Source: an archaeon
GTDB lineage: Archaea > B1Sed10-29 > WALL01
Direction: 5' to 3'
DNA length: 64,000 nucleotides
Assembly (NCBI GenBank): GCA_042584585.1
Contig: JBHOSQ010000006.1
Coordinates: forward strand, 266-64,265
Shown here: in pieces, positions 1 through 64,000 of the stretch
How the letters are laid out: each line of letters begins with the position of its first letter
Position numbering within the stretch: the first letter of the stretch is position 1
Position numbers and translations under genes: made by a program
The notes under the pieces: model-generated
The model's database searches: none
What the model was told of the DNA's origin: nothing
The model's input: only the letters and a program-made list of their open reading frames with translations

Positions 1-863
1 GCCGTCTTCGGGTGCTCCGCCAAAAACTCTTGGACCTCCGGCACATCCGACACGCCCACAGGCTCTTCCTTGAAGCGAATCTTGTCAAGCACCGCCTCCC
101 ACTCAGCCCCCTGCAACTTGGCTTTCCCGGCCCGCCCGATAATGTCGTCAAAAACACTTATCGGCAAATCATACTCCTTCCCCATGGCGGCCTGTGCCAA
201 GGCCTTGTCGGCAGTCTTTTTGTCGACGAGCCCGAGCTCACGCAGTGCGCCAAGCGACCCCTTCGTGGACACCCGCACCACGGCAACCGTGATTTTGCCG
301 TTCTCGTCCACCACCACCTTGTGGGGGGAGAACGCGTCCGGCACCTCGTTCGAAATAAACACGCCCTTCACTGAATTCGGCTTGAACAATTTTTCGCGTG
401 CGTCACCGACCTCGGAAACAAACTTCTTCTTGAAGCCCTCCATCAGCTTGTTCTGCTTCTTCGAAAGCTCCGGAGAAATGTCTTTGATCGTGTACTTCAG
501 CGAATCGTAAAACTCTTTCCAGTTCTTGTTTGTCCTGGACTTTTGCCTGGAATAGGACAGGATGTCGTACGCCCATTGGCCAGTGCCGCCGCCGAACTCA
601 ACGACGTGAAACTTTTCGTTTTCTTTGAGGCTGCCGCCCTTGCGCATGCCCTTCCACATGTTGAACAATTGGTGCGCAGTGGCCCGCCCGAAATGAGGGC
701 TTATGGCGACGGGCACAGTGCTGAAGTGGGCTGTGCTATTCTGGACTCCAATATCGACCTTCCCGGTCGTGTAATACCCCGTCGGGCCGTACAGCGCCTT
801 GTTGAAATAGTCCTTGAACGTCATGTGGCGCTTGGGGTCAAACTTGGCCAGCTCCTTAGGCAT
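1..863 (-). CDS. SAM-dependent methyltransferase, MidA/NDUFAF7-like (DUF185 family); 3' end lies outside the window
   Basis: My own reverse-complement translation from ATG (863-861) gives MPKELAKFDPKRHMTFKDYFNKALYGPTGYYTTGKVDIG...KFHVVEFGGGTGQWAYDIL. The ALYGPxGYY and VEFGGGTG SAM loop are typical of the family. It is absent from the ORF track because its stop lies left of position 1. The three + strand track ORFs here look antisense. A TATA motif lies about 25 nt upstream. Confidence 0.7.
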   Translation of the reverse strand, partial: MPKELAKFDPKRHMTFKDYFNKALYGPTGYYTTGKVDIGVQNSTAHFSTVPVAISPHFGRATAHQLFNMWKGMRKGGSLKENEKFHVVEFGGGTGQWAYDILSYSRQKSRTNKNWKEFYDSLKYTIKDISPELSKKQNKLMEGFKKKFVSEVGDAREKLFKPNSVKGVFISNEVPDAFSPHKVVVDENGKITVAVVRVSTKGSLGALRELGLVDKKTADKALAQAAMGKEYDLPISVFDDIIGRAGKAKLQGAEWEAVLDKIRFKEEPVGVSDVPEVQEFLAEHPKT

Positions 864-883
864 GCAATAATTAACGCAGAAGA

Positions 884-900
884 GAGATAAAAGGGTTTTT
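884..900 (-). promoter_or_regulatory. BRE/TATA promoter motif (MidA-like gene)
   Basis: The reverse complement is aaaaacccttttatctc, about 25 nt upstream of ATG 863. Confidence 0.6.
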
Positions 901-910
901 GTTGATGGGG

Positions 911-1375
911 CTACTTCTTGCCGTCAAACTCTATCCAATCGAAATTGTCCGGCATTACGCGCCCTAGGTCCTCGGATTCCTTCATGTCTTTTTTAAACTG
1001 TTTTGCGCGGCGTTTCTTGCGCTTCTTTTTGGCCGCGCGATACATTTTGTTGACAAATGTCCCAGCCATTTTTTCTAGTTTGTCGTACGTCTTTTTTTCC
1101 GGGCCCGCCGGAGGAGATATTTTCGGGATGACATCCTGTTTCTTGGCAAACAATTCATCTCTCCGCAAGTACAATTCATTGGCTAACAGGTTTAACACAA
1201 TGTTAGTGTCTATATTAGCCAGCTTACCGATTTTGGCTAGTTCAGGAAAACGACGAAAGCGCTTGTCCCCCTTCGCCCTTTCATTCCATTTGACCTTAAT
1301 CTGCTGATTAAAATACACTCTATGACGAAGGTCTTTATGAGTCATCCTTTTGACGGCGAGGCGATAAGCCCCCAT
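911..1375 (-). CDS. hypothetical K/R-rich protein
   Basis: Track ORF of 154 aa. It ends just upstream of the promoter motif of the next minus-strand gene. The overlapping + ORF 918..1307 is S/L/F-rich and antisense-like. Start is uncertain (1375 or 1345). No domain recognised. Confidence 0.45.
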   Translation of the reverse strand: MGAYRLAVKRMTHKDLRHRVYFNQQIKVKWNERAKGDKRFRRFPELAKIGKLANIDTNIVLNLLANELYLRRDELFAKKQDVIPKISPPAGPEKKTYDKLEKMAGTFVNKMYRAAKKKRKKRRAKQFKKDMKESEDLGRVMPDNFDWIEFDGKK

Positions 1376-1648
1376 GTGCTCGGCGTAATGCCGGAGCTTG
1401 ACTATTTGGACAAGGACGGGAGGGTGAGCCTGGAGTCAATCCATAAGTTCATGCCAAAAGAGTACATTCGTGAAAAGGCTTCGTGGCTCAAAAGGCTCCA
1501 TGAATGCCTTGAGGGCGGGCCTTTGACGCTGGAGGAGTTTGGCAAAAAGTGGGGCGCGAGAAGTGCTTATGAAGCGAATGCCAAGCGCAACATTGAACGC
1601 CACTTGTTTAGTGCCATCAAATGGGAAGACAAGCGCACTAAGAAGTAA
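1337..1648 (+). CDS. hypothetical protein
   Basis: Track ORF 1322..1648. The ATG at 1337 lies about 28 nt after TATA-like ttaaaataca (1306-1315). The stop abuts the next promoter motif. The 5' end overlaps divergent ORF 911..1375, so one of the two starts is probably wrong. Confidence 0.4.
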   Translation: MSHPFDGEAISPHVLGVMPELDYLDKDGRVSLESIHKFMPKEYIREKASWLKRLHECLEGGPLTLEEFGKKWGARSAYEANAKRNIERHLFSAIKWEDKRTKK

Positions 1649-1664
1649 AAGCTTTTATCCCTCC
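1647..1664 (+). promoter_or_regulatory. BRE/TATA promoter motif
   Basis: aaaagcttttatccctcc, with ATG 28 nt after the TATA start. Confidence 0.65.
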
Positions 1665-1681
1665 ATCCCCTTACTCATTCT

Positions 1682-2086
1682 ATGCCCAAGGCAGACCGTG
1701 TTATCGGCGGCACTCGCCGCACGCTGTACACCGGCGGCGGGGGCGTGAGCATCAAGCGCACGCTTACGGACAAGGCTCCCCAGCACGAAAAAATGAAGGC
1801 GTGGGGCAGGAAGCGTGGTGTGGACCCCCAGGAACTAGTTGGTGTTTTAGTGGCCCACTTGACGGGCAAGGAGCTTCATCCCGATGCGAAGGCGCGGGTG
1901 GCGACTGCAAAGGAGCTTGTGGGGGTAGCGCATGAGTTCAGTGGCGTGAGCTTTGAGCTGCAGGACTTCAACAAATTATTGCGGTACGGCGTGGCGATTG
2001 GGAAGCTTGGCGTGAAAAAGGCGCACCCGAACAACGTGTGGCACTTGCCTGGCGAAGAGCCGGTGACGAACCCATTCGCGAAGTAA
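1682..2086 (+). CDS. hypothetical protein
   Basis: Track ORF of 134 aa. The ATG is 28 nt downstream of the consensus promoter motif at 1647-1664. No domain recognised. Confidence 0.6.
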   Translation: MPKADRVIGGTRRTLYTGGGGVSIKRTLTDKAPQHEKMKAWGRKRGVDPQELVGVLVAHLTGKELHPDAKARVATAKELVGVAHEFSGVSFELQDFNKLLRYGVAIGKLGVKKAHPNNVWHLPGEEPVTNPFAK

Positions 2087-2102
2087 AGCCTTTTATCCCT
2101 CC
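2085..2102 (+). promoter_or_regulatory. BRE/TATA promoter motif
   Basis: aaagccttttatccctcc, with ATG 2121 30 nt after the TATA start. Confidence 0.65.
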
Positions 2103-2120
2103 ATTGATTTAGTGCTTGCC

Positions 2121-3095
2121 ATGAAGCTCTTGTCCTTGTTTTCCGTGGTTGTTCTCGTTGTTTTGGGGGGCTGTTTGTGTGATGTTACAGTGGAAGAATA
2201 CAACGAGTTGCAGGCCGAGTTGATTGAGACACAGGCCGAGTTAATCGATGTAGAATACCAGTTGATGGATGCTCAGGAGCCGCCTTACGTAACCATTGAG
2301 GGCAGGAACGTTACGTTTGCGTTCAAAAAGCTTGACGGCGAAGTGGAGAGCTGGGTGTTTCCGTTTGATTCTTATGAGTCAAGCTATAACCGGGGGTATG
2401 ACTACCGGGAGGCCGGGCCTGAGTACTTGAAGGCGTACGGGGAGAGGATGCTGAGCGAAAACAACATGTGTGAAATGGATACAAAGGTGTCAGTGTCGTC
2501 GTGTAATTACGCCGCTGTCCTGGGCGGGAATGTTGATTGCGTACAAAGAAAAATAGATAGGGATGCGCATTGCAAGAAAATGGCCGAGATACAGATGATG
2601 ACGTATAGATACATCGAAAAAACGCGGACAATCCCGATAATGGATCTGAATTATGCGGGTAAGCAGACGTACACTCTCAACTTTTCGCTGTTTGTTGAGG
2701 GGTATATGTTCGAGAACGTTATTCCTCCGCTGTACGAGGAAGCGGGGAGTGACGAGGAATTCATTAAAGAAGTGTTTAACATAGTCCAGCAAATCACGAC
2801 TTATGTTTTGGACATAGGGGACACGCCTCGTTATTCGCTTGAGACGTTGACTGGGGCGGGTGGCGACTGTGAGGACAGCTCTATTCTTATGGCCAGCATG
2901 CTTAGGGCGGCAAGCCCGGATTGGATTGTTCAGCTTGTTTACTTGGACGCGGATAACCCGCTTGACCCACAAACCATGAATCACGTGATTGTCTACGTCG
3001 ACACGGGGACTTATTCGAGGTACGTCGAGACCACGGCAAAAACATACTATGATTATTACCCCGACGGCGTGAACGGCTGGATAGTTGAGGTCTAA
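2121..3095 (+). CDS. secreted lipoprotein with transglutaminase-like cysteine-protease core
   Basis: ATG 2121 is 30 nt after the TATA. N-terminus MKLLSLFSVVVLVVLGGC is a lipobox-like signal. The C-terminal GGDCEDSSILMASMLRA...NHVIVYVDTG fits the Cys-His-Asp transglutaminase-like core. Confidence 0.65.
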   Translation: MKLLSLFSVVVLVVLGGCLCDVTVEEYNELQAELIETQAELIDVEYQLMDAQEPPYVTIEGRNVTFAFKKLDGEVESWVFPFDSYESSYNRGYDYREAGPEYLKAYGERMLSENNMCEMDTKVSVSSCNYAAVLGGNVDCVQRKIDRDAHCKKMAEIQMMTYRYIEKTRTIPIMDLNYAGKQTYTLNFSLFVEGYMFENVIPPLYEEAGSDEEFIKEVFNIVQQITTYVLDIGDTPRYSLETLTGAGGDCEDSSILMASMLRAASPDWIVQLVYLDADNPLDPQTMNHVIVYVDTGTYSRYVETTAKTYYDYYPDGVNGWIVEV

Positions 3096-3105
3096 GCCAC
3101 GGGAT

Positions 3106-3124
3106 AAAAAGCCTTTTATCTCTC
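3106..3124 (+). promoter_or_regulatory. BRE/TATA promoter motif
   Basis: aaaaagccttttatctctc, with ATG 3143 29 nt after the TATA start. Confidence 0.65.
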
Positions 3125-3142
3125 TTCTGCATTAATTAGTGT

Positions 3143-3883
3143 ATGGCGGGCAAGCTTAAGAAACGGGCCGGGAAAAAGCTCAAGGAGCTAGGCACGGGGT
3201 TCAAGCTTCGGTTCCGCAGGGGTTTCAAGCCAAAAAACGTGCGCGAGGCAGTGGTGGCCAAGCACCATCTTGAGGGCAGTATTGCGTTCAAGAAGAGGAT
3301 AGGTGAGCTCCTCGTCAAGCACAAGAGCGAGTTGGCAAACGGCATTGTGCCCAAGGCCATAACTGACTTTATTGGCGAGCAAAATGCGCCGGGCTCCAAG
3401 GACTTTCCGGGCAAGCACTTCTTGAACTTCTACGTGAACTCTGATACTGGGAAAGTAACGTTTCACCCTGCGGCAAGAGTAGTTGCAGAGGCATTTACTT
3501 ACGGCCAATACTTCATGTACTACAACTTGCATGACATTCCTCCAATAGCCTCGGAGCCCGCGCCAATGCAGGTTCTCCGTTACGGCCTTGCACTCTCCGG
3601 GTTTTTTGTGCCGGAATTGGCTGCGGGCACTTACGCGGCGAGTAAGCGCACGATTAGTGGGGCGAAAAAGGTGCACGGCAAGTTGGTTGACACAGCAATT
3701 AACCACAACCAGAAGTTGATTGACGCGCACGAGGCCAAGCTTTCTGAAGTAAAGGCGTTCATCAAGAAGTCGATGGAAGCGGACGAACGGCGTACCCAGA
3801 AAAAAATTGAGGATGCAGAGCGTGAGATTCTTGAGGCTGTAAGGGTCTTCAAACAAGGCAGGAAGGCCTTGCGCGCGGCATAA
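3143..3883 (+). CDS. hypothetical protein
   Basis: Track ORF of 246 aa. The ATG is 29 nt downstream of the promoter motif at 3106-3124. No domain recognised. Confidence 0.6.
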   Translation: MAGKLKKRAGKKLKELGTGFKLRFRRGFKPKNVREAVVAKHHLEGSIAFKKRIGELLVKHKSELANGIVPKAITDFIGEQNAPGSKDFPGKHFLNFYVNSDTGKVTFHPAARVVAEAFTYGQYFMYYNLHDIPPIASEPAPMQVLRYGLALSGFFVPELAAGTYAASKRTISGAKKVHGKLVDTAINHNQKLIDAHEAKLSEVKAFIKKSMEADERRTQKKIEDAEREILEAVRVFKQGRKALRAA

Positions 3884-3893
3884 AACTTGTTAT

Positions 3894-3979
3894 CGCCTGA
3901 AACTCAGGCGGCACGTCGGGACTGGACGTTGACTTGGGTCAACGTCGGGCCACGCGGGGCACAAGGCCCCGCAGAGGCA
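3894..3979 (+). repeat. H element copy A (long form with internal 22-bp palindrome)
   Basis: cgcctgaAACtcaggcg-GCACGT..-gacgttgacTTGGgtcaacgtc-..gcggggcACAAggccccgc-AGAGGCA. Confidence 0.8.
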
Positions 3980-4010
3980 TGAAAAGGCTTAAATCTATCC
4001 CCCCGGGACA

Positions 4011-4031
4011 GGAAAAGGCTTTTATCCCTCC
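4011..4031 (+). promoter_or_regulatory. consensus promoter motif without an adjacent ORF (orphan)
   Basis: ggaaaaggcttttatccctcc. The next credible ATG (4183) is about 160 nt away and has its own TATA-like ttactatatgg. Confidence 0.45.
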
Positions 4032-4182
4032 GCCGCAGTATCCATCGTGAAAAAGGACAGGCGCCACGACTTAAGGAAGCGAATGCTGGGGACCCGCCAT
4101 TGATTTTCTTGGGCGGGCGCACACGGCATTATCCTAAAATGTTACTATATGGATTTAAACCAGAAAATACAGAGAGTTATGT

Positions 4183-6366
4183 ATGAAACCTTGGTCAGTG
4201 TTTCTACTTGTTTTTTTGATGAGTGTTTTTGCTATTAGCCCGAGCACAATGGATTGGGCCGATTATGGTGAGCAAGAGGGAGAAACTTATTACGAGTGGC
4301 ATGTTGCTGATTCCCAGACCGATGAGAATCAGTGTGACCTTGACTTTAGCTCCCAGTCTGGAAATAGCGCGAGAAGCCCGGTCGCAGTCACCTCGGGCAA
4401 GCTGTACATAGACGGAGAGTTGATAGCAAGTGCGGACGGCTACTGGGATGATTTTCCCACCGAAAAACTCCAAAAGTTTTGTGGAGGTGTACACCGAATT
4501 GTCTTCAAGTCATCAGGTTACCAAGATTATGAGCGCGATGTCCTCATCCGCTGCTTCAGGGACGAGAGGTACAGCCGCAACGAACTTACTTTAATTAAGA
4601 ATGGGGTGAGCCAAGCCAAAAACAGTTTGAAGGAGGTGTACATAGACAAATGGGATTTGTCTCCGGTAGTGGGCTCAAAATTATTTGTGGATGAACGTTT
4701 TGTGGGCACTACCGGTTCGAGCGGAGAAATTACTTATTCGGTTTATTGCCCAGCAGCAAATAAGTTTATGATTAGTGGTACCCACTGGTCGAGTTCGATG
4801 GGTTCAGTATGCCCTAAAGCGAGTAAAGGGCTTTTTGAGAGCCAGTTCCCAAACAATTTCGCCAAGTCATCAGCAAAATCTCTTTCTGATTTCCCTGAAT
4901 GGGCTAAAAAAGATGTCACTTTGATTGCTATTGACGCCAACACTGGCAAACGGCTTTCTGATGTTGTTGTTGCCATTGACGGCAAGTTGGTTGGAGTTAC
5001 TGACCAATCCGGTGTTTTGGGTACAGGCCTCCCCGATTGCTCAAAAGGCGACATCACTGTAAAAGGGGTTAAGGAGGGGTATCTTGACAAAACACGAAAA
5101 GTGTTTAAGACCTTCGACTGTGCGGATTGTTACGGGCAAGAATATTGTTTGTATTCGCATCCATTATGGCAGTCAGAGGAAATTCCTGAAGAATTCGACC
5201 ATGAGCCACTAAGTTTTAGGCGTACCGTGCACTTGCTCCGTATGGCTCCGGCACTCCCATGCACAAGTGGTCTTGACTGCCCGAGCGAATTGCTCTGCGG
5301 TGAGGACGGGTTCTGCCATGAGCCCGAAGGAAATGTGGCAAAGCTTAACAAAACAGTTGAGCTTAACGAAACAGTTGAGCTTAACGAAACAATCGAAGAC
5401 AACTGCACAGCTCCTGAGTTTTGGTGCGAGCAGAAGCAGGAGTGCACCTCAAGCGAGCTCGCGTGCTATTGGGACTATAAACTGGAGAGCCCGTGCACAG
5501 CGGGATGGCCTGCGCACCAGGGCTCGACGAAGCACGTAAAGATTAATGTATTTGATTTTGGCTACCCCCCGAACCACGTCCACGGCTGTGACCTCTACGA
5601 AGTAAAGGATAGCGCCCTGCAGGGCATCGTGGACGAGGCACTGGACTGTTGCCTCAATGGATGTGGACCGCACTGTCAAAGCAGTTGTGCTGACAACAGG
5701 GCTAATTCTGCTGCCGATGAGTTCAAGGCGAATATAACCCTCAAGACTTGTGCCGGGTATTATTTGATAGATGGGCTGGGCCGGGAAAAACAGACAATGA
5801 GGGGCTACTACACTCCTGAAGTAAACTGTGCAAAGGGCACCACTGGCTATGGCACGAGTTGGGATTGCGGCAAAAGCCCCCAAAAATCATTCCCGAATGC
5901 GGTGGAGATGGTTTGTGAAAGGGAGCACAGGGGCGATGACGGCGAATTCACCAATCCACTGGGGTGGGCAGATAATACGGACATGTCCAAAAACAGCTGC
6001 GTGCTTTCCCCGCTGCCGGCGCATGCAAGCGTGTTTGATTTGAATACCGGCACGTGTTATGATTATTCCCTCGTGCTCACAACCCTTCTCAGAATGGCAG
6101 GTTATTCAGCTGATGAAGTTTATTCGGTCCACCAGGGCGACCACGTTTGGAATATAGTTAAATTCCCAGTTGACTACAAGTGGACTTTTGTGGACACCAC
6201 CGGGAATATACCAACCCCGTTCAAAAGGGGGGGTCTGCCGGGCGCTTCCTTCGATTACTGTGGCACTTATCCCTACGCAGAATGTGAGAATGACGGGGGG
6301 TACAGCCTAAGCTGTCCAGCAATAAATTCAGTTTGGGGTTGTGCAGACATTAGGGGGGTGGTTTAA
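4183..6366 (+). CDS. large secreted Cys-rich protein with C-terminal transglutaminase-like domain
   Basis: 727 aa with signal peptide MKPWSVFLLVFLMSVFA and many Cys. Has a tandem LNKTVE/LNETVE/LNETIE repeat. C-terminal GTCYDYSLVLTTLLRMAGY...GDHVWNIV...FVDTTG matches a Cys-His-Asp core. Confidence 0.7.
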   Translation: MKPWSVFLLVFLMSVFAISPSTMDWADYGEQEGETYYEWHVADSQTDENQCDLDFSSQSGNSARSPVAVTSGKLYIDGELIASADGYWDDFPTEKLQKFCGGVHRIVFKSSGYQDYERDVLIRCFRDERYSRNELTLIKNGVSQAKNSLKEVYIDKWDLSPVVGSKLFVDERFVGTTGSSGEITYSVYCPAANKFMISGTHWSSSMGSVCPKASKGLFESQFPNNFAKSSAKSLSDFPEWAKKDVTLIAIDANTGKRLSDVVVAIDGKLVGVTDQSGVLGTGLPDCSKGDITVKGVKEGYLDKTRKVFKTFDCADCYGQEYCLYSHPLWQSEEIPEEFDHEPLSFRRTVHLLRMAPALPCTSGLDCPSELLCGEDGFCHEPEGNVAKLNKTVELNETVELNETIEDNCTAPEFWCEQKQECTSSELACYWDYKLESPCTAGWPAHQGSTKHVKINVFDFGYPPNHVHGCDLYEVKDSALQGIVDEALDCCLNGCGPHCQSSCADNRANSAADEFKANITLKTCAGYYLIDGLGREKQTMRGYYTPEVNCAKGTTGYGTSWDCGKSPQKSFPNAVEMVCEREHRGDDGEFTNPLGWADNTDMSKNSCVLSPLPAHASVFDLNTGTCYDYSLVLTTLLRMAGYSADEVYSVHQGDHVWNIVKFPVDYKWTFVDTTGNIPTPFKRGGLPGASFDYCGTYPYAECENDGGYSLSCPAINSVWGCADIRGVV

Positions 6367-7059
6367 ATGAAAACCGCATTTTTGTTGATACTGTTTTTAG
6401 GGCTTTGTTCTGCCCAGTTGGTTGTTACACAGAGCGCACCTGCTACAGCTACAACTGGTGAAGCCATAACCGTGGACATAGTCGTTGAGAATGTCGGTAA
6501 TGAAATAGTTGATGTAGTTCTTGAGCAGATGGTAGGATACACCCCCCTCGAGCCCGAGCCGCAGGACCTGGGCATTGAAGGCTTTGTCACACCCCTCTAT
6601 TACCAGTGGGAATTCACACTCGCTCCTGGCGATAACTCAAAGGTTTTTTTCAGGGAGCGGCTGGACCATGCCTACAATTCTTATGTTGTTGGGTCTGCTG
6701 TTGCTTATGTTGGCGGCGAGACTTACGAGTCGAATTCCATTCGTATCGAAATAAGCTGCAACGCCAACGGAGTTTGCGAGTTTGAGGAAGGGGAACAGGC
6801 AATCAACTGCCCGCAGGATTGTGCAGGCGGTTCAGAGGATTTTTTATGCTTACCTGTTGAGGACGGGGTTTGCGATCCCGATTGTGCCAAAACAACGGAG
6901 GGCTGGGACCCTGACTGCACCGAAGAGGATTCGGGGGAGAATAGCACCTCTGGCGATAAAACCAACTACGTTTTGGTTGCGTTAGTTTTGGCTATAGGAC
7001 TAGGTGCCTTGTTAGCCGTTAAAAAGGGGATAATCCCTAACTTGCTGGAGCGGCGTTGA
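6367..7059 (+). CDS. cell-surface protein (signal peptide, Cys-rich stalk, C-terminal TM anchor)
   Basis: The start follows the stop of the upstream gene directly (taaATG). Signal MKTAFLLILFLGLCSA. Cys-rich segment CPQDCAGG...CDPDCAK...DPDC. C-terminal hydrophobic anchor NYVLVALVLAIGLGALLAV. Confidence 0.65.
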   Translation: MKTAFLLILFLGLCSAQLVVTQSAPATATTGEAITVDIVVENVGNEIVDVVLEQMVGYTPLEPEPQDLGIEGFVTPLYYQWEFTLAPGDNSKVFFRERLDHAYNSYVVGSAVAYVGGETYESNSIRIEISCNANGVCEFEEGEQAINCPQDCAGGSEDFLCLPVEDGVCDPDCAKTTEGWDPDCTEEDSGENSTSGDKTNYVLVALVLAIGLGALLAVKKGIIPNLLERR

Positions 7060-7094
7060 ATTGGCTGAACCGGGTCACGAGGGCAGAGCTTTAA

Positions 7095-7154
7095 ATGCCT
7101 ACCTGGAGCCACTCCCGCATTTCGACTTACGAGTCCTGCCCCCTGAAATTCTTC
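7095..7154 (+). pseudogene. orphan 5' fragment (20 codons) of the Cas4-like nuclease gene
   Basis: ATGCCTACCTGGAGCCACTCCCGCATTTCGACTTACGAGTCCTGCCCCCTGAAATTCTTC. It differs from 22658-22717 at 4 positions, all synonymous. Confidence 0.85.
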
Positions 7155-7163
7155 TTAACGGTG

Positions 7164-7985
7164 TCAAAACAGCGTACCGCGTTCCTCGGAGTATACTTGG
7201 CCGTTGTGATGTAGTTTTACGGTGATTGTTCCCATTGGAAAAACACCGGTGGGTTGTTTGTCGTATGGAGCCCTTACCCCGTATCCAAATAGAGTGCTAT
7301 ACTTTTCTGGGTTTAGTTGTATGCCTTTGGCGTCAATAACCGTGTCTGTTACCGTGTACGGGTTGGAGTTGGCGTCAAATTTAGTGGCTTCTGTTATAGC
7401 CAAAACATCTACTGTGCCATCCACCTCCATCATGTTGTCCTGCGCGTCATATGCCCTTAAGTCAAACTCAAGCCCGTCATCTTCCGAATCACTGTCCCAG
7501 TTCTTGCTTATTGGTGTTGATACAGAGATGTATTGCACAACCGGCGTGGGTTCGGGGGTTGGTTCTGCGGTTGGCTCCGGCGTTGGCGTGGGTTCGGGGG
7601 TTGGCTCAACCGTTGGTTCGGGGGTGGGCGTTGTGGTTGGAGTGCGTGTGTAGTTAGTGGAATAGATATTGTCGGAGAAGTATTGTGTGATGCCATTAGT
7701 GTCTGTCGCAGTCACCTTGATGTTGTGTACTCCTTCTGGGTACTGCTTGTCTTCGATAAGCTTTTCGCCTGGACTAAGGCTTGTTGTTTTTCCGTCGTCG
7801 AGGTCAACAACACAGCCCGTTGATTGTTCTGAATTCACGCAGTCCACTTCAATGTGCACGTTGAGGGGCGCGGGCCCGATTGTGTCATTGATGGCCAGTA
7901 TTGCTAGCTCAACTGTCGCGGGTGTGTCGTCAATACACCCCGCCAGTATGACAAGCGCCATGATCGCGAACAAAACCAACTTCAT
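7164..7985 (-). CDS. lipoprotein with PKD/Ig-like domain and Pro/Thr/Glu-rich linker
   Basis: Start taken at MKLVLFAIMALVILAGC (lipobox), about 25 nt after the minus-strand TATA in 8005-8025. Linker TPTTTPTPEPTVEPTPEPTPTPEPT. The track ORF extends to 8045. Confidence 0.65.
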   Translation of the reverse strand: MKLVLFAIMALVILAGCIDDTPATVELAILAINDTIGPAPLNVHIEVDCVNSEQSTGCVVDLDDGKTTSLSPGEKLIEDKQYPEGVHNIKVTATDTNGITQYFSDNIYSTNYTRTPTTTPTPEPTVEPTPEPTPTPEPTAEPTPEPTPVVQYISVSTPISKNWDSDSEDDGLEFDLRAYDAQDNMMEVDGTVDVLAITEATKFDANSNPYTVTDTVIDAKGIQLNPEKYSTLFGYGVRAPYDKQPTGVFPMGTITVKLHHNGQVYSEERGTLF

Positions 7986-8004
7986 GACGCTAGAAACGTG
8001 CTTT

Positions 8005-8025
8005 GGAAATAAAAACCCTTTTATC
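8005..8025. promoter_or_regulatory. near-palindromic bidirectional TATA motif
   Basis: ggaaataaaaacccttttatc. The minus-strand TATA serves gene 7164..7985. The plus-strand TATA abuts H hairpin 1. Confidence 0.55.
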
Positions 8026-8080
8026 AGCTTAAACTCAGCTGGCACGTTAGGCTTAGGGGCCTTCAGGCCCCTAGAGACAG
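8025..8080 (+). repeat. H element copy C
   Basis: cagcttaAACtcagctg-GCACGTTAGGCTT-aggggccTTCAggcccct-AGAGACAG. Its 3' end overlaps the last codons of minus-strand gene 8071..8514. Confidence 0.8.
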
Positions 8081-8514
8081 ACGCATTCCAACTGATTCTT
8101 TATCTCGTTACAAGCCAGCGAGAAATGTGTTTTGTCTTGTGTTAGGCACAAGTCTCTGCAGGAAGCTTCGACGGTGTCTTTTGTTTCTTGGGTGCCGTAC
8201 TCGTAGTAAGAACAGTACTTCGGGAGGTCATGCCACGCTGGCGGTGGCGGAGTGGGGGTTGGTGTTGGTTCTGGCGTTGGAATTGGCGTGGCTATAGGAA
8301 CTATAGTAACCACTGGGATGGGTGGAAGAGGCGTAGGAATTGGCTGTGGAGTTGGTGTAGCAAGAAACTGGTTTACGGTTCCAATTATTTGGCTTCCGTA
8401 CATTGGCCACACTATAAATGCAGACCCAGCCACCAAAAACAGCAAGAGGATTAAGATTAACCAGTTTTGCACTTTTACTAGAACATCCTCGTATATTGGC
8501 TTTGGGTTAGACAT
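8071..8514 (-). CDS. membrane-anchored protein with PT-rich linker and Cys-rich C-terminus
   Basis: 147 aa with an N-terminal TM (WLILILLLFLVAGSAFIVW) and linker PTPQPIPTPLPP...PTPEPTPTPTPPP. The C-terminus has 6 Cys. A minus-strand promoter aaagcttttatcagg lies upstream. Confidence 0.6.
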   Translation of the reverse strand: MSNPKPIYEDVLVKVQNWLILILLLFLVAGSAFIVWPMYGSQIIGTVNQFLATPTPQPIPTPLPPIPVVTIVPIATPIPTPEPTPTPTPPPPAWHDLPKYCSYYEYGTQETKDTVEASCRDLCLTQDKTHFSLACNEIKNQLECVCL

Positions 8515-8570
8515 ACAACTCTATTAGATTCTCCATTCCCTGATAAAAGCTTTACCTAACACCCACACAG

Positions 8571-8655
8571 CAGCTGAAACTCAGCCCAGACGAGAATCCG
8601 TTGGGATTCACGTCATGGCACGTTGTCCGTGACCCATACGGAGCCAGCGGACTAA
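8571..8655 (+). repeat. H element copy D (GTCCG...CGGAC subtype, with ~30-nt insertion after hairpin 1)
   Basis: cagctgaaactcagc + insert (gaatccGTTGggattc) + GGCACGTTGTCCGTgacccatacggagccAGCGGACTAA. Confidence 0.65.
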
Positions 8656-8680
8656 TCCATCCATTCGGCTTGCCTGGGGC

Positions 8681-8857
8681 TTACTCACTTGGGTAAACGC
8701 TTACTTCTTTCCTAGGGGTGTGCATAACGTTTGTTGACCCACATTCGCTGCACTTCAGACCCACCCGTTTTTTTGACTTGAACATGTTCCCACATTCCCT
8801 GCAGGTGTGTACGTCTTCGTCCATAATGTCCATACGGTTATTGGGGGCAAGAAGCAT
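8681..8857 (-). CDS. small zinc-ribbon protein
   Basis: CRECG...CSECG (CxxC-x15-CxxC). Start trimmed to MLLAPNN to avoid overlap with the upstream gene that ends at 8878. An alternative start is at 8833. Confidence 0.5.
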   Translation of the reverse strand: MLLAPNNRMDIMDEDVHTCRECGNMFKSKKRVGLKCSECGSTNVMHTPRKEVSVYPSE

Positions 8858-8877
8858 AAAATGGTTTATGTGTGAGG

Positions 8878-9696
8878 CTACCCTAGAGTAACGGTGCCCT
8901 GCAGCCACAGGTTCCCGCTCACGTAGTCGCCTTTCTTGAATTTTTTGCACATGCATTTTGGGGTGTAGATAACTAAATCAGCCTCGTTTTCGTACGAGCC
9001 GTCCAGCCTGAGGACACCAACAGTCAATTCAAACATTTGCTGGTCGTAGCACTTGAACGACGTCATTTTCTTTACTTGCCCCTGAAAAAAGTAGTCGTCG
9101 CTGTTTGCGTTAGCGCTCGTAAAACTGGCTGGAACCAGGCAAGCCATTGTTTTTGTGCTGACTTCCCCCATGCCTTTTGCCTTGAACTTTTTTTCTTTGG
9201 CTTTTTCGACGTAGTAAGCCAACCCACAAAGGCTTACTGTGACCTCGTCTCCAACGTTATAAAACTGTTTTTTCTTGTAGTATTCGACGTCAAAGAAAGT
9301 TAAAGCTGTACTGCCGTCCATACTCCCCACGTTCACCACGACTTCTCCTTCAACTTCGTTCATCCATTCGTCAACGCCCTGTATTGTGCCATTGAGGCTT
9401 AATGTGGTGGGCCCAACTGGAAATCCGCTGTAGACCGTCTTGTCAACAACGAGCATTCGAGTAAAGATTTTTCCGGAGGAATCATAAACGTCTAGGTCGT
9501 GGTCTTTGCCCAAAACATCGACTTTTTGTTTTTCGGTGGAAGACGCGTTCTTGATTGTATCATCAACCATGTTTAGTAGTTTGTCCTTGTCTCCCCCAAA
9601 AAAAACGAACCAGTGGTTGCCTTGCCCGCCTTCTTTCCGGGGCTTGCCCGGCTTTCCCGGGACTAGTTTTTTTAGCTTGTCCAACACGTTAACCAC
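8878..9696 (-). CDS. hypothetical protein
   Basis: Track ORF of 272 aa with protein-like composition. No domain recognised. Confidence 0.6.
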   Translation of the reverse strand: MVNVLDKLKKLVPGKPGKPRKEGGQGNHWFVFFGGDKDKLLNMVDDTIKNASSTEKQKVDVLGKDHDLDVYDSSGKIFTRMLVVDKTVYSGFPVGPTTLSLNGTIQGVDEWMNEVEGEVVVNVGSMDGSTALTFFDVEYYKKKQFYNVGDEVTVSLCGLAYYVEKAKEKKFKAKGMGEVSTKTMACLVPASFTSANANSDDYFFQGQVKKMTSFKCYDQQMFELTVGVLRLDGSYENEADLVIYTPKCMCKKFKKGDYVSGNLWLQGTVTLG

Positions 9697-9772
9697 TCCT
9701 TCACTTGTTTTCGACGAATGCTACTTATGCACTCCAAAACACTTAAATCTACTGCCTACATTACTGCCATCA

Positions 9773-9802
9773 ATGCCTACTTGGTCCCACTCCCGCATCA
9801 CA
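9773..9802 (+). pseudogene. orphan promoter plus 5' fragment (10 codons) of the nuclease gene
   Basis: TATA cttaaatc is followed 25 nt later by ATGCCTACTTGGTCCCACTCCCGCATCACA, which is joined directly to H hairpin 1. Confidence 0.8.
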
Positions 9803-9803
9803 A

Positions 9804-9922
9804 CAGCTGAAACTCAGCTGGCACGTTAGACTTGGGCTTGGCCCTGGACGTCGGTCCCCTTGACGTTGACTTGGGTCAACGTCCAGACACGCAACGTCAA
9901 CCTCCGGGGCCCCGCAGAGGCA
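9804..9922 (+). repeat. H element copy E (long form)
   Basis: cagctgaAACtcagctg-GCACGTTAGACTTGGG...gacgttgacTTGGgtcaacgtc...ggggcCCcgc-AGAGGCA. Confidence 0.8.
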
Positions 9923-9961
9923 TGAAAAGGCTTAAATCTATCCCCCGCATTACCCTTACCA

Positions 9962-10045
9962 ATGCCCCCCTGGTCCCACTCCAGAATCAGTACCTACGAG
10001 TCCTGTCCTCTCAAATTCTTTTATAGTTACGTCGAGAAGCCGGAA
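9962..10045 (+). pseudogene. orphan promoter plus 5' fragment (28 codons) of the nuclease gene
   Basis: Encodes MPPWSHSRISTYESCPLKFFYSYVEKPE*. The nucleotide sequence is strongly diverged (AGC>TCC, CGC>AGA, TCG>AGT, TCT>AGT) yet only 2 amino-acid changes result. Confidence 0.85.
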
Positions 10046-10054
10046 TAATCCAAT

Positions 10055-10975
10055 TCATTTCTTTTTCCCGTGTTTTGAAGTGTATTCATCGAGTTCTTTG
10101 AGGGACACGTGCCATTTCCTGCCTATTTTGGTGGCGCCGAGGAGGCCTCGCCGCGAGAGGAGGCTTAGGTATTCCTGGCTGTACGGCGAGTGCTTGGCTG
10201 CCTCGGAGAGTGGGACGAGCCCCGTTTTTTTCCCTGGCTTTTGGAGTGCTTCGAGGTATATGTTCAGGGACTGCTCTACTGCGCGGGCAATGAAGTTCAC
10301 GAGGGGGGCGGGGTTGCCCTTGTCTGCTTCTTTTAGTGCGCGGTAGTACTTTTTTCTGTCGACGAGCCTTAGCACTGTTGGGGGGTAGCCTTCCCTGAAC
10401 AGCATTAGGTTCATCAAGAGCCTTGCGGTCCTGCCGTTGCCGTCGAAGAACGGGTGTATCCACACGAGCTTGTGGTGGGCGAGGGCGGCTTTTTCGATTG
10501 GGTCTTGTTTTGTCGCCTGCATCCACTTGACGAGTTCTCGCATGAGCCGCAGGAGCTTCTGTGGCGCCGGCGGGGTGAACGATGCCCCCGTAATCCTGAT
10601 TCTTTTGTCCCTGTACCTGCCCGCGTATTCGCTGGTCCCTTTCATGAGGATTTCGTGGGTCTCGAGAATGGTTTCTTCAGTGATTTTTTTGGTGCCTTTG
10701 GCTATTGACTCTGTCCACTCCAGCGCTTTTTCGTGGTTTTGTGCCTCGAGGTATTCGTTGAGTGGCTTGCCGCCGACGGTTATTCCTTCTTCCAGAATAA
10801 GCCGGGTTTCCTGGAGCGTGAGCGTGTTTCCTTCAATCGCGTTGGAGTTATAGGTAAGCTCGATGTTCATTTGGTGCCTCAAGCGCTCCACCGCGTCTCG
10901 CGGGAGGGGCCGGAGGCTGTCCAGCAAGGCCTTCTTTGCCTTGATTCTTTCGCGCAGACGCTCATTCAACAACAT
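10055..10975 (-). CDS. fic: Fic/DOC family protein (AMPylase-type Fido domain) with C-terminal HTH-like tail
   Basis: Canonical Fic motif HPFFDGNGRTARLLMN (HxFx[D/E]GNGRxxR). The N-terminal helical region is typical of Fic proteins. TATA-like gttaataaaacg lies about 20 nt upstream. Confidence 0.9.
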   Translation of the reverse strand: MLLNERLRERIKAKKALLDSLRPLPRDAVERLRHQMNIELTYNSNAIEGNTLTLQETRLILEEGITVGGKPLNEYLEAQNHEKALEWTESIAKGTKKITEETILETHEILMKGTSEYAGRYRDKRIRITGASFTPPAPQKLLRLMRELVKWMQATKQDPIEKAALAHHKLVWIHPFFDGNGRTARLLMNLMLFREGYPPTVLRLVDRKKYYRALKEADKGNPAPLVNFIARAVEQSLNIYLEALQKPGKKTGLVPLSEAAKHSPYSQEYLSLLSRRGLLGATKIGRKWHVSLKELDEYTSKHGKKK

Positions 10976-11071
10976 TATCGGATACCTCGTTTTATTAACT
11001 ACCCGATATTATGCAGTATCGGGTATTTAAGCTTTTCGCTTTCCCGATATACGGACAAGAAACCGTTTTAT

Positions 11072-11160
11072 CGCCTGAAACTCAGGCGGCACGTTAGGCT
11101 TGGGCTTGGCCCTGGACGTTGACCCAAGTCAACGTCAACCTCCGGGGTGCCCATAGGCAG
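11072..11160 (+). repeat. H element copy F1 (long form, palindrome loop inverted)
   Basis: cgcctgaAACtcaggcg-GCACGTTAGGCTTGGG..gacgttgacCCAAgtcaacgtc..ATAGGCAG. Confidence 0.8.
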
Positions 11161-11199
11161 GGAAAAACCTTTTATCCCTCCAACGCATTACCCTTAGCG

Positions 11200-11241
11200 A
11201 TGCCTACTTGGTCCCACTCAAGAATCAGCACGTACGATTCC
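11200..11241 (+). pseudogene. orphan promoter plus 5' fragment (14 codons) of the nuclease gene
   Basis: Encodes MPTWSHSRISTYDS, again with Ser/Arg codon-family switches, then H hairpin 1. Confidence 0.8.
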
Positions 11242-11296
11242 AGCTTAAACTAAGTTGGCACGTTTGGCTTGGGAACCTAACGGTTCCCAGAGGCAG
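11241..11296 (+). repeat. H element copy F2
   Basis: cagcttaAACtaagttg-GCACGTTTGGCTT-gggaaccTAACggttccc-AGAGGCAG. Confidence 0.8.
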
Positions 11297-11301
11297 AACA
11301 C

Positions 11302-11475
11302 TTATTTTTGTTGTATTCGGCCCACGAAGTTGACGAAGAACATGACTGCGGATATAAAGAAGATTGTTCCTCCGGTCGTATCGCCTTTGATGAAATAGTT
11401 TATGCTGGGCAACAGGAACGCTATGGTGGAAACCAGCCAGGGGTAAGGCCCGTCAAACCAGGTTTGTTTTTTCAT
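11302..11475 (-). CDS. small two-TM membrane protein (57 aa)
   Basis: My own translation: MKKQTWFDGPYPWLVSTIAFLLPSINYFIKGDTTGGTIFFISAVMFFVNFVGRIQQK. The ATG is about 25 nt after the minus-strand TATA of the palindromic motif 11496-11516. It is below the track's size cutoff. Confidence 0.4.
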   Translation of the reverse strand: MKKQTWFDGPYPWLVSTIAFLLPSINYFIKGDTTGGTIFFISAVMFFVNFVGRIQQK

Positions 11476-11495
11476 GACTCAAAAAACGCGCTTCT

Positions 11496-11516
11496 GGAAT
11501 AAAAACCCTTTTATCC
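11496..11516. promoter_or_regulatory. near-palindromic bidirectional TATA motif
   Basis: ggaataaaaacccttttatcc. The minus side lies 25 nt upstream of small ORF 11302..11475. Confidence 0.5.
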
Positions 11517-11521
11517 ATTTT

Positions 11522-12286
11522 TCACGCGATTCTTTTGTCGTGGAGCTTTAGCGCGGGGAGGGGCGTGCCGAGCAGTTTCTTGATTTTGCCTTTGTTGTAC
11601 TTGACGTGTTTTTCCCACTTTTTCTCGGCTTCTTTTTGCATGTGCTGGATGTTGTTGAGGACTTCTGTGAGGGCTTTCTGGTCGATTGTGGTGGCGCCGT
11701 CGCCTATGTGCCACCCGTCGCCGACTGTGATGCCGAGGACGTGGGGGAGGAACCTGTTTTCTTTTGGCGCCGCGTCCATTCTGAAGTAAAGCAGCACGAA
11801 GCACAGGGCTTTCTTGGTTTTTTTGCGGAGTTCATCGTATTTTTTTATGAAGGTGCCGTCGGCGTCGTTTGACGAGAGGACTAATAGGGCGGTGTCTTTA
11901 CTGTTGACTTCCGGGATTGTCTTTACTGGGACGCCAAGTGTTTTGGCCAGTGCAGTGGCAGTGAATATGTCGTGTGGGCCGGCGGTGACGACCACAGTAA
12001 ACTTTGTTTTGCTGGCCTTGATGTCCTGGACGAGCCTGTTGAGGGTGATTGCCAACTCCGGCTGGACCGTGTAGTTGTGGAGGAGATACCCAGGTATTGT
12101 TATTCCGTCGTCGTAGCTGGTTCCGAGTGCTATGACCCCGCCTTTCTTGATTGATTGTTCTATGCACTTACGGGTCTCTTCCACAGCGTCTAGGAGCTTG
12201 GCTTGGCTCTTTTCGCGGGCTTTTTTTGCTTCTTCCTCGCGCTTTTTTGCTGTGGGATCAATTTTGTCAAGCAGTTTGCGGAACAT
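11522..12286 (-). CDS. hypothetical protein
   Basis: Track ORF of 254 aa. Several overlapping ORFs in other frames look spurious. No domain recognised. Confidence 0.6.
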   Translation of the reverse strand: MFRKLLDKIDPTAKKREEEAKKAREKSQAKLLDAVEETRKCIEQSIKKGGVIALGTSYDDGITIPGYLLHNYTVQPELAITLNRLVQDIKASKTKFTVVVTAGPHDIFTATALAKTLGVPVKTIPEVNSKDTALLVLSSNDADGTFIKKYDELRKKTKKALCFVLLYFRMDAAPKENRFLPHVLGITVGDGWHIGDGATTIDQKALTEVLNNIQHMQKEAEKKWEKHVKYNKGKIKKLLGTPLPALKLHDKRIA

Positions 12287-12335
12287 ACTTTTTTACTTGT
12301 TTTTGGTTGATTTATTCTTTACGCCAGAAACCCTT

Positions 12336-13019
12336 TTATCCTACTTTTTTGGCTATGCTTGTGAGCATGTCGAGGACGGGAATTACTCTTTCTTGGTCGA
12401 ACAGCCTTACGCCTGCTACTGTGAGCTTGAGTTCGTTGTTTTGAATGGTTATTCCCTGGTTTTTTTGCCAGAGGCCCCTGTGCTCAAGCCGGTGTGGCAT
12501 GCTTATGTGCTCGAACAGCTTGTTTAGTTGCTGTGGGTCGTCCAGAACCTTCAGTGCTTTTTGTTGTTGGTTGGTTGCCACCTTGAATTCTGGGGCGAGG
12601 CCGGCGTCGGGTTGTTCAAGTTCTTTTCCTTCTTTTTCAACAAACGATGAGTAGCCCACCACGGTTTTTTGTGTTGTTGGCTTGGTGGTGATTATGAAGT
12701 CCGTGAAGTCAAGCCACTGGATTCCCAGGAACCTTTCGGCGAATTGTGTGGAGAGGGTGTACCACCTGATTTTCACGGCCATTCCTCTGTACGTGCCCGT
12801 TATTGTCCTTGCTTCGGTCACGTGATTGCCGCCGGTGAAGTCAGTCATTTGCCTGAGCAGTCCCATGCCTTTGCGCTCGACTGCGTACGTGAACCCCAGG
12901 CTCTTGGCCAGTTTCTTGAGTGGGTTTCCGCACAAAAGCTTGTAGACAACCCCTAGAATAATAAGGAAAAGGCCGAGGGACATGGAAACGACTTCCCATA
13001 CAGTAAACCCGAACCACAT
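12336..13019 (-). CDS. membrane-anchored hypothetical protein
   Basis: Start moved to MWFGFTVWEVVSMSLGLFLIILGVVYKLL (TM), 30 nt after the minus-strand TATA (gatttaag) of bidirectional motif 13039-13059. The longer track ORF (to 13295) would overlap the divergent gene. Confidence 0.55.
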   Translation of the reverse strand: MWFGFTVWEVVSMSLGLFLIILGVVYKLLCGNPLKKLAKSLGFTYAVERKGMGLLRQMTDFTGGNHVTEARTITGTYRGMAVKIRWYTLSTQFAERFLGIQWLDFTDFIITTKPTTQKTVVGYSSFVEKEGKELEQPDAGLAPEFKVATNQQQKALKVLDDPQQLNKLFEHISMPHRLEHRGLWQKNQGITIQNNELKLTVAGVRLFDQERVIPVLDMLTSIAKKVG

Positions 13020-13038
13020 GAAGAGGCAAACACGAAAG

Positions 13039-13059
13039 AAACACTTAAATCTATCGCCT
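13039..13059. promoter_or_regulatory. bidirectional TATA (cttaaatc / gatttaag) between divergent genes
   Basis: It lies about 30 nt from ATG 13019 (-) and about 25-30 nt from ATG 13075 (+). Confidence 0.55.
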
Positions 13060-13074
13060 GTTTTAGTGGTGGCT

Positions 13075-13860
13075 ATGAAGCGCGTTGTGTTGCTTTTGTT
13101 GTTGTTGTCGGTTGGCTTTGCTTGTATGGCTCCAGTATACGAACTGGATTTTGTGCCGGAAATGATTTCCGTGCTCAAAGAAATGCCGGACAATACGTGC
13201 GCCGAAACAGATTGGGCCTGGTCATCAGTCCTGGAAATCGTTAAGGAAACTGATGAATATCTTTTGATGGCAAACGCAGAAAAAACAAAGTACATAATCG
13301 CTCAACCAGAATGCGTAAACGCCACTTATGACAGTCAAAACGCTTCAAACAACTGGGCACTATTCAACTGTTCTCACGCAGATGGGTTCTCAGTCTTTGA
13401 CTGCAACACGAAGAACCCTGGCGGGTACTGCGCGCCGTACCGCGAGGACGACACGGTTGCAGTGGACGAAATCACTGCTGTTTCAGGAGTGACCAGGGAA
13501 CAATTGGTTTTTCAAACACCTGCGTACTACCCCGAAGAAGACGTTCTCGGGCAGGGCCCAATCGTCGTCATGAAATGCGGAGACGAATACATATTCACAG
13601 AAGAATACGAAAATTGTGGGAGATATTGGAACCCATTGGTTGTGGGGGTGGATGAATTCCTCAGAATGCTCCGCCCAATAAGCTTTTTAACCGCGCTGTT
13701 TTGTGGGTTCGCCATTTTTGTTTTGGCAGCCAGTAGGCTCTGGAACGAAAACATAAAAAAGCGGGAGCCAGACCGCCAAACAAAACTGCTCCTGAAAATA
13801 CTGGCAGTGGTTTTCATGGTTTCGCTGGTAGTATTCATAATCGCCATAACATTTTTCTAA
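13075..13860 (+). CDS. secreted protein with C-terminal TM anchors
   Basis: ATG 13075 gives MKRVVLLLLLLSVGFAC, 25-30 nt after TATA cttaaatc. Two C-terminal hydrophobic helices. Cys-rich ectodomain. Confidence 0.6.
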   Translation: MKRVVLLLLLLSVGFACMAPVYELDFVPEMISVLKEMPDNTCAETDWAWSSVLEIVKETDEYLLMANAEKTKYIIAQPECVNATYDSQNASNNWALFNCSHADGFSVFDCNTKNPGGYCAPYREDDTVAVDEITAVSGVTREQLVFQTPAYYPEEDVLGQGPIVVMKCGDEYIFTEEYENCGRYWNPLVVGVDEFLRMLRPISFLTALFCGFAIFVLAASRLWNENIKKREPDRQTKLLLKILAVVFMVSLVVFIIAITFF

Positions 13861-13870
13861 TGTGATTAAA

Positions 13871-13927
13871 ATGTCCACTTGGAGCCACTCCCGCTTGTCG
13901 TGCTATGAACACTGCCCCCTCAACTTC
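13871..13927 (+). pseudogene. diverged 5' fragment (19 codons) of a nuclease-gene homolog
   Basis: Encodes MSTWSHSRLSCYEHCPLNF followed by H hairpin 1. An in-frame stop falls in the hairpin (..SLN*). Confidence 0.7.
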
Positions 13928-13984
13928 AGCTTAAACTAAGCTGGCACGTTAGGCTTGGGCTGCATAAGGCAGCCCAGAGGCAGG
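13927..13984 (+). repeat. H element copy G
   Basis: cagcttaAACtaagctg-GCACGTTAGGCTT-gggctgcATAAggcagccc-AGAGGCAGG. Confidence 0.8.
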
Positions 13985-14019
13985 AAAAGGCTTTTATCCC
14001 TCTCCGCGCTAAAGGTGGC

Positions 14020-14460
14020 CTAATCCGCCACTATCAGTTCACACGCTATCGTCATTTCTTGTTCGTTGATGACTGCCATTGGAATCAGGTTTGGGTGGGT
14101 GGTTGACTCTAAAACGATTATCCTTTGGCCCCGGTTCACTTCTGCCGCATCTTTTTTGATTTGGCACGCTTCGACGGCTATTTGTATTGCTTCTTCGTCA
14201 GTGAGGGGGATGCTGACATCAGTTATTGTCATGTTTTCTGGTTGTTTTACTGGGGCGTTAACAGGGTATATGATTGTGAATGTCTCTTGTGTTGGCACTG
14301 GAGTCACCGTGGGAAGAGGGGTTGTTGTGGGCGTGGTTGTTGGTACCGGCGTGGGAGTAAGAGTTGCTTGGGGGGTGGGCGTGGCTGCTGGCTCGGCTTG
14401 CTGGACACACCCCCCTAACAAGACCAATGCAATCACCATCAACAAAGCCCAGTGTTTCAC
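14020..14460 (-). CDS. lipoprotein with PT-rich linker
   Basis: Signal ..KHWALLMVIALVLLGGC, then PTPQATLTPTPVPTTTPTTTPLPTVTPVPT. Start is uncertain (TTG 14469, GTG 14460 or ATG 14439). The minus-strand TATA lies within 14481-14505. Confidence 0.6.
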   Translation of the reverse strand: MKHWALLMVIALVLLGGCVQQAEPAATPTPQATLTPTPVPTTTPTTTPLPTVTPVPTQETFTIIYPVNAPVKQPENMTITDVSIPLTDEEAIQIAVEACQIKKDAAEVNRGQRIIVLESTTHPNLIPMAVINEQEMTIACELIVAD

Positions 14461-14480
14461 ACACACCAAAACACGTTTCA

Positions 14481-14505
14481 GGAATAAAAACCCTTTTATC
14501 TCTCC
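14481..14505. promoter_or_regulatory. near-palindromic bidirectional TATA motif between divergent genes
   Basis: ggaataaaaacccttttatctctcc serves 14020..14460 (-) and 14526..15158 (+). Confidence 0.55.
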
Positions 14506-14525
14506 ACCGCCTTAGTGGTGTTTGT

Positions 14526-15158
14526 ATGCTAATCGCGGAGTGGAAGGACTACCAGGGGTCGTTGGCGGCCATTGTTGTGGCCAACATGGTGCCTGTTCTT
14601 GGCGTGCTTTTTCTTGGGTGGAACGCGGGGCATGTTTTGCTTTTGTATTGGACAGAGAACATAGCGATTGGGTTTTACAACGTTTTGAAGATGGTTTTCA
14701 GCAGGGCGAAAATAACGCCGCTTAACAAAAACGCCAAGTTTTTTATTGTCCCGTTTTTCATCGTGCACTTCGGCATGTTTTCGTTGGGTCACTTGGTGTT
14801 TGTTGGTTTTCTTGCGAGTATGCTTGGCGCGACGCTGGGGGGCGCGGCGGTTGCCATGGCCATTGGTCTCGTGAGTTTGCTTGTGAGCCACGGGTATTCT
14901 TTCAAAGTGAATTATCTTGATGGTGGTGAGCGGGACAGGCTTACGCCTGGAGATCTTATGCTGGCGCCGTACAAGCGTGTGGTCGTGATGCACGTCACGA
15001 TAATTGCCGCGTTTTTCTTGATGGTGCCGGCGGGCTTTTTGACGTTGCTGGTCGGCGGATTGATTCCTTTCGCGAACCTCGTTCCTGTGCTCGTGTTAAT
15101 CGCGGTCAAGACCGTTGTTGACGGGGCAAGCCACTTGTTTGAACACAAAAGGGCATAG
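14526..15158 (+). CDS. polytopic membrane protein
   Basis: ATG 14526 (MLIAEWKDYQ) is 34 nt after the TATA. There are 5-6 hydrophobic helices. The track ORF start at 14364 overlaps the divergent gene and is rejected. Confidence 0.6.
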   Translation: MLIAEWKDYQGSLAAIVVANMVPVLGVLFLGWNAGHVLLLYWTENIAIGFYNVLKMVFSRAKITPLNKNAKFFIVPFFIVHFGMFSLGHLVFVGFLASMLGATLGGAAVAMAIGLVSLLVSHGYSFKVNYLDGGERDRLTPGDLMLAPYKRVVVMHVTIIAAFFLMVPAGFLTLLVGGLIPFANLVPVLVLIAVKTVVDGASHLFEHKRA

Positions 15159-15166
15159 CCCCCCCG

Positions 15167-15185
15167 GGAAAAGGCTTTTATCTCC
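15167..15185 (+). promoter_or_regulatory. BRE/TATA promoter motif
   Basis: ggaaaaggcttttatctcc, with ATG 15206 30 nt downstream. Confidence 0.6.
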
Positions 15186-15205
15186 CCAGTGCTTTAGTGG
15201 GGGGC

Positions 15206-16006
15206 ATGGAGCTTTCATGGGAATCTATTTCGTCGAACCCGCGCGTGCGGGCGTTTGTTGTTGGGGGCTTGGTCACTTTCTTGTTTTTACTCGCGCTTGT
15301 TGAGACGGATGAGTTTGGCGCGCTTATTGTAGCGGCGTTTGCCGGCTTGTTTGCCACTTACGCCACGCTGGGGATTCAAGAAAAAACCCTTTTGCCCCAC
15401 GGTTTTGCGTTGCCAAGCATGCTTTCTCCGTTTTTGGGCATTTTGTTGTATGCCCCTATCCTTATGCTAACTGGGGGCCTCACCCAAAACAATTTCACTG
15501 CGATAGCGGTTATTGGGGCGCCAGTATGGTTCTTTCTTCTTTTGCCGACTGTGCTGACTCTGTTGGTGGTGAGAGAGGTTGCGGATTTCATCAAGAAAAA
15601 GACTGACTCCAAGACGTATAACACATTGGCGAAAGTGGTTGTCCTTGGCGTGGGAGCGCTTGTAATCATAGCTTTTGCCCTGCCGTTTGTCCTTAGTTTC
15701 ATGGCCCGCTCGATTACTCCAGCTTCCAACCCCACGCCAGAACCAACTCTTGTGCCCACGCCGGTTGCAATTGTGGGCGCTTACGCGGACAAGTTCGAGT
15801 GGGCTGCTGCGTTTGGGTGTGGTCCCGCGGTTCCGCATGACGACGAAAACGTACGAAGTTGCCTCGAAGAACTGTATGCCGACACAAGCGGAGCAATGTC
15901 GTTCAACGAATGGCTCTCAACACAGCCGGACTTGGCGGACATGAACATCTGGGGCCAAGAAAACCGGTACGCTACGTACTTATTCCAAACAAAGTACGTG
16001 GGATAA
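15206..16006 (+). CDS. polytopic membrane protein with PT linker and C-terminal extracytoplasmic domain
   Basis: ATG 15206 is 30 nt after promoter motif 15167-15185. It has multiple TM helices followed by PTPEPTLVPTP. Confidence 0.6.
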   Translation: MELSWESISSNPRVRAFVVGGLVTFLFLLALVETDEFGALIVAAFAGLFATYATLGIQEKTLLPHGFALPSMLSPFLGILLYAPILMLTGGLTQNNFTAIAVIGAPVWFFLLLPTVLTLLVVREVADFIKKKTDSKTYNTLAKVVVLGVGALVIIAFALPFVLSFMARSITPASNPTPEPTLVPTPVAIVGAYADKFEWAAAFGCGPAVPHDDENVRSCLEELYADTSGAMSFNEWLSTQPDLADMNIWGQENRYATYLFQTKYVG

Positions 16007-16015
16007 AAGCGCTTT

Positions 16016-16543
16016 TTATCCCAGGGTTAGGCTATACACTACGAAGGCGGCAAAGCCGATTATGGCAAGGACTGAGGCGCCTAGCAAAATGTTGAGGCGG
16101 CGTGTGTTGCCTTCTTCAAATTGTTTTGCGATGAAAAAGTAGTTGACTGGCTTATTGGTAATGCTGTGGTACGCCATGTACACTTGGTACACGAGTGCCA
16201 GCGGCCCCCCCACGAAGACTATTGCAGTAGATATGAGATTAACCGCACCTGCGAAGAGAATCCAGGAGAACATGAACAGCAGGGCCAAGCCGCCTTCTTC
16301 AATGCCCTCGAGGAGAAGCCCGCCGCCGAGCGACAGAAGCATACTTAGCGAAGAGATAACGAGCGCCGCTGAAAACACGGTGGTGAGGACACCTGCCGTG
16401 ATCATTTGCCAATAAAACGCTTGTCTTGCCTCCAGCCCGGCTCGCGTGTCTTTTTTTGTGAGCCACACGGCCAATGGGAGGATTGGCCCAAGCGGCACTG
16501 GAAAGTGGCACCACGCAGCCAACCAATCAACATCAGTGTCCAT
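16016..16543 (-). CDS. DUF4870-like small membrane protein
   Basis: GPILPLAVWLTKKDTRAGLEARQAFYWQMI resembles the conserved loop-helix of the DUF4870 family. There are 4 TM helices. Confidence 0.55.
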   Translation of the reverse strand: MDTDVDWLAAWCHFPVPLGPILPLAVWLTKKDTRAGLEARQAFYWQMITAGVLTTVFSAALVISSLSMLLSLGGGLLLEGIEEGGLALLFMFSWILFAGAVNLISTAIVFVGGPLALVYQVYMAYHSITNKPVNYFFIAKQFEEGNTRRLNILLGASVLAIIGFAAFVVYSLTLG

Positions 16544-16582
16544 AATACATCACACTCACTCTTAGCATAAAAACCCTTTTAT

Positions 16583-16639
16583 CGCCTTAAACTAAGGCGG
16601 CACGTTAGACTTGCGGGGCGCAAGGCCCCGCAGAGGCAG
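16583..16639 (+). repeat. H element copy (16.6 kb)
   Basis: cgccttaAACtaaggcg-GCACGTTAGACTT-gcggggcGCAAggccccgc-AGAGGCAG. Confidence 0.8.
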
Positions 16640-16678
16640 CAAGAACCTTTTTATCCGTTGCCTGTGTTATTCCTAGTA

Positions 16679-17947
16679 ATGCAGAAAGAAATAGCCCAGA
16701 GACAGCAGAAGGCATTGGCTTACTGGGTCGCATTGTTGTTCAGGCATAATGACGGCCTGGAAGTCGGTGAAGTCAGTGAAATGCTGAATAAGCACTTCAA
16801 GGCGCTGCACTTCGATGCTCGTAGCTTAAAGCAATTCTTGAATGATCCGCCGCGTTACGTCCAAAAAGTGAGTGGCGAAGAAGCCGAGGCTGAGTACAAC
16901 AAGGCCCTCGCCCGCTTCACCCCAAGCCGATTCATTGGCAAGGGAGAAATCAAAAAAGGGAGGGCGTGGGCACCCCGGTCCGGGGACCCTCTTGAAAGAG
17001 TGCACATGCTGGGAGTGGCTTACAAGGTTTCTTTGTTGCTCAGGGACAAGCAGGGGCTAGGGCCTGGGCGGATTGCCGAGGTATTGGCCGAGCATTTTGG
17101 GGAGGGAAACTTCAGCGTACACAGCGTGAGCCGTAGCTTCAAGAACCCCCCGGGGTACGCTGACCGCATCACTGACGCTGAAGCCCGTGGAGAATATGCC
17201 AAGGTCGTGGAGAAGACTGGCATCGGAAAAAAGAAGGGGATAATGAAGCTGCACCAGTCGAGTGACAGTATAATGGCGTACCAGCTTTATCACCACTTGA
17301 TTGATAAGTTTGGCTGGGGGTCCACACGCACCCAGACCATTCTGAAGAAGTACACGGGCCTTGAGTTTAAGAGGATTCATTCCAGTGTGAAGCAGGACGT
17401 GCTGCACCCCAAGAAAGACGTTGCGAGTGCGGCCACTGCGTTGCGCGAGAAAATGTCTCTTGACCTTGGGAACTCGATTGTGGTGTTTGAGCTGGTCAAG
17501 CGCTTGAAACAGGATTTTGGGTGTGGCAACGATGACGCATACGACGTTTTGCAGGAGTACAGCGGTAACAATCTGAAGCCGGAACGGAGGACCGTTAAGG
17601 AGTGGCGTGGGGAGCGGAAGCCGCCGGGGTACAAAAAGGGCGTGTTGGTTAAGGCGGTTATTGACAGGCACTTGGACAAGATTTTTTCTGGGACTTCGCT
17701 GAAGAAAAAGTTGTTGGGGTACCACGTGTACAAGCTCGCGCGTGACCGGATTGGCACGGGAGGGGGCTTGAACTACGAAGAGATGCTGAACGAGCACTTT
17801 GGCTCGCCCATTTTTGTGGGGGTACGTTTCGCGCGCTGGGCGGGCAAGCCGAGGCCTCGTGGCTACAAGCAAAGAATTCCCGATGTCACAATCGAAAGGG
17901 AGTACAACCGCTTCCTCAAGACTCACAAAGACAAGCTCAAGAAGTAA
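16679..17947 (+). CDS. protein of about five tandem ~80-100 aa helical (HTH-like?) repeats
   Basis: Internal repeats end in NDPPRYVQK.., KNPPGYADR.., RKPPGYKKG.. and PRPRGYKQR... Each is preceded by a similar helical module (E.L.EHFG...). The ATG lies about 35 nt after the TATA. Confidence 0.6.
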   Translation: MQKEIAQRQQKALAYWVALLFRHNDGLEVGEVSEMLNKHFKALHFDARSLKQFLNDPPRYVQKVSGEEAEAEYNKALARFTPSRFIGKGEIKKGRAWAPRSGDPLERVHMLGVAYKVSLLLRDKQGLGPGRIAEVLAEHFGEGNFSVHSVSRSFKNPPGYADRITDAEARGEYAKVVEKTGIGKKKGIMKLHQSSDSIMAYQLYHHLIDKFGWGSTRTQTILKKYTGLEFKRIHSSVKQDVLHPKKDVASAATALREKMSLDLGNSIVVFELVKRLKQDFGCGNDDAYDVLQEYSGNNLKPERRTVKEWRGERKPPGYKKGVLVKAVIDRHLDKIFSGTSLKKKLLGYHVYKLARDRIGTGGGLNYEEMLNEHFGSPIFVGVRFARWAGKPRPRGYKQRIPDVTIEREYNRFLKTHKDKLKK

Positions 17948-17981
17948 ACCCTTTTATCCATCCCCCGCATTACCCTTACCA

Positions 17982-18032
17982 ATGCCTACCTGGAGCCACT
18001 CCCGCATTTCAACGTACGAGTCCTGCCCCCTC
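17982..18032 (+). pseudogene. orphan promoter plus 5' fragment (17 codons) of the nuclease gene
   Basis: aaacccttttatccatcccccgcattacccttaccaATGCCTACCTGGAGCCACTCCCGCATTTCAACGTACGAGTCCTGCCCCCTC. It abuts the stop of minus-strand gene 18034..18693. Confidence 0.85.
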
Positions 18033-18033
18033 G

Positions 18034-18693
18034 TTATCTTGCGGGCTTGAACCCAATGACACACGGGCTGGTTGTGTTTATGGGGCAGTAAGCCCATATC
18101 TTTCCATCTGTATCATTGGTTACTTCTAGTTCTTGGGGCGTGCATTGGAACGAGTCTTGTGGGAAGTAGTATCCCTCGCACTTGCCGTCCACGTCGTTCA
18201 CTCCCGCGCAGCAGAACTGCACGTAACCTGGCTTAAGCCCAACTATATGGGCCGCTACGTCTGCGGTGTACTCCTCGGCTTCACTGAAGAGAACCACTTG
18301 GGGAGACAACGAACCCAATCCCCCTTCACCCACGTGGTTTAGTTCTTGCTTTATTACGTTGATTGGGTCTTGGTCATAAAAAGAGGAGGATGATGGGAAT
18401 ATGGCAGCGAATACAACTGTTGAGAGAAGCATGGTGATCACTATGATTGACAAGCGTTTGATGTGGGCATCCATGGGCTTGTGGAGAACTCTTTCCGCTA
18501 TTTTAAGTGCGACGAGCAGGACTATTGCGATAGCGATGTATGCCGCGTCTAGCATTAAGGCCGCTTCCATGTCCAGCCAAACACTTGTACTAAGGCCTCC
18601 GCTTATGAAGAATGCCACGAACACCCCCACGACTACAAGGGCTAGTTTGTTAATGATTGCGTTGATGCCTTCCCAGTCCATACCCCCAAACAC
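18034..18693 (-). CDS. membrane protein with C-terminal Cys-rich domain (paralog family with 20148 and 20552)
   Basis: Three N-terminal TM helices. The C-terminus FCCAGVNDVDGKCEGYYFPQDSFQCTPQELEV...AYCP...CVIGFK is shared with the two lipoproteins at 20148-20965. Confidence 0.6.
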   Translation of the reverse strand: MFGGMDWEGINAIINKLALVVVGVFVAFFISGGLSTSVWLDMEAALMLDAAYIAIAIVLLVALKIAERVLHKPMDAHIKRLSIIVITMLLSTVVFAAIFPSSSSFYDQDPINVIKQELNHVGEGGLGSLSPQVVLFSEAEEYTADVAAHIVGLKPGYVQFCCAGVNDVDGKCEGYYFPQDSFQCTPQELEVTNDTDGKIWAYCPINTTSPCVIGFKPAR

Positions 18694-18735
18694 TCGCCCA
18701 AAACACTTAAATCTACCGCCTGCTTATTGCCAGTG

Positions 18736-18792
18736 ATGCCCACTTGGAGCCACTCCTGCATATCCACGTACGAGTCCTGTCCCCTCAACTTC
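18736..18792 (+). pseudogene. orphan promoter plus 5' fragment (19 codons) of the nuclease gene
   Basis: Encodes MPTWSHSCISTYESCPLNF and is then joined to H hairpin 1. Confidence 0.8.
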
Positions 18793-18848
18793 AGCTTAAA
18801 CTAAGCTGGCACGTTAGGCTTGGGAGCCTAAAGGCTCCCAGAGGCAGG
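18792..18848 (+). repeat. H element copy J
   Basis: cagcttaAACtaagctg-GCACGTTAGGCTT-gggagccTAAAggctccc-AGAGGCAGG. Confidence 0.8.
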
Positions 18849-18857
18849 GAAAAGGCT

Positions 18858-19214
18858 TTAGGGCGCAACGTATTTTGTTTGTATTCCTGTTGGTTGGCCG
18901 GGATTTTGTTGGGTATGGAACACGATTAGTTGTATTCCTTGGTCTATTGCGTCTTGAGTAATCAGGGAGAGCTCTTCTTGTGTTGCGCTCTTTTTGTTGT
19001 GGAGTATTCTCAACAAGCCGTTTTCTTGGAGCTGACCGACCGGCCAATTGTTTTTCTTGATGAGTGGCCAGAGTTCCTGCGTCCCGCCGAAGTCACTGAT
19101 GAATAGTGTTTTGGTGCCGGCCTTGCTTGCGGTGACTGCTTGGCCAAACGCGTCTTCTAGTGTTGACGAGGGCGCGGCTGCCGGCTTTGGCTTCAGGAAG
19201 TCAAGGAGTCCCAT
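18858..19214 (-). CDS. hypothetical protein
   Basis: Track ORF of 118 aa. No domain recognised. Confidence 0.55.
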   Translation of the reverse strand: MGLLDFLKPKPAAAPSSTLEDAFGQAVTASKAGTKTLFISDFGGTQELWPLIKKNNWPVGQLQENGLLRILHNKKSATQEELSLITQDAIDQGIQLIVFHTQQNPGQPTGIQTKYVAP

Positions 19215-19240
19215 GGTTTTTGGCTAAGCGCTTGTGGTAT

Positions 19241-19750
19241 TTAAGCGAGGTATGCCCAGGCCACTGCGATTAGCATTGTTACGTCCATTACGCGAATGAA
19301 TTTGTTCATTGCCGGGCGGTATTCGTGGATTGCTTCTACGTTGAGGCCTATCATGTCGACTATCCACCTGGCGGAGGCCGCGATGAGGAAGAGTTGTCCC
19401 ATTCCGGGGAGCGAGGTGAGTGCGAGGCCGCCGGGGGGCTGGCCGGGGAAGGGCAACATCATTGCGGCGACCCAGGCGTCGAAGTAGTACAGCATCGCGA
19501 GGCCCATTCGCATGAAGCCCCATTTTTTGGCGATTACGTTGCCCAACAATGAGTTGACTATGAACAGGAACAATGCGAGTATGGCTATGTGTTCGACGTA
19601 TCCCGTGAAGTATTCCGCGAGGATGGACACGCCCCAGAACAGGAATATGGCGAGGGCCAGGAACGTGATTTGCTTGTCGCCGTAGGCCTTTCTCCACAGT
19701 GCCCCATGCACATCAGGAGGGAGTATGCGGTAGCCTTTCTTCTTGGCCAT
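19241..19750 (-). CDS. polytopic membrane protein
   Basis: 169 aa with 4-5 hydrophobic helices. The overlapping R-rich ORF 19224..19697 is rejected. Confidence 0.6.
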   Translation of the reverse strand: MAKKKGYRILPPDVHGALWRKAYGDKQITFLALAIFLFWGVSILAEYFTGYVEHIAILALFLFIVNSLLGNVIAKKWGFMRMGLAMLYYFDAWVAAMMLPFPGQPPGGLALTSLPGMGQLFLIAASARWIVDMIGLNVEAIHEYRPAMNKFIRVMDVTMLIAVAWAYLA

Positions 19751-19791
19751 GCCTCGAAAAACGCTTCCAAAACACTTAAATCTATCCCCCG

Positions 19792-19847
19792 CAGCTTAAA
19801 CTAAGCTGGCACGTTGTCCGTGCCGGCTTGCGGGGCCAGCGGACTAA
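19792..19847 (+). repeat. H element copy K (GTCCG...CGGAC subtype)
   Basis: cagcttaAACtaagctg-GCACGTT-gtccgtgccggcttgcggggccagcggac-TAA. Confidence 0.75.
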
Positions 19848-19876
19848 GGTTTTTTATTCTCCGGGCGCTTTGAGAG

Positions 19877-20143
19877 TTGATAATGGTGCTCATTCCAGGG
19901 GACACAACACCAATAACTGTCTCAGCTGTATCGCTCTTGGGGTTGGTTTTGCCTTTCGTGGTTTTGATTTATGCTTACTTTCGTGTTTCCAAAGGAAAAA
20001 TAAATCTCCTCAAAAAGATGACGCCCATACAACTCGGGATACTGCTCCTTTTGATAGTGTGGTTTTGTGTCACCCTAATCTCAGTAATCACCCCGTTTTT
20101 CCGTATTGCGGTGATGGGTAGCCCCTTAGTGTTTACATGGTGA
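19877..20143 (+). CDS. small membrane protein
   Basis: 88 aa with 3 hydrophobic segments. The ATG is 29 nt after TATA ggttttttattc. Confidence 0.5.
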   Translation: MIMVLIPGDTTPITVSAVSLLGLVLPFVVLIYAYFRVSKGKINLLKKMTPIQLGILLLLIVWFCVTLISVITPFFRIAVMGSPLVFTW

Positions 20144-20147
20144 AGAA

Positions 20148-20555
20148 ATGAAACGAATCGCTTTGCTCGCAATCGTGACTCTTGTCGTGCTGGCGGGATG
20201 CTTAGAGACTACATGTTGTGCGTCGACAGCTGCCTACATGGGTAATGAAGTGCAGCAAGTAGACGTCAATCAAAAAAGTATCAGTTCCGTGATTATTGTA
20301 TTTGGTGAGGGTGACACATACACTACAGAACAAGTGGCGTTTGAAGCCAATCGTGAAGGAGAACAAGTGTTGTTTTGTTGTGTTGACTCGCCAGAAGAAA
20401 AATGCGCTGGTTACGAATTCCCGAGCAGTGAATTTGACTGCACCCCAGAAAAAGTCGTGGTAAAAACAGAAACACAAGGCAACATAATGGCCTACGCCGG
20501 CTCTCAAGAACAAGGAACACGCTACTTTTTGGTTGGCATTAAGGTGGTTTCATGA
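20148..20555 (+). CDS. lipoprotein with Cys-rich C-terminal domain
   Basis: MKRIALLAIVTLVVLAGC lipobox. C-terminus LFCCVDSPEEKCAGYEFPSSEFDCTPEKV. It overlaps the next gene by 4 nt (ATGA). Confidence 0.6.
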   Translation: MKRIALLAIVTLVVLAGCLETTCCASTAAYMGNEVQQVDVNQKSISSVIIVFGEGDTYTTEQVAFEANREGEQVLFCCVDSPEEKCAGYEFPSSEFDCTPEKVVVKTETQGNIMAYAGSQEQGTRYFLVGIKVVS

Positions 20556-20965
20556 TATCCAACGCCTTGCTTTTCATTGTTGTTCTGGCCATGCTGGTGG
20601 GTTGCTTGACCCCGCTTTCAACTAACCACAGCCCGATTGTCATGATGGGGCAGGGGCTTAATTTAATCAAGAAGGGTGGGGCAGTCACCATATCGGATTT
20701 GTCTGCCGAATTCATTGAAGGCGGGATTTATGCTGCGGACGCGGCTGCCAGTGAAGCGGTTGGATTGGCTAACGGCAGCGTGTCTTTTTGTTGCCAATTC
20801 ACTCAAGAAGAAAAATGCAGTGGGTTTGAGTTCCCAGAAGATACTTTCGACTGCCAGCCAAGCACGCTAACAGCAAAGAAAACAATACAAGGCAGGATTA
20901 TGGCCTATTGCCGAAAAACCAAGGAAGACTGCTTCATTGGATTCAAATCAGTGGAGGGCGTCTAA
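20552..20965 (+). CDS. lipoprotein with Cys-rich C-terminal domain
   Basis: MISNALLFIVVLAMLVGC lipobox. C-terminus SFCCQFTQEEKCSGFEFPEDTFDCQPSTL...AYC...CFIGFK. Confidence 0.6.
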   Translation: MISNALLFIVVLAMLVGCLTPLSTNHSPIVMMGQGLNLIKKGGAVTISDLSAEFIEGGIYAADAAASEAVGLANGSVSFCCQFTQEEKCSGFEFPEDTFDCQPSTLTAKKTIQGRIMAYCRKTKEDCFIGFKSVEGV

Positions 20966-20984
20966 TGCCTACCTGGTCCCACTC
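20965..20984 (+). pseudogene. shortest 5' fragment (20 nt) of the nuclease gene
   Basis: ATGCCTACCTGGTCCCACTC overlaps the TAA stop of gene 20552..20965 (TAATG) and is joined to H hairpin 1. Confidence 0.6.
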
Positions 20985-21038
20985 AGCTTAAACTAAGCTG
21001 GCACGTTGTCCGTGGCCCCTGCGGGGCCAGCGGACTAA
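20984..21038 (+). repeat. H element copy L (GTCCG...CGGAC subtype)
   Basis: cagcttaAACtaagctg-GCACGTT-gtccgt-ggccccTGCggggcc-agcggac-TAA. Confidence 0.75.
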
Positions 21039-21072
21039 ACACTTTTTATAGGTGGAAAGTGTTGTGGGGGAT

Positions 21073-21378
21073 ATGAACCTAAAGCAAGTCTTGAAGCCAC
21101 GAAAAGGCAGTTTAAAGGTCCTCCTCGTCTTGTTTGTAGTCTTAGTAATTCTGACAATGTACTCCTTTGTGGGACGGAGCTATTCGATACTGGCCCCCTT
21201 CCCCATGATAAGCCAGACTTGTGGTGTAATAGACCCCGTTTGTGCCGTTGAAATTAGCTGGCTTGGGATTATTGGCAGCCTGATAATTTGGATTCTGGTT
21301 TATGTCGCGTCATCCTACTTCTTTTACCAAAAAGAAAAAAAGACGCTGTCTATTGTGAAAAGCACATTCGAAAAATAA
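21073..21378 (+). CDS. small membrane protein
   Basis: ATG 21073 is 30 nt after TATA ctttttatagg. Two or three TM helices. Confidence 0.5.
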   Translation: MNLKQVLKPRKGSLKVLLVLFVVLVILTMYSFVGRSYSILAPFPMISQTCGVIDPVCAVEISWLGIIGSLIIWILVYVASSYFFYQKEKKTLSIVKSTFEK

Positions 21379-21401
21379 GTTGGCAGTGCATAGTCGTTGT
21401 A
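21378..21401 (+). repeat. distant copy of the 23S 3'-trailer processing-stem half
   Basis: agttggcagtgcatagtcgttgta is identical over 24 nt to 35165-35188 and near-identical to the functional stem half at 35329-35354. Confidence 0.8.
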
Positions 21402-21404
21402 AAT

Positions 21405-21460
21405 CAGCTGAAACTCAGCTGGCACGTTAGACTTGGGAGCCTAAAGGCTCCCAGAGGCAG
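21405..21460 (+). repeat. H element copy M
   Basis: cagctgaAACtcagctg-GCACGTTAGACTT-gggagccTAAAggctccc-AGAGGCAG. Confidence 0.8.
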
Positions 21461-21499
21461 CAAAAACCTTTTTATCCTTCCACTGCCTATTCTTTGTTA

Positions 21500-22615
21500 A
21501 TGCCGGGAAAAGAGCTGGAGGAGCGGGCGCCTTTCGACAGGGACAAGTTCTTGTTGAAGATGGGCAAGAAGTCTGCTAGGGACGTCAAGAAATTGATGAG
21601 CGCCAAGCCTCCGGAACTCAAGTCATTGGACCCCGAGTTGAAGAAGCTTGTTGAGGAGCGGATGAAGACCCCTCTCAGCGCGTTTGACCTTAAGTACCGG
21701 TTGTTTGGGGTAGGGAACTACGGCAAGAAGTACAAAAAAGAACAAGTCGGTAGGTACAAGCTTGAGTCCCAAGCAATGTTTATCGCGGGCCAGTTGCACC
21801 TCAAGGACGAGCCGCTTGACGCGCTGTACAGTTATTTTTGGCCTGTTGCCCAGGCGCACTTGAGTATGCCTGAGTACAAGATGCCGGGGGGCATTGGCCG
21901 CAGGAGCCTTAGGGTGGCCAAGCTTATTTCGAAGGCATGGGTTCATTCGCACGCGTTTGATTACGCCAATCTTGAGTTGAAGGACTTCAAGCCGTTTTAT
22001 GGTGGCCACGAGACGCGGACCGTATGGTCTGCGTTGGGCGTGGACATTTTGGGGCGGGCTGGTGACGTGGAAGACATTCCTGCGCTTGACCAGATTTCCG
22101 AGAAGTGTTGGGAGGGCTCGATGGAAGGTGATTGTGGTGCGGCTCGCCGCAAGATTATTTCGAGGGCTGCGCTGAAGGCCACGCTGGACCGTGAGCAGTT
22201 GGAAAAGGTGGGGTTGAAGACGAAGTTGAGTGACGTGCACTTGATTGACAAGCTTGTTCCGTTGATGAACGTTAGTGGGTTGTCGTATGTTTTGCAGGCG
22301 TTTCCGGGGATGAAGGGCATGGCTCGGCTGTCAACGAATCCTGTGGAGGCTTCGTTGGAGGCAAAGGAAATCAAGAAGATTGTTCAGAAGGGTGTGGGCC
22401 GGGAGTTTGAGTTCAAGCCAGGAATGTTTGCTGAGGGCGAGGAGTACGCGTACTACGGGTCCGCACAGTCGTTTGCCGAGGAACACGGCCTGATAAAAGA
22501 CACCGGCAGAAAAGAATACCGCTCCAGCAGAAAGTTCTTCAAGTTCACGCCCAAAGGCAAAAAATTCATCAAGGCCTTGTTCAAAGGGCTGAAAGACATA
22601 CAAATCAAGTTCTAG
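21500..22615 (+). CDS. hypothetical protein
   Basis: 371 aa with a consensus promoter upstream. I recognise no recombinase or nuclease motif. It lies directly upstream of the nuclease gene. Confidence 0.6.
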   Translation: MPGKELEERAPFDRDKFLLKMGKKSARDVKKLMSAKPPELKSLDPELKKLVEERMKTPLSAFDLKYRLFGVGNYGKKYKKEQVGRYKLESQAMFIAGQLHLKDEPLDALYSYFWPVAQAHLSMPEYKMPGGIGRRSLRVAKLISKAWVHSHAFDYANLELKDFKPFYGGHETRTVWSALGVDILGRAGDVEDIPALDQISEKCWEGSMEGDCGAARRKIISRAALKATLDREQLEKVGLKTKLSDVHLIDKLVPLMNVSGLSYVLQAFPGMKGMARLSTNPVEASLEAKEIKKIVQKGVGREFEFKPGMFAEGEEYAYYGSAQSFAEEHGLIKDTGRKEYRSSRKFFKFTPKGKKFIKALFKGLKDIQIKF

Positions 22616-22623
22616 TGCCCCGC

Positions 22624-22640
22624 AACCCTTTTATCCCTCC
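22624..22640 (+). promoter_or_regulatory. BRE/TATA promoter of the intact nuclease gene
   Basis: aacccttttatccctcc, with ATG 22658 29 nt after the TATA start. The same promoter-leader-ATG architecture is seen in the orphan fragments. Confidence 0.65.
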
Positions 22641-22657
22641 ACCGCGTAAAACCGTTG

Positions 22658-23806
22658 ATGCCTACCTGGAGCCACTCCCGCATTTCGACGTACGAGTCCT
22701 GTCCCCTTAAATTCTTTTATTCTTACGTCGAGAAGCCGGATGTTGAGGAGGTATTGGGGGACAATATCGCTCTTGTGCTGGGCAAGAGCTGTCACGAGGC
22801 GCTTGAGTGGCTGTACAAAGAGCTGTCCATGGGCGGGGAGCCCACTCTGGACGACGCTATCGACTATTATACCCAATCCTGGGGCAAGATGTGGACCCCT
22901 GACGTCATTATCCCCAACCACGACGAAAAGACGTGGAAAAGCCTTGGGGTGCGGTACCTTGGCGACTTTTACAACAGGCATTCGCCGTTCATCGAGGACC
23001 GGACGGTTGCCCTCGAGAGAATGATTCGCCTTAAGCTCGGCAAATACAGCTTAATCGGCTATATTGACCGTATTGCCGAGGCTGGTCCCGGCCATTACAA
23101 GGTCATTGACTACAAAACGAATAAGTGGCTGGCGCCCCAGGAAAAGTTTGATTCCGACAGGCAGTTGGCGCTGTACGAGTTGGGGGTTCGTCAAATGTTT
23201 CTTGACGCCAAGAAAGTTGATTTGGTGTGGGAAATGCTTCACTTCAACAAGACCATTGTTTCGCATCGTTCTCCGGCGCAGCTCGCGGAACTGAAGCGCG
23301 ACACCATTGCTATTATACAAGAAATCGAGGAATGCGAAGACTACCCGGCCAAAACCAGTAAGTTGTGTGACTGGTGTTCGTTCCAGGAGATTTGTCCGAA
23401 GAAGAAGCACGAGCGCGCGACCACGCGCATGACGGTACGCGAGTTCCGCAAGGACGAGGGTGTGAAGGTCGCGAACAAGTTTGTGCAGACAAAGCTGAAG
23501 CTGGACGAGTGGGGGTTGAAGACCAACGAGGCGCGGAAGGACGTGTTGGCTTACAGCGAACAGCAGGATACTGCGAGAGTCATTGGGTCGAAGGCGGCTG
23601 TGTCGGTAAGCACGATGAAGAGGGTCTCATTCGACCCGAAGGTTGAGAAGCTGCTGAAGAAAGAGGGGTTGTGGGAGAGGTTTAGTAGGTTGGATAGTGG
23701 GGCTTTGGTTAAGGCGCTGGATGAGTTGGAGCCAAAGCTGAAGAAGAAGCTGGAGAAGCTTGAGGAGAGTAAAGAATCTTTGTCTGTGAGGGTTGTTAAG
23801 AAATAG
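22658..23806 (+). CDS. Cas4/RecB-like PD-(D/E)XK nuclease with predicted 4-Cys (Fe-S) cluster
   Basis: N-terminus MPTWSHSRISTYESCPLKFFY (first Cys). GYIDRI...YKVIDYKT is the D...(D/E)xK motif. QLALYELG is the QxxxY motif. C-terminal CDWCSFQEIC is CxxCx5C. The ATG is 29 nt after the promoter motif. No cas genes are nearby. Confidence 0.85.
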   Translation: MPTWSHSRISTYESCPLKFFYSYVEKPDVEEVLGDNIALVLGKSCHEALEWLYKELSMGGEPTLDDAIDYYTQSWGKMWTPDVIIPNHDEKTWKSLGVRYLGDFYNRHSPFIEDRTVALERMIRLKLGKYSLIGYIDRIAEAGPGHYKVIDYKTNKWLAPQEKFDSDRQLALYELGVRQMFLDAKKVDLVWEMLHFNKTIVSHRSPAQLAELKRDTIAIIQEIEECEDYPAKTSKLCDWCSFQEICPKKKHERATTRMTVREFRKDEGVKVANKFVQTKLKLDEWGLKTNEARKDVLAYSEQQDTARVIGSKAAVSVSTMKRVSFDPKVEKLLKKEGLWERFSRLDSGALVKALDELEPKLKKKLEKLEESKESLSVRVVKK

Positions 23807-26678
23807 TTTCTTCCACAATCCGCCGTTCTTTGGCACTTAAACCGTAGATATCATAAACGAGTTTATCAATCTTTGCATCAATAACAACGATTTCTTTTTC
23901 TAGTTTAGCACGCGCGTCCGTTTGTTTATCTCCAAATTCAGCACATTTGGAAGTTAAGCGCATCAGGACTTTTGCAAGTTTAATAATACTAGTTTTATTT
24001 TTCTCACTTGCGTTCGCTATAGGTAACCGCTCTAAGTACTGTTTATTACAAGAATAGAACCCCCCCCTGAAGGGCGTGCTTATCTTAGTTAAATAAAATG
24101 TTAATAACTTACTATTTAGTATGGCAGTAACATACTCGTAATCGTCATTGTTATCAAGTATAACTCCATTAACATCCACATTATCAAGGCAAAATTCCCC
24201 CTCAGAATCATAAACAGCATTAATACGGTGTGCTAACCGCGGGATGCAAATCTTCGGTAAGTGTTGTTTTGCTAGATTTTTAGGATAAACATATGCATAC
24301 CACTTTGATCCTTTCATCTTACCCTTTTCGCGATTTTCAAGCATTGATTTATTCTTGATTAGGTATTTTGCTAATTTGGGGTATGTTTTCTGCAATCTAT
24401 CAAATGGTAACAATACAGCTCGCCCCTCGGAAAGCACATATGGAAAAACCACGTGCTGTCTTGTTTTTAGTTCTTGGTAACGTTTAACATCAACACCGCT
24501 TAAAACTGGCTTTAGTAAAGGCGATTCAAGAGCAACCTCTTCTTTCAAAGAAACACTAACTAGTTTAGTGGATTCTACTCCGGAAAGTATCAGTGCCTTG
24601 TCTGCACTAGTTTGTACACCCACAAAAATTGATTGGGCTATATCGCCGAGTTTTGGGGATTTTTTTAACTTGTTAATTATTGGAAGCTCACTACTTGAAG
24701 CTAAAATCCAGGGGTCATCTTCTGTTGGGCGCGGAATCACAGATTTACTCAGATTTGTTTCGTTTAGACTCTGATCATTTTTTGTTTGTGTTGTCTTCAA
24801 CTCAGTATATTCAATTGGTTGTTTCGTTCCTTTTTTTAAGAAGAGTAAACAAGTGTATGTTGTGGCCCCTGAGAAAACTTGGAATTGTTTGAAATCAACT
24901 ATTTTGTGGAGCGCTTTCTTTGTGTGTATCACTTTGCGCAAGCCTTTACCATACTCTGCCGTAAAGAACTTAGAGGGTAAAATGTAACCCAACACCCCGC
25001 CTTCCCGCAGAAGACTCAATCCTTTCTCAACAAAAAGGCAATACATGTCATAGTTTCTTGTCGCGGCTTCATAATTAGAACTAAAATAGTTAACATCCTT
25101 CTTATTCATAGTTTGTAAGCGGATATACGGAGGGTTCCCAATTATTACGTCAAACCCACCCTCCTTCATCACATTCTCAAAGTTATCATTCCAGTCGAAA
25201 GTCTTGTCACCCGCCACTCCAGAGTCATCAATAAGGGAATTACCACACTTGATGCTGCCCTCCAAAGAGGGCAAAAGATGCCGTTTCTCAGTCATCTTCA
25301 GTAAAAGATTCAGCTGAGCTATTTCTACTGCTTTTTCATCAAGGTCAACACCGTGGATGTTATTTTTCAATATCTCAATCTTCTTTGTGATACGAGCACC
25401 ATCATCTCCGAGTTTCGACTGTGCATACTGCTTATCGTTCTTCATGTAATACTCATCAAGCACGTCAAAGGCTTTTATCAGAAATGAACCTGAGCCACAT
25501 GCAGGATCAAGTACGCGGATTTTATCCACATCCGCAGGCTTCTTTTTCTTTATTAGTTCGCCCAAAGTGTTCTTCACTATGTAGTCCACAATGTAAGTTG
25601 GTGTGTAGTAAATGCCTTGCTCCTTACGGTGTGATTTGCCCCCCGAAAGCTTAGCGCGTTTAGCCGTCGTCCGCAGGACAGAACCTAAATACTGCTCATA
25701 AACATTCCCAAGTACGTCTGCATCAATCAGCGCGAAGTCATATCGGACATTTCCATCCTTTGAGTAATACAAGGCATCTATGACACCATCAAGAACCGTA
25801 TCTGTTACTTTAACCTTGTCCGCTTCGTGCTCTTTTTCAGCGGTGCGACCGAACAGCTTACTGTCGTAGTTTTCACGATAATAACCAAAAATCTCCTTGA
25901 GTTCACGCGAGAGACTCCCACCCTTTTCGCGATAAGCATTCATGGATTCTTTGAGTTTGTTGCCCTCAATCTTTCTGTCCTCACAAGCACGAATAAAGAT
26001 CAAACGATCGATGATACGTTGAACTATCTCATCGATTTCTTCTTGCGAGTACTTGTCGGGGTGTGCCTTTTTTATGTCTTTTGACAAGGCTGCGCGCCAG
26101 ACTAATAGTTCTTTCAGCAATAGTTCGGAAACGCTCTTGCGTGGCGTCCTCTTGCCAACTGTAATTGCGTAGTCAACCATGGCATTTTTGTCGAACGCTT
26201 CCTTGCTAAGTAACCAGAGCTTGTCGAATTCGTTAAGAAATTGAGTGTAGCGGAGCTCAAACACTTGGTTACGCCAGATGTTTTGCTCATTCCACTCACA
26301 ATTAAAGACCTTGAGTCCCTCAAAATCAGTAAGCACGGCCCAGGTCACTCCTTTGTTGAAACCATAGGATATAGCCTGTTTCGCGAACTCGCTGTTATCT
26401 AAGTTTGCTTTTGCCCCTTTAGCTTCAACGAAAAATCTTATGACGCCATCTAAGCGGAAGGCATAATCCGCACGACCCCGAAGCACGCGCTGCTCTTTAA
26501 TAACCTCATCATCTGTGCGCTCGTTGCGCATATCCCAACCGAGCGCTTCGAATAAGGGTTCAATGAACTCATTTTTAGTGCGTTCCTCGGAATAACCACG
26601 TAACTTGTCCTCGTCAACAATACGCTGGAACTTAGTGATTAACCCTTCAATTCGTTGTTTAGCATTTCCTTTATCCAC
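23796..26678 (-). CDS. Type IIG restriction-modification enzyme (Eco57I/MmeI-like: N-terminal PD-(D/E)XK nuclease fused to gamma-class N6-adenine methyltransferase and target-recognition region)
   Basis: 960 aa. N-terminus RADYAF...FFVEAKG is D...ExK. GIYYTPTYIVDYIV, then VLDPACGSGSFLI (motif I) and FDVIIGNPPYIR (NPPY motif IV). GTG start. AT-rich codon usage unlike the flanks. Confidence 0.85.
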   Translation of the reverse strand: MDKGNAKQRIEGLITKFQRIVDEDKLRGYSEERTKNEFIEPLFEALGWDMRNERTDDEVIKEQRVLRGRADYAFRLDGVIRFFVEAKGAKANLDNSEFAKQAISYGFNKGVTWAVLTDFEGLKVFNCEWNEQNIWRNQVFELRYTQFLNEFDKLWLLSKEAFDKNAMVDYAITVGKRTPRKSVSELLLKELLVWRAALSKDIKKAHPDKYSQEEIDEIVQRIIDRLIFIRACEDRKIEGNKLKESMNAYREKGGSLSRELKEIFGYYRENYDSKLFGRTAEKEHEADKVKVTDTVLDGVIDALYYSKDGNVRYDFALIDADVLGNVYEQYLGSVLRTTAKRAKLSGGKSHRKEQGIYYTPTYIVDYIVKNTLGELIKKKKPADVDKIRVLDPACGSGSFLIKAFDVLDEYYMKNDKQYAQSKLGDDGARITKKIEILKNNIHGVDLDEKAVEIAQLNLLLKMTEKRHLLPSLEGSIKCGNSLIDDSGVAGDKTFDWNDNFENVMKEGGFDVIIGNPPYIRLQTMNKKDVNYFSSNYEAATRNYDMYCLFVEKGLSLLREGGVLGYILPSKFFTAEYGKGLRKVIHTKKALHKIVDFKQFQVFSGATTYTCLLFLKKGTKQPIEYTELKTTQTKNDQSLNETNLSKSVIPRPTEDDPWILASSSELPIINKLKKSPKLGDIAQSIFVGVQTSADKALILSGVESTKLVSVSLKEEVALESPLLKPVLSGVDVKRYQELKTRQHVVFPYVLSEGRAVLLPFDRLQKTYPKLAKYLIKNKSMLENREKGKMKGSKWYAYVYPKNLAKQHLPKICIPRLAHRINAVYDSEGEFCLDNVDVNGVILDNNDDYEYVTAILNSKLLTFYLTKISTPFRGGFYSCNKQYLERLPIANASEKNKTSIIKLAKVLMRLTSKCAEFGDKQTDARAKLEKEIVVIDAKIDKLVYDIYGLSAKERRIVEETIS

Positions 26679-26700
26679 GGACTAGGCTATTGATTTGACG

Positions 26701-26717
26701 AATTTATGCCTACCGGT
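26701..26717 (-). promoter_or_regulatory. island-specific promoter motif (type IIG gene)
   Basis: The reverse complement is accggtaggcataaatt, with the TATA about 28 nt upstream of the GTG start at 26678. Confidence 0.5.
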
Positions 26718-26775
26718 AGCGAGATAGGATCTGATGAACCGAAAAGATCAAAAATGGGGCCTTCGTTAGGCCCCT

Positions 26776-27927
26776 ATGGCGAAGAGTATCTGGGAAACCG
26801 CAGTTGAGGTCCTTAAAAAACACGGTCAACCAATGCATTACACTGAACTATCCAAAAATGTCTTTAAGAGCCATGATACAAAAGGCAAAACCCCTTGGCA
26901 AACACTAAACGCTCAGATGAATCGAAAAAATATGGTTTTCCAGAGATTCGGACCAGGGATATACGGCCTTGTTGAATGGAAGGGACGCAATATCCCTGCG
27001 GGCGAAAAGTACAGGGGATTGTGGCCACTACCAGGAGGAACCAAACAGTACGTAGATACATTATTTTCAGCATTGCGTTATGTAAAAAGAAACAAACCAA
27101 AAATGAAGGAGTTTGTAAAGTGGTTTCTGAAGGAATATGGCAAATTGAAAAGCCCGGGGGTGGCAAGATCTTATATTTACTTGATTAAAAAGCTGGGTTT
27201 CATCAAGAAAGAAGGAAAAATTTACATTCTGACGGACCTCGGAAAAACTGCAGTGAAGACCCGGTCTTACTCTTTTGTTTTTGATGTGTTAGATGCTAGC
27301 TTTTTGGGTGTTAGAGATCTGCTTCAAAGGGTTAAAGGAAAATCGTCCTCTTTAGAAGAGTTAAACAAATTTCTCAAAAATAAATATGGCACGGGTTGGA
27401 AGGGAACCGCACAAGCATTATGGAGAACACGTTGGTTGATAAGTCTAGGCGCACTTGAGAAAAAAGGGGGTAACTATTTTATCACAAAAACCGGGGAAAA
27501 ACTCCTTTCCAGACCACTATTAACAGTTGCAGTAAAAAAAGAAAAAGTAAAGGTTCAAAAAACGCCTCAAGCAAGGATTCGCCGCATAGTCGGGAAAAGA
27601 ACTAGTTTAGCTGGAATGAGTTACGAGCCAGTAAACGAGAAAGGCGTTATATTCCTTTTTGGATACTACCTCAAGAAACTAGGTTTTTCTCATGTCGAAG
27701 CAGTACAAGCAGGATTCCCTGATGCTACGGCAATACGGCCGATAGGCAAAAATAAACTAGAGGAAGTAAGGATAGAGTTTGAGTTCAAAAGCAGTAACTT
27801 CAAACAACACAAGCATATTGTCCAACAATGCGACCTCATAGTATGCTGGCAACATGATTGGAAAGATTGTCCCTTGGACGTTATAGAGTTAAAGAGCAAA
27901 TTGGAAGAGCTTGAAAAGGGTACGTAA
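26776..27927 (+). CDS. HARE-HTH domain protein with C-terminal PD-(D/E)XK-like nuclease fold
   Basis: N-terminus SIWETAVEVLKKHGQPMHYTEL...TPWQTLNAQM...FQRFGPGIYGL is the HARE-HTH signature. C-terminus GFPDATA...VRIEFEFKS...CDLIVCWQHDW fits PD...ExK. It is divergent from the type IIG gene. Confidence 0.6.
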   Translation: MAKSIWETAVEVLKKHGQPMHYTELSKNVFKSHDTKGKTPWQTLNAQMNRKNMVFQRFGPGIYGLVEWKGRNIPAGEKYRGLWPLPGGTKQYVDTLFSALRYVKRNKPKMKEFVKWFLKEYGKLKSPGVARSYIYLIKKLGFIKKEGKIYILTDLGKTAVKTRSYSFVFDVLDASFLGVRDLLQRVKGKSSSLEELNKFLKNKYGTGWKGTAQALWRTRWLISLGALEKKGGNYFITKTGEKLLSRPLLTVAVKKEKVKVQKTPQARIRRIVGKRTSLAGMSYEPVNEKGVIFLFGYYLKKLGFSHVEAVQAGFPDATAIRPIGKNKLEEVRIEFEFKSSNFKQHKHIVQQCDLIVCWQHDWKDCPLDVIELKSKLEELEKGT

Positions 27928-27931
27928 GTAG

Positions 27932-28150
27932 TCAACAAACCCTCGCCATCCTATACCCTCCTTCTTCCGCTTCCTCGGCGCCTCTAAACCAAACCCTGTT
28001 CTCCACCTTTATACGATTAGCGTACATGCAGCCTGGCCGGTGGTAGACGTCCGAGTTCTTACTGCCCACGAACGGGCCTCCGTAGGTCAAGTCGTCCCAT
28101 TGGAGGGCGAGGACGAGAATTAAGAGGATGAGGATTAAACGGTAGTCCAT
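27932..28150 (-). CDS. small membrane-anchored protein with Ada-like metal-binding motif
   Basis: 72 aa with an N-terminal TM (LILILLILVLAL). VYHRPGCMYANRI...FRGAEEAEEGGYRMARVC resembles the YHxxxC...GYRxC motif. Confidence 0.4.
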   Translation of the reverse strand: MDYRLILILLILVLALQWDDLTYGGPFVGSKNSDVYHRPGCMYANRIKVENRVWFRGAEEAEEGGYRMARVC

Positions 28151-28188
28151 AAACTAAGTGAGCAAAAATTCGTTTAAATAGGCTTCGC

Positions 28189-28536
28189 CTATGTAACTTG
28201 CCGAGAATGTCTCTCTTTTTCCCTTGCTTTAGCCTTCTGGCGATATTCCTTCAGATAGGCCTTCCTTTTCGTTGTCTGGTCTCGTTTCCGTAACCGTTTC
28301 TTCACTTCGGGACGCCGATTATACTCATAAGCATACTCGCGCTTCCGTTCTTTAGCTTCAGGACGCTGCTGATACTCACGTATGTACTTTCGCCTACGCT
28401 CCTTGACGTCTGGACGCTGGAAATACGCCTTAGCATACTCTGCCCTACGCGTCTTGGGTTCATCCTTTTTGTAGTACTCCCGCATATACTCTCGTAAGTA
28501 CTCACGTCGCTTTTGTTCAGGTGTTGATGTAGGCAT
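28189..28536 (-). CDS. highly basic tandem-repeat protein
   Basis: 115 aa with about three repeats of a ~17-aa unit (QRPDVKERRRKYIREY / QRPEAKERKREYAYEY / RRPEVKKRLRKR). Function unknown. Confidence 0.5.
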   Translation of the reverse strand: MPTSTPEQKRREYLREYMREYYKKDEPKTRRAEYAKAYFQRPDVKERRRKYIREYQQRPEAKERKREYAYEYNRRPEVKKRLRKRDQTTKRKAYLKEYRQKAKAREKERHSRQVT

Positions 28537-28597
28537 TGATTGCTTCTTTGGAACACACGATTGATAAAGCTTTGGCTAATAACCCTTCATCGCCTTC

Positions 28598-29716
28598 CTA
28601 CACTCCTTTCCTAACCCATTCGCCGATAGTACCATTTTTCTCAATTTTCTTGACTAATCCCGAATCTGGAAAATTGTCACCTAGAGACGAATTACACCAT
28701 TTGCAGGTTAGGTAAAGATTATCTGGATGGTTTACATTAGTATGCAAAAAAGTAAATTTACTGGCCCAGTTTTGGGGGATTATATGGCCAAACGCCAGGT
28801 CTTTATCCAGAATGTCTGCAAAGGGCTTGTGTTCACAACCAGTCCCCGGGCAGGTCTTAGCATGTTTCCGTGCATAGCTCTTTAGCTTCTTTGATCTATG
28901 GCCCTTAAGATTCTCAAAACTATATTCCATAGCCATTTCTTCATCAAGAGGTCGCCGTTGTTTTATATCGTGGGATATTTCTGAAGCAAAAAGTCCATTT
29001 ATGATTTCCATGGCATCGTTTCTGCCTAGTAACTGCACCTCAACTGGATCCTGTATCCGGCTTTTTCTTTTTGTAGGCTTAATCTTACCTGGGCAGATTA
29101 TGAATACTTGGTTTAACCCTTCATCTATCTTGTAATCAAACCACATTACCACAAGAACTAACCCAGAATAATACAACTCTTTTGCGAGTAACTCAGTGAA
29201 ACGATATCGGAGCATGCCCACCCAATTTAAAGGAGGTTGATATACAAAAGTACCATCTGGCGAGATTTCGTCTTTATAGTTCCCAAAAGAATGTCTGAAT
29301 GCTAACAGCGTAAGTTTATTTTTGGAGAGTAAGACACCATGTTCTTCTGGACGGAGTATCCGTGATTTTTTGTTTGTGGGTAACAATTGAGCCCCTAAAG
29401 AAACTAATTTATCTGCAGTGAATACATCTAAATCCCGATCCCGCATCTGCCAAGCACGAATGAATGCTGGGGGCGTACTTACTAATGGGAGCATACGGCG
29501 TATTTGAGCGTAGGTGTAATGCAATTCTTGTTCATAAAAAACGGGTTTTTTGTTAAGACGACTAAAACTTCTCATTAAAGAATCTTTACTTACTAGAATC
29601 GTCCCTTCGTGCCCGTGAATAGAAACTTTCTTGTCTGTATCACTGTATGACTCAATGTATTCAACAAGCTTGCCTTTAGTCTTTTTTATGCGCTGTTGAA
29701 GGAGAGTTTCCACCAT
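28598..29716 (-). CDS. HNH endonuclease with large uncharacterised N-terminal domain
   Basis: C-terminus CPGTGCEH...FGHIIPQNW...HPDNLYLTCKWCNSSLG is an HNH beta-beta-alpha-Me motif with flanking Cys pairs. The N-terminal ~280 aa is unassigned. It shares promoter motif CCGRTAGGCATAAATT with the type IIG gene. Confidence 0.7.
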   Translation of the reverse strand: MVETLLQQRIKKTKGKLVEYIESYSDTDKKVSIHGHEGTILVSKDSLMRSFSRLNKKPVFYEQELHYTYAQIRRMLPLVSTPPAFIRAWQMRDRDLDVFTADKLVSLGAQLLPTNKKSRILRPEEHGVLLSKNKLTLLAFRHSFGNYKDEISPDGTFVYQPPLNWVGMLRYRFTELLAKELYYSGLVLVVMWFDYKIDEGLNQVFIICPGKIKPTKRKSRIQDPVEVQLLGRNDAMEIINGLFASEISHDIKQRRPLDEEMAMEYSFENLKGHRSKKLKSYARKHAKTCPGTGCEHKPFADILDKDLAFGHIIPQNWASKFTFLHTNVNHPDNLYLTCKWCNSSLGDNFPDSGLVKKIEKNGTIGEWVRKGV

Positions 29717-29737
29717 AACTGCCTTAGTGGGTGGCTT

Positions 29738-29754
29738 AATTTATGCCTATCGGT
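29738..29754 (-). promoter_or_regulatory. island-specific promoter motif (HNH gene)
   Basis: The reverse complement is accgataggcataaatt, with the TATA about 25 nt upstream of ATG 29716. It matches 26701-26717 at 16 of 17 positions. Confidence 0.5.
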
Positions 29755-29900
29755 CCATCAACCATAGGCCACGTCTATATCCTCCGTCCCTTTAGCAATC
29801 CATCGCTCAAGCATCAAACCGAGCTTCTAGGCATACTAATATATTAAAAATGGGTGTACCACTATAATCTTTATTCCATGAAGTCCCATAGTGATAATCC

Positions 29901-32042
29901 ATGAAAAAACCCGTGAAAACCATCAAGTTTACGGTTGACGCCAAACTCCTTGAAGAACTTGGTGAACGTTTGGTAGGAAAACCGTACGTAGCCCTAGCCG
30001 AATTGATCAAAAACAGTTATGACGCAGATGCCACGAAGGTAACAATAAAACTTGATGATCAAAACGATTCAATAACTATAGAGGATAACGGACACGGCAT
30101 GAATAAGACTGAATTCACGAACTTTTGGATGCGCATAGGATCAAGGCATAAGGAAAGACAGAAATTTTCAACGGGATTTAAGAGGCCAATCACGGGATCT
30201 AAGGGAGTCGGGAGACTGGCGGTACAACTCTTAGCAAATAACCTACTACTTGAGACCGTGTCCAAAAAGGATAAGACTAAAAAGATAATCTCACGTGTTG
30301 ATTGGAAAAAAGCGATTAACCAAGGTGAGCTGACCAACGCCGAAGCGGAGTATGAGACTAAAAAATCAAAAGAAGGCTTCAAGCCTGGGACAAAGATTAC
30401 TCTCAATGGATTAAAACAGAAGTGGGATGACGAAAAGATAGGTGGTTTGGCTACGCAGATATGGGTTTTACAGCCCCCCTTTGGTGGAAAGTCGCTTGGA
30501 AAGAAAGAACAAAGAATTGCTTTTGATATAGATCTTGAATCTCCTAACAAAGAATTGGAGAAAGAATTTAAGGATAAAATTAACGCGATTAGAGGGATAT
30601 GGCACGCAAGGATAGTTGGCGAAAACAAAAAAGGCCGCGTTAAAATCCACTTTGAGTTCCGAGGGGGAGAACCAAAAACGTGGGAATTTAGAATACCCCA
30701 CGCTGCCCTTGAGGGTGGAAACTTCGACATACGAGTGTATAAATTACAAGGAAAACAGCCAGAAGGGATACTGGTGGATGACGCCCGTGACTATTTAAGA
30801 ACCCACGGGGGAGTCCATGTGTATGACACTGGCTTCCATCTCCCACAGTATGGGAGCGGCCCTGAAGAAGATTGGTTGGGTCTAGAAATGCAACACGCAC
30901 ATCGATTGAGTAAGTCTCAGCTGTTGCCAGACAATATGCAAAAGGACTTTGAACACCCACTGAATAACATTCCTACCCTAACCCGTGTTTTGGGTGTTGT
31001 AAATGTGAACACATCAAAAGAAACAGATTTAGACATACTTGTAACCAGAGATAGACTAAAAGACACCCAAGCGTTTCAGGATCTAAAACTGATCTGCCAG
31101 ACTGCCATGCATTTCTATGCAGTGGAAGAAACGAGAAGGAAAAATCGGGTGAGGGCAAGATGGGGCGAGATAAAGAAAAAAGATGAGGAATTTAAGAGAG
31201 TGGAGGAAGTTCTTGAAAAGCACAAGTCGCAGATTCCTAAAAAAGTGTATGAAGAAGTCCACGAGAACATTGAACGGGTTATGGACAAGATTGGAACAGA
31301 ATCGAAGGCAGTAACGAAGAGACTGTCTTTAATGGGTGCTCTCGCCACGGCTGGCATTTCGTCTCTAGCAGTGCAACACGAATTGAAGAGACAGTTTAAA
31401 GGTATTAGGGACATAACTGTCCAGATAGACCAACTCAACATAAAAGATAAAGAAGAGAGAGCAAGATTACAGAACTTGAAAAGGAAGTTAACGGATTGGC
31501 TCCATCGAGCTGAAGCAGTAAATAATCTCTTTGCTTATGTGACTGATGAAAGTAACAGGGGCAAAGCGAGTAGATCCCGCGCCCTAAGTGTTGTAAAAGA
31601 GCTCGTGGGACAATTAGGGCCAGTTATGGAGGGGGCAACTATTCATACAGATAGATTGGATAAGGATATACTCCTCCCCAAAGCAACAATGGCGGAATGG
31701 GGCTCAATATTCCAAAATGTGTTCTTGAACGCATTTAATGCCATGCTTAGTTCTAAGAAAAAGATTATCGATGTGAGTTCAAGAAGGGAGGGTAAATCGC
31801 GCGAGATTGTAATACAGGACACCGGTTGTGGTCTTGAACTCAAGAATTCGGAGAAACTATTCGAACTTTTCGAACGGGGGGCGGAGTTATCCTCCGCACG
31901 ACGGGATCTGGGATATGGTGGGGGCGGAATGGGACTCACGATAGTGAGGTTCATTGCGAGGAATATAGGCTGTAAAGTCGCATTCGTAGAACCAGAGGAT
32001 GGATTCAAAACTGCATTTAGCATAAAATGGGAGGAGATATGA
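29901..32042 (+). CDS. dual GHKL protein: N-terminal MORC/Hsp90-like ATPase (HATPase_c_3-type) fused to a C-terminal histidine-kinase core (HisKA-like H-box plus HATPase_c)
   Basis: N-terminus: LAELIKNSYDADA (Bergerat motif I), IEDNGHGM (motif II), GSKGVGRLA (motif III). C-terminus: SLAVQHELKRQF (H-box-like), IFQNVFLNAFNAM (N box), IQDTGCGL (G1), LFELFERG (F), GGGGMGLTIV (G2). Confidence 0.8.
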   Translation: MKKPVKTIKFTVDAKLLEELGERLVGKPYVALAELIKNSYDADATKVTIKLDDQNDSITIEDNGHGMNKTEFTNFWMRIGSRHKERQKFSTGFKRPITGSKGVGRLAVQLLANNLLLETVSKKDKTKKIISRVDWKKAINQGELTNAEAEYETKKSKEGFKPGTKITLNGLKQKWDDEKIGGLATQIWVLQPPFGGKSLGKKEQRIAFDIDLESPNKELEKEFKDKINAIRGIWHARIVGENKKGRVKIHFEFRGGEPKTWEFRIPHAALEGGNFDIRVYKLQGKQPEGILVDDARDYLRTHGGVHVYDTGFHLPQYGSGPEEDWLGLEMQHAHRLSKSQLLPDNMQKDFEHPLNNIPTLTRVLGVVNVNTSKETDLDILVTRDRLKDTQAFQDLKLICQTAMHFYAVEETRRKNRVRARWGEIKKKDEEFKRVEEVLEKHKSQIPKKVYEEVHENIERVMDKIGTESKAVTKRLSLMGALATAGISSLAVQHELKRQFKGIRDITVQIDQLNIKDKEERARLQNLKRKLTDWLHRAEAVNNLFAYVTDESNRGKASRSRALSVVKELVGQLGPVMEGATIHTDRLDKDILLPKATMAEWGSIFQNVFLNAFNAMLSSKKKIIDVSSRREGKSREIVIQDTGCGLELKNSEKLFELFERGAELSSARRDLGYGGGGMGLTIVRFIARNIGCKVAFVEPEDGFKTAFSIKWEEI

Positions 32043-32043
32043 C

Positions 32044-33252
32044 ATGGGCAAGGGCAAGATATTTGTGTATGATGATGAACCAGAAAGCGCAACACAATAC
32101 AAAAATAAATTAGAACACCTTGGGATTGTTTCAAAGAAGTTCAAAGTCGAACGTATAACAAAAGAAGAGTTTGAAAATCCGAAAAAAGGGATTGGAATAT
32201 TGCGAGATAGACGAGAAAAGTTAAGATCCAAAAAGATAAGGTTAGAGGGCTCTATATTCGACGAAGAAAATGCCATATTTCTTATAGATTACGATCTTGT
32301 TGGGGGTGCTGAACAACTCGGTATCCGGACTGGCGAAGATGTAGCATACTTTCTACGCTGTTTTTCGAAGTGTGGTTTGATAATCGGGGTGAGCACATTA
32401 TGGGATAATGTTTTCGACCTCTCACTCAAAAGCGAATCAGAGCATTATTTAGACTTGCGGATTGGTGGAGCTCAAGTGGATAATGCGAGGTTATGGGGTG
32501 AAGGAGAAGAGGAGTTCAGGCCATGGTCCTGGCCTGACTTAAACCGCTTATCCGAGACCTTTGAAAAGAGAGTACGAGATGTGAAAAGTAACTTTGACAA
32601 AGAGATATACGACACACTCGGTTTCTCAACTAGCATAGCTAAATACCTCCCCCCGTCCGTAAGTGAGTTTTTGGGTGGTGAACCACTTAAAGTGACATTC
32701 AGAGACTTCCTCACAGGATCTGAGAAAGGCTTAGATGGCAAAGACCGGGATTACGTCGATAACCTCCCAAAAAATCAACAAGCCAGGTTAACTGCGGCAC
32801 GGTTGTCCAGATGGCTTGAAACGGTTGTCTTGCCCGATCAGGATATTCTTGTGGATGCCCCCCACCTCGTCTCCAGGCTACCAACTCTCTTGAAAAAGAC
32901 CAACCCAACTGTAGAGGATCTAAATAAGACAGCTAGTTTTGGAGACGCGGAAAAACTTGGGCTGAAACATGAAGATATAGAAGAGTTCAGATTCAAGAAG
33001 GACTATTGGTTATCCAGATCAGCGTGGTTTTGGAGTGAACTCTCTGAGAATATAGACTGGTTAAAACAAAAAGGGGGAAAAAGAGTGTTGCTCAATGATA
33101 ACGTATTCTGTGAAGATACATCTAGATTTCACAAAAGAGAGCGATGTAAGGAATTCGAGGCAGATATATCCTCCCCGTATAGACGGCGTTACGTGAAAAA
33201 ACTGGGCGGCGATTTTAGGTATGAGAACCCCGGCAGACTCTCCAGCATTTGA
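32044..33252 (+). CDS. receiver(REC)-like N-terminal domain protein with uncharacterised ~270-aa C-terminal domain
   Basis: The start is 1 nt after the upstream stop, with GGGAGGAG SD-like sequence upstream. KIFVYDDEPE (acidic pocket-like) and AIFLIDYDLVGG (candidate phospho-acceptor Asp) suggest a divergent REC fold. The spacing is longer than canonical. Confidence 0.5.
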   Translation: MGKGKIFVYDDEPESATQYKNKLEHLGIVSKKFKVERITKEEFENPKKGIGILRDRREKLRSKKIRLEGSIFDEENAIFLIDYDLVGGAEQLGIRTGEDVAYFLRCFSKCGLIIGVSTLWDNVFDLSLKSESEHYLDLRIGGAQVDNARLWGEGEEEFRPWSWPDLNRLSETFEKRVRDVKSNFDKEIYDTLGFSTSIAKYLPPSVSEFLGGEPLKVTFRDFLTGSEKGLDGKDRDYVDNLPKNQQARLTAARLSRWLETVVLPDQDILVDAPHLVSRLPTLLKKTNPTVEDLNKTASFGDAEKLGLKHEDIEEFRFKKDYWLSRSAWFWSELSENIDWLKQKGGKRVLLNDNVFCEDTSRFHKRERCKEFEADISSPYRRRYVKKLGGDFRYENPGRLSSI

Positions 33253-33295
33253 ATTGGCGTTATTCCAATAAAAAAATACGGAGTAGGAATTGAAA

Positions 33296-33976
33296 ATGAG
33301 TTATGGATCTTCACCCGATCAGATTTTTTCCACAATGTTAGGAATGTTCAAAGGACTACTCGATCACTCAGCTAGTATGTATAACACCGACCGAGGAGAG
33401 CGGATCCCAGATAGCGCGAAAGAGTCGTATAACGGACTAGCACGAAAACTTGAACCCATAACAACGAAAGAGCTTGAGGTGGTGTTTAAAGATAAGGATT
33501 TCTCTCTTTTGGAAACAAAGCCATTGTATCTGCCTTATGCTGATGACGACCAAAAAGTCATACCAATAATCCAAGGTATAGAGTTTGATTTCGCTAGGGA
33601 AACCGATAATATCAAAATCAAATTAGCACTTTGTGATTATTCCAAACCAGAAGAGTATGGTTGCAGGTGTGTTTGTTTCCGACTTGAAGGACCCCACCCC
33701 TCAAACAGTAAACATAACTATTATCATTTGCAAGTCACCGCAGTAGAGGGCGCATTAAAGGAATTTGTGCGGGACACACAAACTGAAGATCTGCAAGAGC
33801 CTATTGATTGGATCCCCGAACATGCGCCACGTATCCCCCTAATGGCAGAGTGCCCTGTAACTCTCCTCATAGCTCTTTTACTCAGTTTGTACGGGAGCAA
33901 ACGAATAGTGAAATATGTTGATCTTAATCGGTTGGATGGGAAATGGCCAGGACTGTTTAACGACATAATGTCCTGA
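33296..33976 (+). CDS. hypothetical protein, third gene of the GHKL operon
   Basis: About 226 aa, same strand, 40-nt gap with GGAG upstream. A hydrophobic segment VTLLIALLLSLYG lies near the C-terminus. No domain recognised. Confidence 0.55.
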   Translation: MSYGSSPDQIFSTMLGMFKGLLDHSASMYNTDRGERIPDSAKESYNGLARKLEPITTKELEVVFKDKDFSLLETKPLYLPYADDDQKVIPIIQGIEFDFARETDNIKIKLALCDYSKPEEYGCRCVCFRLEGPHPSNSKHNYYHLQVTAVEGALKEFVRDTQTEDLQEPIDWIPEHAPRIPLMAECPVTLLIALLLSLYGSKRIVKYVDLNRLDGKWPGLFNDIMS

Positions 33977-34010
33977 GGGGCAGCTTTTTTACTTCGTGAA
34001 TGCCAAGGTA

Positions 34011-35072
34011 TTATGCACATCGCTTCAAATGCTCTTGTATGGAGCGCCCTATTGCCTCTGCCAATTTAACAGGAACTGCATTGCCAATTAGCCGTCCTAA
34101 CTCACCCTTACATACCCGTGCACCATCTGGAACAAATCTATAGTTTGCTGGAAAGGTTTGTAGCAAAGCCGCTTCCCTGAAAGAGATGGCCCTGTCTTGT
34201 TCGGGATGTCCAAAACGACCAGTTCCGTAGATGTATGATTGTGTTGTGATTGTGGGGGACGGTTTGTCCCATTCCATCCGACCATACACCGGCGTATAAC
34301 TTTTACCGGAAGGTTTTTTGTGGCATTCTAGCCTGAGGCGTGGTGGCCAGTCCATCCAAGTGCCACCTGGTTTAGAAGCTCTTATCCTTTCCAGGTTTTT
34401 GCTGCTCAAGCGTGAAGCTTCGTGTATAAAATCGTTAGCATCTTGCTCACCTGCATGTAGAGGTGAGAGAGCGCCTATCGCTCCTCTGACTGTGGAGTAT
34501 TCTGTTTCATCAGCACAAATCGGCGGGATCATATTTATCTTACCAAGCCGTGAAGCTAAAAGCACTAACCTACGCCGACTTTGTGGCACCCCATAACCCC
34601 GGCAATCTCGTATCGCCCAATCTGTTTGATATTCCAACTTGTCAAGTGCCGACAAAAAATCCTGGAACACTTCGTGCCTACACAGCCCGGGCACATTCTC
34701 CATCGTAACTATATCAGGAGTGATATTGCGAATGCACCGAGTGAAGGAGTTCAACAGCCTCCACTTATCATTTTTCTTGTCGCTATCATCTTTCTTGTCG
34801 CGCTTATGCCCTAACTGGGAGAACGGTTGACAAGGCGCACACCCCGCCAGTATCCGCACGCCATTTTTGGGATAAAGAGCTTCAATGTCTCGACTGGTCA
34901 TTCTTTTGATATCCCCTTCAATAAAGACTGCGTCCGTGTTCTCCTCGTAGGGGAAACGGCACGCGGGATCGTTGTCTATGCCCGCCACGACCTTAATGCC
35001 TTCTCGCTCCAAACCATAGGTTAACCCCCCAGCACCGCAAAATAGGTCAATGGCGTAGGCATCTGAGGGCAT
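34011..35072 (-). CDS. dcm: DNA (cytosine-5)-methyltransferase
   Basis: All hallmark motifs are present: DLFCGAGGLTYG (I), GCAPCQPFS (IV, PCQ), TMENVPGL (VI, ENV), QSRRRLVLLAS (VIII), GNAVPVKLAEAIG (X). TATA ttataaata lies 25 nt upstream. Confidence 0.92.
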   Translation of the reverse strand: MPSDAYAIDLFCGAGGLTYGLEREGIKVVAGIDNDPACRFPYEENTDAVFIEGDIKRMTSRDIEALYPKNGVRILAGCAPCQPFSQLGHKRDKKDDSDKKNDKWRLLNSFTRCIRNITPDIVTMENVPGLCRHEVFQDFLSALDKLEYQTDWAIRDCRGYGVPQSRRRLVLLASRLGKINMIPPICADETEYSTVRGAIGALSPLHAGEQDANDFIHEASRLSSKNLERIRASKPGGTWMDWPPRLRLECHKKPSGKSYTPVYGRMEWDKPSPTITTQSYIYGTGRFGHPEQDRAISFREAALLQTFPANYRFVPDGARVCKGELGRLIGNAVPVKLAEAIGRSIQEHLKRCA

Positions 35073-35164
35073 CGCGTAAGATACAGCGGAGGGGTATTTA
35101 TAACCTTTATAGGGCCTTACCTGACTTCCACTAGAGCTACAGCTAACCTTTTAAACCAAAAAAA

Positions 35165-35188
35165 TAGTTGGCAGTGCATAGTCGTTGT
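35165..35188 (+). repeat. second copy of the 23S 3'-trailer processing-stem half
   Basis: agttggcagtgcatagtcgttgta, located 140 nt outside the functional copy and at the right edge of the AT-rich island. Confidence 0.8.
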
Positions 35189-35328
35189 ATATGCCGGATT
35201 AACCGCCAATGCTGGCCTTCCAACAAATAACTATGAACTCAACCAGTAGGAGTGGCACGTACATATGTGCCATTATATATCCTTTAGTTAAATGAATCCG
35301 CATAAGCTCAAACTCAAATAATTGGGGT

Positions 35329-35354
35329 AGTTGGCGTGTGCATAGTCGTTGTGA
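35329..35354 (-). other. 23S rRNA 3' processing-stem half
   Basis: Its reverse complement ..CACAACGACUAUGCACACGCCAACU pairs with 5' flank GUGCAUAGUCGUUGU (38429-38443). A further GUAGGUU/AACCUAC pairing lies next to the mature ends. Confidence 0.75.
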
Positions 35355-35383
35355 ATGAGGTGTAGGTTTCTGTGCAATTCCAT

Positions 35384-38397
<3,014 letters not shown>

Positions 38398-38428
38398 TAT
38401 TTCTTTCACGGGAACCTACATTTCCTCT

Positions 38429-38443
38429 ACAACGACTATGCAC
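38429..38443 (-). other. 23S rRNA 5' processing-stem half
   Basis: acaacgactatgcac on the + strand is complementary to 35340-35354. Confidence 0.75.
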
Positions 38444-38606
38444 GTAAGTTTTACCGACAACACCTGCCAAAGCGCCGTCTCCTTACATCGCATCACGAAA
38501 TTACTCGCGATGTTCATTCGTAATCGGTCCATGCCCGACTCAGCTCCGGCCGAAGCCGGCGTCATTGCCTTCGATACATGGACAATGGTTGTTAAATGGA
38601 TGAACG

Positions 38607-39047
38607 TTATTTCTTCTTTTTTTCTTCCTCGAGCTCTTCAATGGCCCGAAGCTTTTCCTTGACGCCGAGCTGTTTCAACAGCGCGTCGTCCTCGGCCGCC
38701 TCTTTTTTCGCGCGCGACTTTGCCTTGATTTCTTCGATTTTCCGCAGCACCTTGATGCGGCCCTCGAGGCTCTTCACGAACGCGTTGCGCGCGTCCCACT
38801 CCTCGTTAATCGCGGCCTTTTCTTTATCGGTAAAAGGCTCTGCGCCCTTCTGCCCCGCCTCCAAGTCCTCCGGACGTACCGGGCGGGGAAGGATGAGCTC
38901 CGAATTCTTGATTGCTTCTTCCAATGCCTTGACCGTGTTTTTGCAGTCGTGGCAAACCGACAAATGGTCTCCTACTCGCATCGCCGGGACTTTTTGTTTC
39001 TGGCAAGACGCACAAAGCACCTTCTTTTCCTCAATTATCTCGGGCAT
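38607..39047 (-). CDS. zinc-ribbon / coiled-coil protein encoded inside the rRNA operon spacer
   Basis: 146 aa with CASCQK..x15..CHDCK followed by a K/E-rich helical tail. The ATG is only 16 nt downstream of the tRNA-Ala 3' end. The overlapping + ORF 38596..39051 is S-rich and antisense-like. Confidence 0.55.
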   Translation of the reverse strand: MPEIIEEKKVLCASCQKQKVPAMRVGDHLSVCHDCKNTVKALEEAIKNSELILPRPVRPEDLEAGQKGAEPFTDKEKAAINEEWDARNAFVKSLEGRIKVLRKIEEIKAKSRAKKEAAEDDALLKQLGVKEKLRAIEELEEEKKKK

Positions 39048-39063
39048 GTGAACTCACTTGAAA

Positions 39064-39137
39064 TGGACTCGGGGGGATTTGAACCCCCGACCCCCCGCTT
39101 GCAAAGCGGGTGCTCTTCCGAACTGAGCCACGAGCCC
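39064..39137 (-). tRNA. tRNA-Ala (anticodon UGC), no encoded CCA
   Basis: Hand-folded: acceptor GGGCUCG/CGAGUCC with G3:U70. D arm GCUC..GAGC. Anticodon arm CCCGC-UUUGCAA-GCGGG. T arm GGGGG-UUCAAAU-CCCCC. Discriminator A. Confidence 0.9.
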
Positions 39138-39157
39138 AGCTCAATTAAGTGTTAAAA

Positions 39158-39171
39158 ATGTGGGTAACTGC
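39158..39171 (-). other. 16S rRNA 3' processing-stem half
   Basis: atgtgggtaactgc is perfectly complementary to gcagttacccacat at 40890-40903. Confidence 0.7.
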
Positions 39172-39298
39172 CTCAAACGAGTGGTCATAGGATAAAGCAA
39201 AAAGTTTGCTCCAATTAGCTGCACACTCGTAAGTTAGGTGGGGAGGCAGCCGACCGACGTTGACCGAAGTCAACGTCAATGGCTGCTCCCCGAATCTA

Positions 39299-40772
<1,474 letters not shown>

Positions 40773-40889
40773 CAAACCAAACAACAAACGACAAGAGTGT
40801 TGAGTGGCTTTTTTCGCATTATTGGAGCTTGTTTTTTGCCTGAATTGGCAAAAGAGAACTTTTCACGTTTCTCCTTTCACTAGTTTTAA

Positions 40890-40903
40890 GCAGTTACCCA
40901 CAT
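40890..40903 (-). other. 16S rRNA 5' processing-stem half
   Basis: Perfect 14-nt complement of 39158-39171, and together they bracket the 16S. Confidence 0.7.
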
Positions 40904-41132
40904 CAGACCCAAGCGCTCCGCGATGGGAAGCGTTATTCGGGTCCTCATTGAGCCCTCGCGAACGAGGGTCGATGAGCATGAATGAGCATAGCTCAATTCA
41001 AATCATCCATCCAACCCCGGGCAAACTCTAAATCGCCCTGAACGGGGTTTTCACCGGTATTTCAGCTCAATCCCGGTCCGGGATTGAAAAATAATTGCAC
41101 CAAGACGGTGCAGGCTATAGTTTGTTTTAAGT

Positions 41133-41146
41133 GCCTTATAAAGGTA
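41133..41146 (-). promoter_or_regulatory. candidate rRNA operon promoter
   Basis: The reverse complement cctttataagg resembles the local TATA consensus. It lies about 360 nt upstream of the 16S 5' end. Confidence 0.35.
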
Positions 41147-41165
41147 TCGATTTACGGTGTTTTTT

Positions 41166-43478
41166 CTAGGGCCACGACGTCGTATTCAGCAGTTCGGGCC
41201 CCCAAACCAGATAAGTGCAATCCGACGGTTCGACGACAGTATTTGTGTAAAACCCGTCACTTGTAGTGCCGTTGTGCGGAGTGGTGGTCGAACCGCCACA
41301 AGTCTGGTTCAGCGCAACCCACGTCGCGGTGTCCTGGTTGACCGTGTAAGTCAATCGGACGTGCGGGCGGTACACCGACGAAACCGAAGTAACGGCCGCG
41401 CTGTTGTTTGTGTCGCCCGCGAGATAAACCTTCACGGTGAAGTCGTCGTCCACGTCGTCGAACGAGCCCGCGGTGGGAGCGGTGATTGTCTTTGATGACT
41501 CGTTGTAGAGCTGCAGGACTTCGTCGGAGGAAAGCGAGCGGTTGAAAATCGCGACGTCGTCGATTGTGCCGTTGAAATAAGTGTCTTCGTCGGGCTGATA
41601 ACCGATATAGACCGGCTGTGCGTTGTTTGGTATGGAATCGGCAATGGCAGTGTCCGTGTCATCGAGTTCCCGGGTTCCGTTGACAAATATTTGTATGTGG
41701 TCTTGCTCGAACGTGGCGACCACATGATACCAATTGCTTGCCTGAACTTGTGTGGAACCACATAGTTGCGGTTTTCCGGTGTACGGTGTTGTTGTCGAAG
41801 ACACTGTTAAGCAAATACTGGAGTCGTCTGCGTCGTTGTTTTTTCCGACTTGCAGGCTCCACGCCCTGTCTCCGCCGGTGCCGTCGTACTTGGCCAACAG
41901 CCCAGTCCTGTCACTCCAGGAAACAGAGGCCACGTAAACCCAGGCGGACAGGCTTATTGCAGACGAGGGGGTGAGGCTGTCGTGGTCACTGATGGTAACT
42001 CTGTCATTACTGCCGTCAAAGCTGTACGCGCCATTGAACATTCCTGACGGAGTGGATGTTGCACCATTAACTACGCCATTGTTAGTACCCTGTTCGTCGT
42101 TGGCGTTGCCGTTGAGCTTCCAGTAAGAAACAAGCCCTGAGTCGTCGCGCAGCGTAGTTCCGTCCAGGTCGCCAATCAAATCCGTTGCGTAAGTCGCTTC
42201 CACCGAGTCGTCGACGAGCCACTCGATTTTGTCTATGTAGTTGTTGGTATCGGCGTTGGAATAAGCAATGGTTGTGTTCGCAATTTTTCCGGTGTCCACT
42301 TCTTGCTCCGCTGCCTCCCACGTGCCGCTGGGGCTGATGCGGTGGCCTTCGTTGTACATTTCCAGCACTTCGTCCGCGCTCAAGGCGCGCTCGTAGAGCT
42401 TGACTTCGTCGACCGTGCCGTTTAGGCACCGGGTCGGGTAGCCACCGTACGAGTACCGCCCGATGCGAAACGGGTTCGTGTTGTACTTTATGTTGCGTGT
42501 CTCGGACACGTTGTTGCCGACCACGCCGTCCTTGTAAATTATTAATCGGTTGTGGTCATACGTCCCAACAATGTGGTGCCAATTGTTGTCCGTTTCAGTG
42601 ACCTCGACAGTAGTCATCCAGCCACCCGTGAGGTTGCGAATGTACATCCTGTATCTATTGGAGAGGTAAGTAAGTGTCCACCCATAGCCAGTCGTGTGCG
42701 GCGAGCCCTTATCCAAAATAGCATTGGTGCTAGACGAACTTATGTCGTTCAGCTGAACCCACACCGAAAAGCTAAAGTTGTCATTGAAGTTCCCGATGTT
42801 AGCGGCATCGGAATAATTGTTGCCCGTGCCGTCGCCGTGCCTACCGTCGTCGAAAAATCCGGTCACGGGATTCAACGTCGAAGAAACCAAGTCATAGTTC
42901 CCTGTTTCGTCAACCAAGTCACCCTCCAAGCGCCAGTAGGTATACAAGTCGTCGTCCTTGGAAGCATACGGGAAGTCCAGTTCCAAAGTACCGGCGGACT
43001 GGTTGTATCGGTCCGTGGAAGTGGAGGTATTTGTTTTTGTTCCCGAGTCGAACGCTGGGGTGTACGTGGATAATGTAACAGTGGAAGCAGTCAAGGACTC
43101 TTCCTGGATCGCACTTCCCGGGAACGTGAACGTGACCGCCCCGCCAGAAGGCGCGTAAATAGTGACTGTGCCGTCCCGGGGCGGAACGGTGCAAACTGCC
43201 TGGTGCCCGGGCTCAATCGTTACCTCGCCGTCGAAAAAGCAAGCGGTTCCATCAGTGCCGTTCAAATAACTGTACGTGACCGGGGTGCTCCCGAGGTTTG
43301 CCACGGCGACCTCGCCCGTGGCCGGGTCAAGCAAAACGGCTGTTAAGGCAGTGGGGGTAGTGGGGCTGGATTTGGCCGTCGCTAGCCCACCACTAAAGAA
43401 GTAAACACCCACCACGCCCACAATGACCACGGCAGTCACAAGCGCGATGCTCACGGTTGCGGAAAGGCCTTTCTGCAT
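41166..43478 (-). CDS. large pilin-like (class III signal peptide) adhesin with two LamG/concanavalin-like domains
   Basis: N-terminus MQKGLSATVSIALVTAVVIVGVVGVYFFSGG is archaeal type IV pilin-like. It has two LamG_3-like modules (YWRLEGDLVDETGNYDL...FSFSVWVQL...WHHIVGTYD and YWKLNGNANDEQGTNNG...SLSAWVYV...WYHVVATFE). Confidence 0.8.
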   Translation of the reverse strand: MQKGLSATVSIALVTAVVIVGVVGVYFFSGGLATAKSSPTTPTALTAVLLDPATGEVAVANLGSTPVTYSYLNGTDGTACFFDGEVTIEPGHQAVCTVPPRDGTVTIYAPSGGAVTFTFPGSAIQEESLTASTVTLSTYTPAFDSGTKTNTSTSTDRYNQSAGTLELDFPYASKDDDLYTYWRLEGDLVDETGNYDLVSSTLNPVTGFFDDGRHGDGTGNNYSDAANIGNFNDNFSFSVWVQLNDISSSSTNAILDKGSPHTTGYGWTLTYLSNRYRMYIRNLTGGWMTTVEVTETDNNWHHIVGTYDHNRLIIYKDGVVGNNVSETRNIKYNTNPFRIGRYSYGGYPTRCLNGTVDEVKLYERALSADEVLEMYNEGHRISPSGTWEAAEQEVDTGKIANTTIAYSNADTNNYIDKIEWLVDDSVEATYATDLIGDLDGTTLRDDSGLVSYWKLNGNANDEQGTNNGVVNGATSTPSGMFNGAYSFDGSNDRVTISDHDSLTPSSAISLSAWVYVASVSWSDRTGLLAKYDGTGGDRAWSLQVGKNNDADDSSICLTVSSTTTPYTGKPQLCGSTQVQASNWYHVVATFEQDHIQIFVNGTRELDDTDTAIADSIPNNAQPVYIGYQPDEDTYFNGTIDDVAIFNRSLSSDEVLQLYNESSKTITAPTAGSFDDVDDDFTVKVYLAGDTNNSAAVTSVSSVYRPHVRLTYTVNQDTATWVALNQTCGGSTTTPHNGTTSDGFYTNTVVEPSDCTYLVWGPELLNTTSWP

Positions 43479-43546
43479 CTAGCCACAAAAACGTAAAACT
43501 CACTTAAAAAATAGAGGGATGGGGACAAAAAGCCCCCACGCACGAT

Positions 43547-43699
43547 CTACTTCATGAAGAAGTGGTACGCGCCCAGTCCCATTAGACAAATTATGCCGAT
43601 GCCAGAAGCCACGAGTGGCTGCCAGGTCGCGGCGACGAATACAACGCCTGCTGCAACGAACGGCAATGCAACTTCAATTTGTTTTTCTTCTTTTTTCAT
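43547..43699 (-). CDS. small membrane protein (50 aa)
   Basis: MKKEEKQIEVALPFVAAGVVFVAATWQPLVASGIGIICLMGLGAYHFFMK. The longer track ORF upstream part is R-rich and implausible. Confidence 0.35.
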   Translation of the reverse strand: MKKEEKQIEVALPFVAAGVVFVAATWQPLVASGIGIICLMGLGAYHFFMK

Positions 43700-43767
43700 G
43701 TTTGAATCCACTCCAAGAGTGCCTTGCCTAAGCATTAGAAAGGCTTTCTTTTTAAAGGAAACTGGTT

Positions 43768-43980
43768 CTAGAGGCGCGAAAGGGCTTCCTTCATGTCTCT
43801 TCTCGTGATAAACAAGTAGTAGAGCGAGACGGTAAACACACCCCACCACGCGAACCACGGCCCACCGAACGCGCTTGCATCGAGATAAATCAATACGATA
43901 TAGAGCCACGAGACCAGCACGAGCACCATTGCCGCCGCCTCGAAGTGGCAAACCGCGGCGACGCATGTTTTCTTTGCCAT
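43768..43980 (-). CDS. small membrane protein (70 aa)
   Basis: MAKKTCVAAVCHFEAAAMVLVLVSWLYIVLIYL...WWGVFTVSLYYLFI gives two TM helices. Confidence 0.4.
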   Translation of the reverse strand: MAKKTCVAAVCHFEAAAMVLVLVSWLYIVLIYLDASAFGGPWFAWWGVFTVSLYYLFITRRDMKEALSRL

Positions 43981-44013
43981 GGAATTAAATATCAAGTGGA
44001 GCAATATAAGTGT

Positions 44014-44652
44014 ATGGGGAGAGGGCTTGTGGTTGTGCTGTTATTGCTTAGCGTTGCGGTTGCGTGGGACGGGGACACGCATCGCGCGCTCGGCGCCGAG
44101 GTATGCGAACATATACAGTGCGGTTGCCCCGAAGAAATGCGGAACGGCTCCACTGCGCCGGACCTCGTGTTCCACGACACGGCGAGGCATCATTATTATG
44201 ATACTACTTGGGATTGCCCGCCCGGGGAGTGGGTTTGCCCGAACGAAACGGACAAAGTGGCGATGGACTTCGCAGAACAATGGGTTGCGGCGGCCGAAAA
44301 CAGCACGGGGTGCGAGCGGGACTACGCAATCGGAGTCGCGGGCCACTACTTCTTTGACTCCAAAGTGTTTTGGCACAAGGTGCAGAAGGAAAAAAGCAGC
44401 CAGCACTCGTACTGGGAGCAAAAAGTCGGGGAGGCGTATGGCGAGGGGCTTGACTACTGCAAGTATGGTATATGCGTCACGTGGCAGGAGTTCGAGGGGT
44501 GGAAGGAAGAGTTCAACGGAATGCTTGGGCCCAATGGGGCACAATGCATGAGTGACCTGAACTGCAATTGTGTGCAGGGGAAGTGCGTAAAGCCAGAATG
44601 GTGGGAAAATATTATAAACATTGTTCTCAAAATAATCGCTGAGTGGTTCTGA
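44014..44652 (+). CDS. secreted protein, possible zinc-dependent phospholipase C / S1-P1 nuclease-fold
   Basis: ATG 44014 is 25 nt after TATA ttaaatatc. Signal MGRGLVVVLLLLSVAVA is followed directly by WDGDTHRAL, like the mature N-terminal W...H zinc ligands of that fold. His- and Asp-rich. The assignment is tentative. Confidence 0.4.
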   Translation: MGRGLVVVLLLLSVAVAWDGDTHRALGAEVCEHIQCGCPEEMRNGSTAPDLVFHDTARHHYYDTTWDCPPGEWVCPNETDKVAMDFAEQWVAAAENSTGCERDYAIGVAGHYFFDSKVFWHKVQKEKSSQHSYWEQKVGEAYGEGLDYCKYGICVTWQEFEGWKEEFNGMLGPNGAQCMSDLNCNCVQGKCVKPEWWENIINIVLKIIAEWF

Positions 44653-45162
44653 ATGGACGAAGGAAAAAAACCGTGGCGCAGGAAAAACCCGTTCTTTGAC
44701 TTGTTTTCCGAATTCGATAAAATGGACGAGATGATGGACGACATGATGAGCCGCGCCTTCAAGGACTCCAAGTCCATGGAGGGCAAGCCCATGACGTACG
44801 GGTTTTCCATGAAAATCGGTCCCAACGGCAAGCCCAAAATCCAGAACTTCGGCAACGTACGCCCCACCGAAGAGCGCCTTGAGGTGAAGGATCACCGCGA
44901 GCCGTTGGTGGACGTAATGAACCGCGAAAAAGAGATTGACGTGCTGGCCGAATTGCCGGGCGTCGAAAAGAAGGACATTGACCTGCGGTTCGACAACGGC
45001 GACCTGGTTATTTCTGTGCCCAAAAAGTTCCACAAGCAAGTGCACTTGACCGAGAAAGTGGACGAAAACAAGATCAAGGCGACGTACAAGAACGGCGTGT
45101 TGAGCGTGACGCTGAAGAAAGTGGCCGTAAAAAAGAAGGGAAAGAAAGTAAAGGTCGAGTGA
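44653..45162 (+). CDS. hsp20: small heat-shock protein, Hsp20/alpha-crystallin family
   Basis: Alpha-crystallin domain: PLVDVMNREKEIDVLAELPGVEKKDIDLRFDNGDLVISV...ATYKNGVLSVTLKK. Confidence 0.88.
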   Translation: MDEGKKPWRRKNPFFDLFSEFDKMDEMMDDMMSRAFKDSKSMEGKPMTYGFSMKIGPNGKPKIQNFGNVRPTEERLEVKDHREPLVDVMNREKEIDVLAELPGVEKKDIDLRFDNGDLVISVPKKFHKQVHLTEKVDENKIKATYKNGVLSVTLKKVAVKKKGKKVKVE

Positions 45163-45167
45163 CCGAC

Positions 45168-45674
45168 TCACCACCACTGGAACAGGGTGAGGATTACGTG
45201 GACGCCCCCGAAACCCGCGTAGGCAAGGATAAGACAGCGCGGCAGCCGCCCGGCGAACGAAGCCAGGACAAACTTTTTCCAGTCGTAGCGCAGCGCCCCG
45301 GCCAATACCCCCATGACGTCCATTGGAAGGGGAGACAAGGCAAAGAAGGCAATGGCCCAGAACCCGTATTTCTCAAGGTATTCCGTGGCCTGCTTGTATT
45401 TTTTGCCGTGCTTTTTCTTGAGTAGGTGCTTGTCGGCCTCGAGGCCGATGGAGTACGCGACGAGCCCCCCGATGGTCGCGGCCACGCCGGCGACTATTCC
45501 AACGAACAGGGGGTTGAGGAAAAAGTTTTCTGCGCCGAGTGAGCCCGCGAAGAACACGATTAGGTCCGCGGGAAGTGGCAGGACTATGGTGTAGAACAGC
45601 ATGGTCGAGATGAACACACCAAATAAGTGGTACTGCATGACTAATTCTTGCGCAAAGATTATCGGGTCTACCAC
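45168..45674 (-). CDS. DedA/VTT (SNARE-associated) family membrane protein
   Basis: YLEKYGFWAIAFFALSPLPMDVMGVLAGALRYDWKKFVLASFAGRLPR matches the DedA core. Confidence 0.8.
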   Translation of the reverse strand: MVDPIIFAQELVMQYHLFGVFISTMLFYTIVLPLPADLIVFFAGSLGAENFFLNPLFVGIVAGVAATIGGLVAYSIGLEADKHLLKKKHGKKYKQATEYLEKYGFWAIAFFALSPLPMDVMGVLAGALRYDWKKFVLASFAGRLPRCLILAYAGFGGVHVILTLFQWW

Positions 45675-45695
45675 TTGGCAACATACTCCAAACGG

Positions 45696-46181
45696 CTATT
45701 TAAAGTCAACGTTTGCTTCGGTGAGGACATGGTCTATCTTTTTGAAGAGGGCCTCAACATGGGGTTGGACTTCACCCCAATCACTTTCGTCTTGCGGCTC
45801 ACGCCGCAGTATGTCGTCAATTTCGTCCAGCAAGCCGAAACGCGTGTTTAACTCGTCGATGTTGAGGCTGTTCGCGTCTGTGTTAAGCATGTCGGCAATT
45901 GTTTGGTTCCGTTTCTGAATTTCTATCTCGGTAAAAGCAGGGTTGTCTTTGCATTCCCTCCAATAGTCCCGGACGGGAGTGAAGTGTGATTCTAGGGGGT
46001 GGCTGATGCCCAATGGGGTGCCTTCAGTGAATCGCGAAGGCCGCTTGTCGGGCGACATGTTCGCTACTATGCTGTCTATAAGAGAATACTTTTTTGCGTG
46101 GAGCTCGTCTTTTTGCTTCTGGAGGAATGTGGTAAACGTCTTTTTCATTGCCTCTTTGGCGGGTTCTTCACCAGGGATCAT
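45696..46181 (-). CDS. hypothetical protein
   Basis: Track ORF of 161 aa with acidic helical composition. No domain recognised. Confidence 0.55.
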   Translation of the reverse strand: MIPGEEPAKEAMKKTFTTFLQKQKDELHAKKYSLIDSIVANMSPDKRPSRFTEGTPLGISHPLESHFTPVRDYWRECKDNPAFTEIEIQKRNQTIADMLNTDANSLNIDELNTRFGLLDEIDDILRREPQDESDWGEVQPHVEALFKKIDHVLTEANVDFK

Positions 46182-46213
46182 TGAGCCAATAACTCAACAA
46201 GGGAATAAAAACC

Positions 46214-46768
46214 TTATACCCCTGCCACGAGTGCGGTGAACAAAAACAGGACGACTGCCCACGCGGTGCCTGCGCGGGGCTGGTTCATGAACCCCATCAG
46301 CCCCAGGACAATGCGCGCAGGTATGAGGAGGGGGAGGGTAAGCCAGTGCAGGAGCGTTGACACGACGCCTTTCTGGAGAAGTAGCCGGCTTTTGTAGTGG
46401 CGCCACAGCACTTTCCACCCGCTCTTCAAGTCGGTCTCGCTGGGAAAAGCGAAGTAGGCGAACGATGCGCCGAGCCAATAAAACAGGAGGATGTACCCGA
46501 TTTTTCCGGGGACAAAGAAAGCGGTTTTCATGAGCGCGATGTGGCCCACCCACAAAGCGACGACAGCCAAGAGGGTATTCAGGAAAAACGGCGCGATGGC
46601 GACCACAAAGTTTTTCCATCCCGTGGTGGGGCGGTGCGTGACGCTGGCCCCGCTTTTTCCCCAGAGCTTTATTTTGGTCATGTCCACGCCGAGCAGCACA
46701 CAAGCCACTGCGTGCGCTATTTCGTGCAGCATCATTCCAGGGAAGAAGAGGAAGGAATTCATCAACAA
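46214..46768 (-). CDS. membrane-embedded HExxH metalloprotease-like protein
   Basis: N-terminal MMLHEIAHAVACVLLG (HExxH) followed by 4-5 TM helices. The overlapping 282-aa ORF 46194..47042 is rejected. Confidence 0.55.
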   Translation of the reverse strand: MLMNSFLFFPGMMLHEIAHAVACVLLGVDMTKIKLWGKSGASVTHRPTTGWKNFVVAIAPFFLNTLLAVVALWVGHIALMKTAFFVPGKIGYILLFYWLGASFAYFAFPSETDLKSGWKVLWRHYKSRLLLQKGVVSTLLHWLTLPLLIPARIVLGLMGFMNQPRAGTAWAVVLFLFTALVAGV

Positions 46769-46886
46769 CCATTAAAAAGCGCTTGAATAAAACACTACCG
46801 GCAATGATGATACCGCCCCAGGTCGAGGCGCCCTCTTCGCGAGGGAAGGCCAATGAGATTCGGAGTAGCTTCTGAGCCAATGCATG

Positions 46887-46943
46887 CCTGTTTGCGGAGG
46901 CTTGCCTCCGCTTTAGTCTAACGTGCCGCCTGAGTTTCAGGCG
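46887..46943 (-). repeat. H element copy, minus orientation
   Basis: Reverse complement reads cgcctgaAACtcaggcg-GCACGTTAGACTAAA-gcggaggcAAGcctccgc-AAACAGG. Confidence 0.7.
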
Positions 46944-47032
46944 CTGCTGAGCCATAATAAGTACCCCATAGGCGAAATGCTTTTTGCCGTCTTTTTCTAT
47001 TTCATTCACCATAGGATTAGTTGTGTACTGCC

Positions 47033-48079
47033 CTAATTCCATTGAAACTTTTTCTTGTTCCGTTTCATTATCTCGACTAATGAGAGCATTACAGGCACTT
47101 CCACTAGCACCCCCACCACAGTAGCCAGAACAGCTCCGGAATTCATTCCAAATAGGATTAAAGCAACTGCCACAGCCAGCTCAAAGAAATTACTGGCCCC
47201 TATGAATGTTGCCGGAGCAGCTTCGCTGAACGGTATTCTCAACTTCTTTGTTGCGAAATAACCTATGGAAAATATGAGGTAGGTTTGAAGCATCAATGGG
47301 ATTGCGATCAATACTATATGGAATGGGAACTTGATGATTTTGTCGCCTTGGAGTATGAAAAGCAACACCAGTGTGACCAGCAACCCAGCAGGGGCCACCC
47401 ACGCTATAGGCTTAATGACTTTTTCTTCAAACCAGGTTACACCCTTTTTCTTTGTTATCCAATACCTCGTCAGTATGGCTAGTACCAAAGGCACTGCCAC
47501 ATAAAGTAGTACTGAAAAGAATATGGTGTCAAATGGCACAGGTATATCTGCAGTATAATTTAAGAGAAACGCGCCAAGTGGCGCGAACAGCACTAAGAGG
47601 ACTAAATCATCAATAGACACCTGGACTAGCGCATAGTTTATATTGGCTTTTGCCAGATGAGTCCATACCAAAACCATTGCAGTACACGGAGCTAATCCTA
47701 AAAGAATCATTCCGGCCATGTACTCTGTTCGTAAATCAGGGGGTATAAACCCCGCAAACAACACATGCATGAAAAGCCATGCAATAAACGCCATTGTAAA
47801 TGGCTTGATAGCCCAATTTAGTATAGATGTAAGAATAATCGGTTTGGGTTTAGCCCTTACCTCTAACACTTTTTTAAAGTCTAGGTTAAGCATGATGGGA
47901 TACATCATCACCAACAGCACTGCAGCGACTGGAATGGAAACTTTTGCGACCTCGAATCCACCAAGAGCAGTGGCAAACCCCGGAAAGAGGTATCCTATTG
48001 CCGTGCCTAGCATTATGCAAATCACTACCCACAACGGCAGGTACTTCTCAAAGACACCCAGTCCAGAACCTTTTTTCAT
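47033..48079 (-). CDS. acr3: ACR3-family arsenite efflux permease
   Basis: N-terminus GLGVFEKYLPLWVVICIMLG and LLGLAPCTAMVLVW (conserved Cys region) are typical of ACR3/ArsB(Bacillus-type). Ten TM helices. Confidence 0.8.
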   Translation of the reverse strand: MKKGSGLGVFEKYLPLWVVICIMLGTAIGYLFPGFATALGGFEVAKVSIPVAAVLLVMMYPIMLNLDFKKVLEVRAKPKPIILTSILNWAIKPFTMAFIAWLFMHVLFAGFIPPDLRTEYMAGMILLGLAPCTAMVLVWTHLAKANINYALVQVSIDDLVLLVLFAPLGAFLLNYTADIPVPFDTIFFSVLLYVAVPLVLAILTRYWITKKKGVTWFEEKVIKPIAWVAPAGLLVTLVLLFILQGDKIIKFPFHIVLIAIPLMLQTYLIFSIGYFATKKLRIPFSEAAPATFIGASNFFELAVAVALILFGMNSGAVLATVVGVLVEVPVMLSLVEIMKRNKKKFQWN

Positions 48080-48157
48080 GTTAGTCGTGTCCTTCGAACA
48101 TGATTACTGCCCACAAGTAGGTATGAGAGCTATAAAAATGTGCTGCTCACTAATAGC

Positions 48158-48202
48158 GCCGATGAGTGGCTTACTAGGCGTTAGAAGAGTAGCTGCTGAG
48201 CC
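48158..48202 (+). ncRNA. candidate k-turn / C/D-box-like small RNA (copy 1)
   Basis: gcCGATGAgtggcttactaggcgttagaagagtagctgCTGAgcc. TATA ctataaaaatg lies about 25 nt upstream. It lacks clear C'/D' boxes. Confidence 0.25.
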
Positions 48203-48207
48203 AATTA

Positions 48208-48263
48208 CTGTCTCTGGGAACCGTTAGGTTCCCAAGCCTAACGTGCCAGCTGAGTTTCAGCTG
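48208..48263 (-). repeat. H element copy, minus orientation
   Basis: Reverse complement reads cagctgaAACtcagctg-GCACGTTAGGCTT-gggaaccTAACggttccc-AGAGACAG. Confidence 0.8.
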
Positions 48264-48312
48264 CTTTTCGAGCAAAAAACGTATAAATGGCAGTGATGTT
48301 AAACCGGTTCTG

Positions 48313-49164
48313 ATGAAAAAGCATCTTACGAAGGGAGCGAAAGCAGCTGTTCTCGCACCCTTACTCTTCGTCGGCGTGAGTATCACGCTCAACTTATTTA
48401 GCCCAGGCACTTCACTTGCGGCACTGCACTTTCTGCGGCCATTCGTGTCAGCACTGCTCCTTCTGCCGTTTGTCGCGTTCACAGACCCAAAAACACTGAA
48501 GCCAACCAAGGGGGATATCCCGATTTACTTGGCCGTGGGGTTCGCACTGGCTGCGTCCATGGCAGCGTTCAACACAGCCATGATTTCCGCGCCAGTGGGG
48601 ACGATGACACTCCTGAGCAACTCAGTCATATTCATGGTCATCGGCCTCTCATACATGTTCCTGAAGGAAAAGGTAACGCGAAGGGAGGTCATCGCCTGCG
48701 CCATTGCCTTTGTAGGCCTCGTTATAATCAACCCACTTGAACCAACGCACGCGTTCGGCACAGTACTCATCCTTGCAAGCGCCCTCACCTACGCAATCGC
48801 GATTATAATAATCCGCAAGGAAGAGCGCGACCACAGCATCGGCATCGCGTTTTGGTACCTATTGTTTGCATCCGCGTTCCTCTTCCCGTTTGCCGCGACA
48901 GCAGGGTTCGGCGGCCTCGAGAACTCTATTGGCTTGGTGGTGCTGCTCGGCGCGTTCAACGGTTTCGCCTACCTCACCAAGACATACGCACTGAAGTATG
49001 AGACAGTAGACCTTGTGCAAGTAATAGCGTTGGTCGCCAGCCCAATTACTGCGATTATCTTCGGGTTCATCCTGCTGGGGCAATCACTGACGGCAAACGT
49101 CTTAATCGGCGGGGCAATCATGATGGCTGCGGGCTTGGTAATCAGCAAAGAGCTGTTCACATAA
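48313..49164 (+). CDS. EamA/DMT-superfamily transporter
   Basis: 283 aa with about 10 TM helices in two similar halves. TATA cgtataaatgg lies 30 nt upstream. Family call rests on topology and general resemblance only. Confidence 0.6.
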   Translation: MKKHLTKGAKAAVLAPLLFVGVSITLNLFSPGTSLAALHFLRPFVSALLLLPFVAFTDPKTLKPTKGDIPIYLAVGFALAASMAAFNTAMISAPVGTMTLLSNSVIFMVIGLSYMFLKEKVTRREVIACAIAFVGLVIINPLEPTHAFGTVLILASALTYAIAIIIIRKEERDHSIGIAFWYLLFASAFLFPFAATAGFGGLENSIGLVVLLGAFNGFAYLTKTYALKYETVDLVQVIALVASPITAIIFGFILLGQSLTANVLIGGAIMMAAGLVISKELFT

Positions 49165-49218
49165 GCTACTCAAGCGCAAGATGCTGAACACCGGGAATTA
49201 ATAGTTGTGCTCGAACTT

Positions 49219-49263
49219 GCTGATGAGTGGCTTATTAGGCGTTAGAAGAGTAGCTGCTGAGCC
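49219..49263 (+). ncRNA. candidate k-turn / C/D-box-like small RNA (copy 2)
   Basis: gcTGATGAgtggcttattaggcgttagaagagtagctgCTGAgcc. It differs from copy 1 at 2 positions. AT-rich ttaatag lies about 20 nt upstream. Confidence 0.25.
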
Positions 49264-49297
49264 AATCTTTATTAATCCTAAACCCTTTTTTTGTGGT

Positions 49298-49564
49298 ATG
49301 AAGCTCAATCCGAAACTTGAAGCGATTGTTCTCGTGGCATTGGCAGGAATAATATGGTTTTTGGGCCTGTTCGAGGGCAGAATAGTGGACGATTACTGGC
49401 ACTGCATTCCGCTTGTCGAGTTCCCGTACGTCATCTATGACATGGGGTACGCGTGCGCCTTCAACACAAATCTTTACGTGTTGGCCATACTCGTTGTGTT
49501 GGCAATTTACCACAAGAAAGAAATCAAGAAATTCCTGAAGAAAAAGAAAAAGGCAAAGAAATGA
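49298..49564 (+). CDS. small membrane protein
   Basis: MKLNPKLEAIVLVALAGIIWFLG... with a C-terminal K-rich tail. It overlaps the next gene by ATGA. Confidence 0.5.
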   Translation: MKLNPKLEAIVLVALAGIIWFLGLFEGRIVDDYWHCIPLVEFPYVIYDMGYACAFNTNLYVLAILVVLAIYHKKEIKKFLKKKKKAKK

Positions 49565-50754
49565 AGCGGTGTTTGTTGCCAATCGTTGCGCTATTGATAG
49601 TCGCAGGATGCCTTAACTCCGGGACCGCGACTTCGTCGGGCGGAGCCAGCATCAGCGGAGTCCATTTCCTGCCCGTGGCGCAAAGCGGGCAGAGCTACCA
49701 GGCAACGATTACGCCCGCGGGCGGGGCCAGCCCGTACACGTGCGAGTTAATGAACAGCACGATAGCGGGGAACCTGGGCCTAAGCGACGCTTGTGTTATA
49801 GAGGGGAGCGCGCCCACCGTGGCAGAAACAACGATTTACCCGTTCACCGTGAAAATCACTGAAGCCAACGGGGAGTGGAGAATCTTCGACATGACGCTCA
49901 CGGTCGAGGCGGGAAACCCATTCGTCTACCAGGCGCCGCAAAAAGTAAAGGACGGAACACAAGGGAAAAAGTACAAAGACTATTTCTGCGAGCCCGTGGG
50001 GCAAATGAACTGCGGGAAAAACACAAACCAAGCCAACCCGGCCGGCGGGAACCCGCCGTACAGCTTTACCGTAAGCGGGCAGCCAATGGGATTGATAATG
50101 AAGCTGAACGGCATTCTGGAGGGGACGATTCCCGAAAACGCGCGGCCAGGCAACTACCCGATGACTGTTTGTGCCAGGGACTTGAGTGGGGCACAGGGGT
50201 GCGGGCAGACAACTCTCTATGTAAAGGAAGCAGAGGCCACTCCGACGCCGACGGCCACCGCAACGGCAACGGCAACGCCCACCGCAACGGCAACGGCAAC
50301 GCCGGAGCCGGAGAAGACCGAATGGAAAATCAGGGTCATGGGGAACGGCCCATACAATGAATATGACTTGATGTATGGCTTTGGCGGGGAGTTCACTATC
50401 ACTGCCTCGGGGAACAAGTTGGAGGGCAGTGGCTTCGGGCATGCCGCGGTGGATCACAAGAGCGGCGATTGTAGTGGCGAGGCCGAGTTTGAAGTAGAGG
50501 GTTACGACGTGGAAGGAACGATTACGCAAAACCAGGCCACTGTGACTTTGTACAACAGCGACCCGCCGGATTACATGCTGCAGTACCACTGCAGCTCACT
50601 TAACTACGACGTTGGGTTCGACGCAAAGTCGCCGTATGACTTTGAGGGCGTGTACGTCACGTTTAGCCTGGAACAAGGTGTGGAGACCAAGAAGACAGTA
50701 AAGATTCCGGGGGAGCACGCCCGGACTCTTGAGTGGACGTTCACGGTGGTGTAG
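49561..50754 (+). CDS. lipoprotein with putative Ig-like (He_PIG-type) repeats and Thr/Ala/Pro linker
   Basis: MKRCLLPIVALLIVAGC lipobox. GGASPYTCEL and GGNPPYSFTVSGQP...GILEGTIPENARPGNYPMTVCARD are typical of putative-Ig repeats. Linker TPTPTATATATATPTATATATPEPE. Confidence 0.65.
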   Translation: MKRCLLPIVALLIVAGCLNSGTATSSGGASISGVHFLPVAQSGQSYQATITPAGGASPYTCELMNSTIAGNLGLSDACVIEGSAPTVAETTIYPFTVKITEANGEWRIFDMTLTVEAGNPFVYQAPQKVKDGTQGKKYKDYFCEPVGQMNCGKNTNQANPAGGNPPYSFTVSGQPMGLIMKLNGILEGTIPENARPGNYPMTVCARDLSGAQGCGQTTLYVKEAEATPTPTATATATATPTATATATPEPEKTEWKIRVMGNGPYNEYDLMYGFGGEFTITASGNKLEGSGFGHAAVDHKSGDCSGEAEFEVEGYDVEGTITQNQATVTLYNSDPPDYMLQYHCSSLNYDVGFDAKSPYDFEGVYVTFSLEQGVETKKTVKIPGEHARTLEWTFTVV

Positions 50755-50785
50755 TTTTTTAAACCAAAATGGGGTAGGTAGTCTC

Positions 50786-52378
50786 ATGCGTAGAGTGTTC
50801 TTGCTTTTGCTGGTTGTTTCGGCGATTGTTTTAGCCGGGTGCATGGATGGGGGAGAGTCCGCGTACAAGGAAAGCCCTGAGCTGGATATCCGCCGCACGT
50901 CGGGGGACCCCCCGTTCGAGGCCGAGTTCGAAGTGGAGTGCGAGAAGCACGCACTGTTGGAGCGGTGTGTCCTGGACTATGGGGACGGGGAGCAAATAGA
51001 CTTGGTTCCGGGCGAAAAACACACGGTGACCCACGTGTACCCGGAGGGGTATTATACGATCTGGGCAAGGGCGTACTACAGTGACGGGAGGGAGACAAAG
51101 TCGGTTGACGCCATTTACTCGGGAGACCCGTTCGGGTTCCCGGGGGGGTTTGAAGTGTTTTTGACCACCAACAAGGGCTCGGACAAAGTCCTTCTTTCCC
51201 ACGTCAGTTTCATTGCCTTCTGCAATTACAAGGGCGTGAAAGTGAATTTGGAGAGCTGTGTGCTGGACTTCGGGGACGGCAGTAGCCCGGAGGCAATTGA
51301 CCCAAGGCATTGGGGCCAAGCCATCGAAGGACCGATTATTTACCACGGGTACGAGCCGGGGGAGTACAACGCGACGCTGACGGCGACGCACTCGAGCGGA
51401 AAAACACGGGTGAGCAGTGTAGTGGTCGTCGCCAGGGAAGGCGTGAGCTGGACGGACCTTGGGCAGGCGTACTACCGGTGGAGCTACAAGGGCTACCACT
51501 TCAACTGGAACCCGATGTACAACCATTCTGACTACAAGTATTTCAAGACGCAGCCAAGGGTCAAGACAATACCGACGGAATACGGCTATTACGTGTATGA
51601 CGAGCGCGACGACGAAATAATCCAAAACTTTACTAACGCAATACTCGATTACCAAGACGAGTACAACTTCACCAAGGCAGAGACCCGGGACTTCGTCACT
51701 GCTTTCGTCCAAAACCTGAAGTATTCGTTTGACAACGCGACAACGCCTTACGACGACTACCCCCGGTTCCCGCTGGAGACGCTGTACCTGGAGCAAGGCG
51801 ACTGCGAGGACACCGCGATTTTGTTGGCGGCCCTGCTAAGCGAAATGGGGTACAAAGTAGTGCTCGTGCACGTTCCCAGGCACATGGCAATTGGCGTGGA
51901 ATGCCACCCAAGCGATGGGTACCACTACATTGACGACGAGGGAGACGCTTACTGCTACGTTGAGACCACGAACCCCGGGTGGATATTCGGGCAAGTTCCG
52001 AGCGAATACGTTGGGGTTGACCCAATACGGCTGTTCCACCTTGACCCAAGCCCGCTGCTCCAGCTCCCCAGCCCCTGGTGGTACAAATGGCCGCCCAAGG
52101 CGGAGGGGGGCCACTGGGTATACGAGTACAACATCCAAATAGAAAACCTCGGGTCTGCCACGGCAGAAGACATTGAGTTGTGGATGGCGCTTGACTCCCG
52201 CACAGAAGGAAAAGTTTGGGACCAAACAACCATTAGCGTAGAGGACATAGCCGCCGGGGAAAGAGTGACCGTACAAGGAGACCTCAAAAAGCCCAAAAGT
52301 GTCGAGACCCGCCTCTTGTTGAGCGTTTCCTACGGCGACGGCAAACGTACGTACAAATCACAGGACTGGCCGGAGTAA
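50786..52378 (+). CDS. lipoprotein with two PKD-like domains and a transglutaminase-like core
   Basis: MRRVFLLLLVVSAIVLAGC lipobox. Two repeats of ..C.LD(Y/F)GDG....(Y/H)VY..G.Y. EQGDCEDTAILLAALLSEMGY...RHMAIGVE...YVETT fits Cys-His-Asp/Glu. Confidence 0.7.
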   Translation: MRRVFLLLLVVSAIVLAGCMDGGESAYKESPELDIRRTSGDPPFEAEFEVECEKHALLERCVLDYGDGEQIDLVPGEKHTVTHVYPEGYYTIWARAYYSDGRETKSVDAIYSGDPFGFPGGFEVFLTTNKGSDKVLLSHVSFIAFCNYKGVKVNLESCVLDFGDGSSPEAIDPRHWGQAIEGPIIYHGYEPGEYNATLTATHSSGKTRVSSVVVVAREGVSWTDLGQAYYRWSYKGYHFNWNPMYNHSDYKYFKTQPRVKTIPTEYGYYVYDERDDEIIQNFTNAILDYQDEYNFTKAETRDFVTAFVQNLKYSFDNATTPYDDYPRFPLETLYLEQGDCEDTAILLAALLSEMGYKVVLVHVPRHMAIGVECHPSDGYHYIDDEGDAYCYVETTNPGWIFGQVPSEYVGVDPIRLFHLDPSPLLQLPSPWWYKWPPKAEGGHWVYEYNIQIENLGSATAEDIELWMALDSRTEGKVWDQTTISVEDIAAGERVTVQGDLKKPKSVETRLLLSVSYGDGKRTYKSQDWPE

Positions 52379-52412
52379 AGAGATATAAACCCCCAGCGTT
52401 TTAGTGGTAAAC

Positions 52413-52859
52413 ATGAAACCGCTGCTGTTCTTTTTGCTGTTAATCGCGCCTGCGTTCGCGGACGTGCTGCCGACGCCTGGTGAAGGGGCCGTGCTGCCAC
52501 TGTTGTTGGTGACCATTGCGATTGAGCTCGGCGTGTTCTACTTTCTTTACAAGAAAACGGCTAAGCAAAGGCAGTACCTCACGGTGCTCGGCGCCAACAT
52601 TGTCTCTTACGGAGTAATCACGGGATTGTTCTTCGAAGAAATCGCTTACGGCGGCGGGCTGCTGAGCGTGTGGATACTCGAAATCCCGATAATACTCTTT
52701 GAGGGAGGAGTGCTCCATTACTTCAACAAGAAGATGTTCCCACTGAAGGAAGCAATGATGGCAAGCCTCAAAATGAACCTGACGACAATAGTCATTGGGT
52801 TCTTGCTCGCGCTGTTAATGATGCTCGACTACAGCCCGGCACTCGAACCAATGGTGTAG
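52413..52859 (+). CDS. membrane protein
   Basis: Signal-like MKPLLFFLLLIAPAFA followed by 4 TM helices. Confidence 0.55.
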   Translation: MKPLLFFLLLIAPAFADVLPTPGEGAVLPLLLVTIAIELGVFYFLYKKTAKQRQYLTVLGANIVSYGVITGLFFEEIAYGGGLLSVWILEIPIILFEGGVLHYFNKKMFPLKEAMMASLKMNLTTIVIGFLLALLMMLDYSPALEPMV

Positions 52860-52870
52860 TGGCTTTGGCA

Positions 52871-53620
52871 ATGAAAATGACTTACTTCGGCATGCAGGCC
52901 GAGATGGGCATCACGAAACACATGGGCGGCAAGGTTGCCACGGACACGCTCGTGAATATGTGCGACATCAAGAAAGGCGACAAGGTCTTGAACATCGGGT
53001 GCGGCATCGGCACGGCTTCTGTTTATCTCGCGAAAAAAGGAATGCACGTCACGGGGATTGATATCAACCCAAAAATGGTGCGGCACGCCAAGGACCGGGC
53101 GAAGCGCAAAGGAATGGAAAAAAGCACGAAGTTCGTTGTGGCGGACGCGCAGTCCCTACCCTTCAAGACGGGCGAGTTCGACGCCGTGGTAATGGAATCA
53201 GTAATGGTGTTCGTGCCCAACAAACAAAAAGCAATGAAGGAAATCAAGCGCGTGCTGAAGAAAGGCGGGAGCGTGGGGCTGAACGAAGTCACATGGAAAA
53301 AGAAGCCGCCGCAGAGAATTGTTGACTATATCCACCGCGCGATTGGGGGCATCGAGCCGCTGACGAAGGGCGGGTGGATAGCGCTTTTTGAAAAAGCGGG
53401 GTTCACAAAAGTGCAGGCGCGCACGCCCAAGGAAAGCATGCTGTCGCTAATGCTTGGCGAGTTAACGTGGCTCGACCCAATGACGAGCATCAAGGCAGGG
53501 ATTGCTTTGTTCAAAATGATGTTCCGGAAAGAAGTGTGGGGATACGTGATGGGCATGTTCCCACTGCAGTTTGATATAATGGATTACTACGGTTATGGGC
53601 TTTACGCGGGGAAGAAGTAA
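52871..53620 (+). CDS. class I SAM-dependent methyltransferase
   Basis: VLNIGCGIGTASVYLAKKGMHVTGIDINPKMV (motif I plus acidic loop) and FDAVVMESV. Confidence 0.8.
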   Translation: MKMTYFGMQAEMGITKHMGGKVATDTLVNMCDIKKGDKVLNIGCGIGTASVYLAKKGMHVTGIDINPKMVRHAKDRAKRKGMEKSTKFVVADAQSLPFKTGEFDAVVMESVMVFVPNKQKAMKEIKRVLKKGGSVGLNEVTWKKKPPQRIVDYIHRAIGGIEPLTKGGWIALFEKAGFTKVQARTPKESMLSLMLGELTWLDPMTSIKAGIALFKMMFRKEVWGYVMGMFPLQFDIMDYYGYGLYAGKK

Positions 53621-53637
53621 GCGTTGGGCTAATGCCA

Positions 53638-54969
53638 CTAAAGGTCCCAAACCGTGGCGTCAGTCGTGCCACGGACGTAAATCTGGGTGGTTCCGTTTTC
53701 CAGTGCCTCGAAGGCAATCCAATAAACGGCGTTGCTTGTTTGAGTCAAAGCTGGTTTGCGCTCAACAACCTCCAACTCGCTTATTCTTTGGCTCTCCAAC
53801 CACAAGATGCCGTCAGTAGAACACATTATCCAAATGTGTGAATACTCGCCGTCCTCGGCGTCGTAGGCAAGCTGGTAAACGCCATTACTGTCATATATCA
53901 GGGACGGCGTCTTTGCGTTGGGCCTGGTCGACAATTGCCATGGCTCGGACCAGTCAATGCCATCAATAGAATAAGTAATCCAAATGCCGTCACTTCCTGA
54001 CTGGTTTGAGTAAAACGCAATCCAGTAAGTGCCGCTCGCGTCCTGAATCAGTGAGGGGAATGAATCCAAGGCATCATTCTCGGTCACAACACGGGCTGGC
54101 TCCGGGTCAAAAGTAGTGCACTCCGTCGAGTTTTTTATCCTCAAGTCATAGTCACCATCAATACCCGACGACCACGCAATCCAGTGAATGCCGGCGTCAT
54201 CAACAATTATGGACGGCTGCCGGTTGTTGTTGGCTTCGTTTTCTGCCTGGTACTTCTCGCCCCATACTTCACCGTCAGTCGATTGCTTCACGAAAACGTG
54301 TTCGACCCCGGACGGATTTGTGATGGTCCATGCCACGCAGGACTCGCCGTCACCAAACGCGGCGGCGGGGTTGGTGTTTTCTTGGGAATCACTGACACGC
54401 GTCTCGGGCGACCACCCACCTCCCCGGCTCGCGTCAGAAACGAAAACGTGGCGTTTGTTGTTTCCGTCAGACTCCCAAAAAACAAATAACTCGCCATCAC
54501 TTCCCTCTGTGAGCACAGGATTGGCGGGCATGGAAGACGGGTCTAATGCAAGAGGAACACTCCCAAGCACCACAAGGGTTGAGACTGGGACCGCACTGAT
54601 TACAGAGGAGCCCGTTTTTGTCCCGTAGATGGTGTAGCTCCCAGCAGGAAAAAATATGGGGTTGTTGCTCTCAACACCCCCAAACATTATGAGTGCCTGC
54701 TGGTCGGGTAGCAGGTCGTTATCGAGCGTTACAATGGCGCCGTTTTCGGCGAGCACAAAGACTGTGCCTGCAGGAATAGTTCTTTCCCCCATGTTGGCGA
54801 CAAGAACTTGTAGTGATAGGTAGTCATTCGACAATAAATTGGCCGTTATCGGGACAATGGGCACGGATATGCCCTTGCTAGACAGGCCCTCTGCGGCCCA
54901 GAAGAAGAATGCCATTCCGACTATCGCAATAAGAGCTAACAACAAGACGGTTGAAAGTGTCTGGTTCAT
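53638..54969 (-). CDS. membrane-anchored BNR/Asp-box repeat beta-propeller protein (sialidase-like fold)
   Basis: N-terminal anchor LSTVLLLALIAIVGMAFFFW. Repeated SxDxGxxW boxes (STDGEVWGE, SIDGIDWSE, STDGILWLE). Confidence 0.75.
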   Translation of the reverse strand: MNQTLSTVLLLALIAIVGMAFFFWAAEGLSSKGISVPIVPITANLLSNDYLSLQVLVANMGERTIPAGTVFVLAENGAIVTLDNDLLPDQQALIMFGGVESNNPIFFPAGSYTIYGTKTGSSVISAVPVSTLVVLGSVPLALDPSSMPANPVLTEGSDGELFVFWESDGNNKRHVFVSDASRGGGWSPETRVSDSQENTNPAAAFGDGESCVAWTITNPSGVEHVFVKQSTDGEVWGEKYQAENEANNNRQPSIIVDDAGIHWIAWSSGIDGDYDLRIKNSTECTTFDPEPARVVTENDALDSFPSLIQDASGTYWIAFYSNQSGSDGIWITYSIDGIDWSEPWQLSTRPNAKTPSLIYDSNGVYQLAYDAEDGEYSHIWIMCSTDGILWLESQRISELEVVERKPALTQTSNAVYWIAFEALENGTTQIYVRGTTDATVWDL

Positions 54970-55104
54970 GGCTGGACTCCCAGTGTCTCCTGCGCGACAT
55001 AAAGTAAAGCCCGCTTATAAAGTTTACATTGCTTCGCCGAGCTGCAAATCATTTGGAAAGGGTTATATTCCCGCGCCGCTTTCGTATAAGCAGAGGTTTT
55101 CAAG

Positions 55105-55257
55105 ATGGGAATTAGCAAGAAACAGACTCACGCAAGGGCTAAGGGGCTCAAGGAAAAGATTGCCAGGATAGAACAAGAGCTTCTCATGCCCATCATGGAC
55201 AAGAAAAAGCGAGGGGACCTTGAGTACGACCTCGCCCGCTTAAAGAAGCAGCTCTGA
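55105..55257 (+). CDS. small coiled-coil protein (50 aa), tentative
   Basis: My own translation: MGISKKQTHARAKGLKEKIARIEQELLMPIMDKKKRGDLEYDLARLKKQL. Below the track cutoff. The promoter is unclear. Confidence 0.3.
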   Translation: MGISKKQTHARAKGLKEKIARIEQELLMPIMDKKKRGDLEYDLARLKKQL

Positions 55258-55277
55258 CCCCAAAGGGGAAATGGCTC

Positions 55278-55505
55278 ATGGTCAAGATGAAAAAGCTCAT
55301 GAAAAAGTCGCGGAAGAAGCTGTCCGAGGACTTCGTGATTATTATTGTCGCTGCGCTGGCCAGTGCGTACGCCAGCAAACTGTTGGACCTGCAGTTCTCG
55401 GCGAACCCGCTGCTCAACGTGGGAATTGTTATCGGCCTCACGGTCGCGGTGGTGCTCGCGCTGTTGCTTGGGATAATGGCGCTCGAAAAGCTTTACAAGT
55501 CTTAA
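55278..55505 (+). CDS. small membrane protein
   Basis: 75 aa with a K-rich N-terminus and two TM helices. Confidence 0.45.
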   Translation: MVKMKKLMKKSRKKLSEDFVIIIVAALASAYASKLLDLQFSANPLLNVGIVIGLTVAVVLALLLGIMALEKLYKS

Positions 55506-55924
55506 CAAACGACTGTGGCCTGGCCCGTGCCGGCGCCGTAAATGATGTACGTCACTCCTTTCGTAAGCTCAGCCGCGGCAGCCGTGCTTTGCTCGAAGGT
55601 CCATGCCTCTTGTCCGCCGGGCCCGATGTCCGGCGCGGTTGTGGCAATCATTATTTCGAGGTTGTCGTCCAAGAGCCTTAGGGGCTGTGACACGTTATCC
55701 AAAGTAGCTGAAGCATCAAGGTTTTGGATGAGGACAGTCATTGAGTCCGACGCTGCGAGCGTGCATCGATAGGTTTGTGCGTTTATCACGATTGGCCTTT
55801 CCGGAGTTGCTTGCTTGGTGGCGAGCCCCCCAACCCAAAAGTACAGGCTGACCGCCGAAATGACTGAAATCGCTATCAGCAAAACAACGGACACGATTGG
55901 TGAAATCCCTTTCCTCATCTGCAT
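55502..55924 (-). CDS. archaeal type IV pilin-like protein (DUF1628-type N-terminus)
   Basis: MQMRKGISPIVSVVLLIAISVISAVSLYFWVGG is the class III signal peptide / pilin N-terminal helix. Confidence 0.75.
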   Translation of the reverse strand: MQMRKGISPIVSVVLLIAISVISAVSLYFWVGGLATKQATPERPIVINAQTYRCTLAASDSMTVLIQNLDASATLDNVSQPLRLLDDNLEIMIATTAPDIGPGGQEAWTFEQSTAAAAELTKGVTYIIYGAGTGQATVVC

Positions 55925-55991
55925 GAGTACCCCGTCTTCGTATAAAAAGTTTTTTATACGTGGAGCGTGTTTTGGGTAGCAGGTGAGGCAA

Positions 55992-56771
55992 ATGAACTAC
56001 AAAGCAATCCTTTTAATGTTGGTTATGATGGCGGGCGTGCTCGCGCAGCCAATCGACTTGAATTATATCAAGAACACGTACAACAGCAACATTGACTTGC
56101 TCCCCCAATTCGTCAAGAGTGTTATCGGAAACGAAAACTTGCACATTTATTACACGACGTCGGACGGAAGCACTCACGAATACGCGGCGATTACCAAGGA
56201 CGCGATGATTACCGAGGCCGCGAACTGGGTTGACGCCAACGGCGACGGCAACCACGACCCATGGGCAGTAAAGGGCATGAGCCCGTCGATGGAGCTTCGC
56301 GTGACCGAAGCCACATTGCTGCAAATAGCTTCTTCAAGCGACCCACTCAAGGCCTTGCAGAAGGCATGGGGCAAGGACATTAAGTTCAAGGGGCTCGGGA
56401 TTATACCCGGGGTAAAGACTTTTTTCATGGACATCAGCATGGCAATCGCGGGCTGGTTTGGCTCACCGGAACCACAGGCCAAGGGCGCGGCAGGCGCGCT
56501 GTGTGACCACGGCGGGGAATGCGAGAGCGGGAACTGTATTGGCGTCGGCCAAGGACCGCCCTGGACGTACAAGTGCTCCTGTGACCCGTTCAAGTACGTG
56601 GTCGAGGACCCGTGCCAGCCCACGCAGCCGGCACAGACCACCGGCAAGGCGGTCGGCGAGACGTGCAACCACGGAGGCGAGTGCGTGACCGGCAACTGCA
56701 TAGGCATTGTGCCGGGGCAGCTCTACAAGTGCTCGTGCGACCCGTTCAAGTATGACGCGTACAGCTGCTGA
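55992..56771 (+). CDS. secreted protein with duplicated Cys-knot-like C-terminal motif
   Basis: Signal MNYKAILLMLVMMAGVLAQ. Two copies of G..C.HGGEC.(S/T)GNCIG....YKCSCDPFKY. Confidence 0.6.
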   Translation: MNYKAILLMLVMMAGVLAQPIDLNYIKNTYNSNIDLLPQFVKSVIGNENLHIYYTTSDGSTHEYAAITKDAMITEAANWVDANGDGNHDPWAVKGMSPSMELRVTEATLLQIASSSDPLKALQKAWGKDIKFKGLGIIPGVKTFFMDISMAIAGWFGSPEPQAKGAAGALCDHGGECESGNCIGVGQGPPWTYKCSCDPFKYVVEDPCQPTQPAQTTGKAVGETCNHGGECVTGNCIGIVPGQLYKCSCDPFKYDAYSC

Positions 56772-56855
56772 AAAGTGGTAGGTTGGCACCGGCCCAAGCC
56801 GGTGCCCCCGCCCTAACCCCCCTCCTTTTTAATTCTATTTTTGCATTAAACTAGT

Positions 56856-58370
56856 GTGGAAAAGGCAAGGACGCTTATTGTGTCGCACACGCTAAGCGGC
56901 GGGGCACAGCGGGCAATAGAGTCGCCAGCACTCGGCGCGATGGCGATTGCGGACGCCATGCACGCAAAGGTCTATCCCTACGAAAATCCGGTGGAGCTGC
57001 TGCCGAATTTTTTGCACAAAAAGCGGTTCAACATCGTGGGATTCAGCACGTTCAGGCCCAGCGCGGACAGGCCCGAGCAAAAAAAAGCGACCGAGAAGTT
57101 AGTCGACTCGATAGAAAAAGTTCGTGGGCAAAAGCCTGGCATGCTCATAATGCTTGGCGGCCACGGGGTCACGACTTATCCCGAGCAGTTCATGAAGAAC
57201 ACGGGCGCGCACATTGGTGTTCTGGGCGTGCACGGCGAGGCAATCGCGACTGGGAAGGAGCTGGCAAAGAAGCTGCCGAAGAGCGCGGTAAAGAACGGCG
57301 AGCTCACGAAACCTGGGTTCAACGCATTGATGAAAATCCCTGGGCTTGTCGTCAAGTACAATGGCGAGCTGCACTGGACGGGTGAGAGAGAGCCGCCCGC
57401 AGAGCTGCCCGTACCGTCGTACAAGCACGAGGTTGGGGGGGGCCAGCATTTTGCGTATATGCCAGAGCCATGGGGCGTCATAGCTGTTTTCGCCGAAAGG
57501 GCGCTTTGCGAAAAATCACTTTCCGAATTGGCGTGTATTTACTGCCAGCCCGCACACTCTCTGCAAAGGATTGAAAAAAAGTCTTTGCGGAACATGACGC
57601 AAGCTAATCCAAAGGATTGCGTGCAGGCCATCAAAAACGCGGTCGGGGCATTCCGCAGGAAGCGCAAGGGAAAAAAGCCCGAGAAGTTCATGATTGGTTT
57701 CCACAACGACGCCATGCCCATTGGGCTCATGGAAGGTATACTGGAGGAAATCCGCGAAGCCCCCAGCCTTGACCTCAAAAAAATGCAGATGGGGTTTATG
57801 ATGAGGCCAGACCAGCTCAGCCCGGAAAACATGGAAAAGCTTATCGAAATGAACGGTCAGTGCAACGGAATCAACATTACCGTGGGGATGGAGTTCGCCA
57901 ACGAAAACGAAATACAGGGGCTAAGACGTGCGAAGAAGGGGTCAAGATACGAGTACCCGGCGGACATTAAGGAGAGGCTGCTGAAGCTCTACAAGTCAGG
58001 CGTGAACGTCTCGACCTTTCACATCATGACCAGCATGCTCACCGACTACGAGGGGCTGAAGAGGAACCTTGAGCTGCTGCAGTGGTGCCAGAAAAACCTT
58101 CGCGATACCTCCAGCCACGCATACCTCGAGCCAAGAGGGCTGCTGCTGGAAAAAAAGGTCTTGGTGAGGAACTTTAAGTTCAAGGTCAACGGGAAAGAAT
58201 GGGAGTTCCCAGACGCGTGCCGCCCCACCGTGAAGACGGGCGAGCTCAAGAAAATGATTGCGTACTTGGAAGAAAAAAGGACTGGCAGCCCTTGGATACG
58301 GGGGCTGCTGCGGCAGATGTCGAACCACTTGATAGAAGAGTACGAGCAAAGGGAAAAAGAAGAAGGCTAG
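56856..58370 (+). CDS. hypothetical protein (possible B12-binding-like N-terminal module)
   Basis: 504 aa with a GTG start. FNIVGFSTF...IMLGGHGVT resembles the Rossmann-like module found before radical-SAM cores, but no CxxxCxxC is present. Confidence 0.5.
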   Translation: MEKARTLIVSHTLSGGAQRAIESPALGAMAIADAMHAKVYPYENPVELLPNFLHKKRFNIVGFSTFRPSADRPEQKKATEKLVDSIEKVRGQKPGMLIMLGGHGVTTYPEQFMKNTGAHIGVLGVHGEAIATGKELAKKLPKSAVKNGELTKPGFNALMKIPGLVVKYNGELHWTGEREPPAELPVPSYKHEVGGGQHFAYMPEPWGVIAVFAERALCEKSLSELACIYCQPAHSLQRIEKKSLRNMTQANPKDCVQAIKNAVGAFRRKRKGKKPEKFMIGFHNDAMPIGLMEGILEEIREAPSLDLKKMQMGFMMRPDQLSPENMEKLIEMNGQCNGINITVGMEFANENEIQGLRRAKKGSRYEYPADIKERLLKLYKSGVNVSTFHIMTSMLTDYEGLKRNLELLQWCQKNLRDTSSHAYLEPRGLLLEKKVLVRNFKFKVNGKEWEFPDACRPTVKTGELKKMIAYLEEKRTGSPWIRGLLRQMSNHLIEEYEQREKEEG

Positions 58371-58391
58371 CCGATGCCGTCCGGCAAGGCC

Positions 58392-58823
58392 TTAGCGCTC
58401 GTACGTTCCGACCAATTGTGCTTGGGCGAGGATGTGGCTGTCCATTGCCCTCTCGAGCTCTTCTTTTGACAGTCCGTCTTCCAGGTCAAGCTTTGTGTCG
58501 AGGGCGTACATCTTGAAGAAGTAGCGGTGCTTTCCGCTTGGGGGGCACGGCCCGCCATAGTCCAGCTTCCCGAAGCTGTTCATTCCCTGGATTCCGCCGA
58601 ACTCAAGCTTGTTTTCGGGCATGTTTTTCACGGGAAGGTTCCACACGACCCAGTGCACCCAAATGCCCAGCGGCGCGTCGGGGTCGTCGACAATAAGCGC
58701 GAGTGACTTTGTTCCCTCGGGGACGTCGCTGACGTCGAGTGGGGGGTTCACGTCGTCGCCGTCACAAGTGTATTTTGCGGGAATCGGCTGCATTTCGCCG
58801 AAAGCACTGCTCGTTAGTTTCAT
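58392..58823 (-). CDS. YbhB/YbcL family PEBP (Raf-kinase-inhibitor-like) protein
   Basis: IPAKYTCDGDDVNPPL, LIVDDPDAP.G.WVHWVVWN and GPCPPSGKHRYFFKMYALD are family hallmarks. Confidence 0.85.
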   Translation of the reverse strand: MKLTSSAFGEMQPIPAKYTCDGDDVNPPLDVSDVPEGTKSLALIVDDPDAPLGIWVHWVVWNLPVKNMPENKLEFGGIQGMNSFGKLDYGGPCPPSGKHRYFFKMYALDTKLDLEDGLSKEELERAMDSHILAQAQLVGTYER

Positions 58824-58923
58824 GCCAATAGCCTCACACAAAACAAAACGATAGAGGCATTAATTAAGTTTACGCTTGTGCCAACCCCCTATTATTATAT
58901 GGCTGTTTTGCGTGCTTTTGGGC

Positions 58924-59589
58924 GTGGAAGAAGAAAATGTGTTTTGGGCACAGCACCACAAAGGGCTTCAAAAAGCGTTGACCCCGCCAGGCGTTGGCAC
59001 GCCCCAACAAAAAGTAGAGCTCGGCTTCGAGAACAGGGTTGTGGCGGCGCTGCACACGGCTTTCCGTGGCACTCCAGTGACTGTATTGGGCCAAAAAGAA
59101 TCCGATGTGCGTTACGTGCTCCAAAAAACCAAGAAGCGCGACGGCATCGACATTTTTTCTTCGCCCGACGCTCACTTAATCACGCCGACGTCTTACATAC
59201 CAATCGAAATAAAGTTTGCGCATGACTACACGAGCAAGGCGGCAAAAAAGAAGTTCAACGCGAACGACGTCCCGCAGGCCAAGAGGTACATTGGGGGAAA
59301 TCTGTTGAAGGAAGTGTGGAGCGGGGCGTTCGCCGAATACGGCGCTCCAAAAAGCAAGAAGTCCATACTGATAACCGCACTGCCCTTGTCCAAAGAAGCG
59401 GTGCAAAGAATAATACGCGAGCATCACGTGCGCCCGGTAAGCATTTACAATTTGGAAGAGCTGGCCAACTTTTTGCCGAAGGAACTGGGCCCGCAAAGAA
59501 AAGTGATTCACGACAACTTGGCCAGCCTAAAGCGAGAGATAATAGAGTTTTTCGAGGAATACCCGGAAAAGCCAGGGCCGGCGGCGTGA
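58924..59589 (+). CDS. hypothetical protein with PD-(D/E)XK-like motif
   Basis: GTG 58924 is about 25-30 nt after TATA attattatatgg. SPDAHLITPTSYIPIEIKF fits PD-x(n)-ExK. Tentative. Confidence 0.4.
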   Translation: MEEENVFWAQHHKGLQKALTPPGVGTPQQKVELGFENRVVAALHTAFRGTPVTVLGQKESDVRYVLQKTKKRDGIDIFSSPDAHLITPTSYIPIEIKFAHDYTSKAAKKKFNANDVPQAKRYIGGNLLKEVWSGAFAEYGAPKSKKSILITALPLSKEAVQRIIREHHVRPVSIYNLEELANFLPKELGPQRKVIHDNLASLKREIIEFFEEYPEKPGPAA

Positions 59590-59604
59590 GCGAAACAACC
59601 AGCA

Positions 59605-60555
59605 TTATTTCGGTTTGACAATCGCGGCAACAATCTTCAAGTGTTCTAGGTAGTCATCCATTTCTTCGAATTCCGAGAACTGATCCCTAAGCTTTTTGAC
59701 CAGCCGGGACTGTTCCTTAATCGTTTCCGCCATTGCAGTGCGTTGCGCAACCCGAGAACTGGGTTCTTTTACTTCTTCGGCACCAGGCTTGCCGCCAACC
59801 GTTTGCCTAATCTGTTCCATCTTTTCCGACTGCGCGCGATCCTTCGCTTGCTTAAGGTCGTCCGCCACCACCTGCAGCCGTTCGTCCGCTGACGCAATCC
59901 CGAGCAAGGGATGGGACAGGAGCCCATTGTAAATTATTCTGTGGTTTTCGCTAAGCTTTATCCCGTTGACACTTTTGCTAAGGTCTTTAATGTTCGTGAC
60001 TAGGGTGTTAAAACTTGTATGAGCCCCCATAATACGCCCCTTTTTGTCTTGGGGTGGGAGTAAGCTCTTGATGTTTTCTAAGTGGGCCTGGTACTCCCGA
60101 AGGTTCTCAATCAAGTCATCGAGATCAAAGTCTACCAGTTTGTCAGCGGGTTCTTTCCTTGCCCCAACGCCGTTCCTGATATCCATTAGCTGCTCGCCAG
60201 CCTGGTCAACACAGAGCAACTGCCTGTTAAGAATCTCGTGAGCCTCTTGGTCCGCCTCGCGGGTGGTCGCGGCAGCCAGTGAATCTTCTTCACTCTCAAT
60301 ACCGGGCAGGTTGTACTCCTTCAGTACCCTGTACACCTCGTCATGGCCATCCGGGAATAATCCCTTGGCCCAGGGCATGTCGTCCCTCATCTCATCTATA
60401 ACTGGGCTAATTCGCTCATTGAAGTTCAAGTGCTTTGCAATCAAGTCCAGGCGCTTGTTTACCTTGAGGGGAGCGTCCACGAGGTCGTTCTCCATGAGTA
60501 CGCCTGGCTTGTGTCTTTCTTCATGGTTCTGGATTGGCTCCTCATGAATCGCCAT
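59605..60555 (-). CDS. hypothetical helical protein
   Basis: Track ORF of 316 aa. No domain recognised. Confidence 0.55.
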   Translation of the reverse strand: MAIHEEPIQNHEERHKPGVLMENDLVDAPLKVNKRLDLIAKHLNFNERISPVIDEMRDDMPWAKGLFPDGHDEVYRVLKEYNLPGIESEEDSLAAATTREADQEAHEILNRQLLCVDQAGEQLMDIRNGVGARKEPADKLVDFDLDDLIENLREYQAHLENIKSLLPPQDKKGRIMGAHTSFNTLVTNIKDLSKSVNGIKLSENHRIIYNGLLSHPLLGIASADERLQVVADDLKQAKDRAQSEKMEQIRQTVGGKPGAEEVKEPSSRVAQRTAMAETIKEQSRLVKKLRDQFSEFEEMDDYLEHLKIVAAIVKPK

Positions 60556-60982
60556 GACTAATTATTGCACACCAGAGGTTAAAAAGGTTTTTAAGCAAAG
60601 GCGCAATAAACCCAGTATGCAGACGGTGGGACTCACAAAGGAAGTCGTTTTGGTCGGCAAGAAGAGAGTCAAGGCACTCGCCAAGTTCGACACCGGCGCC
60701 AAAACAACGAGCATCGACTCCGGGTTGGCCAAGGCTGCGGGGCTCGGGCCAGTGCTGCGCCACAAAAAAGTCAAGAGCGCGTCATCAACCGGCCACCGGC
60801 GCGCAGTCAAAAAAGCCAGGATAACAATCGGAAAAAAGAGCTACACTGCCGAGGCGAACATCACTGCACGCCCGCACTCCCGCTGCAAAATACTGATTGG
60901 CCGCGACATAATACTGAAGAACTTTGTGATAGACGTTTCGAAGACGCACAAGGGCCCCGGCGAAGCCGAGTTCAAGCCTTAG
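60554..60982 (+). CDS. retropepsin-like aspartic protease domain protein (RimK-associated 'Zn_protease'/RimB-like)
   Basis: AKFDTGAKTTSIDSGLA (DTG) and ILIGRDIL. Convergent with, and overlapping, the RimK-like gene. The start may be the internal MQTVGL (60617). Confidence 0.6.
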   Translation: MTNYCTPEVKKVFKQRRNKPSMQTVGLTKEVVLVGKKRVKALAKFDTGAKTTSIDSGLAKAAGLGPVLRHKKVKSASSTGHRRAVKKARITIGKKSYTAEANITARPHSRCKILIGRDIILKNFVIDVSKTHKGPGEAEFKP

Positions 60983-61859
60983 CTTGCTTGTGGATGTAGC
61001 CCATTACTTTTGTGTACAAGTCAACGTCAGTCACGGTGCTGATTCCCTTGAAGCTCGGGCCGTCGTTCACTTCAATCAAAACGGGGCCGTTTTCGCTTGG
61101 GATTAAGTCGACGCCGCAAATTTCCATGCCGATTACGTTTGCCGCCTTCAAGGCAATCTCTATTTCTTCCTGCGTGGGCTTGTACGGCTTGGGCTCCCCG
61201 CCAATGGTTATGTTCGCGCGGAACTCGCCTTCCTTAACGGCTTTTCGCTTCATGGACGCGGCGATTTCGTCGCCGACCACGATGAGCCGGTGGTCCTCGC
61301 CCGGGTTCTTGACGAATTCCTCGACGTTGACTGTCTGGTTCAGCTTGGCCATCGCGTCAATAATCGGGGCGAAGTCGTTCTGTGAAGAAACAAGCATGAC
61401 TCCTTTGCCCGCCATTCCCTGCTGCAGTTTCACGACAACGGGAAACTCAAAGTCCTTCACCACGCTTTCGACGATGCGCGGCGACGTGATAAGCACTGAC
61501 TTCGGGGTCGGGAGCCCGGCCTCGGCCATTACTTTTTGGGTGTAGAACTTGTTCTTCGCGATTGAGATTGCGTCGGGCTGCACCGGCGAATAAACACCGG
61601 AGTCAACGAGCATGTCAACGATGATTGGCGCGTAGTCAATGTCCGGAGTCGAGGTGCGGGGATAGACTGCGTCGAACTCGCACAAGTTGGTGTCCTCGAA
61701 AATTACTGCGTTGCCTTTTCTGTCTGCCACTGCCTTTACTTCTTGGAACGGCGTGGTGATTGATTCTGTGAAGAACTTGCTGGATGCCTTTATCAGTTTC
61801 TCGTTTACTGCCTTGTAGTTGGTTGAACCCGCCAACAGGGCAAACTTCATGGCTTCCAC
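60972..61859 (-). CDS. rimK: RimK/LysX-family ATP-grasp ligase
   Basis: FPVVVKLQQGMAGKGVMLV, EFVKNPGEDHRLIVVGDEI, EFRANITIGGE, GVDLIPSENGPVLIEVNDGPSFKGI. Confidence 0.85.
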   Translation of the reverse strand: MEAMKFALLAGSTNYKAVNEKLIKASSKFFTESITTPFQEVKAVADRKGNAVIFEDTNLCEFDAVYPRTSTPDIDYAPIIVDMLVDSGVYSPVQPDAISIAKNKFYTQKVMAEAGLPTPKSVLITSPRIVESVVKDFEFPVVVKLQQGMAGKGVMLVSSQNDFAPIIDAMAKLNQTVNVEEFVKNPGEDHRLIVVGDEIAASMKRKAVKEGEFRANITIGGEPKPYKPTQEEIEIALKAANVIGMEICGVDLIPSENGPVLIEVNDGPSFKGISTVTDVDLYTKVMGYIHKQAKA

Positions 61860-63343
61860 AACCTCTCTATGCGCTCGCTTTCGGCGGAGCGGAACTCGTC
61901 AAGGAATTCCCGCACGTACTCGGGGAACACCTCCTCGCCCGCGCGCGTGGCCTCGCGGAATATTTGTTTCATCTTCCGCTCGAGTGCCTTGCTCAGTGTC
62001 TTGTAGTGCACCGGGTCTGAATAGTACAGCTTGTTCTTGATGCGCCAGAACGCCTTGGTCCCCTTCGGCGCGTACGCAATGTAGCTCCTTTCCTCGCCCT
62101 CGAACGGCCCCATCGCGCGCTCCATTTCCTTGTGGTTCACGACGTAGACGCCGCCTGTTTGCGCATTGGGGTCCATTATCAGCAGGCTTTCGCCTTCGAC
62201 GCCGAGGCAGAGCACAGCGTGCTTTTGGTCGCGCTTGACTCCTGGGAACAGCGCGGCCTTGTAAAAGTTAAGGACGACCAAAGCGCCTTCGGCGAGCCAC
62301 GCCTTCACTTCATCGCGCAGGTTAAGGATGTCCTTGTGTGGGACAAGCAGGCCCTGCACGTTGTTTTCGGTGAGGGCGCCCATTGCCTTCAGGGCGTTGG
62401 CTGCGGTGGTTCCGCCGGGGACGACGGTCTTGCATTCCTTGGCGATGGCTTTTTGCCCGCCCTTTGTTGGGTAGCCGAACAAGTCGAGTATCATGTTGAG
62501 GACTGCGGGCACGCACAAAGACTTTTCTTGTGCAATGTAATGCCTGCGCATTGACTCCAGGGTCTTCAATTCAAACCTGGACTTCTTGAGCCGCACTTCG
62601 TTGCTGACGAGCCGGTGGTGCGGGACAGACAAGTAGTAGCCCTTGCCCGTGTCGAGGAGTGTGGCGAAAGACGAGAAGCCGGAGACTTCGCCGTCCGCGT
62701 CGTCGACGAACACGCGCTGCCCCATCTTGAGGAAGCGTGACGACTTCAGGTAGAACCCCGCGAGCCAATCCTTCACCAGTTCTTTGCTGGAGAAGAACAC
62801 GAGCGCGGCGAGGAGGAACGCGAACGCGTAGCTGATTGCGGACATCGAGCTTTCGACGACGCTCTGGGGAATTCCGAGTTGCGTGAGCGACGCCTGCACG
62901 ACGATTAGGTAAAGGAATAATCTCAGCCCAAGCAAAAGTATTTTGATTAGTGACTCGTCGACGCCGAGCCGCTTGGAATAAATCTGTAGCTTGATGCTTG
63001 TGAACAGCAGGTCGACGAGTTCCATGACGAGGTTCACGAGCATGATGCCGAGTATGAGTAGTAGTATTGTGGACACGAGGATTGGCATGTAGTTCCCGAG
63101 GTTCACGAGCATCGCGCTCGTCAGTGACGCGTCCAGCGAGTAGACCGCCATGAACACCGTGCCGATTATGAGGGTGTAGTCGACTGCTTTTATCAACACT
63201 CTTCCGGCGGCTGACCTCTTTTTGTATTCGTCGCTGGCTATGCTGAAAAGCCTCAGCACAACAAAGCCGCCGATAAGTACGATAAGGACTTGAATGGCGC
63301 TAATCAATGCGTTGACGCCGAGCCCGGGGATTAAGTCTGCCAT
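61847..63343 (-). CDS. MscS-like membrane protein fused to a C39-like papain-fold peptidase domain
   Basis: About 5 N-terminal TM helices. MGQRVFVDDADGEVSGFSSFATLLDTGKGYYLSVPHHRLVSNEV is an MscS beta-domain-like segment. C-terminal SLCVPAVLNMILDLFGY ... QKHAVLCLGVEGESLLIMDPN gives Cys and His as in C39 peptidases. Confidence 0.6.
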   Translation of the reverse strand: MADLIPGLGVNALISAIQVLIVLIGGFVVLRLFSIASDEYKKRSAAGRVLIKAVDYTLIIGTVFMAVYSLDASLTSAMLVNLGNYMPILVSTILLLILGIMLVNLVMELVDLLFTSIKLQIYSKRLGVDESLIKILLLGLRLFLYLIVVQASLTQLGIPQSVVESSMSAISYAFAFLLAALVFFSSKELVKDWLAGFYLKSSRFLKMGQRVFVDDADGEVSGFSSFATLLDTGKGYYLSVPHHRLVSNEVRLKKSRFELKTLESMRRHYIAQEKSLCVPAVLNMILDLFGYPTKGGQKAIAKECKTVVPGGTTAANALKAMGALTENNVQGLLVPHKDILNLRDEVKAWLAEGALVVLNFYKAALFPGVKRDQKHAVLCLGVEGESLLIMDPNAQTGGVYVVNHKEMERAMGPFEGEERSYIAYAPKGTKAFWRIKNKLYYSDPVHYKTLSKALERKMKQIFREATRAGEEVFPEYVREFLDEFRSAESERIERLWKP

Positions 63344-63402
63344 AGTACAACCTCGCCTCCATTAATGAACAGCGTCTTTAAAAAGCATTGCCCGGAATCC
63401 GA

Positions 63403-63993
63403 TTATTTAAAGGCGGGGCCGCCTGCAGTGGCGTCGTTGTTGTACCCCAGGGTCTCCCAGTACCCTTCTTCTTCCCCGGAAACGACTTCTATTCGCGTTA
63501 TCCACTTCACCCACTTGTAGCCGTACTTGCTTTTGGCGACGAGCTGGAGGGGAAATCCCCTGTCGGCAGGCAAAGTCAGGTCATTGATGCCATAGGCCAA
63601 CAAAACGCTGTTTTCGCGCAAATACTCCATTGGCAGCCCAGAGGAATAGCCGTCAGACGCGTAAAACATGACATACGGGCCGGTTACACCCGCTCTATCC
63701 AGCAAATCAGTGGCCCTGAGCCCCGTCCACTTCGCTGTGAAGCCCCAGCCCTCCACACAGGGCATATACGCCACTTCCGAGTAGCGAGGGAACACAAGGA
63801 GCTCGTCATAGGACAGGGATAGCTCGTTGTCCACGAGGCCTGTGACCGCCAATGAATAGCTTTCCCTATCGATGTATTGCGTGCCTTTAATGGCGTTGTT
63901 TCCCTGCTCGCTCAAGGAATCCAGTTCCACGCCCAGGTACTCCGTGGCCTCTACTTCGGGGAGCACGGACTCAAGGACTTGCTGCTTGGGCAA
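63403..63993 (-). CDS. molybdopterin-binding oxidoreductase domain protein (MsrP/YedY / sulfite-oxidase-like)
   Basis: LAVTGLVDNELSLSYDEL...MPCVEGWGFTAKWTGL...FYASDGYSSGLP...LLAYGINDLTLPADRGFPLQLVAKSKYGYKWVKWITRIEV. The true N-terminus may lie beyond the window end. Confidence 0.75.
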   Translation of the reverse strand: MPKQQVLESVLPEVEATEYLGVELDSLSEQGNNAIKGTQYIDRESYSLAVTGLVDNELSLSYDELLVFPRYSEVAYMPCVEGWGFTAKWTGLRATDLLDRAGVTGPYVMFYASDGYSSGLPMEYLRENSVLLAYGINDLTLPADRGFPLQLVAKSKYGYKWVKWITRIEVVSGEEEGYWETLGYNNDATAGGPAFK

Positions 63994-64000
63994 ATCCGGG

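Follow-up and report, generated by a model that had tools for sequence, protein, structure and literature searches.

Extra copies of a 23S rRNA processing-stem half beside the rRNA operon of a DPANN archaeon: possible scars of repeated cassette insertion

Introduction

Why should one half of the 23S rRNA processing stem occur three times beside a single rRNA operon, with the outer copies bracketing 13.8 kb that include an AT-rich defence island? An earlier note on this DNA took the outer copies for the direct repeats left behind when foreign DNA integrates into or next to an RNA gene. The 64,000-nt stretch analyzed here (the window) belongs to a small DPANN archaeon represented by a 1.017-Mb MAG of 32 contigs that is 84% complete, and the rRNA contig has a GC fraction of 0.50 versus ~0.55 in the remaining contigs. 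The operon comprises the 16S (39299-40771), a tRNA-Ala (39063-39138) and the 23S (35391-38389, minus strand). The sister species, Ca. Iainarchaeum MAG RS_17_2, carries a trailer array at its locus L014, and the genus sample consists of these two genomes (n=2) with an assembled 23S trailer.

The 16S and 23S precursors of Euryarchaeota and TACK archaea fold into a long helix in which a 4-bp helix separates two 3-nt bulges, one on each strand. This bulge-helix-bulge (BHB) is cleaved by EndA, yielding circular pre-rRNA. Archaeal RNA polymerase terminates at oligo-T.

Copies of the trailer stem half

The 24-mer AGTTGGCAGTGCATAGTCGTTGTA was found exactly at 21378-21401 (copy A, a 23S trailer stem half (L), plus strand) and at 35166-35189 (copy B, minus strand), with 0 matches expected from shuffles. 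The first position agrees with the earlier note; the second copy also exists, but one base off from the 35165-35188 given there. With its A-run and an AAT, A extends to 21371-21404, and when the left A-run is added, A and B are identical at 31/34 positions. The third copy, C, reads AGTTGGCGTGTGCATAGTCGTTGTG at 35329-35353 and has diverged from the 24-mer. A 15-nt core, GTGCATAGTCGTTGT, is common to C (35338-35352) and the 24-mer copies, and its reverse complement lies in the 23S 5' flank at 38429-38443.

A genome-wide search, proposed earlier as a check on whether the repeat is a dispersed one, found the 15-mer only four times in the whole 1.017-Mb assembly, namely as A, B, C and the leader complement. 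The sister species has four exact core copies. In both genomes of the genus, all copies are on the rRNA contig, in trailer orientation and at most 14 kb from the 23S 3' end, and none is found elsewhere. No core copy was present in 4 other genomes of the family, and no trailer repeats were found near the 23S (8-20 kb searched) in 4 other genera, two of this family and two of the same order. A 12-nt core, CATAGTCGTTGT, was unchanged in 8/8 full-length copies aligned, while the flanks vary.

Copy B was expected to lie exactly at the right edge of the AT-rich island. This did not hold, as ~40 nt of distal operon flank (35128-35165, minus strand; CCACTAGAGCTACAGCTAACCTTTTAAACC followed by A7) lie between. 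Conservation of this segment extends to the flank adjoining the sister 23S and to three sister-species copies. Since the outer flank is shared with the sister 23S-adjacent copy, B was deduced to be the orthologous distal trailer; it is of ancestral type, the same as that sister copy, and is without the BHB part. The 139-nt spacer between B and C (35190-35328) occurs once in the genome, matches no Rfam family and did not fold better than its shuffles; it is probably the remnant of an insertion.

The 23S processing stem

Copy C serves as the 3' half of the working 23S processing stem (35329-35368, minus strand). It was read from the sequence as an outer helix (35338-35352), an AUU bulge (35354-35356), the CCUC strand of a 4-bp helix (35357-35360) and an inner helix (35361-35368). 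The 5' half (38413-38443, minus strand) correspondingly comprises the 8-bp inner helix (38413-38420), an AAA bulge (38421-38423), GAGG (38424-38427) and the outer helix (38429-38443). The pairing claimed earlier between the stem half next to the 23S 3' end and 38429-38443 is a perfect 15-bp helix with 35338-35352, inside a 40-nt pair that is 80% complementary. RNAcofold placed the central part of the BHB in a slightly shifted register compared with the sequence reading. The inverted repeats surround the mature 23S, with two 3-nt bulges on opposite strands and the 4-bp helix between, and the predicted stem of C and the leader thus matches the architecture described for the precursors of Euryarchaeota and TACK archaea.

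The locus differs from such stems in that one stem half has 2 extra copies here and 5 in the sister species, and in that the extra half B is very probably within the primary transcript. On the minus strand, the A7 at 35158-35164 is a U7 run that is likely the rRNA operon terminator, a role inferred from oligo-T termination by the archaeal polymerase; B lies upstream of this, the only strong oligo-T run, and is therefore probably transcribed. The proposal that B offers the 23S leader an alternative partner is physically plausible, with predicted duplex energies of -40 kcal/mol for leader:B and -47.2 kcal/mol for leader:C. In the minimum-free-energy co-fold, the leader segment UUGGCAG (38464-38470, minus strand) is predicted to pair with CUGCCAA of B, a pairing that is lost in C, and C keeps the BHB. 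We know of no description of duplicated 23S stem halves.

Cassette borders in the two species

Copy A forms the end of a cassette whose payload is ORF108 (21052-21378, plus strand), a small predicted membrane protein gene with no Pfam or PHROG match and no homologue among the ORFs of the sister-species array. The ORF108 stop codon overlaps the A-run and the 24-mer. As the earlier note had seen, A adjoins an H element (21404-21466, plus strand), which starts 3 nt after A with its constant left end, CAGCTG. H is modular and consists of two hairpins with a conserved GGCACGTT linker; it has no Rfam match and is followed by a promoter-like motif, AAAAACCTTTTTATCC, at 21460-21477. H elements also occur behind ordinary core genes across the genome. 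Since G.U wobbles are found only in the sense strand, H is probably an RNA-level element.

To the right of H are an orphan 373-aa gene (gene373; 21494-22615, plus strand) of normal GC, with no family match and no homologue in 30 relatives, and a gene for a Cas4-like PD-(D/E)XK nuclease (22655-23806, plus strand). The latter lies inside the A-B interval and anchors the left-hand cassette array. It is conserved in the genus (81% amino acid identity to the sister orthologue, 78% for the DNA), and that orthologue lies outside all trailer copies of its genome, 17 kb left of the leftmost one. Stumps of the nuclease gene are present in both species. In the array at 3.9-22.7 kb, the other cassette borders carry nuclease 5' stumps in the same layout as A and H, and in the window the stumps join H elements at a variable stump position and a constant H end. 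The payload genes of the cassettes are orphans or species-specific.

In the sister species, six trailer pieces were found at 13040, 14342, 15389, 16237, 17755 and 18875, spanning 5.9 kb from the 23S; the piece at 18875 is the real trailer of a 23S whose 3' end is at 18946. Every non-23S piece runs into an H element through the left end of the latter, CAGCTK..., and behind each H element a promoter-like GCTTTTATAG motif precedes unrelated ORFs. The trailer/H breakpoints fall after GCATAG in one sister copy, after GGTGYATCY in four sister copies and after GTTGTAAAT in this window, giving three different positions across two species, and one copy ends inside the core helix. The non-23S sister copies have drifted by 1-4 positions, and the sister copies have kept the trailer-side bulge and the CCUC strand. 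The last sister cassette holds an HTH + NUMOD3 + DUF559/Vsr-like gene of which no trace was found in this genome or 39 other relatives. A free-standing homing-endonuclease insertion, which calls for a homing-endonuclease gene beside the duplicated target, was not supported.

Origin of the extra copies

The general idea that copies of an RNA-gene flank mark DNA insertion stands, given their restriction to rRNA-adjacent DNA and the six-copy sister array at cassette borders. From the anatomy of the copies, this restriction, the sister array, the variable breakpoints and the lack of a detectable recombinase, we give an even chance to the proposal that the extra copies are scars of repeated cassette insertion near the rRNA operon and not the ends of one island. 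In this genus, gene cassettes would have been inserted and reshuffled time and again where the rRNA operon ends on its outer side, and parts of the distal 23S trailer would have been duplicated as DNA in the process, giving the extra stem halves. C would be the working half, forming the canonical BHB with the 5' leader, while B with its ~40-nt outer flank and T7 run would be the original distal trailer and terminator, parted from C by an insertion now shrunk to 139 nt. The right end of the ORF108 cassette would carry A as a trailer stump, to which the next H element is attached by its constant left end. As such A would be a cassette-boundary scar that probably moved with its cassette from the trailer-side array, and not the left attachment site of the island, which would itself be a separate variable slot reaching from the nuclease gene to the conserved outer flank. 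The cassettes may have moved by recombination between H modules or by a single crossover in trailer/H homology, and A may have been relocated. No cassette common to both arrays or both species was found, so we infer this movement and have not observed it. Two observations run counter to the proposal. A, B and the sister trailer are the same over 24/24 nt despite the drift of the sister non-23S copies, and in A and B the homology to the trailer stops 3-4 nt past the 24-mer, nearly in register, as expected of a matched pair from one event.

The copies could instead have accreted in place, with A as the original distal trailer site and with gene373, the nuclease gene, the island, B and the spacer inserted stepwise rightward, each step regenerating a trailer copy. 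This would accord with the AAT of A, which continues into the AATGAGG typical of the organism's own trailer, and with the sister cassettes, which clearly pile up between the leftmost copy and the 23S. It also implies that the nuclease gene moved relative to its sister-species position. However, the nuclease gene, the anchor of the stump array in both species, would need to have been inserted into the trailer, and A is without the outer flank that B and the leftmost sister copy have kept, making such an order of events improbable.

A further alternative is that the copies were retained for function as an RNA or regulatory module. B could be the outermost part of a composite 23S stem or an alternative or decoy partner of the leader, or the T-run and stem half could serve anew, terminating transcription on the minus strand and supplying plus-strand cassette mRNAs with an antisense-pairing 3' UTR segment. 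The invariant 12-nt core among variable flanks is consistent with such retention, as are the identity of the 24-mer in two species with only 78% identity in nuclease DNA, the bulge and CCUC strand retained in the sister copies, the co-fold in which B pairs with the leader while C retains the BHB, and the probable RNA-level nature of the adjoining H element. Nevertheless, on the rRNA strand A and the internal sister copies come after oligo-T runs, the genes around them are transcribed from the opposite strand, and no plus-strand complementary partner exists anywhere in the genome. The copy ends are variable, with one truncated within the core helix, and such copies are absent from other genera. 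Retention for function was deemed unlikely.

The defence island and the search for a recombinase

The AT-rich defence island (23796-35127; ~38-46% GC) carries a type IIG R-M gene, genes for a HARE-HTH and an HNH-like protein, a GHKL ATPase operon and a gene for a C5 methyltransferase, and contains no H element and no recombinase. Its GC drop starts at ~23.8 kb, 2.4 kb right of A, and the intervening 2.4 kb has host-like GC. In both species an AT-rich, H-free island abuts the conserved outer flank, and on the left the sister island ends without a trailer copy.

No integrase or transposase was detected among the ORFs at 21.4-35.2 kb by Pfam, PHROGs or PADLOC, and none was found among the remaining ORFs of the window. 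PF00589 (tyrosine recombinase) had 0 matches in the whole 84%-complete assembly versus matches in 14/14 control genomes; a recombinase could sit in the missing part of the genome. No RAYT or IS200-type transposase was found among the window ORFs screened with Pfam.

These data bear on the view that A and B are attL and attR of one 13.8-kb element, or of a few in tandem, integrated site-specifically into the 23S trailer in the manner of islands at tRNA 3' ends. Elements that target tRNA genes are well known to accrete in tandem and to leave partial repeats of the RNA gene (bioRxiv 10.1101/2020.12.28.424599). The direct repeats of the earlier reading are real, being exact over 24 nt and 31/34 with flanks; both depart from the trailer homology at nearly one position, the defence island lies within the interval, and the copies are confined to the neighbourhood of the rRNA operon. 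What was not supported is the att pairing itself. Neither the interval nor the rest of the window nor the 84%-complete assembly yielded an integrase, and the repeats do not match the borders of the foreign DNA, since the GC drop is 2.4 kb inside A and the right border ~40 nt outside B. The left 2.4 kb is host-like in GC and holds an H element and the genus-conserved nuclease gene. The conserved outer flank is on B, whereas an att model expects it at the leftmost copy, and the trailer/H junctions are heterogeneous, unlike those of a site-specific crossover. An empty site was sought in relatives and none was found; the sister species has a different island without a left-hand copy. An att pair is accordingly regarded as quite unlikely.

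A contig that is chimeric at short repeats, with the three-copy layout in no single cell, might be suspected from a 32-contig, 84%-complete MAG with GC lower on this contig than elsewhere, but is very unlikely because repeats of 24-34 nt are below typical final assembly k-mers, the island accounts for the lower GC, and the independently assembled sister MAG repeats this trailer-H junction type six times over.

Comparison with known systems

Scars of repeated cassette insertion, the favored origin, have partial parallels. Tycheposon islands of Prochlorococcus grow by tandem accretion at tRNA/tmRNA genes, with older modules pushed outward and degenerate remnants persisting (bioRxiv 10.1101/2020.12.28.424599). 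They share with this locus the variable islands beside a structural RNA gene and the partial copies of its 3' part scattered in the island. They differ in that the repeated piece here is not part of a tRNA but the non-coding 3' processing-stem/terminator flank of an rRNA operon, that there is no detectable integrase, that the right-hand junctions vary where tycheposons have a fixed crossover, and that each copy is fused to a host-specific hairpin element and a promoter-like motif.

Integrons and CALINs, including archaeal ones, often form arrays without a nearby integrase (PMC9668308), and they resemble the arrays described here in their short, mostly co-oriented blocks of unrelated genes with a structured repeat between and one end anchored. 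On inspection, H contains GTTAGRC, fitting GTTRRRY, between its two independent hairpins, but no paired RYYYAAC at attC spacing and no R''/L''...L'/R' attC architecture were apparent. Moreover, H also follows ordinary core genes throughout the genome, the cassettes bring their own promoter-like motif, no IntI is present (no PF00589 match in the assembly), and the borders carry anchor stumps of the nuclease 5' end or the 23S trailer, which integrons do not produce.

The REP/BIME elements of bacteria are short structured extragenic palindromes just past stop codons, gene-oriented, lineage-specific and present in many copies. H appears similar as a short, lineage-specific structured repeat found after stop codons in many copies, and differs in its modular build of two hairpins with a conserved linker and in the lack of a RAYT or IS200-type transposase among the window ORFs screened.

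A possible cassette-capture mechanism

We tentatively raise a further reading, which we hold to be doubtful, that the genus possesses a cassette capture of undescribed kind. Gene blocks headed by the genus-specific two-hairpin H module would enter at two fixed anchors, namely the Cas4-like nuclease gene (at its 5' end) and the rRNA operon (at its 3' processing stem/terminator). The anchor would be regenerated and a stump of it left each time, with no tyrosine or serine recombinase needed. Catalysis might then be performed by the anchoring nuclease itself. If this reading were true, B would give the pre-23S RNA a two-part stem, and a new recombination mechanism would have left its footprints as the extra trailer copies.

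Copies of the 23S trailer

The stretch analyzed, bases 266-64265 of contig C6, is part of a 1.017-Mb archaeal MAG of 32 contigs that is 84% complete. Its sole close relative in the collections is the DPANN member of the same genus "Candidatus Iainarchaeum archaeon RS_17_2" (the sister species). The rRNA operon is encoded on the minus strand as 16S rRNA (39299-40771), tRNA-Ala (39063-39138) and 23S rRNA (35391-38389), and no 5S rRNA gene was detected with it in window 1-64000. An ORF of approximately 146 aa with a CxxC...CxxC pattern and a K/E-rich tail was also observed inside the operon, at about 38607-39047 (minus strand), between tRNA-Ala and the 23S leader.

The 24-mer AGTTGGCAGTGCATAGTCGTTGTA was found exactly at 21378-21401 (copy A) and at 35166-35189 (copy B), and when the preceding A-run is included, 31 of 34 positions are identical. 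The earlier note had reported this repeat at the two outer sites, and it was confirmed at 24/24 nt with 0 expected in shuffles; copy B is real and lies one base away from where the note had placed it. Copy C (35329-35353, AGTTGGCGTGTGCATAGTCGTTGTG) has a 15-nt core in common with A and B, and the complement of this core is located in the 23S 5' flank at 38429-38443. A search of the whole assembly for further copies found the core to be confined to these four occurrences (A, B, C and the leader complement) rather than dispersed, and a relaxed blastn-short search of this genome gave no degenerate trailer copies besides them. Among 185,579 species genomes, the exact 24-mer matched only the sister-species contig, the genus being sampled by two genomes with an assembled 23S trailer. 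Metagenomes were scanned for a 22-mer and, separately, for the junction of the trailer stem half (L) with an H element, in both cases with no match. The core 13-mer was absent from all four other genomes of the family, and in four other genera, of which two belong to this family and two to the same order, the 8-20 kb around the 23S gene proved free of trailer repeats.

The 23S processing stem

As read off the sequence, the pairing of the leader with copy C is of the canonical bulge-helix-bulge (BHB) layout. On the rRNA strand, it is predicted to comprise an outer helix of 15 bp (leader GUGCAUAGUCGUUGU, copy C ACAACGACUAUGCAC), a 3-nt trailer bulge (AUU in copy C, none in the leader), a central helix of 4 bp (leader GAGG, copy C CCUC), a 3-nt leader bulge (AAA, none in copy C) and an inner helix of 8 bp (leader UGUAGGUU, copy C AACCUACA). 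The central register in the minimum-free-energy fold was slightly shifted from this pairing. The predicted duplex energies with the leader were -47.2 kcal/mol for C, -40.2 kcal/mol for B and -37.3 kcal/mol for A, and the BHB partner sequences were present only in C.

The sole strong oligo-U run on the rRNA strand, U7 at 35158-35164, occurs after B and not after C. Since archaeal RNA polymerase terminates at oligo-T, B is very probably contained within the primary rRNA transcript. It had been suggested that B offers an alternative partner for the 23S 5' flank. When the leader was co-folded with the full trailer, B was indeed predicted to pair, through its CUGCCAA, with the leader UUGGCAG (38464-38470), a pairing lost in C through a 2-nt insertion; the BHB stem itself was predicted to stay with C.

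To the left of B, approximately 40 nt (35128-35165) show conservation with the left flank of the 23S-adjacent copy of the sister species and with two internal copies of that species. Together with the identity of the B 24-mer to the sister 23S-adjacent copy, this conserved flank indicates that B and the ancestral distal trailer are orthologous. The trailer is 164 bases longer than in the sister species; 139 nt of these form a spacer, and the rest is the stem half in the version that copy C has. As a small RNA or mobile element, this spacer found no support: it had no Rfam match, a folding z-score of -1.0 (not especially structured), no second copy in the genome and no H-like signal. It starts with TATGCCGGATT (35190-35200), and a near-complement, AATCCGCATA (35294-35303), is found 25 nt before its end with a 10/11 match; the pair resembles terminal inverted repeats in a single-copy sequence.

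The H element

The H element, a two-hairpin repeat, gave 34 nhmmer matches on 10 contigs of this genome, including 13 on the window's contig, where those in the window span 3897-21466 (plus strand) and 46915-48267 (minus strand). A stop codon typically lies no more than a few bases from the start of the element, which also occurs behind core genes and a tRNA, as after a chaperonin-like GGM tail (C9:36459) and at a tRNA 3' end (C13:14425). Hairpin 1 was found in four fully compensated variants, and its pairing-preserving non-Watson-Crick pairs were all G.T and all in the sense strand, which suggests an RNA-level structure in 3' UTRs, i.e., an RNA 3'-end element. The motif was restricted to this genus among the 185,579 species genomes, and a comparison with known RNAs in Rfam gave no match, even at E <= 5. 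In the array at 3.9-22.7 kb of the window, a constant H end is joined to 5' stumps of the Cas4-like nuclease gene at variable stump positions.

A hairpin with a 9-bp stem, GACGTTGAC-TTCG-GTCAACGTC, in the 16S 3' spacer (window 39256-39279) is repeated at 93-96% identity within long H-element variants at 3925, 9862 and 11115 and also on C2 and C8, and is a second rRNA-spacer piece tied to H elements.

The interval between A and B

From A to B, the interval contains an H element (21404-21466) with a promoter-like motif, the orphan gene373 (373 aa; no homologue in 30 relatives), the gene for the Cas4-like PD-(D/E)XK nuclease (22655-23806) and an AT-rich island at about 23.8-35.1 kb. The island encodes a type IIG R-M protein, a HARE-HTH protein, an HNH-like protein, a GHKL ATPase operon and a C5 methyltransferase. 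No integrase or transposase was found in this interval or in the remainder of the window. The tyrosine recombinase family PF00589 had no match in the assembly, while all 14 control genomes matched; the gene may be absent because the assembly is only 84% complete. Not even a XerA-type recombinase was detected, and the sister species has one PF00589 match, on another contig. One payload of the left-array cassettes (10055-10975, minus strand) is a protein of the Fic/DOC family whose C terminus bears an HTH_17 domain.

The sister-species array

The corresponding sister locus (L014; G002:C7:54200-74155) is AT-rich over its whole 20 kb, with the 23S 3' end at L014 position 18946; the contig stops inside the 23S gene, and the data therefore cover the trailer side and not the leader. 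Six trailer pieces were located, at 13040, 14342, 15389, 16237, 17755 and 18875, the last being the true trailer. All five internal pieces are joined on their right side to the constant H left end (CAGCTK AAAC...). The breakpoints vary: GCATAG precedes the join at 15389, GGTGYATCY precedes it in the four remaining pieces, and GTTGTAAAT precedes it in copy A of the window. The left ends vary as well, some having the 35-nt outer flank and others the A-run only. To the right of each H element is a promoter-like GCTTTTATAG followed by unrelated ORFs, and these H-promoter modules are mosaic, with two of them sharing 98% identity over one half and 82% over the remaining half. Within L014, neither an H element nor a trailer copy was found left of the leftmost trailer copy. 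The nuclease orthologue (81% aa identity; C7:49136-50281) is approximately 17 kb left of that copy, and nuclease stumps occur in this species too. At a contig end in a distant genus of the same class but a different family (G019:C11:26-109), a short match covers the N-terminal 29 aa of the nuclease, and a full-length homologue is present in that genus as well; 5' stumps of the nuclease gene may thus also occur outside the genus studied here.

Neither gene373 nor ORF108, the predicted membrane protein gene just left of A, had homologues in the sister array or in relatives, and two sister cassette genes had none in this genome. The gene abutting the sister 23S trailer (L014:17889-18863; G002:C7:72088-73059) encodes 324 aa with HTH, NUMOD3 and DUF559/Vsr-like domains. 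This homing-endonuclease-like gene was confined to the sister genome among 41 searched, and homing was rejected as a general explanation.

Origin of the trailer copies

Copy A has the same anatomy as the nuclease-stump borders, namely payload (ORF108), anchor stump and constant H left end, the stump being 23S trailer rather than nuclease gene, as in the five trailer-type borders of the sister species. In both species, the AT-rich island fills the space that separates the conserved outer flank from the nuclease side, and no left trailer copy is needed for it. From these observations, A is interpreted as the scar of a cassette boundary, B is taken to be the distal trailer of the ancestor together with its terminator, and the functional stem half is taken to be C. 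Single crossovers in trailer/H homology would give the stump-H junctions, as would, by an alternative route, H-by-H exchange of looped-out cassettes, and the mosaic modules fit frequent recombination.

Three observations count against the scar reading. The full identity of A to B implies that A is either young or constrained, the two copies end their trailer homology at most 1 base apart, and comparison of cassette genes across both species gave no shared cassette demonstrating movement. These same observations keep three other explanations alive. Stepwise addition in situ of the DNA between A and the 23S gene, with the trailer copy renewed each time, is considered unlikely, and retention of the copies for an RNA role is held to be similarly improbable; B is predicted to pair with the leader, and the BHB stem is predicted to stay with C. 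That A and B are the att pair of one integrated element, the defence island, as the earlier note had proposed, is judged quite improbable and was not adopted, given the border anatomy of A and the sister island that lacks a left copy.

With A read as a scar, an RNA-flank repeat pair should not automatically be annotated as the att sites of the DNA it encloses. The primary rRNA transcript probably carrying two copies of one processing-stem half also raises a question of RNA processing. More broadly, accessory genes can land repeatedly at a noncoding rRNA-operon trailer, here in a DPANN archaeon with a reduced genome. This role is played elsewhere by tRNA 3' ends, in contrast to which no integrase is visible here and the borders are irregular. 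The trailer and the neighbouring nuclease-stump array represent two independent anchors with one stump-plus-H signature, a pattern of the kind that allows a new recombination mechanism to be deduced.

What the first reader, a model, noticed from the sequence alone, without database searches (positions are those of the whole stretch)
23796..35200. An ~11.4 kb AT-richer defence island inserted between the nuclease gene and the 23S rRNA trailer
From the convergent 11-nt overlap of the nuclease gene stop with the type IIG gene stop (23796-23806) to about 35160, the sequence is visibly more AT-rich. The host promoter motif AAAGCCTTTTATCCCTCC and the H elements are absent here, and operon-internal SD-like GGAG/GGTGA sequences appear. 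Content: a type IIG R-M enzyme, a HARE-HTH/PD-(D/E)XK protein, an Ada-like small protein, a basic repeat protein, an HNH nuclease, the GHKL-HK operon and a Dcm methyltransferase. The type IIG and HNH genes share a 17-nt promoter block (accgGtaggcataaatt / accgAtaggcataaatt), which argues they arrived together or are co-regulated. This looks like a horizontally acquired immunity island.
Basis: partly seen in the sequence, partly recalled or inferred. Interest (0 to 1): 0.6.

Follow-up and report, generated by a model that had tools for sequence, protein, structure and literature searches.

The report
Composite defence island beside archaeal rRNA
A tiny (DPANN-type) archaeon carries about 11 kb of foreign, AT-rich DNA full of restriction-type immunity genes between a conserved nuclease gene and its ribosomal RNA operon; its closest relative holds different immunity genes at the same spot, so this is an ordinary but well-documented defence-gene hot spot, not a new kind of system.

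Summary
Window 23.8-35.1 kb is the most atypical stretch of this 1.02-Mb genome: 42.9% GC against 55.2%, tetranucleotide distance 5.5-7.7 SD above the mean, and gene GC3 3.1-4.5 SD below it. The gene calls are largely right: a type IIG R-M enzyme, a HARE-HTH protein, an HNH protein, a GHKL/histidine-kinase operon and Dcm. The 17-nt promoter block is real and unique to the two sites.

Three corrections:
1. It is not one block. The small "Ada-like" gene (27932-28150) has host composition and is syntenic in the congener G002, so low-GC DNA sits on both sides of a resident gene.
2. Dcm belongs to the GHKL operon. Dcm, GHKL-HK, a REC-like protein and a small protein form a four-gene module in 25 bacterial and archaeal loci. 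The HNH gene does not belong to it.
3. The "host promoter motif" is also absent from the host-like right flank, so its absence proves little.

G002 has the same frame (nuclease, low-GC DNA, Ada-like gene, low-GC DNA, 23S) with different cargo: an MmeI-type IIG enzyme, a UDG-like protein and an OLD nuclease. It also has stubs of gene 3' ends. No recombinase, tRNA gene or stub marks the insertions in this window, so the insertion mechanism is unresolved. Verdict: a new member of a known kind, of moderate interest.

The parts
22655..23806 (+). Left anchor, not part of the island: a Cas4-like PD-(D/E)XK nuclease gene with host composition
   Evidence: PDDEXK_1 3.9e-30 and Cas4 PADLOC hits. GC3 0.71. 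The orthologue in congener G002 is 81% identical at the protein level.
23796..26678 (-). Type IIG restriction-modification enzyme: an N-terminal HSDR_N-type nuclease, an Eco57I/N6_Mtase gamma-class adenine methylase and a TaqI_C-type target-recognition domain. Its stop overlaps the nuclease stop by 11 nt.
   Evidence: PADLOC REase_MTase_IIG 7e-184 over residues 1-954. Pfam Eco57I 6e-49, N6_Mtase, TaqI_C and HSDR_N. The motifs VLDPACGSGSFL, NPPY and D..EAK are visible in the translation. GC3 0.415, z -3.9. The closest relatives are DPANN archaea at 59-62% identity.
26701..26717 (-). 17-nt promoter block ACCGGTAGGCATAAATT, ending 22 nt upstream of the IIG start codon, in a 97-nt divergent intergenic region
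26776..27927 (+). HARE-HTH protein: a winged-helix middle region plus a conserved 115-aa C-terminal domain, which is a probable nuclease of unverified fold
   Evidence: HARE-HTH 1.9e-10 and HTH_45 9.4e-6. The C-terminal domain has 1290 cluster representatives at E<=1e-10 and no full-length orthologue. Relatives of the middle region carry Mrr_cat in its place. There is no PDB match. GC3 0.397.
27932..28150 (-). Resident small gene of host composition. It encodes a TM-anchored Ada_Zn_binding/'sunset'-like protein of 72 aa and splits the low-GC DNA into two blocks.
   Evidence: GC3 0.69, z -0.6. The syntenic orthologue in G002 (61971-62177) is 72-79% identical at the protein level and 75% at the nucleotide level, and there too it is flanked by low-GC genes. 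Pfam 24.2 bits. NCBIfam sunset 26.5 bits against a cut-off of 27.
28189..28536 (-). Basic protein of 115 aa with Arg/Lys/Glu/Tyr-rich repeats; function unknown; island-like codon usage
   Evidence: No family hit. GC3 0.478, codon z -3.7.
28598..29716 (-). Stand-alone HNH-type nuclease candidate with an unassigned N-terminal region of about 280 aa
   Evidence: HNH_5 weak (E 0.0034) and PtuB weak. A His..N..CxxC motif is visible. The family is rare: 57 other hits, about 35 of them near full length, at 36-42% identity. Its homologues are solitary in varied contexts, including a Peribacillus restriction cluster. No homologue lies in any of the 25 module loci.
29738..29754 (-). Second copy of the 17-nt promoter block (ACCGATAGGCATAAATT), ending 21 nt upstream of the HNH start, in the 184-nt divergent region shared with the GHKL operon
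29901..32042 (+). MORC-like GHKL ATPase (HATPase_c_3) fused to a histidine-kinase core (QHE H-box at H493 plus HATPase_c)
   Evidence: Pfam 2.2e-29 and 3.8e-20. The Bergerat, H-box, N, G1, F and G2 motifs are invariant in 18 homologues. 2729 homologues at E<=0.001; the 119 best are full-length at 46-55% identity. It is unique to G000 within its class.
32044..33252 (+). Receiver-like protein (DD..D acidic pocket) with a C-terminal domain of about 270 aa of unknown fold; translationally coupled (GGAGG upstream)
   Evidence: AF2 model pLDDT 83. The N-terminus matches receiver domains AdeR and DesR at probability 0.96-0.99, while the rest has no match. D10, D11 and D82 are invariant. There is no PF19192 hit.
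33290..33976 (+). Conserved third operon protein (228 aa); fold has no solved analogue
   Evidence: 15-sequence alignment with invariant R131, E133, H142 and H146. AF2 pLDDT 80, pTM 0.81. There is no Foldseek PDB hit below E 0.3.
34011..35072 (-). C5 cytosine DNA methyltransferase (Dcm). It is the modification arm of the GHKL module, here inverted at the operon's 3' end.
   Evidence: DNA_methylase 2.8e-58. It is 46-54% identical (63% on one fragment) to the Dcm directly upstream of GHKL in 12 of the 25 module loci; five further loci have a Dcm at about 30% identity. GC3 0.47, z -3.1.
35159..35192 (+). Displaced copy (A) of the 23S 3'-trailer processing-stem half. Together with its conserved upstream flank from about 35127, it marks the right limit of island-specific DNA.
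   Evidence: It is complementary to the 23S leader at 38428-38443.
35323..35356 (+). Trailer copy (B) next to the 23S 3' end (35391)
21371..21404 (+). Third trailer copy, directly followed by an H element. It is most likely the end of a neighbouring H cassette, not an island border.
   Evidence: G002 has three such trailer-stump+H junctions stacked before its 23S.

Best explanation
Window ~23.8-35.1 kb is a composite, horizontally acquired restriction/defence island. It sits in a lineage-specific variable hot spot bounded by a conserved Cas4-like nuclease gene and the 3' trailer of the rRNA operon.

STRUCTURE (shown). The island is at least two low-GC blocks separated by a resident small gene of host composition.
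- Block L (23.8-27.9 kb) holds a single-chain type IIG R-M enzyme and a divergently transcribed HARE-HTH protein.
- Block R (28.2-35.1 kb) holds a basic repeat protein, a solitary HNH nuclease candidate and a four-gene module: Dcm, a MORC-like GHKL ATPase fused to a histidine kinase, a receiver-like protein and a small protein.

HOW IT WORKS (inferred from family knowledge).
- The IIG enzyme methylates adenine in its own recognition site and cuts unmethylated incoming DNA.
- Dcm marks host DNA with 5-methylcytosine. The GHKL-HK protein, a soluble DNA-clamp-type ATPase with an intact kinase core, reports on DNA status by phosphorylating the receiver protein, whose unknown output domain, together with the small protein, carries out the response.
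- The HNH and HARE-HTH proteins act as further nucleases, possibly modification-dependent.

HOW IT GOT THERE (inferred).
- Cargo is gained and replaced repeatedly at this spot, drawn from a pool shared with other DPANN archaea (the IIG enzyme) and with distant bacteria and archaea (the Dcm-GHKL module).
- In the congener, such insertions regenerate the 3' ends of the flanking genes and leave stubs.
- In this genome no stub or recombinase is left, so exchange by recombination in the conserved flanks, or later trimming, is the most likely route.
For: FOREIGN COMPOSITION. The stretch has the lowest GC and the largest tetranucleotide distance in the genome. Every large gene lies 3.1-4.5 SD below the genome's GC3 and codon-usage mean, whereas the nuclease, orf373 and the right flank are host-like.

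TWO BLOCKS. The Ada-like gene has GC3 0.69. Its G002 orthologue has GC3 0.63, sits between genes of GC3 0.35-0.39, and has diverged as much as the nuclease has.

HOT SPOT. In G002 the same frame (nuclease 49136-50284 ... Ada-like 61971-62177 ... trailer 73049-73098 ... 23S) spans 22.9 kb, mostly of 37-45% GC (the first ~3 kb after the nuclease is host-like, 50-56%). Its cargo differs: an MmeI-type IIG enzyme only 28-46% identical, a UDG-like protein and an OLD-family AAA_15+TOPRIM nuclease. It also holds two stubs of the nuclease 3' end and one of the Ada-like 3' end.

PATCHY DISTRIBUTION. A GHKL homologue occurs in 0 of the 30 other species genomes of the class.

MODULE UNITY.
- Eighteen of 25 loci from Anaerolineae, Poribacteria, Bacteroidota, Bathyarchaeota, Hodarchaeota and others hold GHKL, p402 and p228 homologues in the same order, 12 of them with a Dcm hit directly upstream; most of the other 7 loci also keep a Dcm hit upstream.
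- A distant version lies on a mobilizable Mycolicibacterium plasmid.

INTACT CATALYTIC MOTIFS. These are present in the IIG enzyme, Dcm, HNH and GHKL-HK proteins. The receiver fold of p402 is supported by the model and fold search.

PRECEDENTS.
- Two-component-like HATPase_c_3/H-box/HATPase_c proteins with receiver partners next to C5 methylases were predicted in 2021 (PMC8011034).
- Ambrosia, an MTase + HK-ATPase + REC + HNH system, has been shown to defend against phage (bioRxiv 10.1101/2025.09.30.679545).
Against: - No insertion signature lies at the compositional edges in this window. There is no tRNA gene and there are no stubs of the nuclease or Ada-like 3' ends. No tyrosine recombinase is found in the island or anywhere in the 84%-complete assembly.
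- Only one informative relative (G002) exists. The other congener lacks the locus, and more distant relatives are not syntenic.
- The IIG family is present in the same archaeal family with host-like composition (G005, 61-62% identity). An older residence with an unusual compositional history is therefore not strictly excluded for that gene.
- No function was tested. No recognisable nuclease exists in the Dcm-GHKL module, so calling it 'defence' rests on linkage and on analogy.
- The Ada-like gene is found in only 3 of 31 class genomes. 'Resident' therefore means resident in this genus.
Confidence: 0.78

Rival explanations
1. One large integrated element. On this reading the 13.8 kb between the exact 24-nt direct repeats AGTTGGCAGTGCATAGTCGTTGTA (21378-21401 and 35166-35189) is a single mobile element that integrated into the 23S trailer. 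It would have brought in orf373, the nuclease gene and all the low-GC genes together.
For: The repeat is exact over 24 nt (31 of 34 with flanks) and occurs only at these two sites plus a diverged copy next to the 23S. Target-duplicating insertion into the trailer clearly happens in this genus: G002 has three trailer-stump+H junctions.
Against: The repeats do not coincide with the compositional boundary. The 2.4 kb inside the left repeat (orf373 and the nuclease) has host composition. In G002 the nuclease occupies the same position relative to the 23S with no trailer copy found in the 19 kb held upstream of it. In G002 the trailer stumps always sit directly before H elements of small cassettes, as at 21371-21428 here. 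The left copy is therefore better read as the end of a neighbouring cassette. The island also contains a gene of host composition and has heterogeneous codon usage.
Confidence: 0.08
2. An old, vertically inherited region. On this reading the low-GC genes have long been resident in this lineage and keep an atypical composition for functional or mutational reasons. G002 would differ through loss and divergence, not independent gain.
For: IIG homologues at 61-62% identity exist in a genus of the same family. Both congeners have an IIG gene directly after a nuclease 3' end, or a stub of one.
Against: The IIG genes of G000 and G002 belong to different subtypes, lie in opposite orientation and are only 28-46% identical, while the flanking nuclease is 81% identical. 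The G005 copies are largely ameliorated to host GC3 (0.64-0.75), whereas this one has GC3 0.41. The remaining cargo has no counterpart anywhere in the class. Its nearest relatives are at most 55% identical and lie in unrelated phyla.
Confidence: 0.07
3. An assembly or binning artefact. On this reading the low-GC stretch, or the whole rRNA-bearing contig, comes from another organism and was joined by mis-assembly.
For: Contig C6 as a whole is the lowest-GC contig of the bin (50.3% against 52-58%). Contigs that carry rRNA are often mis-binned.
Against: The right 16 kb of the contig is indistinguishable from the genome in tetranucleotides and codon usage. An independently assembled congener has the same order (nuclease, low-GC DNA, Ada-like gene, low-GC DNA, 23S) on one contig. 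The left junction lies inside two overlapping intact ORFs.
Confidence: 0.03
4. Selfish or regulatory modules, not host defence. On this reading the R-M genes persist as addiction elements, and the GHKL-HK/receiver pair is an ordinary signalling system that merely travels with a methylase.
For: R-M systems are known to behave as selfish elements (established knowledge). The Dcm-GHKL module has no recognisable nuclease. The authors of the 2021 paper proposed a regulatory role (PMC8011034).
Against: Five or six independent restriction-type genes are clustered at a site where the congener also carries defence genes (OLD nuclease, IIG enzyme). That is the pattern of defence islands. A system of related architecture has been shown to protect against phage. 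Selfish persistence and defence are also not mutually exclusive.
Confidence: 0.12

Closest known systems
Defence islands at chromosomal hot spots flanked by conserved genes (the general concept of defence islands and variable integration hot spots in bacteria and archaea)
   Same: Several unrelated restriction-type systems are clustered together. Their composition is atypical and their distribution patchy. A close relative carries different cargo at the same flanked position.
   Different: The host is a ~1-Mb DPANN-type archaeon. The anchors are a solo Cas4-like nuclease gene and the 23S rRNA trailer. No integrase, transposase or tRNA gene is present. A resident small gene splits the island.
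Type IIG restriction-modification enzymes (Eco57I/MmeI-like single-chain REase-MTase-TRD)
   Same: There is a full-length match to a PADLOC IIG model (7e-184). The nuclease, gamma-class N6-adenine MTase and TaqI_C target-recognition domains are all present, and the catalytic motifs are intact.
   Different: Specificity and activity are untested. The closest relatives are only 59-62% identical and all come from DPANN archaea.
HEF_HK / Response_reg_2 two-component-like pairs linked to C5 methylases and paraMORC ATPases (Bellieny-Rabelo, Pretorius & Moleleki 2021, PMC8011034)
   Same: The architecture is the same: HATPase_c_3 + H-box (His-Glu) + HATPase_c. The protein is soluble, the adjacent partner is receiver-like with a conserved DD..D pocket, and the pair is tightly linked to a C5 methylase, often with Vsr.
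   Different: Neither Pfam model (PF19191, PF19192) scores on these proteins or on homologues from three other loci, even at E<=10 (the pre-computed domain lists also lack them). This is therefore a sister clade outside the published profiles. It has a conserved third gene of unknown fold, and it is found here in archaea, whereas the paper treated bacteria only.
Ambrosia defence system (AbrR-AbrA-AbrB-AbrC-AbrD; van den Berg et al., bioRxiv 10.1101/2025.09.30.679545)
   Same: It combines a DNA methylase, a histidine-kinase/HSP90-like ATPase and a receiver protein, with an HNH nuclease next to them. It is the only experimentally validated system of this general design.
   Different: Ambrosia uses an N6-adenine methylase, an XRE regulator and a REC-wHTH transcription factor, with the HNH gene inside the operon. 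Here the methylase is C5 and there is no XRE gene. The receiver's output domain has no detected wHTH. The HNH gene is divergent, and its family is absent from all 25 related module loci. Sequence homology to the Abr proteins was not tested.
BbrUII/HgiDII family restriction enzymes and MORC/paraMORC ATPases in R-M operons (Iyer, Abhiman & Aravind 2008, PMC2292703)
   Same: The N-terminal GHKL domain matches NCBIfam restrict_BbrUII at 6.9e-30 over residues 9-182 and PADLOC REase_II models at 1e-12.
   Different: The score is 104 bits against a curated cut-off of 550, and only the ATPase domain matches. The remainder of the protein is a histidine-kinase core, not a nuclease.

Membership tests
Horizontally acquired genomic (defence) island | Compositional and codon-usage discontinuity against the host genome | tested here: met
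   GC z about -5.8. Tetranucleotide z 5.5-7.7. GC3 z -3.1 to -4.5 for 8 of the 9 genes.
Horizontally acquired genomic (defence) island | Absent or different in close relatives at the same flanked site | tested here: met
   G002 has the same anchors with different cargo. The GHKL protein has no homologue in the 30 other class genomes. Only one informative relative was available.
Horizontally acquired genomic (defence) island | Mobility signature: integrase or transposase, a tRNA gene, or direct repeats at the borders | tested here: not met
   There is no tRNA gene, no tyrosine recombinase in the island or the assembly, and no stubs. The 24-nt trailer repeats do not coincide with the compositional edges.
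Horizontally acquired genomic (defence) island | Clustering of several independent defence or restriction genes | tested here: met
   By profile matches and conserved linkage, the island holds an IIG R-M enzyme, a HARE-HTH protein, an HNH candidate and the Dcm-GHKL module. No function was assayed.
Type IIG R-M enzyme | Nuclease, N6-adenine MTase and target-recognition domains on one polypeptide, with catalytic motifs | tested here: met
   PADLOC PDLC03604 at 7e-184 over 1-954. Pfam HSDR_N, Eco57I, N6_Mtase and TaqI_C. NPPY, FxGxG and D..ExK motifs are present.
Type IIG R-M enzyme | Cleavage at a fixed distance from an asymmetric site, together with self-methylation | not testable with these tools
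   This needs biochemistry or methylome data.
HEF_HK / Response_reg_2 two-component-like system (PMC8011034) | A match to Pfam HEF_HK (PF19191) in the kinase and to Response_reg_2 (PF19192) in the partner | tested here: not met
   No hit at E<=10 in the window proteins or in homologues from L018 and L021.
HEF_HK / Response_reg_2 two-component-like system (PMC8011034) | Architecture HATPase_c_3 + His-Glu H-box + HATPase_c, an adjacent receiver-like gene, and linkage to a C5 methylase | tested here: met
   Q492-H493-E494 is invariant. D10, D11 and D82 are invariant in the partner.
Ambrosia (AbrR/A/B/C/D) | Five-gene set: XRE regulator, N6 MTase, HK-ATPase, REC-wHTH and type IV HNH in one cluster | tested here: not met
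   There is no XRE gene, the methylase is C5, and no wHTH was detected in the receiver protein. The HNH gene is divergent, and its family is absent from all 25 related module loci.
DISARM / Druantia (raised by PADLOC DrmMII and DruM hits of Dcm) | Core genes DrmA/B/C or DruE next to the methylase | tested here: not met
   No such hits among the island proteins. The Dcm hits reflect the generic C5-MTase fold.
BREX (raised by PglX hits of the IIG enzyme) | PglX at full score together with PglZ, BrxC and BrxL | tested here: not met
   NCBIfam BREX_1_MTaseX scores 131.6 bits against a cut-off of 500. No other BREX genes are present.
Septu (raised by weak PtuB hits of the HNH protein) | A PtuA ATPase adjacent to PtuB | tested here: not met
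   The PtuB hits have E about 6e-4 only, and there is no PtuA.
PD-(D/E)XK nuclease (C-terminal domain of the HARE-HTH protein) | Recognised fold or profile match with a conserved D...(D/E)xK | tested here: inconclusive
   There is no Pfam or PDB profile match. E18, D46, E64 and E66 are invariant, but the Lys position varies.

The most novel reading that the evidence does not exclude
The island may be one coordinated, recombinase-free immune hub and not a mere collection of systems. Two sub-claims make up this reading.

1. The 17-nt block shared only by the IIG and HNH promoters could be an operator read by the island's own regulator, either the receiver protein p402 or the HARE-HTH/winged-helix protein. 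The MORC-like kinase would then switch on two nucleases when it detects DNA lacking the Dcm mark. That would be an archaeal, C5-methylase-based counterpart of Ambrosia.

2. The hot spot could gain cargo by a target-restoring insertion process at gene 3' ends and at the rRNA trailer that needs no element-encoded recombinase.
Probability: 0.12. Interest if true: 0.7.

Novelty: new member of a known kind. Interest (0 to 1): 0.42.

Why it matters
Very small symbiotic archaea have little room for immunity genes. This locus shows that they nevertheless keep a dedicated, fast-turning slot for restriction-type systems, placed next to their only rRNA operon and a conserved Cas4-like nuclease gene. It offers a clean two-genome example of cargo replacement at a fixed site. 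It places the widespread but untested Dcm / MORC-like kinase / receiver module in DPANN archaea, outside the published Pfam profiles. It also supplies concrete handles for experiments: two methylases whose motifs can be read from long-read data, and a unique 17-nt promoter block. The island as such is an ordinary kind of object.

Tried and rejected
- More distant relatives as comparators: their 23S flanks have other base compositions, or are not syntenic, and carry no island genes. They give no ancestral empty site.
- Search for stubs of the nuclease or Ada-like 3' ends, or other repeats at the island edges, in this window: none found.
- tRNA genes and Rfam families at the borders: none. The 130 nt between the two trailer copies fold no better than shuffles.
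- Viral origin: PHROGs gives only generic methylase and ATPase hits. No IMG/VR contig encodes a close IIG relative or a relative of the receiver protein.
- Pfam at E<=10 for HEF_HK/Response_reg_2 in the operon proteins: no hit.
- PDB sequence searches for p402, p228, HNH, HARE and the HARE C-terminal profile: nothing significant.
- Foldseek on p228: no analogue.
- Single-donor test by RSCU correlation: weak and heterogeneous, so neither joint nor separate arrival is proven.
- Bacterial promoter/terminator scan: not above shuffles, and not applicable to an archaeon.
- Rejected: DISARM, Druantia, BREX and Septu labels suggested by partial PADLOC/NCBIfam hits, because the core genes are absent.

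Full report
CONTEXT

The window is contig C6 (positions 266-64265) of a 1.02-Mb, 32-contig assembly that is 84% complete. It carries archaeal 16S, tRNA-Ala and 23S genes on the minus strand; the 23S occupies 35391-38389. The closest database proteins are labelled Diapherotrites and Micrarchaeota, which are DPANN archaea. Earlier notes of this scan describe the 3.9-22.7 kb region as an array of small cassettes. Each cassette starts with a two-hairpin "H element", and the array is stacked in front of a Cas4-like nuclease gene. I treated those notes as leads and re-checked what I used.

Yes.

Composition:
- The stretch 23796-35200 has 42.9% GC against 55.2% for the genome. It is the lowest of 772 sliding windows of the same length (mean 55.2%, SD 2.1%).
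- Tetranucleotide distance from the rest of the genome is 0.43-0.52 for the 4-kb windows inside it. The 428 windows on other contigs have mean 0.188, SD 0.044 and maximum 0.417.
- Gene by gene, GC3 is 0.37-0.47 against 0.704 +/- 0.075 for 688 genes elsewhere. Synonymous-codon log-likelihood lies 3.7-5.0 SD below the mean.
- The nuclease gene (GC3 0.71), the gene before it (0.705) and the genes at 48-64 kb are host-like. The contig therefore belongs to this genome, and the discontinuity is internal to it.

Boundaries:
- A two-change-point fit on raw GC gives 23770 and 34040.
- The left edge is sharp.
- The right edge is soft, because Dcm has 49% GC. Its GC3 (0.47, z -3.1) and its linkage to the operon (section 2) place it in the island.
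- From about 35127 the sequence is again shared with the congener.

Motifs:
- The 17-nt block is confirmed at 26701-26717 and 29738-29754 on the minus strand. None of 100 shuffles gave two matches.
- It occurs nowhere else in the genome, nor upstream of related IIG genes in relatives. In both cases it ends 21-22 nt before the start codon, where an archaeal TATA/BRE for a leaderless transcript is expected.
- H elements are indeed absent from the island.
- The "host promoter motif" is absent too. But all 12 of its matches lie at or below 22640 and none lies in the host-like 35-64 kb. It marks the cassette array, not the host, and its absence is weak evidence.

2. WHAT IS IN THE ISLAND?

Type IIG enzyme (23796-26678, minus strand).
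- It matches a PADLOC type IIG model over its whole length (7e-184). It has HSDR_N, Eco57I/N6_Mtase and TaqI_C domains, and the FxGxG, NPPY and D..ExK motifs are visible.
- Its best relatives in a 5.8-billion-protein collection are all DPANN archaea: Diapherotrites at 62% and 61%, Micrarchaeota at 59%, then 50% or less.
- The two Diapherotrites proteins belong to G005, a genus of the same family. There the conserved N-terminal two-thirds has largely host-like composition (GC3 0.64-0.75) and is 74-75% identical at the nucleotide level to the gene here.
- This enzyme family therefore circulates among related small archaea. The copy in this window has not been ameliorated.

HARE-HTH protein (26776-27927, plus strand).
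- It has a HARE-HTH domain (1.9e-10) and a winged-helix middle region.
- Its last 115 residues form a very widespread domain: 1290 cluster representatives at E<=1e-10, about 50% identical, fused to many different N-termini including homing-endonuclease DNA-binding repeats.
- Proteins that share its middle region carry an Mrr_cat nuclease in the position of this domain.
- The domain has invariant E..PD..ExE..H..CW..W..CP residues, but the Lys of a canonical ExK is not conserved. It matches nothing in Pfam or the PDB.
- A nuclease role is a reasonable inference. The PD-(D/E)XK fold is unverified.

Ada-like gene (27932-28150, minus strand).
- It encodes 72 residues: an N-terminal hydrophobic helix followed by a short domain. 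That domain barely passes Pfam Ada_Zn_binding (24.2 bits against 23) and barely fails NCBIfam "sunset" (26.5 against 27). It has only two Cys.
- It is the one gene of the stretch with host composition (GC3 0.69, codon z -0.6).

Basic repeat protein (28189-28536, minus strand).
- It has no family match. Its codon usage is island-like.

HNH candidate (28598-29716, minus strand).
- It has a weak HNH_5 match and a visible His..Asn..CxxC motif.
- Its family is rare: 57 other hits, about 35 of them near full length, at 36-42% identity.
- It occurs as a solitary gene in varied contexts: beside transposases, in a Peribacillus cluster with BamHI and an SRA-type restriction gene, and near a Dcm.

GHKL protein (29901-32042, plus strand).
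- It combines an N-terminal MORC/MutL-type ATPase (HATPase_c_3, 2.2e-29) with a C-terminal histidine-kinase ATPase (HATPase_c, 3.8e-20).
- In 18 homologues the Bergerat motifs, a Gln-His-Glu H-box (H493) and the N, G1, F and G2 boxes are all invariant.

Receiver-like protein p402 (32044-33252).
- The AlphaFold model has pLDDT 83. Its first ~125 residues match response-regulator receiver domains (AdeR, DesR; probability 0.96-0.99). D10, D11 and D82 are invariant. The remaining ~270 residues match no solved structure.

Small protein p228 (33290-33976).
- It gives a confident model (pLDDT 80, pTM 0.81) with no structural analogue.

The four-gene module.
- The GHKL family is very large: 2729 homologues at E<=0.001, the 119 best full-length at 46-55% identity.
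- I examined 25 loci from Anaerolineae, Poribacteria, Bacteroidota, Bathyarchaeota, Hodarchaeota, Thermomicrobiales and metagenomes. The order is Dcm, GHKL, p402-like, p228-like.
- A Dcm lies directly upstream in 17 loci. In 12 of them it is 46-54% identical (63% on one fragment) to the Dcm of this window.
- A distant version sits on a mobilizable Mycolicibacterium plasmid, with dcm divergent.
- Dcm (34011-35072) is therefore the modification arm of this module and is simply inverted here. No HNH homologue occurs in any of these loci, so the HNH gene is not a conserved member.

3. ONE ISLAND OR SEVERAL? THE COMPARISON WITH RELATIVES

Only one relative is informative. G002, of the same genus, has the nuclease (81% protein identity, 77.6% nucleotide identity) at C7:49136-50284 and the 23S 3' end at about 73145 on the same contig. 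The 22.9 kb between them is mostly 37-45% GC (the first ~3 kb after the nuclease is host-like, 50-56%). Its content is different:
- an MmeI-type IIG enzyme in the opposite orientation, only 28-46% identical;
- a UDG-like protein;
- an OLD-family AAA_15+TOPRIM nuclease;
- several unknown genes.

The single shared gene is the Ada-like one, at G002 61971-62177.
- It is 72-79% identical at the protein level and 75% at the nucleotide level over 207 nt, the same divergence as the nuclease. Its flanks cannot be aligned.
- In G002 it is again a host-like islet (GC3 0.63) between genes of GC3 0.35-0.39.
- The simplest reading is that the nuclease, the Ada-like gene and the rRNA operon were already neighbours in the common ancestor. 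Low-GC cargo was then gained or replaced independently in both intervals in both lineages.

Further points:
- Within the class (31 species genomes) the GHKL protein has no homologue outside this genome.
- A family-level relative with similar GC (G005) has host-like DNA for 8 kb beyond its 23S and no synteny.
- Codon usage of the island genes is anticorrelated with host genes. Among the island genes it is only weakly correlated (r = 0.10-0.57), highest within the Dcm/p402/p228 module and between the IIG enzyme and HNH. This does not point to a single donor.

4. HOW DID IT GET THERE?

This question is not settled.

What G002 shows:
- G002 carries two stubs of the nuclease 3' end (52438-52486 and 54870-54975) and a probable stub of the Ada-like 3' end (59958-60041) just beyond the OLD gene.
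- Insertions there regenerated the 3' end of the target gene and pushed the old end outward.
- G002 also has three "trailer stump + H element" junctions stacked before its 23S.

What this window shows:
- There are no such stubs, no tRNA gene and no tyrosine recombinase. None was found in the whole assembly, whereas G002 and G005 have one each.
- Block L fills the space between the two convergent stop codons almost to the base.
- Either the cargo was exchanged by recombination within the conserved flanks, or the stubs were trimmed. I cannot tell which.

The direct repeat:
- The exact 24-nt repeat at 21378-21401 and 35166-35189 is the 23S trailer half of the processing stem. It is complementary to the leader at 38428-38443.
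- It brackets 13.8 kb, but it does not match the compositional edges. In G002 such stumps always sit directly in front of H elements of small cassettes, exactly as at 21371-21428 here.
- I therefore read the left copy as the end of a neighbouring cassette. Copy A (35159-35192) would be a trailer displaced by a small 164-nt insertion. Neither is an island border. I hold this reading with moderate confidence.

5. HOW DOES IT MOST LIKELY WORK?

Everything in this section is inferred from family knowledge; nothing was assayed.
- The IIG enzyme should methylate adenine in an asymmetric site and cleave unmodified DNA nearby.
- The Dcm/GHKL-HK/receiver/p228 module has the logic of a restriction-modification system whose "restriction" arm is a phosphorelay. 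A soluble MORC-like ATPase with an intact kinase core passes a signal to a receiver protein with an unknown output.
- No nuclease domain is recognisable in that module.
- The general architecture was predicted from comparative genomics in 2021 as HEF_HK/Response_reg_2 pairs linked to C5 methylases, Vsr and paraMORC ATPases (PMC8011034). The Pfam models from that work do not score on these proteins, so this is a sister clade.
- The only tested system of similar design is Ambrosia. It combines an XRE regulator, an N6 methylase, an HK-ATPase, a REC-wHTH protein and a type IV HNH. All five genes are needed for phage defence, and the relay induces expression on infection (bioRxiv 10.1101/2025.09.30.679545).
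- Here an HNH gene sits divergently next to the kinase operon. Its promoter shares a unique 17-nt block with the IIG promoter. That invites the hypothesis that one island-encoded regulator controls both nucleases. I could not test it, and the absence of HNH from related module loci counts against an obligatory partnership.

6. COMPARISON AND NOVELTY

As an object, this is a defence island at a hot spot, which is a known kind. Partial hits to DISARM, Druantia, BREX and Septu components reflect shared methylase or HNH folds, and the core genes of those systems are absent.

The new points are modest:
- the host (a DPANN-type archaeon) and the anchors (a solo Cas4-like nuclease gene and the rRNA trailer);
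- a resident gene splitting the island;
- a two-genome record of cargo replacement;
- an archaeal copy of an untested methylase-kinase-receiver module that falls outside the published profiles.

LIMITS

- There is one informative relative.
- There was no structure prediction for the HNH N-terminal region or the HARE C-terminal domain.
- There are no functional data of any kind.

Noticed in passing
window 46194-48263: A second small low-GC patch. It holds two co-oriented minus-strand genes with GC3 0.45-0.46 (z about -3.2): an unknown protein of 282 aa and an SBF-family sodium/bile-acid-type transporter (4.7e-41). An inverted H element lies directly beside them at 48240-48263. It looks like an H cassette outside the main array.
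   Followed up: partly
window 35193-35322: About 130 nt of unique sequence lie between two copies of the 23S trailer stem half (35159-35192 and 35323-35356). The congener has a single trailer copy here. There is no Rfam match and no unusual fold. It may be the remnant of a small insertion into the rRNA trailer.
   Followed up: partly
L014 (G002:C7) 2438-2486, 4870-4975 and 9958-10041: The congener carries two stubs of the nuclease 3' end and one probable stub of the Ada-like 3' end, each just beyond inserted genes. Insertions there regenerate the 3' end of the target gene. Some of the inserted genes have host-like composition (GC3 0.70-0.73).
   Followed up: partly
L014 17236-17344 and 18542-18648; L015 1945-2060: In G002, three 'trailer stump + H element' junctions are stacked before the 23S. 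The 23S trailer is thus a second stacking site for H cassettes besides the 5' end of the nuclease gene.
   Followed up: partly
L033 7708-10617 and L034 7860-10658 (G005): Two paralogous IIG genes occur in a genus of the same family. In the L033 copy the conserved N-terminal part has about 56% GC and the C-terminal, target-recognition part only 41-45%, which suggests swapping of the specificity domain. The L034 copy is uniformly host-like, but a tyrosine recombinase gene with a zinc ribbon lies about 0.6 kb from it.
   Followed up: no
window 26756-26774: A perfect 7-bp GC-rich hairpin (GGGGCCTAACGAAGGCCCC on the minus strand) ends one base before the HARE-HTH start codon, in the divergent IIG/HARE intergenic region. 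It could be an operator or a translational control element.
   Followed up: no
window 1-23700: The whole left part of the contig is mildly atypical (tetranucleotide z 1.4-3.9; many genes with GC3 0.51-0.60). The promoter motif AAAGCCTTTTATCCCTCC is confined to it: all 12 matches lie at or below 22640. The motif is a property of the cassette array, not of the host genome at large.
   Followed up: partly
G000 whole assembly: No Phage_integrase-family recombinase is detectable in this 84%-complete assembly, while G002 and G005 have one each. Even the usual XerA-type gene is missing or unassembled.
   Followed up: no
G004:C5:29947-31630: In a family-level relative, the 3' part of the 23S matches in pieces separated by about 1 kb. 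This suggests an intervening sequence in its 23S gene.
   Followed up: no
L021 13193-13435 / L037 10064-10306 (Bathyarchaeota contig): A homologue of the HARE protein's C-terminal domain (37% identity over residues 278-362) lies about 2.3 kb downstream of another copy of the Dcm-GHKL module. This may be coincidence within a defence island or a loose association.
   Followed up: no

Follow-up and report, generated by a model that had tools for sequence, protein, structure and literature searches.

A candidate methyltransferase-linked cassette of a GHKL-fused histidine kinase, a receiver-like protein and a conserved third protein in an archaeal low-GC island

The defence system Detocs consists of three proteins, namely the kinase DtcA, the buffer receiver DtcB and the receiver-effector DtcC. 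A second set of related proteins is provided by the MORC and paraMORC GHKL ATPases of restriction-modification (R-M) systems (Iyer, Abhiman and Aravind 2008, PMC2292703); known fusions of GHKL modules to nucleases include paraMORC3/VcSduA Shedu and the BbrUII/HgiDII-type enzymes. Closest to the locus described here is a family predicted in bacteria on purely computational grounds, in which kinases with HATPase_c_3, DHp and HATPase_c domains and receiver-like proteins occur beside C5 methylases, and for which the authors speculated on a regulatory link to R-M systems (Bellieny-Rabelo, Pretorius and Moleleki 2021, Genome Biol Evol 13:evab024; PMC8011034). An initial annotation of the window, the 64,000-nucleotide stretch of archaeal DNA analysed here, had proposed a new two-component-type defence operon; in view of the 2021 description, the novelty claimed for this type of system was overstated.

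Genomic setting and conservation of the cassette

The locus lies in a low-GC island extending from about 24000 to 34000 (GC 0.38-0.45 versus about 0.52) and encodes three proteins on the forward strand: ORF1 (29901-32042; 713 aa), at the position initially assigned; ORF2 (32044-33252; 402 aa), separated from it by 1 nt; and ORF3, which spans 33290-33976 (228 aa) if counted from an in-frame TTG, or 33296-33976 (226 aa) from the ATG of the NCBI record. Convergent with ORF3, on the reverse strand, is a gene for a C5 cytosine DNA methyltransferase (34011-35072), which matches PF00145 over its full length (E 2.8e-58) and carries the FCGAGG, PCQ and ENV motifs. At the stop codon of ORF3, a consensus scan picked out a stem-loop with a T-run behind it (33969-33992, forward strand), which possibly marks the end of the operon, although such a match is no evidence of function in an archaeon. 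The archaeal context is borne out by an archaeal 16S-tRNAAla-23S operon (35391-40771, reverse strand). Also on the reverse strand are the other genes reported around the operon, an HNH-like gene (28598-29716; weak match) and a type IIG R-M enzyme (23796-26678). These two are not conserved partners of the cassette: a homologue of the HNH gene is found in none of 59 related loci, and similarity to the type IIG enzyme in just seven of them, at 20-23% identity.

The order ORF1-ORF2-ORF3, by comparison, is fixed in 55 related loci from more than ten bacterial and three archaeal phyla, with the kinase and the receiver-like gene adjacent wherever both were found (55/55); in 41 of 43 loci the gene directly 3' of the ORF2 homologue is ORF3. 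The genes are tightly packed, with overlapping or almost touching reading frames (median spacings of -19 and +7 nt). Orthologues of the C5 methyltransferase (~50% identity) lie immediately 5' of ORF1 or 3' of ORF3 in most related loci; among the 43 with enough flanking sequence, the gene is within 300 bp in 32, and about a quarter of loci lack an adjacent copy. What had been treated as a flanking gene is thus a conserved cassette member and the predicted modification partner of the system. Besides bacteria, the hosts of the family include an unclassified archaeon, Bathyarchaeota, Aenigmatarchaeota and Thorarchaeota. The flanks of the cassette differ from locus to locus and abound in defence genes (type I R-M, AAA_15/DUF3696, SIR2, SNF2+NOV_C, AbiE and pAgo) rather than being housekeeping neighbourhoods, and in Chloroflexota loci a gene for an HhH-GPD protein (T:G repair) lies 3' of the cassette. 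Sister cassettes show the order methyltransferase, kinase, short receiver and HNH nuclease, and linkage to N6-adenine methylases is seen in sister subfamilies. Even closely related cassettes carry different methyltransferase families, with none of the components clearly varying in step with the methyltransferase. No phage-borne copies of the cassette were found. The unit of C5 methyltransferase, ORF1, ORF2 and ORF3 is widespread, in what looks like a distinct and uncatalogued form.

Domain architecture of the three proteins

ORF1, named 'ATP-binding protein' in the NCBI record, is a predicted soluble protein in which the two Bergerat-fold modules initially recognised are both recovered, in an architecture common to more than 2700 homologues. 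The N-terminal, MORC/MutL/Hsp90-like module (aa 30-148; 29988-30344, forward strand; HATPase_c_3, PF13589, E 2.2e-29) contains the ELIKNSYDADA, DNGHGM and GSKGVGRLA motifs, and among 29 diverse homologues its residues E34, N38, D62, G64, G66, G99, K101, G102 and G104 are invariant. It resembles the N-terminus of the BbrUII/HgiDII restriction enzymes (E 6.9e-30, under the family cut-off) and MutL, and the only hits of PADLOC v2.0.0 on ORF1, to REase_II models, fall on this module; the view that the operon matches no named system stands for this release. A conserved middle region (aa 150-470; G304, F312, G318, W325 and R383) leads to a DHp-like helical region (about aa 470-560; 31308-31580, forward strand), where the H-box AVQHELKRQF includes His493-Glu494 (31377-31382). 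Both residues are invariant in the 29 homologues, among them plasmid relatives of ~23% identity, and His493 aligns with the histidine of the FixL H-box AHELNQPL. Alignments to the NCBIfam PhoR, AtoS and FixL models start at aa 466-491; the Pfam HisKA and HEF_HK models have no match in ORF1. The catalytic (CA) domain follows (aa 602-709; 31704-32027, forward strand; HATPase_c, PF02518, E 3.8e-20), with N606, N610, D640, G642, G644, G674, G676 and G678 invariant in the same set. The ORF1 family profile also matches the DHp+CA cores of solved kinases, namely FixL chimeras (1.6e-20), HK853, CpxA and EnvZ. The matches of both ATPase modules and of the kinase core exceed chance by a wide margin. ORF1 thus combines a phospho-acceptor histidine in a DHp region with an adjacent CA domain bearing N, G1 and G2 boxes, in agreement with the kinase core first read from its H-box-like motif and its N, G1, F and G2 boxes; it lacks the HisKA phosphatase motif H-E-x-x-T/N, that position being R, K or Q. 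On the strength of these sequence matches, it joins a GHKL module of the MORC/paraMORC type to a genuine HisKA-type kinase core.

ORF2, for which 602 homologues were collected, comprises an N-terminal domain (~aa 1-150) with the IFVYDDEPE and IFLIDYDLVGG motifs and a conserved C-terminal domain of ~250 aa. In its AlphaFold model (pLDDT 76.8), strands 4-9, 33-37, 78-82 and 112-117 alternate with helices, and the top Foldseek matches are the receivers NarL, RcsB and DesR, with a probability of about 1 and a weak E of about 1e-3. In the model, strand 1 ends with Asp10 and Asp11 and strand 3 with Asp82 (32287-32289), and these three residues are invariant among the homologues. At the end of strand 4 the usual Thr/Ser is replaced by Asn or Gln in most homologues; K129, the candidate for the receiver Lys after strand 5, is mostly conserved but falls in a stretch modelled with low confidence. 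When profiles are compared directly, no significant match to CheY is obtained; a further comparison finds similarity (E 6e-4) between the IDYDL..TGE region and a partner protein from a Campylobacter plasmid, which itself matches Pfam Response_reg (E 2.4e-5, under the Pfam cut-off). It is likely, judging from the model, that the N-terminus has a receiver-like fold, as had been surmised from its motifs. The remainder of the protein, previously described as devoid of recognised motifs, contains the conserved motifs VDAPHL..R.P.L and FCEDxSxF; neither ORF2 nor ORF3 has a match in Pfam, NCBIfam or PADLOC. In the 26 ORF2-family members searched, no Pfam domain was detected, Response_reg_2 (PF19192) included, nor any helix-turn-helix (HTH) or other DNA-binding domain in the C-terminal part.

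The third protein had been listed as unknown. This holds for its fold, as the confidently modelled structure (pLDDT 89.4, pTM 0.88) has no Foldseek match, to a receiver or otherwise (best E 0.34 in the PDB and 0.17 in BFVD), but it is no orphan: ORF3 has at least 244 representative homologues at E<=1e-3, with R131, H142, H146 and P180 invariant and E133 and Q148 nearly so. Searches of ORF1-3 with Pfam, NCBIfam, PADLOC, PDB sequences and Foldseek detected no nuclease or other effector domain. It is possible that the C-terminal domain of ORF2 or ORF3 has nuclease activity.

A possible phosphotransfer-gated defence and its alternatives

We lean, with moderate confidence, toward the reading that the four genes form a laterally mobile R-M-like cassette providing a methylation-guarded defence gated by His-to-Asp phosphotransfer. 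The conserved linkage of the C5 methyltransferase suggests that it marks host DNA. ORF1 would act as a soluble dimeric kinase, with the paraMORC-type ATPase in the usual sensor position. By analogy with MORC and MutL, this module might close on DNA or a partner upon ATP binding, and the long helical linker might relay this closure to the DHp region and so set the autophosphorylation of His493, for which the catalytic residues are present. The tight coupling of the genes is consistent with transfer of the phosphoryl group from His493 to Asp82 of ORF2. Phosphorylated ORF2, through its C-terminal domain, would then execute or license with ORF3 a response to DNA lacking the methyl mark, most likely cleavage and otherwise abortive infection. 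As the receiver is short and the next gene encodes an HNH nuclease in sister subfamilies, ORF3 is most likely to be an effector or target-recognition subunit; alternatively, it could modulate the phosphorelay. In favour of this defence reading are the fixed gene order and methyltransferase linkage, the family-wide integrity of both ATPase modules and the H-box, the receiver-like fold of ORF2 with its three aspartates and its profile link to the Campylobacter partner, the defence-rich flanks, the sister HNH genes, the lack of phage-borne copies, the T:G repair genes that accompany the cassette (HhH-GPD in Chloroflexota loci, Vsr in the published family), and the low GC content of the island that holds the window copy, with a type IIG enzyme next to it. 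Against it count the want of a recognisable effector domain in ORF1-3, the loci without an adjacent C5 methyltransferase, a receiver assignment that is a predicted fold with a weak Foldseek E, no significant profile match to CheY and Asn/Gln at strand 4 in most homologues, and the variation of methyltransferase families among close cassettes with no component clearly following it. Should the reading be correct, the cassette would represent an R-M system under phosphorelay control.

The majority of response regulators act as transcription factors, and the cassette might instead be a regulatory two-component system with no effector of its own. ORF1 would then respond to a signal in the cytoplasm, for instance the NTP level or the state of the DNA, and phosphorylated ORF2 would bind DNA and control transcription of the linked methylase or other R-M or island genes. 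The proposal in PMC8011034, the lack of a detected nuclease domain and the full-length Foldseek alignments of ORF2 with NarL and RcsB all point in this direction. These alignments have an rmsd of 11-14 Å, so that only the receiver part is credible, and no DNA-binding domain is detected in the C-terminal part of any of the 26 members. The strictly conserved third gene, together with the HNH gene in sister systems, is better explained by an effector complex, and movement as a unit among very different genomes and flanks is not expected of a regulator of host genes. We therefore regard the regulatory explanation as unlikely.

A further step down in probability is an ATP-driven R-M complex operating without phosphotransfer, in which ORF1 works as a clamp or motor with two GHKL modules, like MutL, MORC and the type II enzymes of the BbrUII/HgiDII family with their fused GHKL module, ORF2 and ORF3 serve as its adaptor and nuclease partners, and the kinase- and receiver-like parts are structural relics. 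The likeness of the ORF1 N-terminus to those enzymes and to the PADLOC REase_II models would fit, as would an ORF2 sequence not recognisable as a receiver and the missing strand-4 Thr/Ser in most members. However, the H-box His-Glu and the Asp-Asp/Asp pocket remain invariant down to ~23% identity, which is hard to explain without phosphochemistry, and the core behaves like an ordinary HisKA-type DHp+CA unit when scored against solved kinases. In very-short-patch repair Vsr is stimulated by MutL, and the MutL-like N-terminal module and the tight linkage to C5 methylases could likewise suggest a module that repairs the T:G mismatches arising from 5-methylcytosine deamination, comparable to Dcm-Vsr-MutL. 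Separate T:G repair genes (Vsr, HhH-GPD) often beside the cassette would make such a role redundant, the N6-adenine methylases of sister subfamilies create no deamination problem, and the flanks are defence islands; this explanation is highly improbable.

Comparison with known systems

As with Detocs, the defence reading invokes a three-protein logic built from a histidine kinase and receiver proteins, and the small third component could modulate the relay. The locus differs from it in the GHKL ATPase as part of the sensor, in having one recognisable receiver and no PNP-type or other known effector domain, and in counting a DNA methylase among its core partners, with the implication that self-protection works through modification. 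PADLOC v2.0.0, a release in which Detocs models are unconfirmed, gave no DtcA, DtcB or DtcC match for ORF1-3. With the paraMORC/MORC families (PMC2292703) the locus shares an N-terminal HATPase_c_3 domain whose motifs are intact, a conserved region after it (in MORC proteins, motifs I-III of the GHKL module are followed by an S5-like transducer domain), lateral mobility, and the company of cytosine methylase, Vsr and HNH genes; a DHp+CA core or receiver partner is found in no described paraMORC family, and ORF1 has no fused nuclease. Compared with R-M systems in general, it has a linked full-length methyltransferase with catalytic motifs and lacks an identifiable endonuclease.

The HEF_HK/Response_reg_2 pairs (PMC8011034) are the nearest relatives. 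They too combine a soluble kinase of HATPase_c_3, a DHp with conserved His-Glu and HATPase_c with a directly 3' receiver-like, acidic-pocket protein whose remainder lacks an assigned domain; a C5 methylase gene usually lies next to them, with Vsr, HNH and R-M genes close by, and plasmid relatives align with full-length ORF1 at 23-25% identity. In contrast, ORF1, ORF2 and their tested relatives fail the PF19191 and PF19192 models even at E<=10, save for a Paraburkholderia plasmid homologue, the only one tested with a sub-threshold HEF_HK (PF19191) match (E 0.0079). The receiver-like query of that study was 600 aa long, against ~400 aa here with another C-terminal domain; the conserved third gene was not described; the search covered bacteria only, whereas the present family is also archaeal; and regulation was proposed there, as opposed to the effector cassette favoured here. 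By these sequence comparisons, the locus is a distinct variant of a class already predicted in bacteria in 2021.

Genomic setting of the operon and the two ATPase modules of ORF1

The three plus-strand ORFs lie where the initial annotation had drawn them: ORF1 (29901-32042; 713 aa), ORF2 (32044-33252; 402 aa), which begins one nucleotide past the ORF1 stop, and ORF3 (33290-33976), for which the NCBI record starts at the ATG at 33296 to give a product of 226 aa. All the motifs quoted in that annotation are present in the translations, and the archaeal nature of the host is borne out by a 16S-tRNAAla-23S operon on the contig (35391-40771, minus strand) and by the label 'archaeon' on the NCBI proteins. 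The GC profile of the window delineates a low-GC island at about 24000-34000 (0.38-0.45 vs about 0.52 elsewhere), which contains a type IIG enzyme, a HARE-HTH/winged-helix protein, an HNH-like protein, the operon and a convergent C5 methyltransferase (34011-35072, minus strand). The setting originally described is thus present, with the qualification that the HNH match is weak. On the whole the initial observation holds, and its interpretation is supported in part only.

Several additional features of this region were observed. The 3' end of the 23S rRNA gene adjoins the island, and the 35073-35390 gap contains a 20-nt direct repeat (35174 and 35338). Att-like direct repeats flanking the island were not found in the window, nor was a 5S rRNA, an integrase or a tRNA target found in the gap or in the window as a whole. 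A 17-nt box, AATTTATGCCTAYCGGT, occurs at 26701-26717 and 29738-29754 (16 of 17 positions identical), about 22 nt before the translation starts of two minus-strand genes, those for the type IIG enzyme and the HNH-like protein; the likeness between the two copies stops at the edges of the box, which may represent a shared archaeal promoter (with a TATA-like ATAAAT) or an operator. The HNH-like protein (28598-29716, minus strand; 372 aa), encoded divergently from ORF1, shows a weak C-terminal HNH_5 and Septu PtuB-like match. Also inside the island, the HARE-HTH and winged-helix protein (26776-27927, plus strand) has a C-terminal stretch of about 80 aa (IEFEFK...CDLIVCW), possibly a PD-(D/E)xK-like end, that is 37% identical to a gene (13013-13753, minus strand) of a Bathyarchaeota genome (locus L004), where it follows that genome's copy of the cassette at a distance of about 2 kb. 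A 115-aa highly basic ORF (28189-28536, minus strand) consists of degenerate repeats, about five in number (..RR.EY..EY..RPEVKER.RKY..); neither Pfam nor NCBIfam matches it, and its exact sequence is absent from the protein collection. Within the rRNA operon, in the tRNA-Ala/23S spacer and on the same strand, a 146-aa ORF (38607-39047, minus strand) starts with a CxxC...CxxC zinc ribbon and ends in a Lys/Glu-rich tail; it corresponds to the NCBI hypothetical protein ACFLQ2_02865 and is a singleton in the protein collection. Just past the rRNA operon an ORF (41166-43478, minus strand) encodes a Thr/Ser-rich protein of 770 aa that has a hydrophobic segment at its N-terminus.

Searches with ORF1 recovered an HATPase_c_3 domain at aa 30-148 (Pfam, E 2.2e-29) and an HATPase_c domain at aa 602-709 (E 3.8e-20). 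Its N-terminus resembles the BbrUII/HgiDII restriction enzymes, MutL, Hsp90 and MzaB, in all cases under the family cut-offs. More than 2700 database proteins match ORF1, and the two-domain architecture is seen in all 120 among the matches listed (46-55% identity). In an alignment of 29 homologues, some of them plasmid relatives with no more than about 23-25% identity, the N-terminal module shows invariant E34, N38, D62, G64, G66, G99, K101, G102 and G104, which constitute Bergerat motifs I-III. The middle region (aa 150-470) also contains conserved positions, namely G304, F312, G318, W325 and R383. The H-box residues H493 and E494 are invariant, as are, in the C-terminal module, N606 and N610 (N box), D640, G642 and G644 (G1), and G674, G676 and G678 (G2). 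The fourth residue past H493 is R, K or Q in these homologues; the HisKA phosphatase motif has T or N there. Alignments of the NCBIfam models PhoR, AtoS, TtrS and FixL start at aa 466-491 and end at about aa 657-693, and Pfam HisKA and HEF_HK (PF19191) do not match ORF1. A profile of the ORF1 family matches the DHp+CA cores of solved kinases, namely FixL chimeras (1.6e-20), ThkA, HK853, CpxA, EnvZ, SrrB and WalK, with alignments starting just ahead of the H-box and H493 pairing with the His of FixL AHELNQPL. The kinase core with an H-box originally proposed for this half of ORF1 is thus supported, and at the level of sequence ORF1 appears to be a paraMORC-type ATPase joined to a real kinase core.

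The receiver-like protein and a third protein without a structural match

ORF2 has 602 detected homologues; ORF2 itself has no match in Pfam, NCBIfam or PADLOC, and those homologues checked lack a Pfam domain. An AlphaFold model from 26 sequences (mean pLDDT 76.8) shows an N-terminal half in which strands 4-9, 33-37, 78-82 and 112-117 alternate with helices. The best Foldseek matches in PDB are the receiver domains of NarL, RcsB, DesR, CheB and MtrA, with probabilities of 0.95-1.0, yet E-values of only about 1e-3 to 1e-1. D10 and D11 at the end of strand 1 and D82 at the end of strand 3 are invariant in the homologues, and occupy the receiver positions of the metal-binding pair and the phospho-acceptor. 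Thus the model and these residues point to the receiver-like start initially suggested for ORF2. The assignment has weak points: most ORF2 members have Asn or Gln in place of the strand-4 Thr/Ser, and profile comparison of ORF2 with CheY gave no significant result. In a plasmid system of Campylobacter the partner protein aligns with the IDYDL..TGE region of ORF2 (E 6e-4) and itself matches Pfam Response_reg at 2.4e-5, under the Pfam cut-off, suggesting an indirect link to canonical receivers via this protein. The C-terminal domain of about 250 aa is predicted to be mostly helical with a small sheet at its end, and contains the invariant motifs VDAPHL..R.P.L, FCEDxSxF and SP..RR; neither Foldseek against PDB nor PDB sequence searches recovered a known match for it. 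PDB sequence searches with the ORF2 and ORF3 profiles returned noise only.

ORF3 retrieved only itself in a word-indexed homology search, a result of the low sensitivity of that method, since BLAST and HMMER recovered the family: an ORF3 homologue (25-33% identity) lies directly 3' of the ORF2 homologue in most related loci, and HMMER, run in full over 1.84 billion representatives, detected 244 homologues at E<=1e-3. It is the fastest-evolving component, with a mean pairwise identity of 30% vs 41-56% for the others. An AlphaFold model from 77 sequences (pLDDT 89.4, pTM 0.88) has a helical bundle at the N-terminus and an antiparallel sheet of four strands (90-100, 107-116, 126-133 and 146-150) besides further helices, and places the conserved polar residues on adjoining elements: R131 and E133 on strand 3, H142 in a loop, and H146 and Q148 on strand 4. 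None of the 77 members matches Pfam, ORF3 has no NCBIfam or PADLOC match, and Foldseek gave no credible match, with best E-values of 0.34 in PDB and 0.17 in BFVD. As the protein is confidently modelled and has no structural relative in PDB or BFVD, it could have an enzymatic or DNA-recognition activity of a new kind.

Conservation, methylase linkage and sister systems

A scan with ORF2 alone gave no loci. The alignment-based scan, which took one genome for each species, found 59 related loci from bacteria (many in Poribacteria, and others in Chloroflexota, Bacteroidota, WOR-3, Acidobacteriota, Actinomycetota, Pseudomonadota, Cyanobacteria and Elusimicrobiota) and archaea (Bathyarchaeota, Aenigmatarchaeota and Thorarchaeota), and when all their ORFs were clustered, 55 proved to have the genes arranged as ORF1-ORF2-ORF3. 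In the subset of 43 loci whose flanks reach at least 1.5 kb on each side, ORF3 is present in 41, and a C5 methyltransferase is found within 300 bp in 32 and within 3 kb in 35. The 32 adjacent methylases are upstream on the same strand (20), downstream on the same strand (7), downstream and convergent (4), which is the arrangement in the window, or upstream on the opposite strand (1). Most are about 50% identical to the window enzyme, which is full length with FCGAGG, PCQ and ENV motifs; some cassettes have a different C5 family, and a more distant clade carries an Eco57I-like methylase in addition. The methylase belongs to the unit, which makes it a cassette of four genes. Close relatives of the cassette carry different methylase families, and pairwise-identity correlations reveal no clear tracking of methylase type by any component, a comparison confounded by phylogeny. 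Homologues of the window HNH gene are found in none of the 59 loci, and similarity to the type IIG enzyme is seen in only seven, at 20-23% identity and in varying positions. Hence neither is a conserved partner of the cassette; the HNH-like gene was rejected as its partner nuclease and is probably an independent gene of the island. In five loci (L024, L046, L047, L051 and L066) ORF1 or ORF2 is split into fragments by frameshifts or insertions, which suggests that inactivation is frequent, a common fate of defence genes that are costly.

In a survey of ten large flanking genes from ten diverse loci, five encode defence or R-M proteins (HsdM, HsdR, a DUF1156 methylase, SNF2+NOV_C and SIR2), four encode other or housekeeping proteins (aconitase, an ABC transporter, a nitrilase-family (CN_hydrolase) protein and a TPR protein) and one has no Pfam match. 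The genes around the cassette thus vary from locus to locus and are often defence genes, at odds with the possibility, considered at the outset, that such operons occur mainly in conserved housekeeping neighbourhoods. Poribacteria have the cassette within a type I R-M locus, adjoining an AAA_15/DUF3696 ATPase. Seven such loci (L008, L012, L013, L019-L021 and L029) show a conserved HsdR/HsdS/HsdM set with an AAA_15/AAA_21/DUF3696 ATPase and a small partner gene; three of them (L012, L020 and L021) lack an adjacent C5 methylase, and their cassettes may depend on another methylase. Two different ORF1 homologues (P0079 and P0088) are each recorded with 2,463,942 bp as the longest contig, and this is probably one and the same. 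In four loci labelled as Anaerolineae (three) and Chloroflexota (one), namely L018 (10885-11610), L025, L026 (10092-10814) and L048, an HhH-GPD base-excision glycosylase is encoded directly 3' of ORF3, which would be consistent with repair of deaminated 5mC; it may fill the role of Vsr beside C5 methylases. No copies of the cassette were found in phage genomes or viral contigs.

A tblastn search with ORF1 matched 92 plasmid records. The Mycolicibacterium arabiense plasmid pJCM18538 (L062; NZ_AP022592, 60750-65039) carries a member of the same family, with the kinase followed by 415-aa and 236-aa proteins and with dcm and Eco57I methylases nearby; it is the only copy among the sister systems recognised by the ORF2 and ORF3 family HMMs. 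Other versions combine the kinase with a 340-aa 'response regulator' and dcm in Campylobacter (L061), with an Eco57I-like methylase and 355-aa and 225-aa proteins in Paraburkholderia (L060), with 367-aa and 289-aa proteins and an N6 methylase beside pAgo in Hymenobacter (L064), with a 209-aa receiver, an HNH protein and an N6 methylase in Bacteroides finegoldii (L065), and with a 433-aa protein in Agrobacterium salinitolerans (L068), where AbiE, Vsr and dcm are nearby; in Klebsiella variicola (L066) an N6 methylase is accompanied by a fragmented kinase, a 168-aa receiver-like protein and HNH. The Hymenobacter kinase (plasmid NZ_CP014303) is 875 aa long, with an extra N-terminal extension of about 150 aa, and adjoins the Piwi-domain (pAgo) gene and two methylases. 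What the sister systems have in common is a methylase, a GHKL-kinase and a receiver protein, to which a third gene is often added. For two subfamilies this gene is recognisably that of a nuclease, which is the main reason to regard ORF3 and/or the C-terminal domain of ORF2 as the effector. An H..[FY]HAQL motif common to the ORF3 family and the Paraburkholderia third gene (E 0.02) is a suggestive sequence likeness only.

Functional implications and relationship to known systems

The analysis shows which domains are present, which catalytic residues are invariant, how the genes are ordered, that a methylase is linked to them and that the contexts are of defence type. The best-supported reading, which we moderately favour, is a methylation-guarded defence cassette with the paraMORC module as sensor. 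The ORF1 kinase would autophosphorylate on H493, the phosphate would move to D82 of ORF2, and the ORF2 C-terminal domain would execute the response with ORF3. The main weakness of this reading is that Pfam, NCBIfam, PADLOC, PDB sequence searches and Foldseek detected no recognisable nuclease in ORF1-3. A more specific version, put forward tentatively, is a phosphorelay-gated form of restriction, in which a MORC-like ATP-dependent clamp would read the state of DNA and, by His-to-Asp transfer to the receiver protein, unleash an effector whose fold has not been seen before (ORF3, the C-terminal domain of ORF2, or both) against DNA without cognate C5 methylation, the whole having spread laterally through many bacterial phyla and archaea. 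If true, two-component phosphotransfer would be an internal switch of restriction-modification, joining two normally separate fields, and a MORC-type ATPase would serve as the sensor of a histidine kinase.

Alternatively, the genes might form a purely regulatory two-component system, which we consider unlikely. An ATP-driven complex in which the kinase and receiver parts are relics is quite unlikely; the candidate phospho-acceptors of both proteins are invariant. Highly improbable is a module for repair of 5mC deamination. Under the favoured reading of a methylation-guarded defence cassette, the related cassettes of many bacterial phyla and several archaeal lineages, with ORF2 and ORF3 proteins unrecognised by the domain and defence-system databases, would offer a concrete bacterial and archaeal model for the coupling of a MORC-type ATPase to DNA methylation.

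Among catalogued systems, PADLOC v2.0.0, the use of which had been proposed in the initial annotation, holds no model for ORF2 or ORF3, and gave a weak PDC-M60B match to an Enterobacter sister protein only. Several named systems were rejected as the identity of the cassette: MADS, in whose preprint a histidine kinase figures solely as a marker gene in the flank, and the terms GHKL, HATPase and receiver do not occur; MZA, since the similarity of MzaB, like that of REase_II, is limited to the N-terminal ATPase of ORF1; Shedu/paraMORC3, as the fused PD-(D/E)xK nuclease of VcSduA is absent here; and Hma, which was also considered. ParaMORCs in R-M systems without any kinase fusion were described by Iyer et al. 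2008, and a figure legend of the 2026 DefensePredictor work gives HATPase and REC abbreviations among the domains of predicted, unvalidated systems. No experimental study of the GHKL-kinase/receiver/methylase class was found in the literature. Kinases with HATPase_c_3, HEF_HK and HATPase_c domains were described by computation alone in 2021 (Bellieny-Rabelo et al., PMC8011034), in a bacteria-only search with a receiver-like query of 600 aa: across 644 bacterial regions 91.6% of the kinases were linked to a receiver-like gene (Response_reg_2, PF19192), C5 methylases were upstream, and Vsr, HNH_2 and R-M genes were enriched nearby. These authors derived the kinases from paraMORCs and speculated on a role in the regulation of R-M systems (PMC8011034). 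PF19191 and PF19192, the latter a family to which Pectobacterium KS44_RS10365 belongs, fail to match ORF1 and ORF2 of the window and every relative tested, including the Paraburkholderia, Campylobacter, Enterobacter, Hymenobacter, Bacteroides, Klebsiella and Agrobacterium plasmid proteins, save for one weak, sub-threshold HEF_HK match of the Paraburkholderia kinase. The 'new system' of the initial annotation therefore belongs to a class already predicted (PMC8011034), of which the window cassette is a variant, one that is widespread, with archaea included, and uncatalogued.
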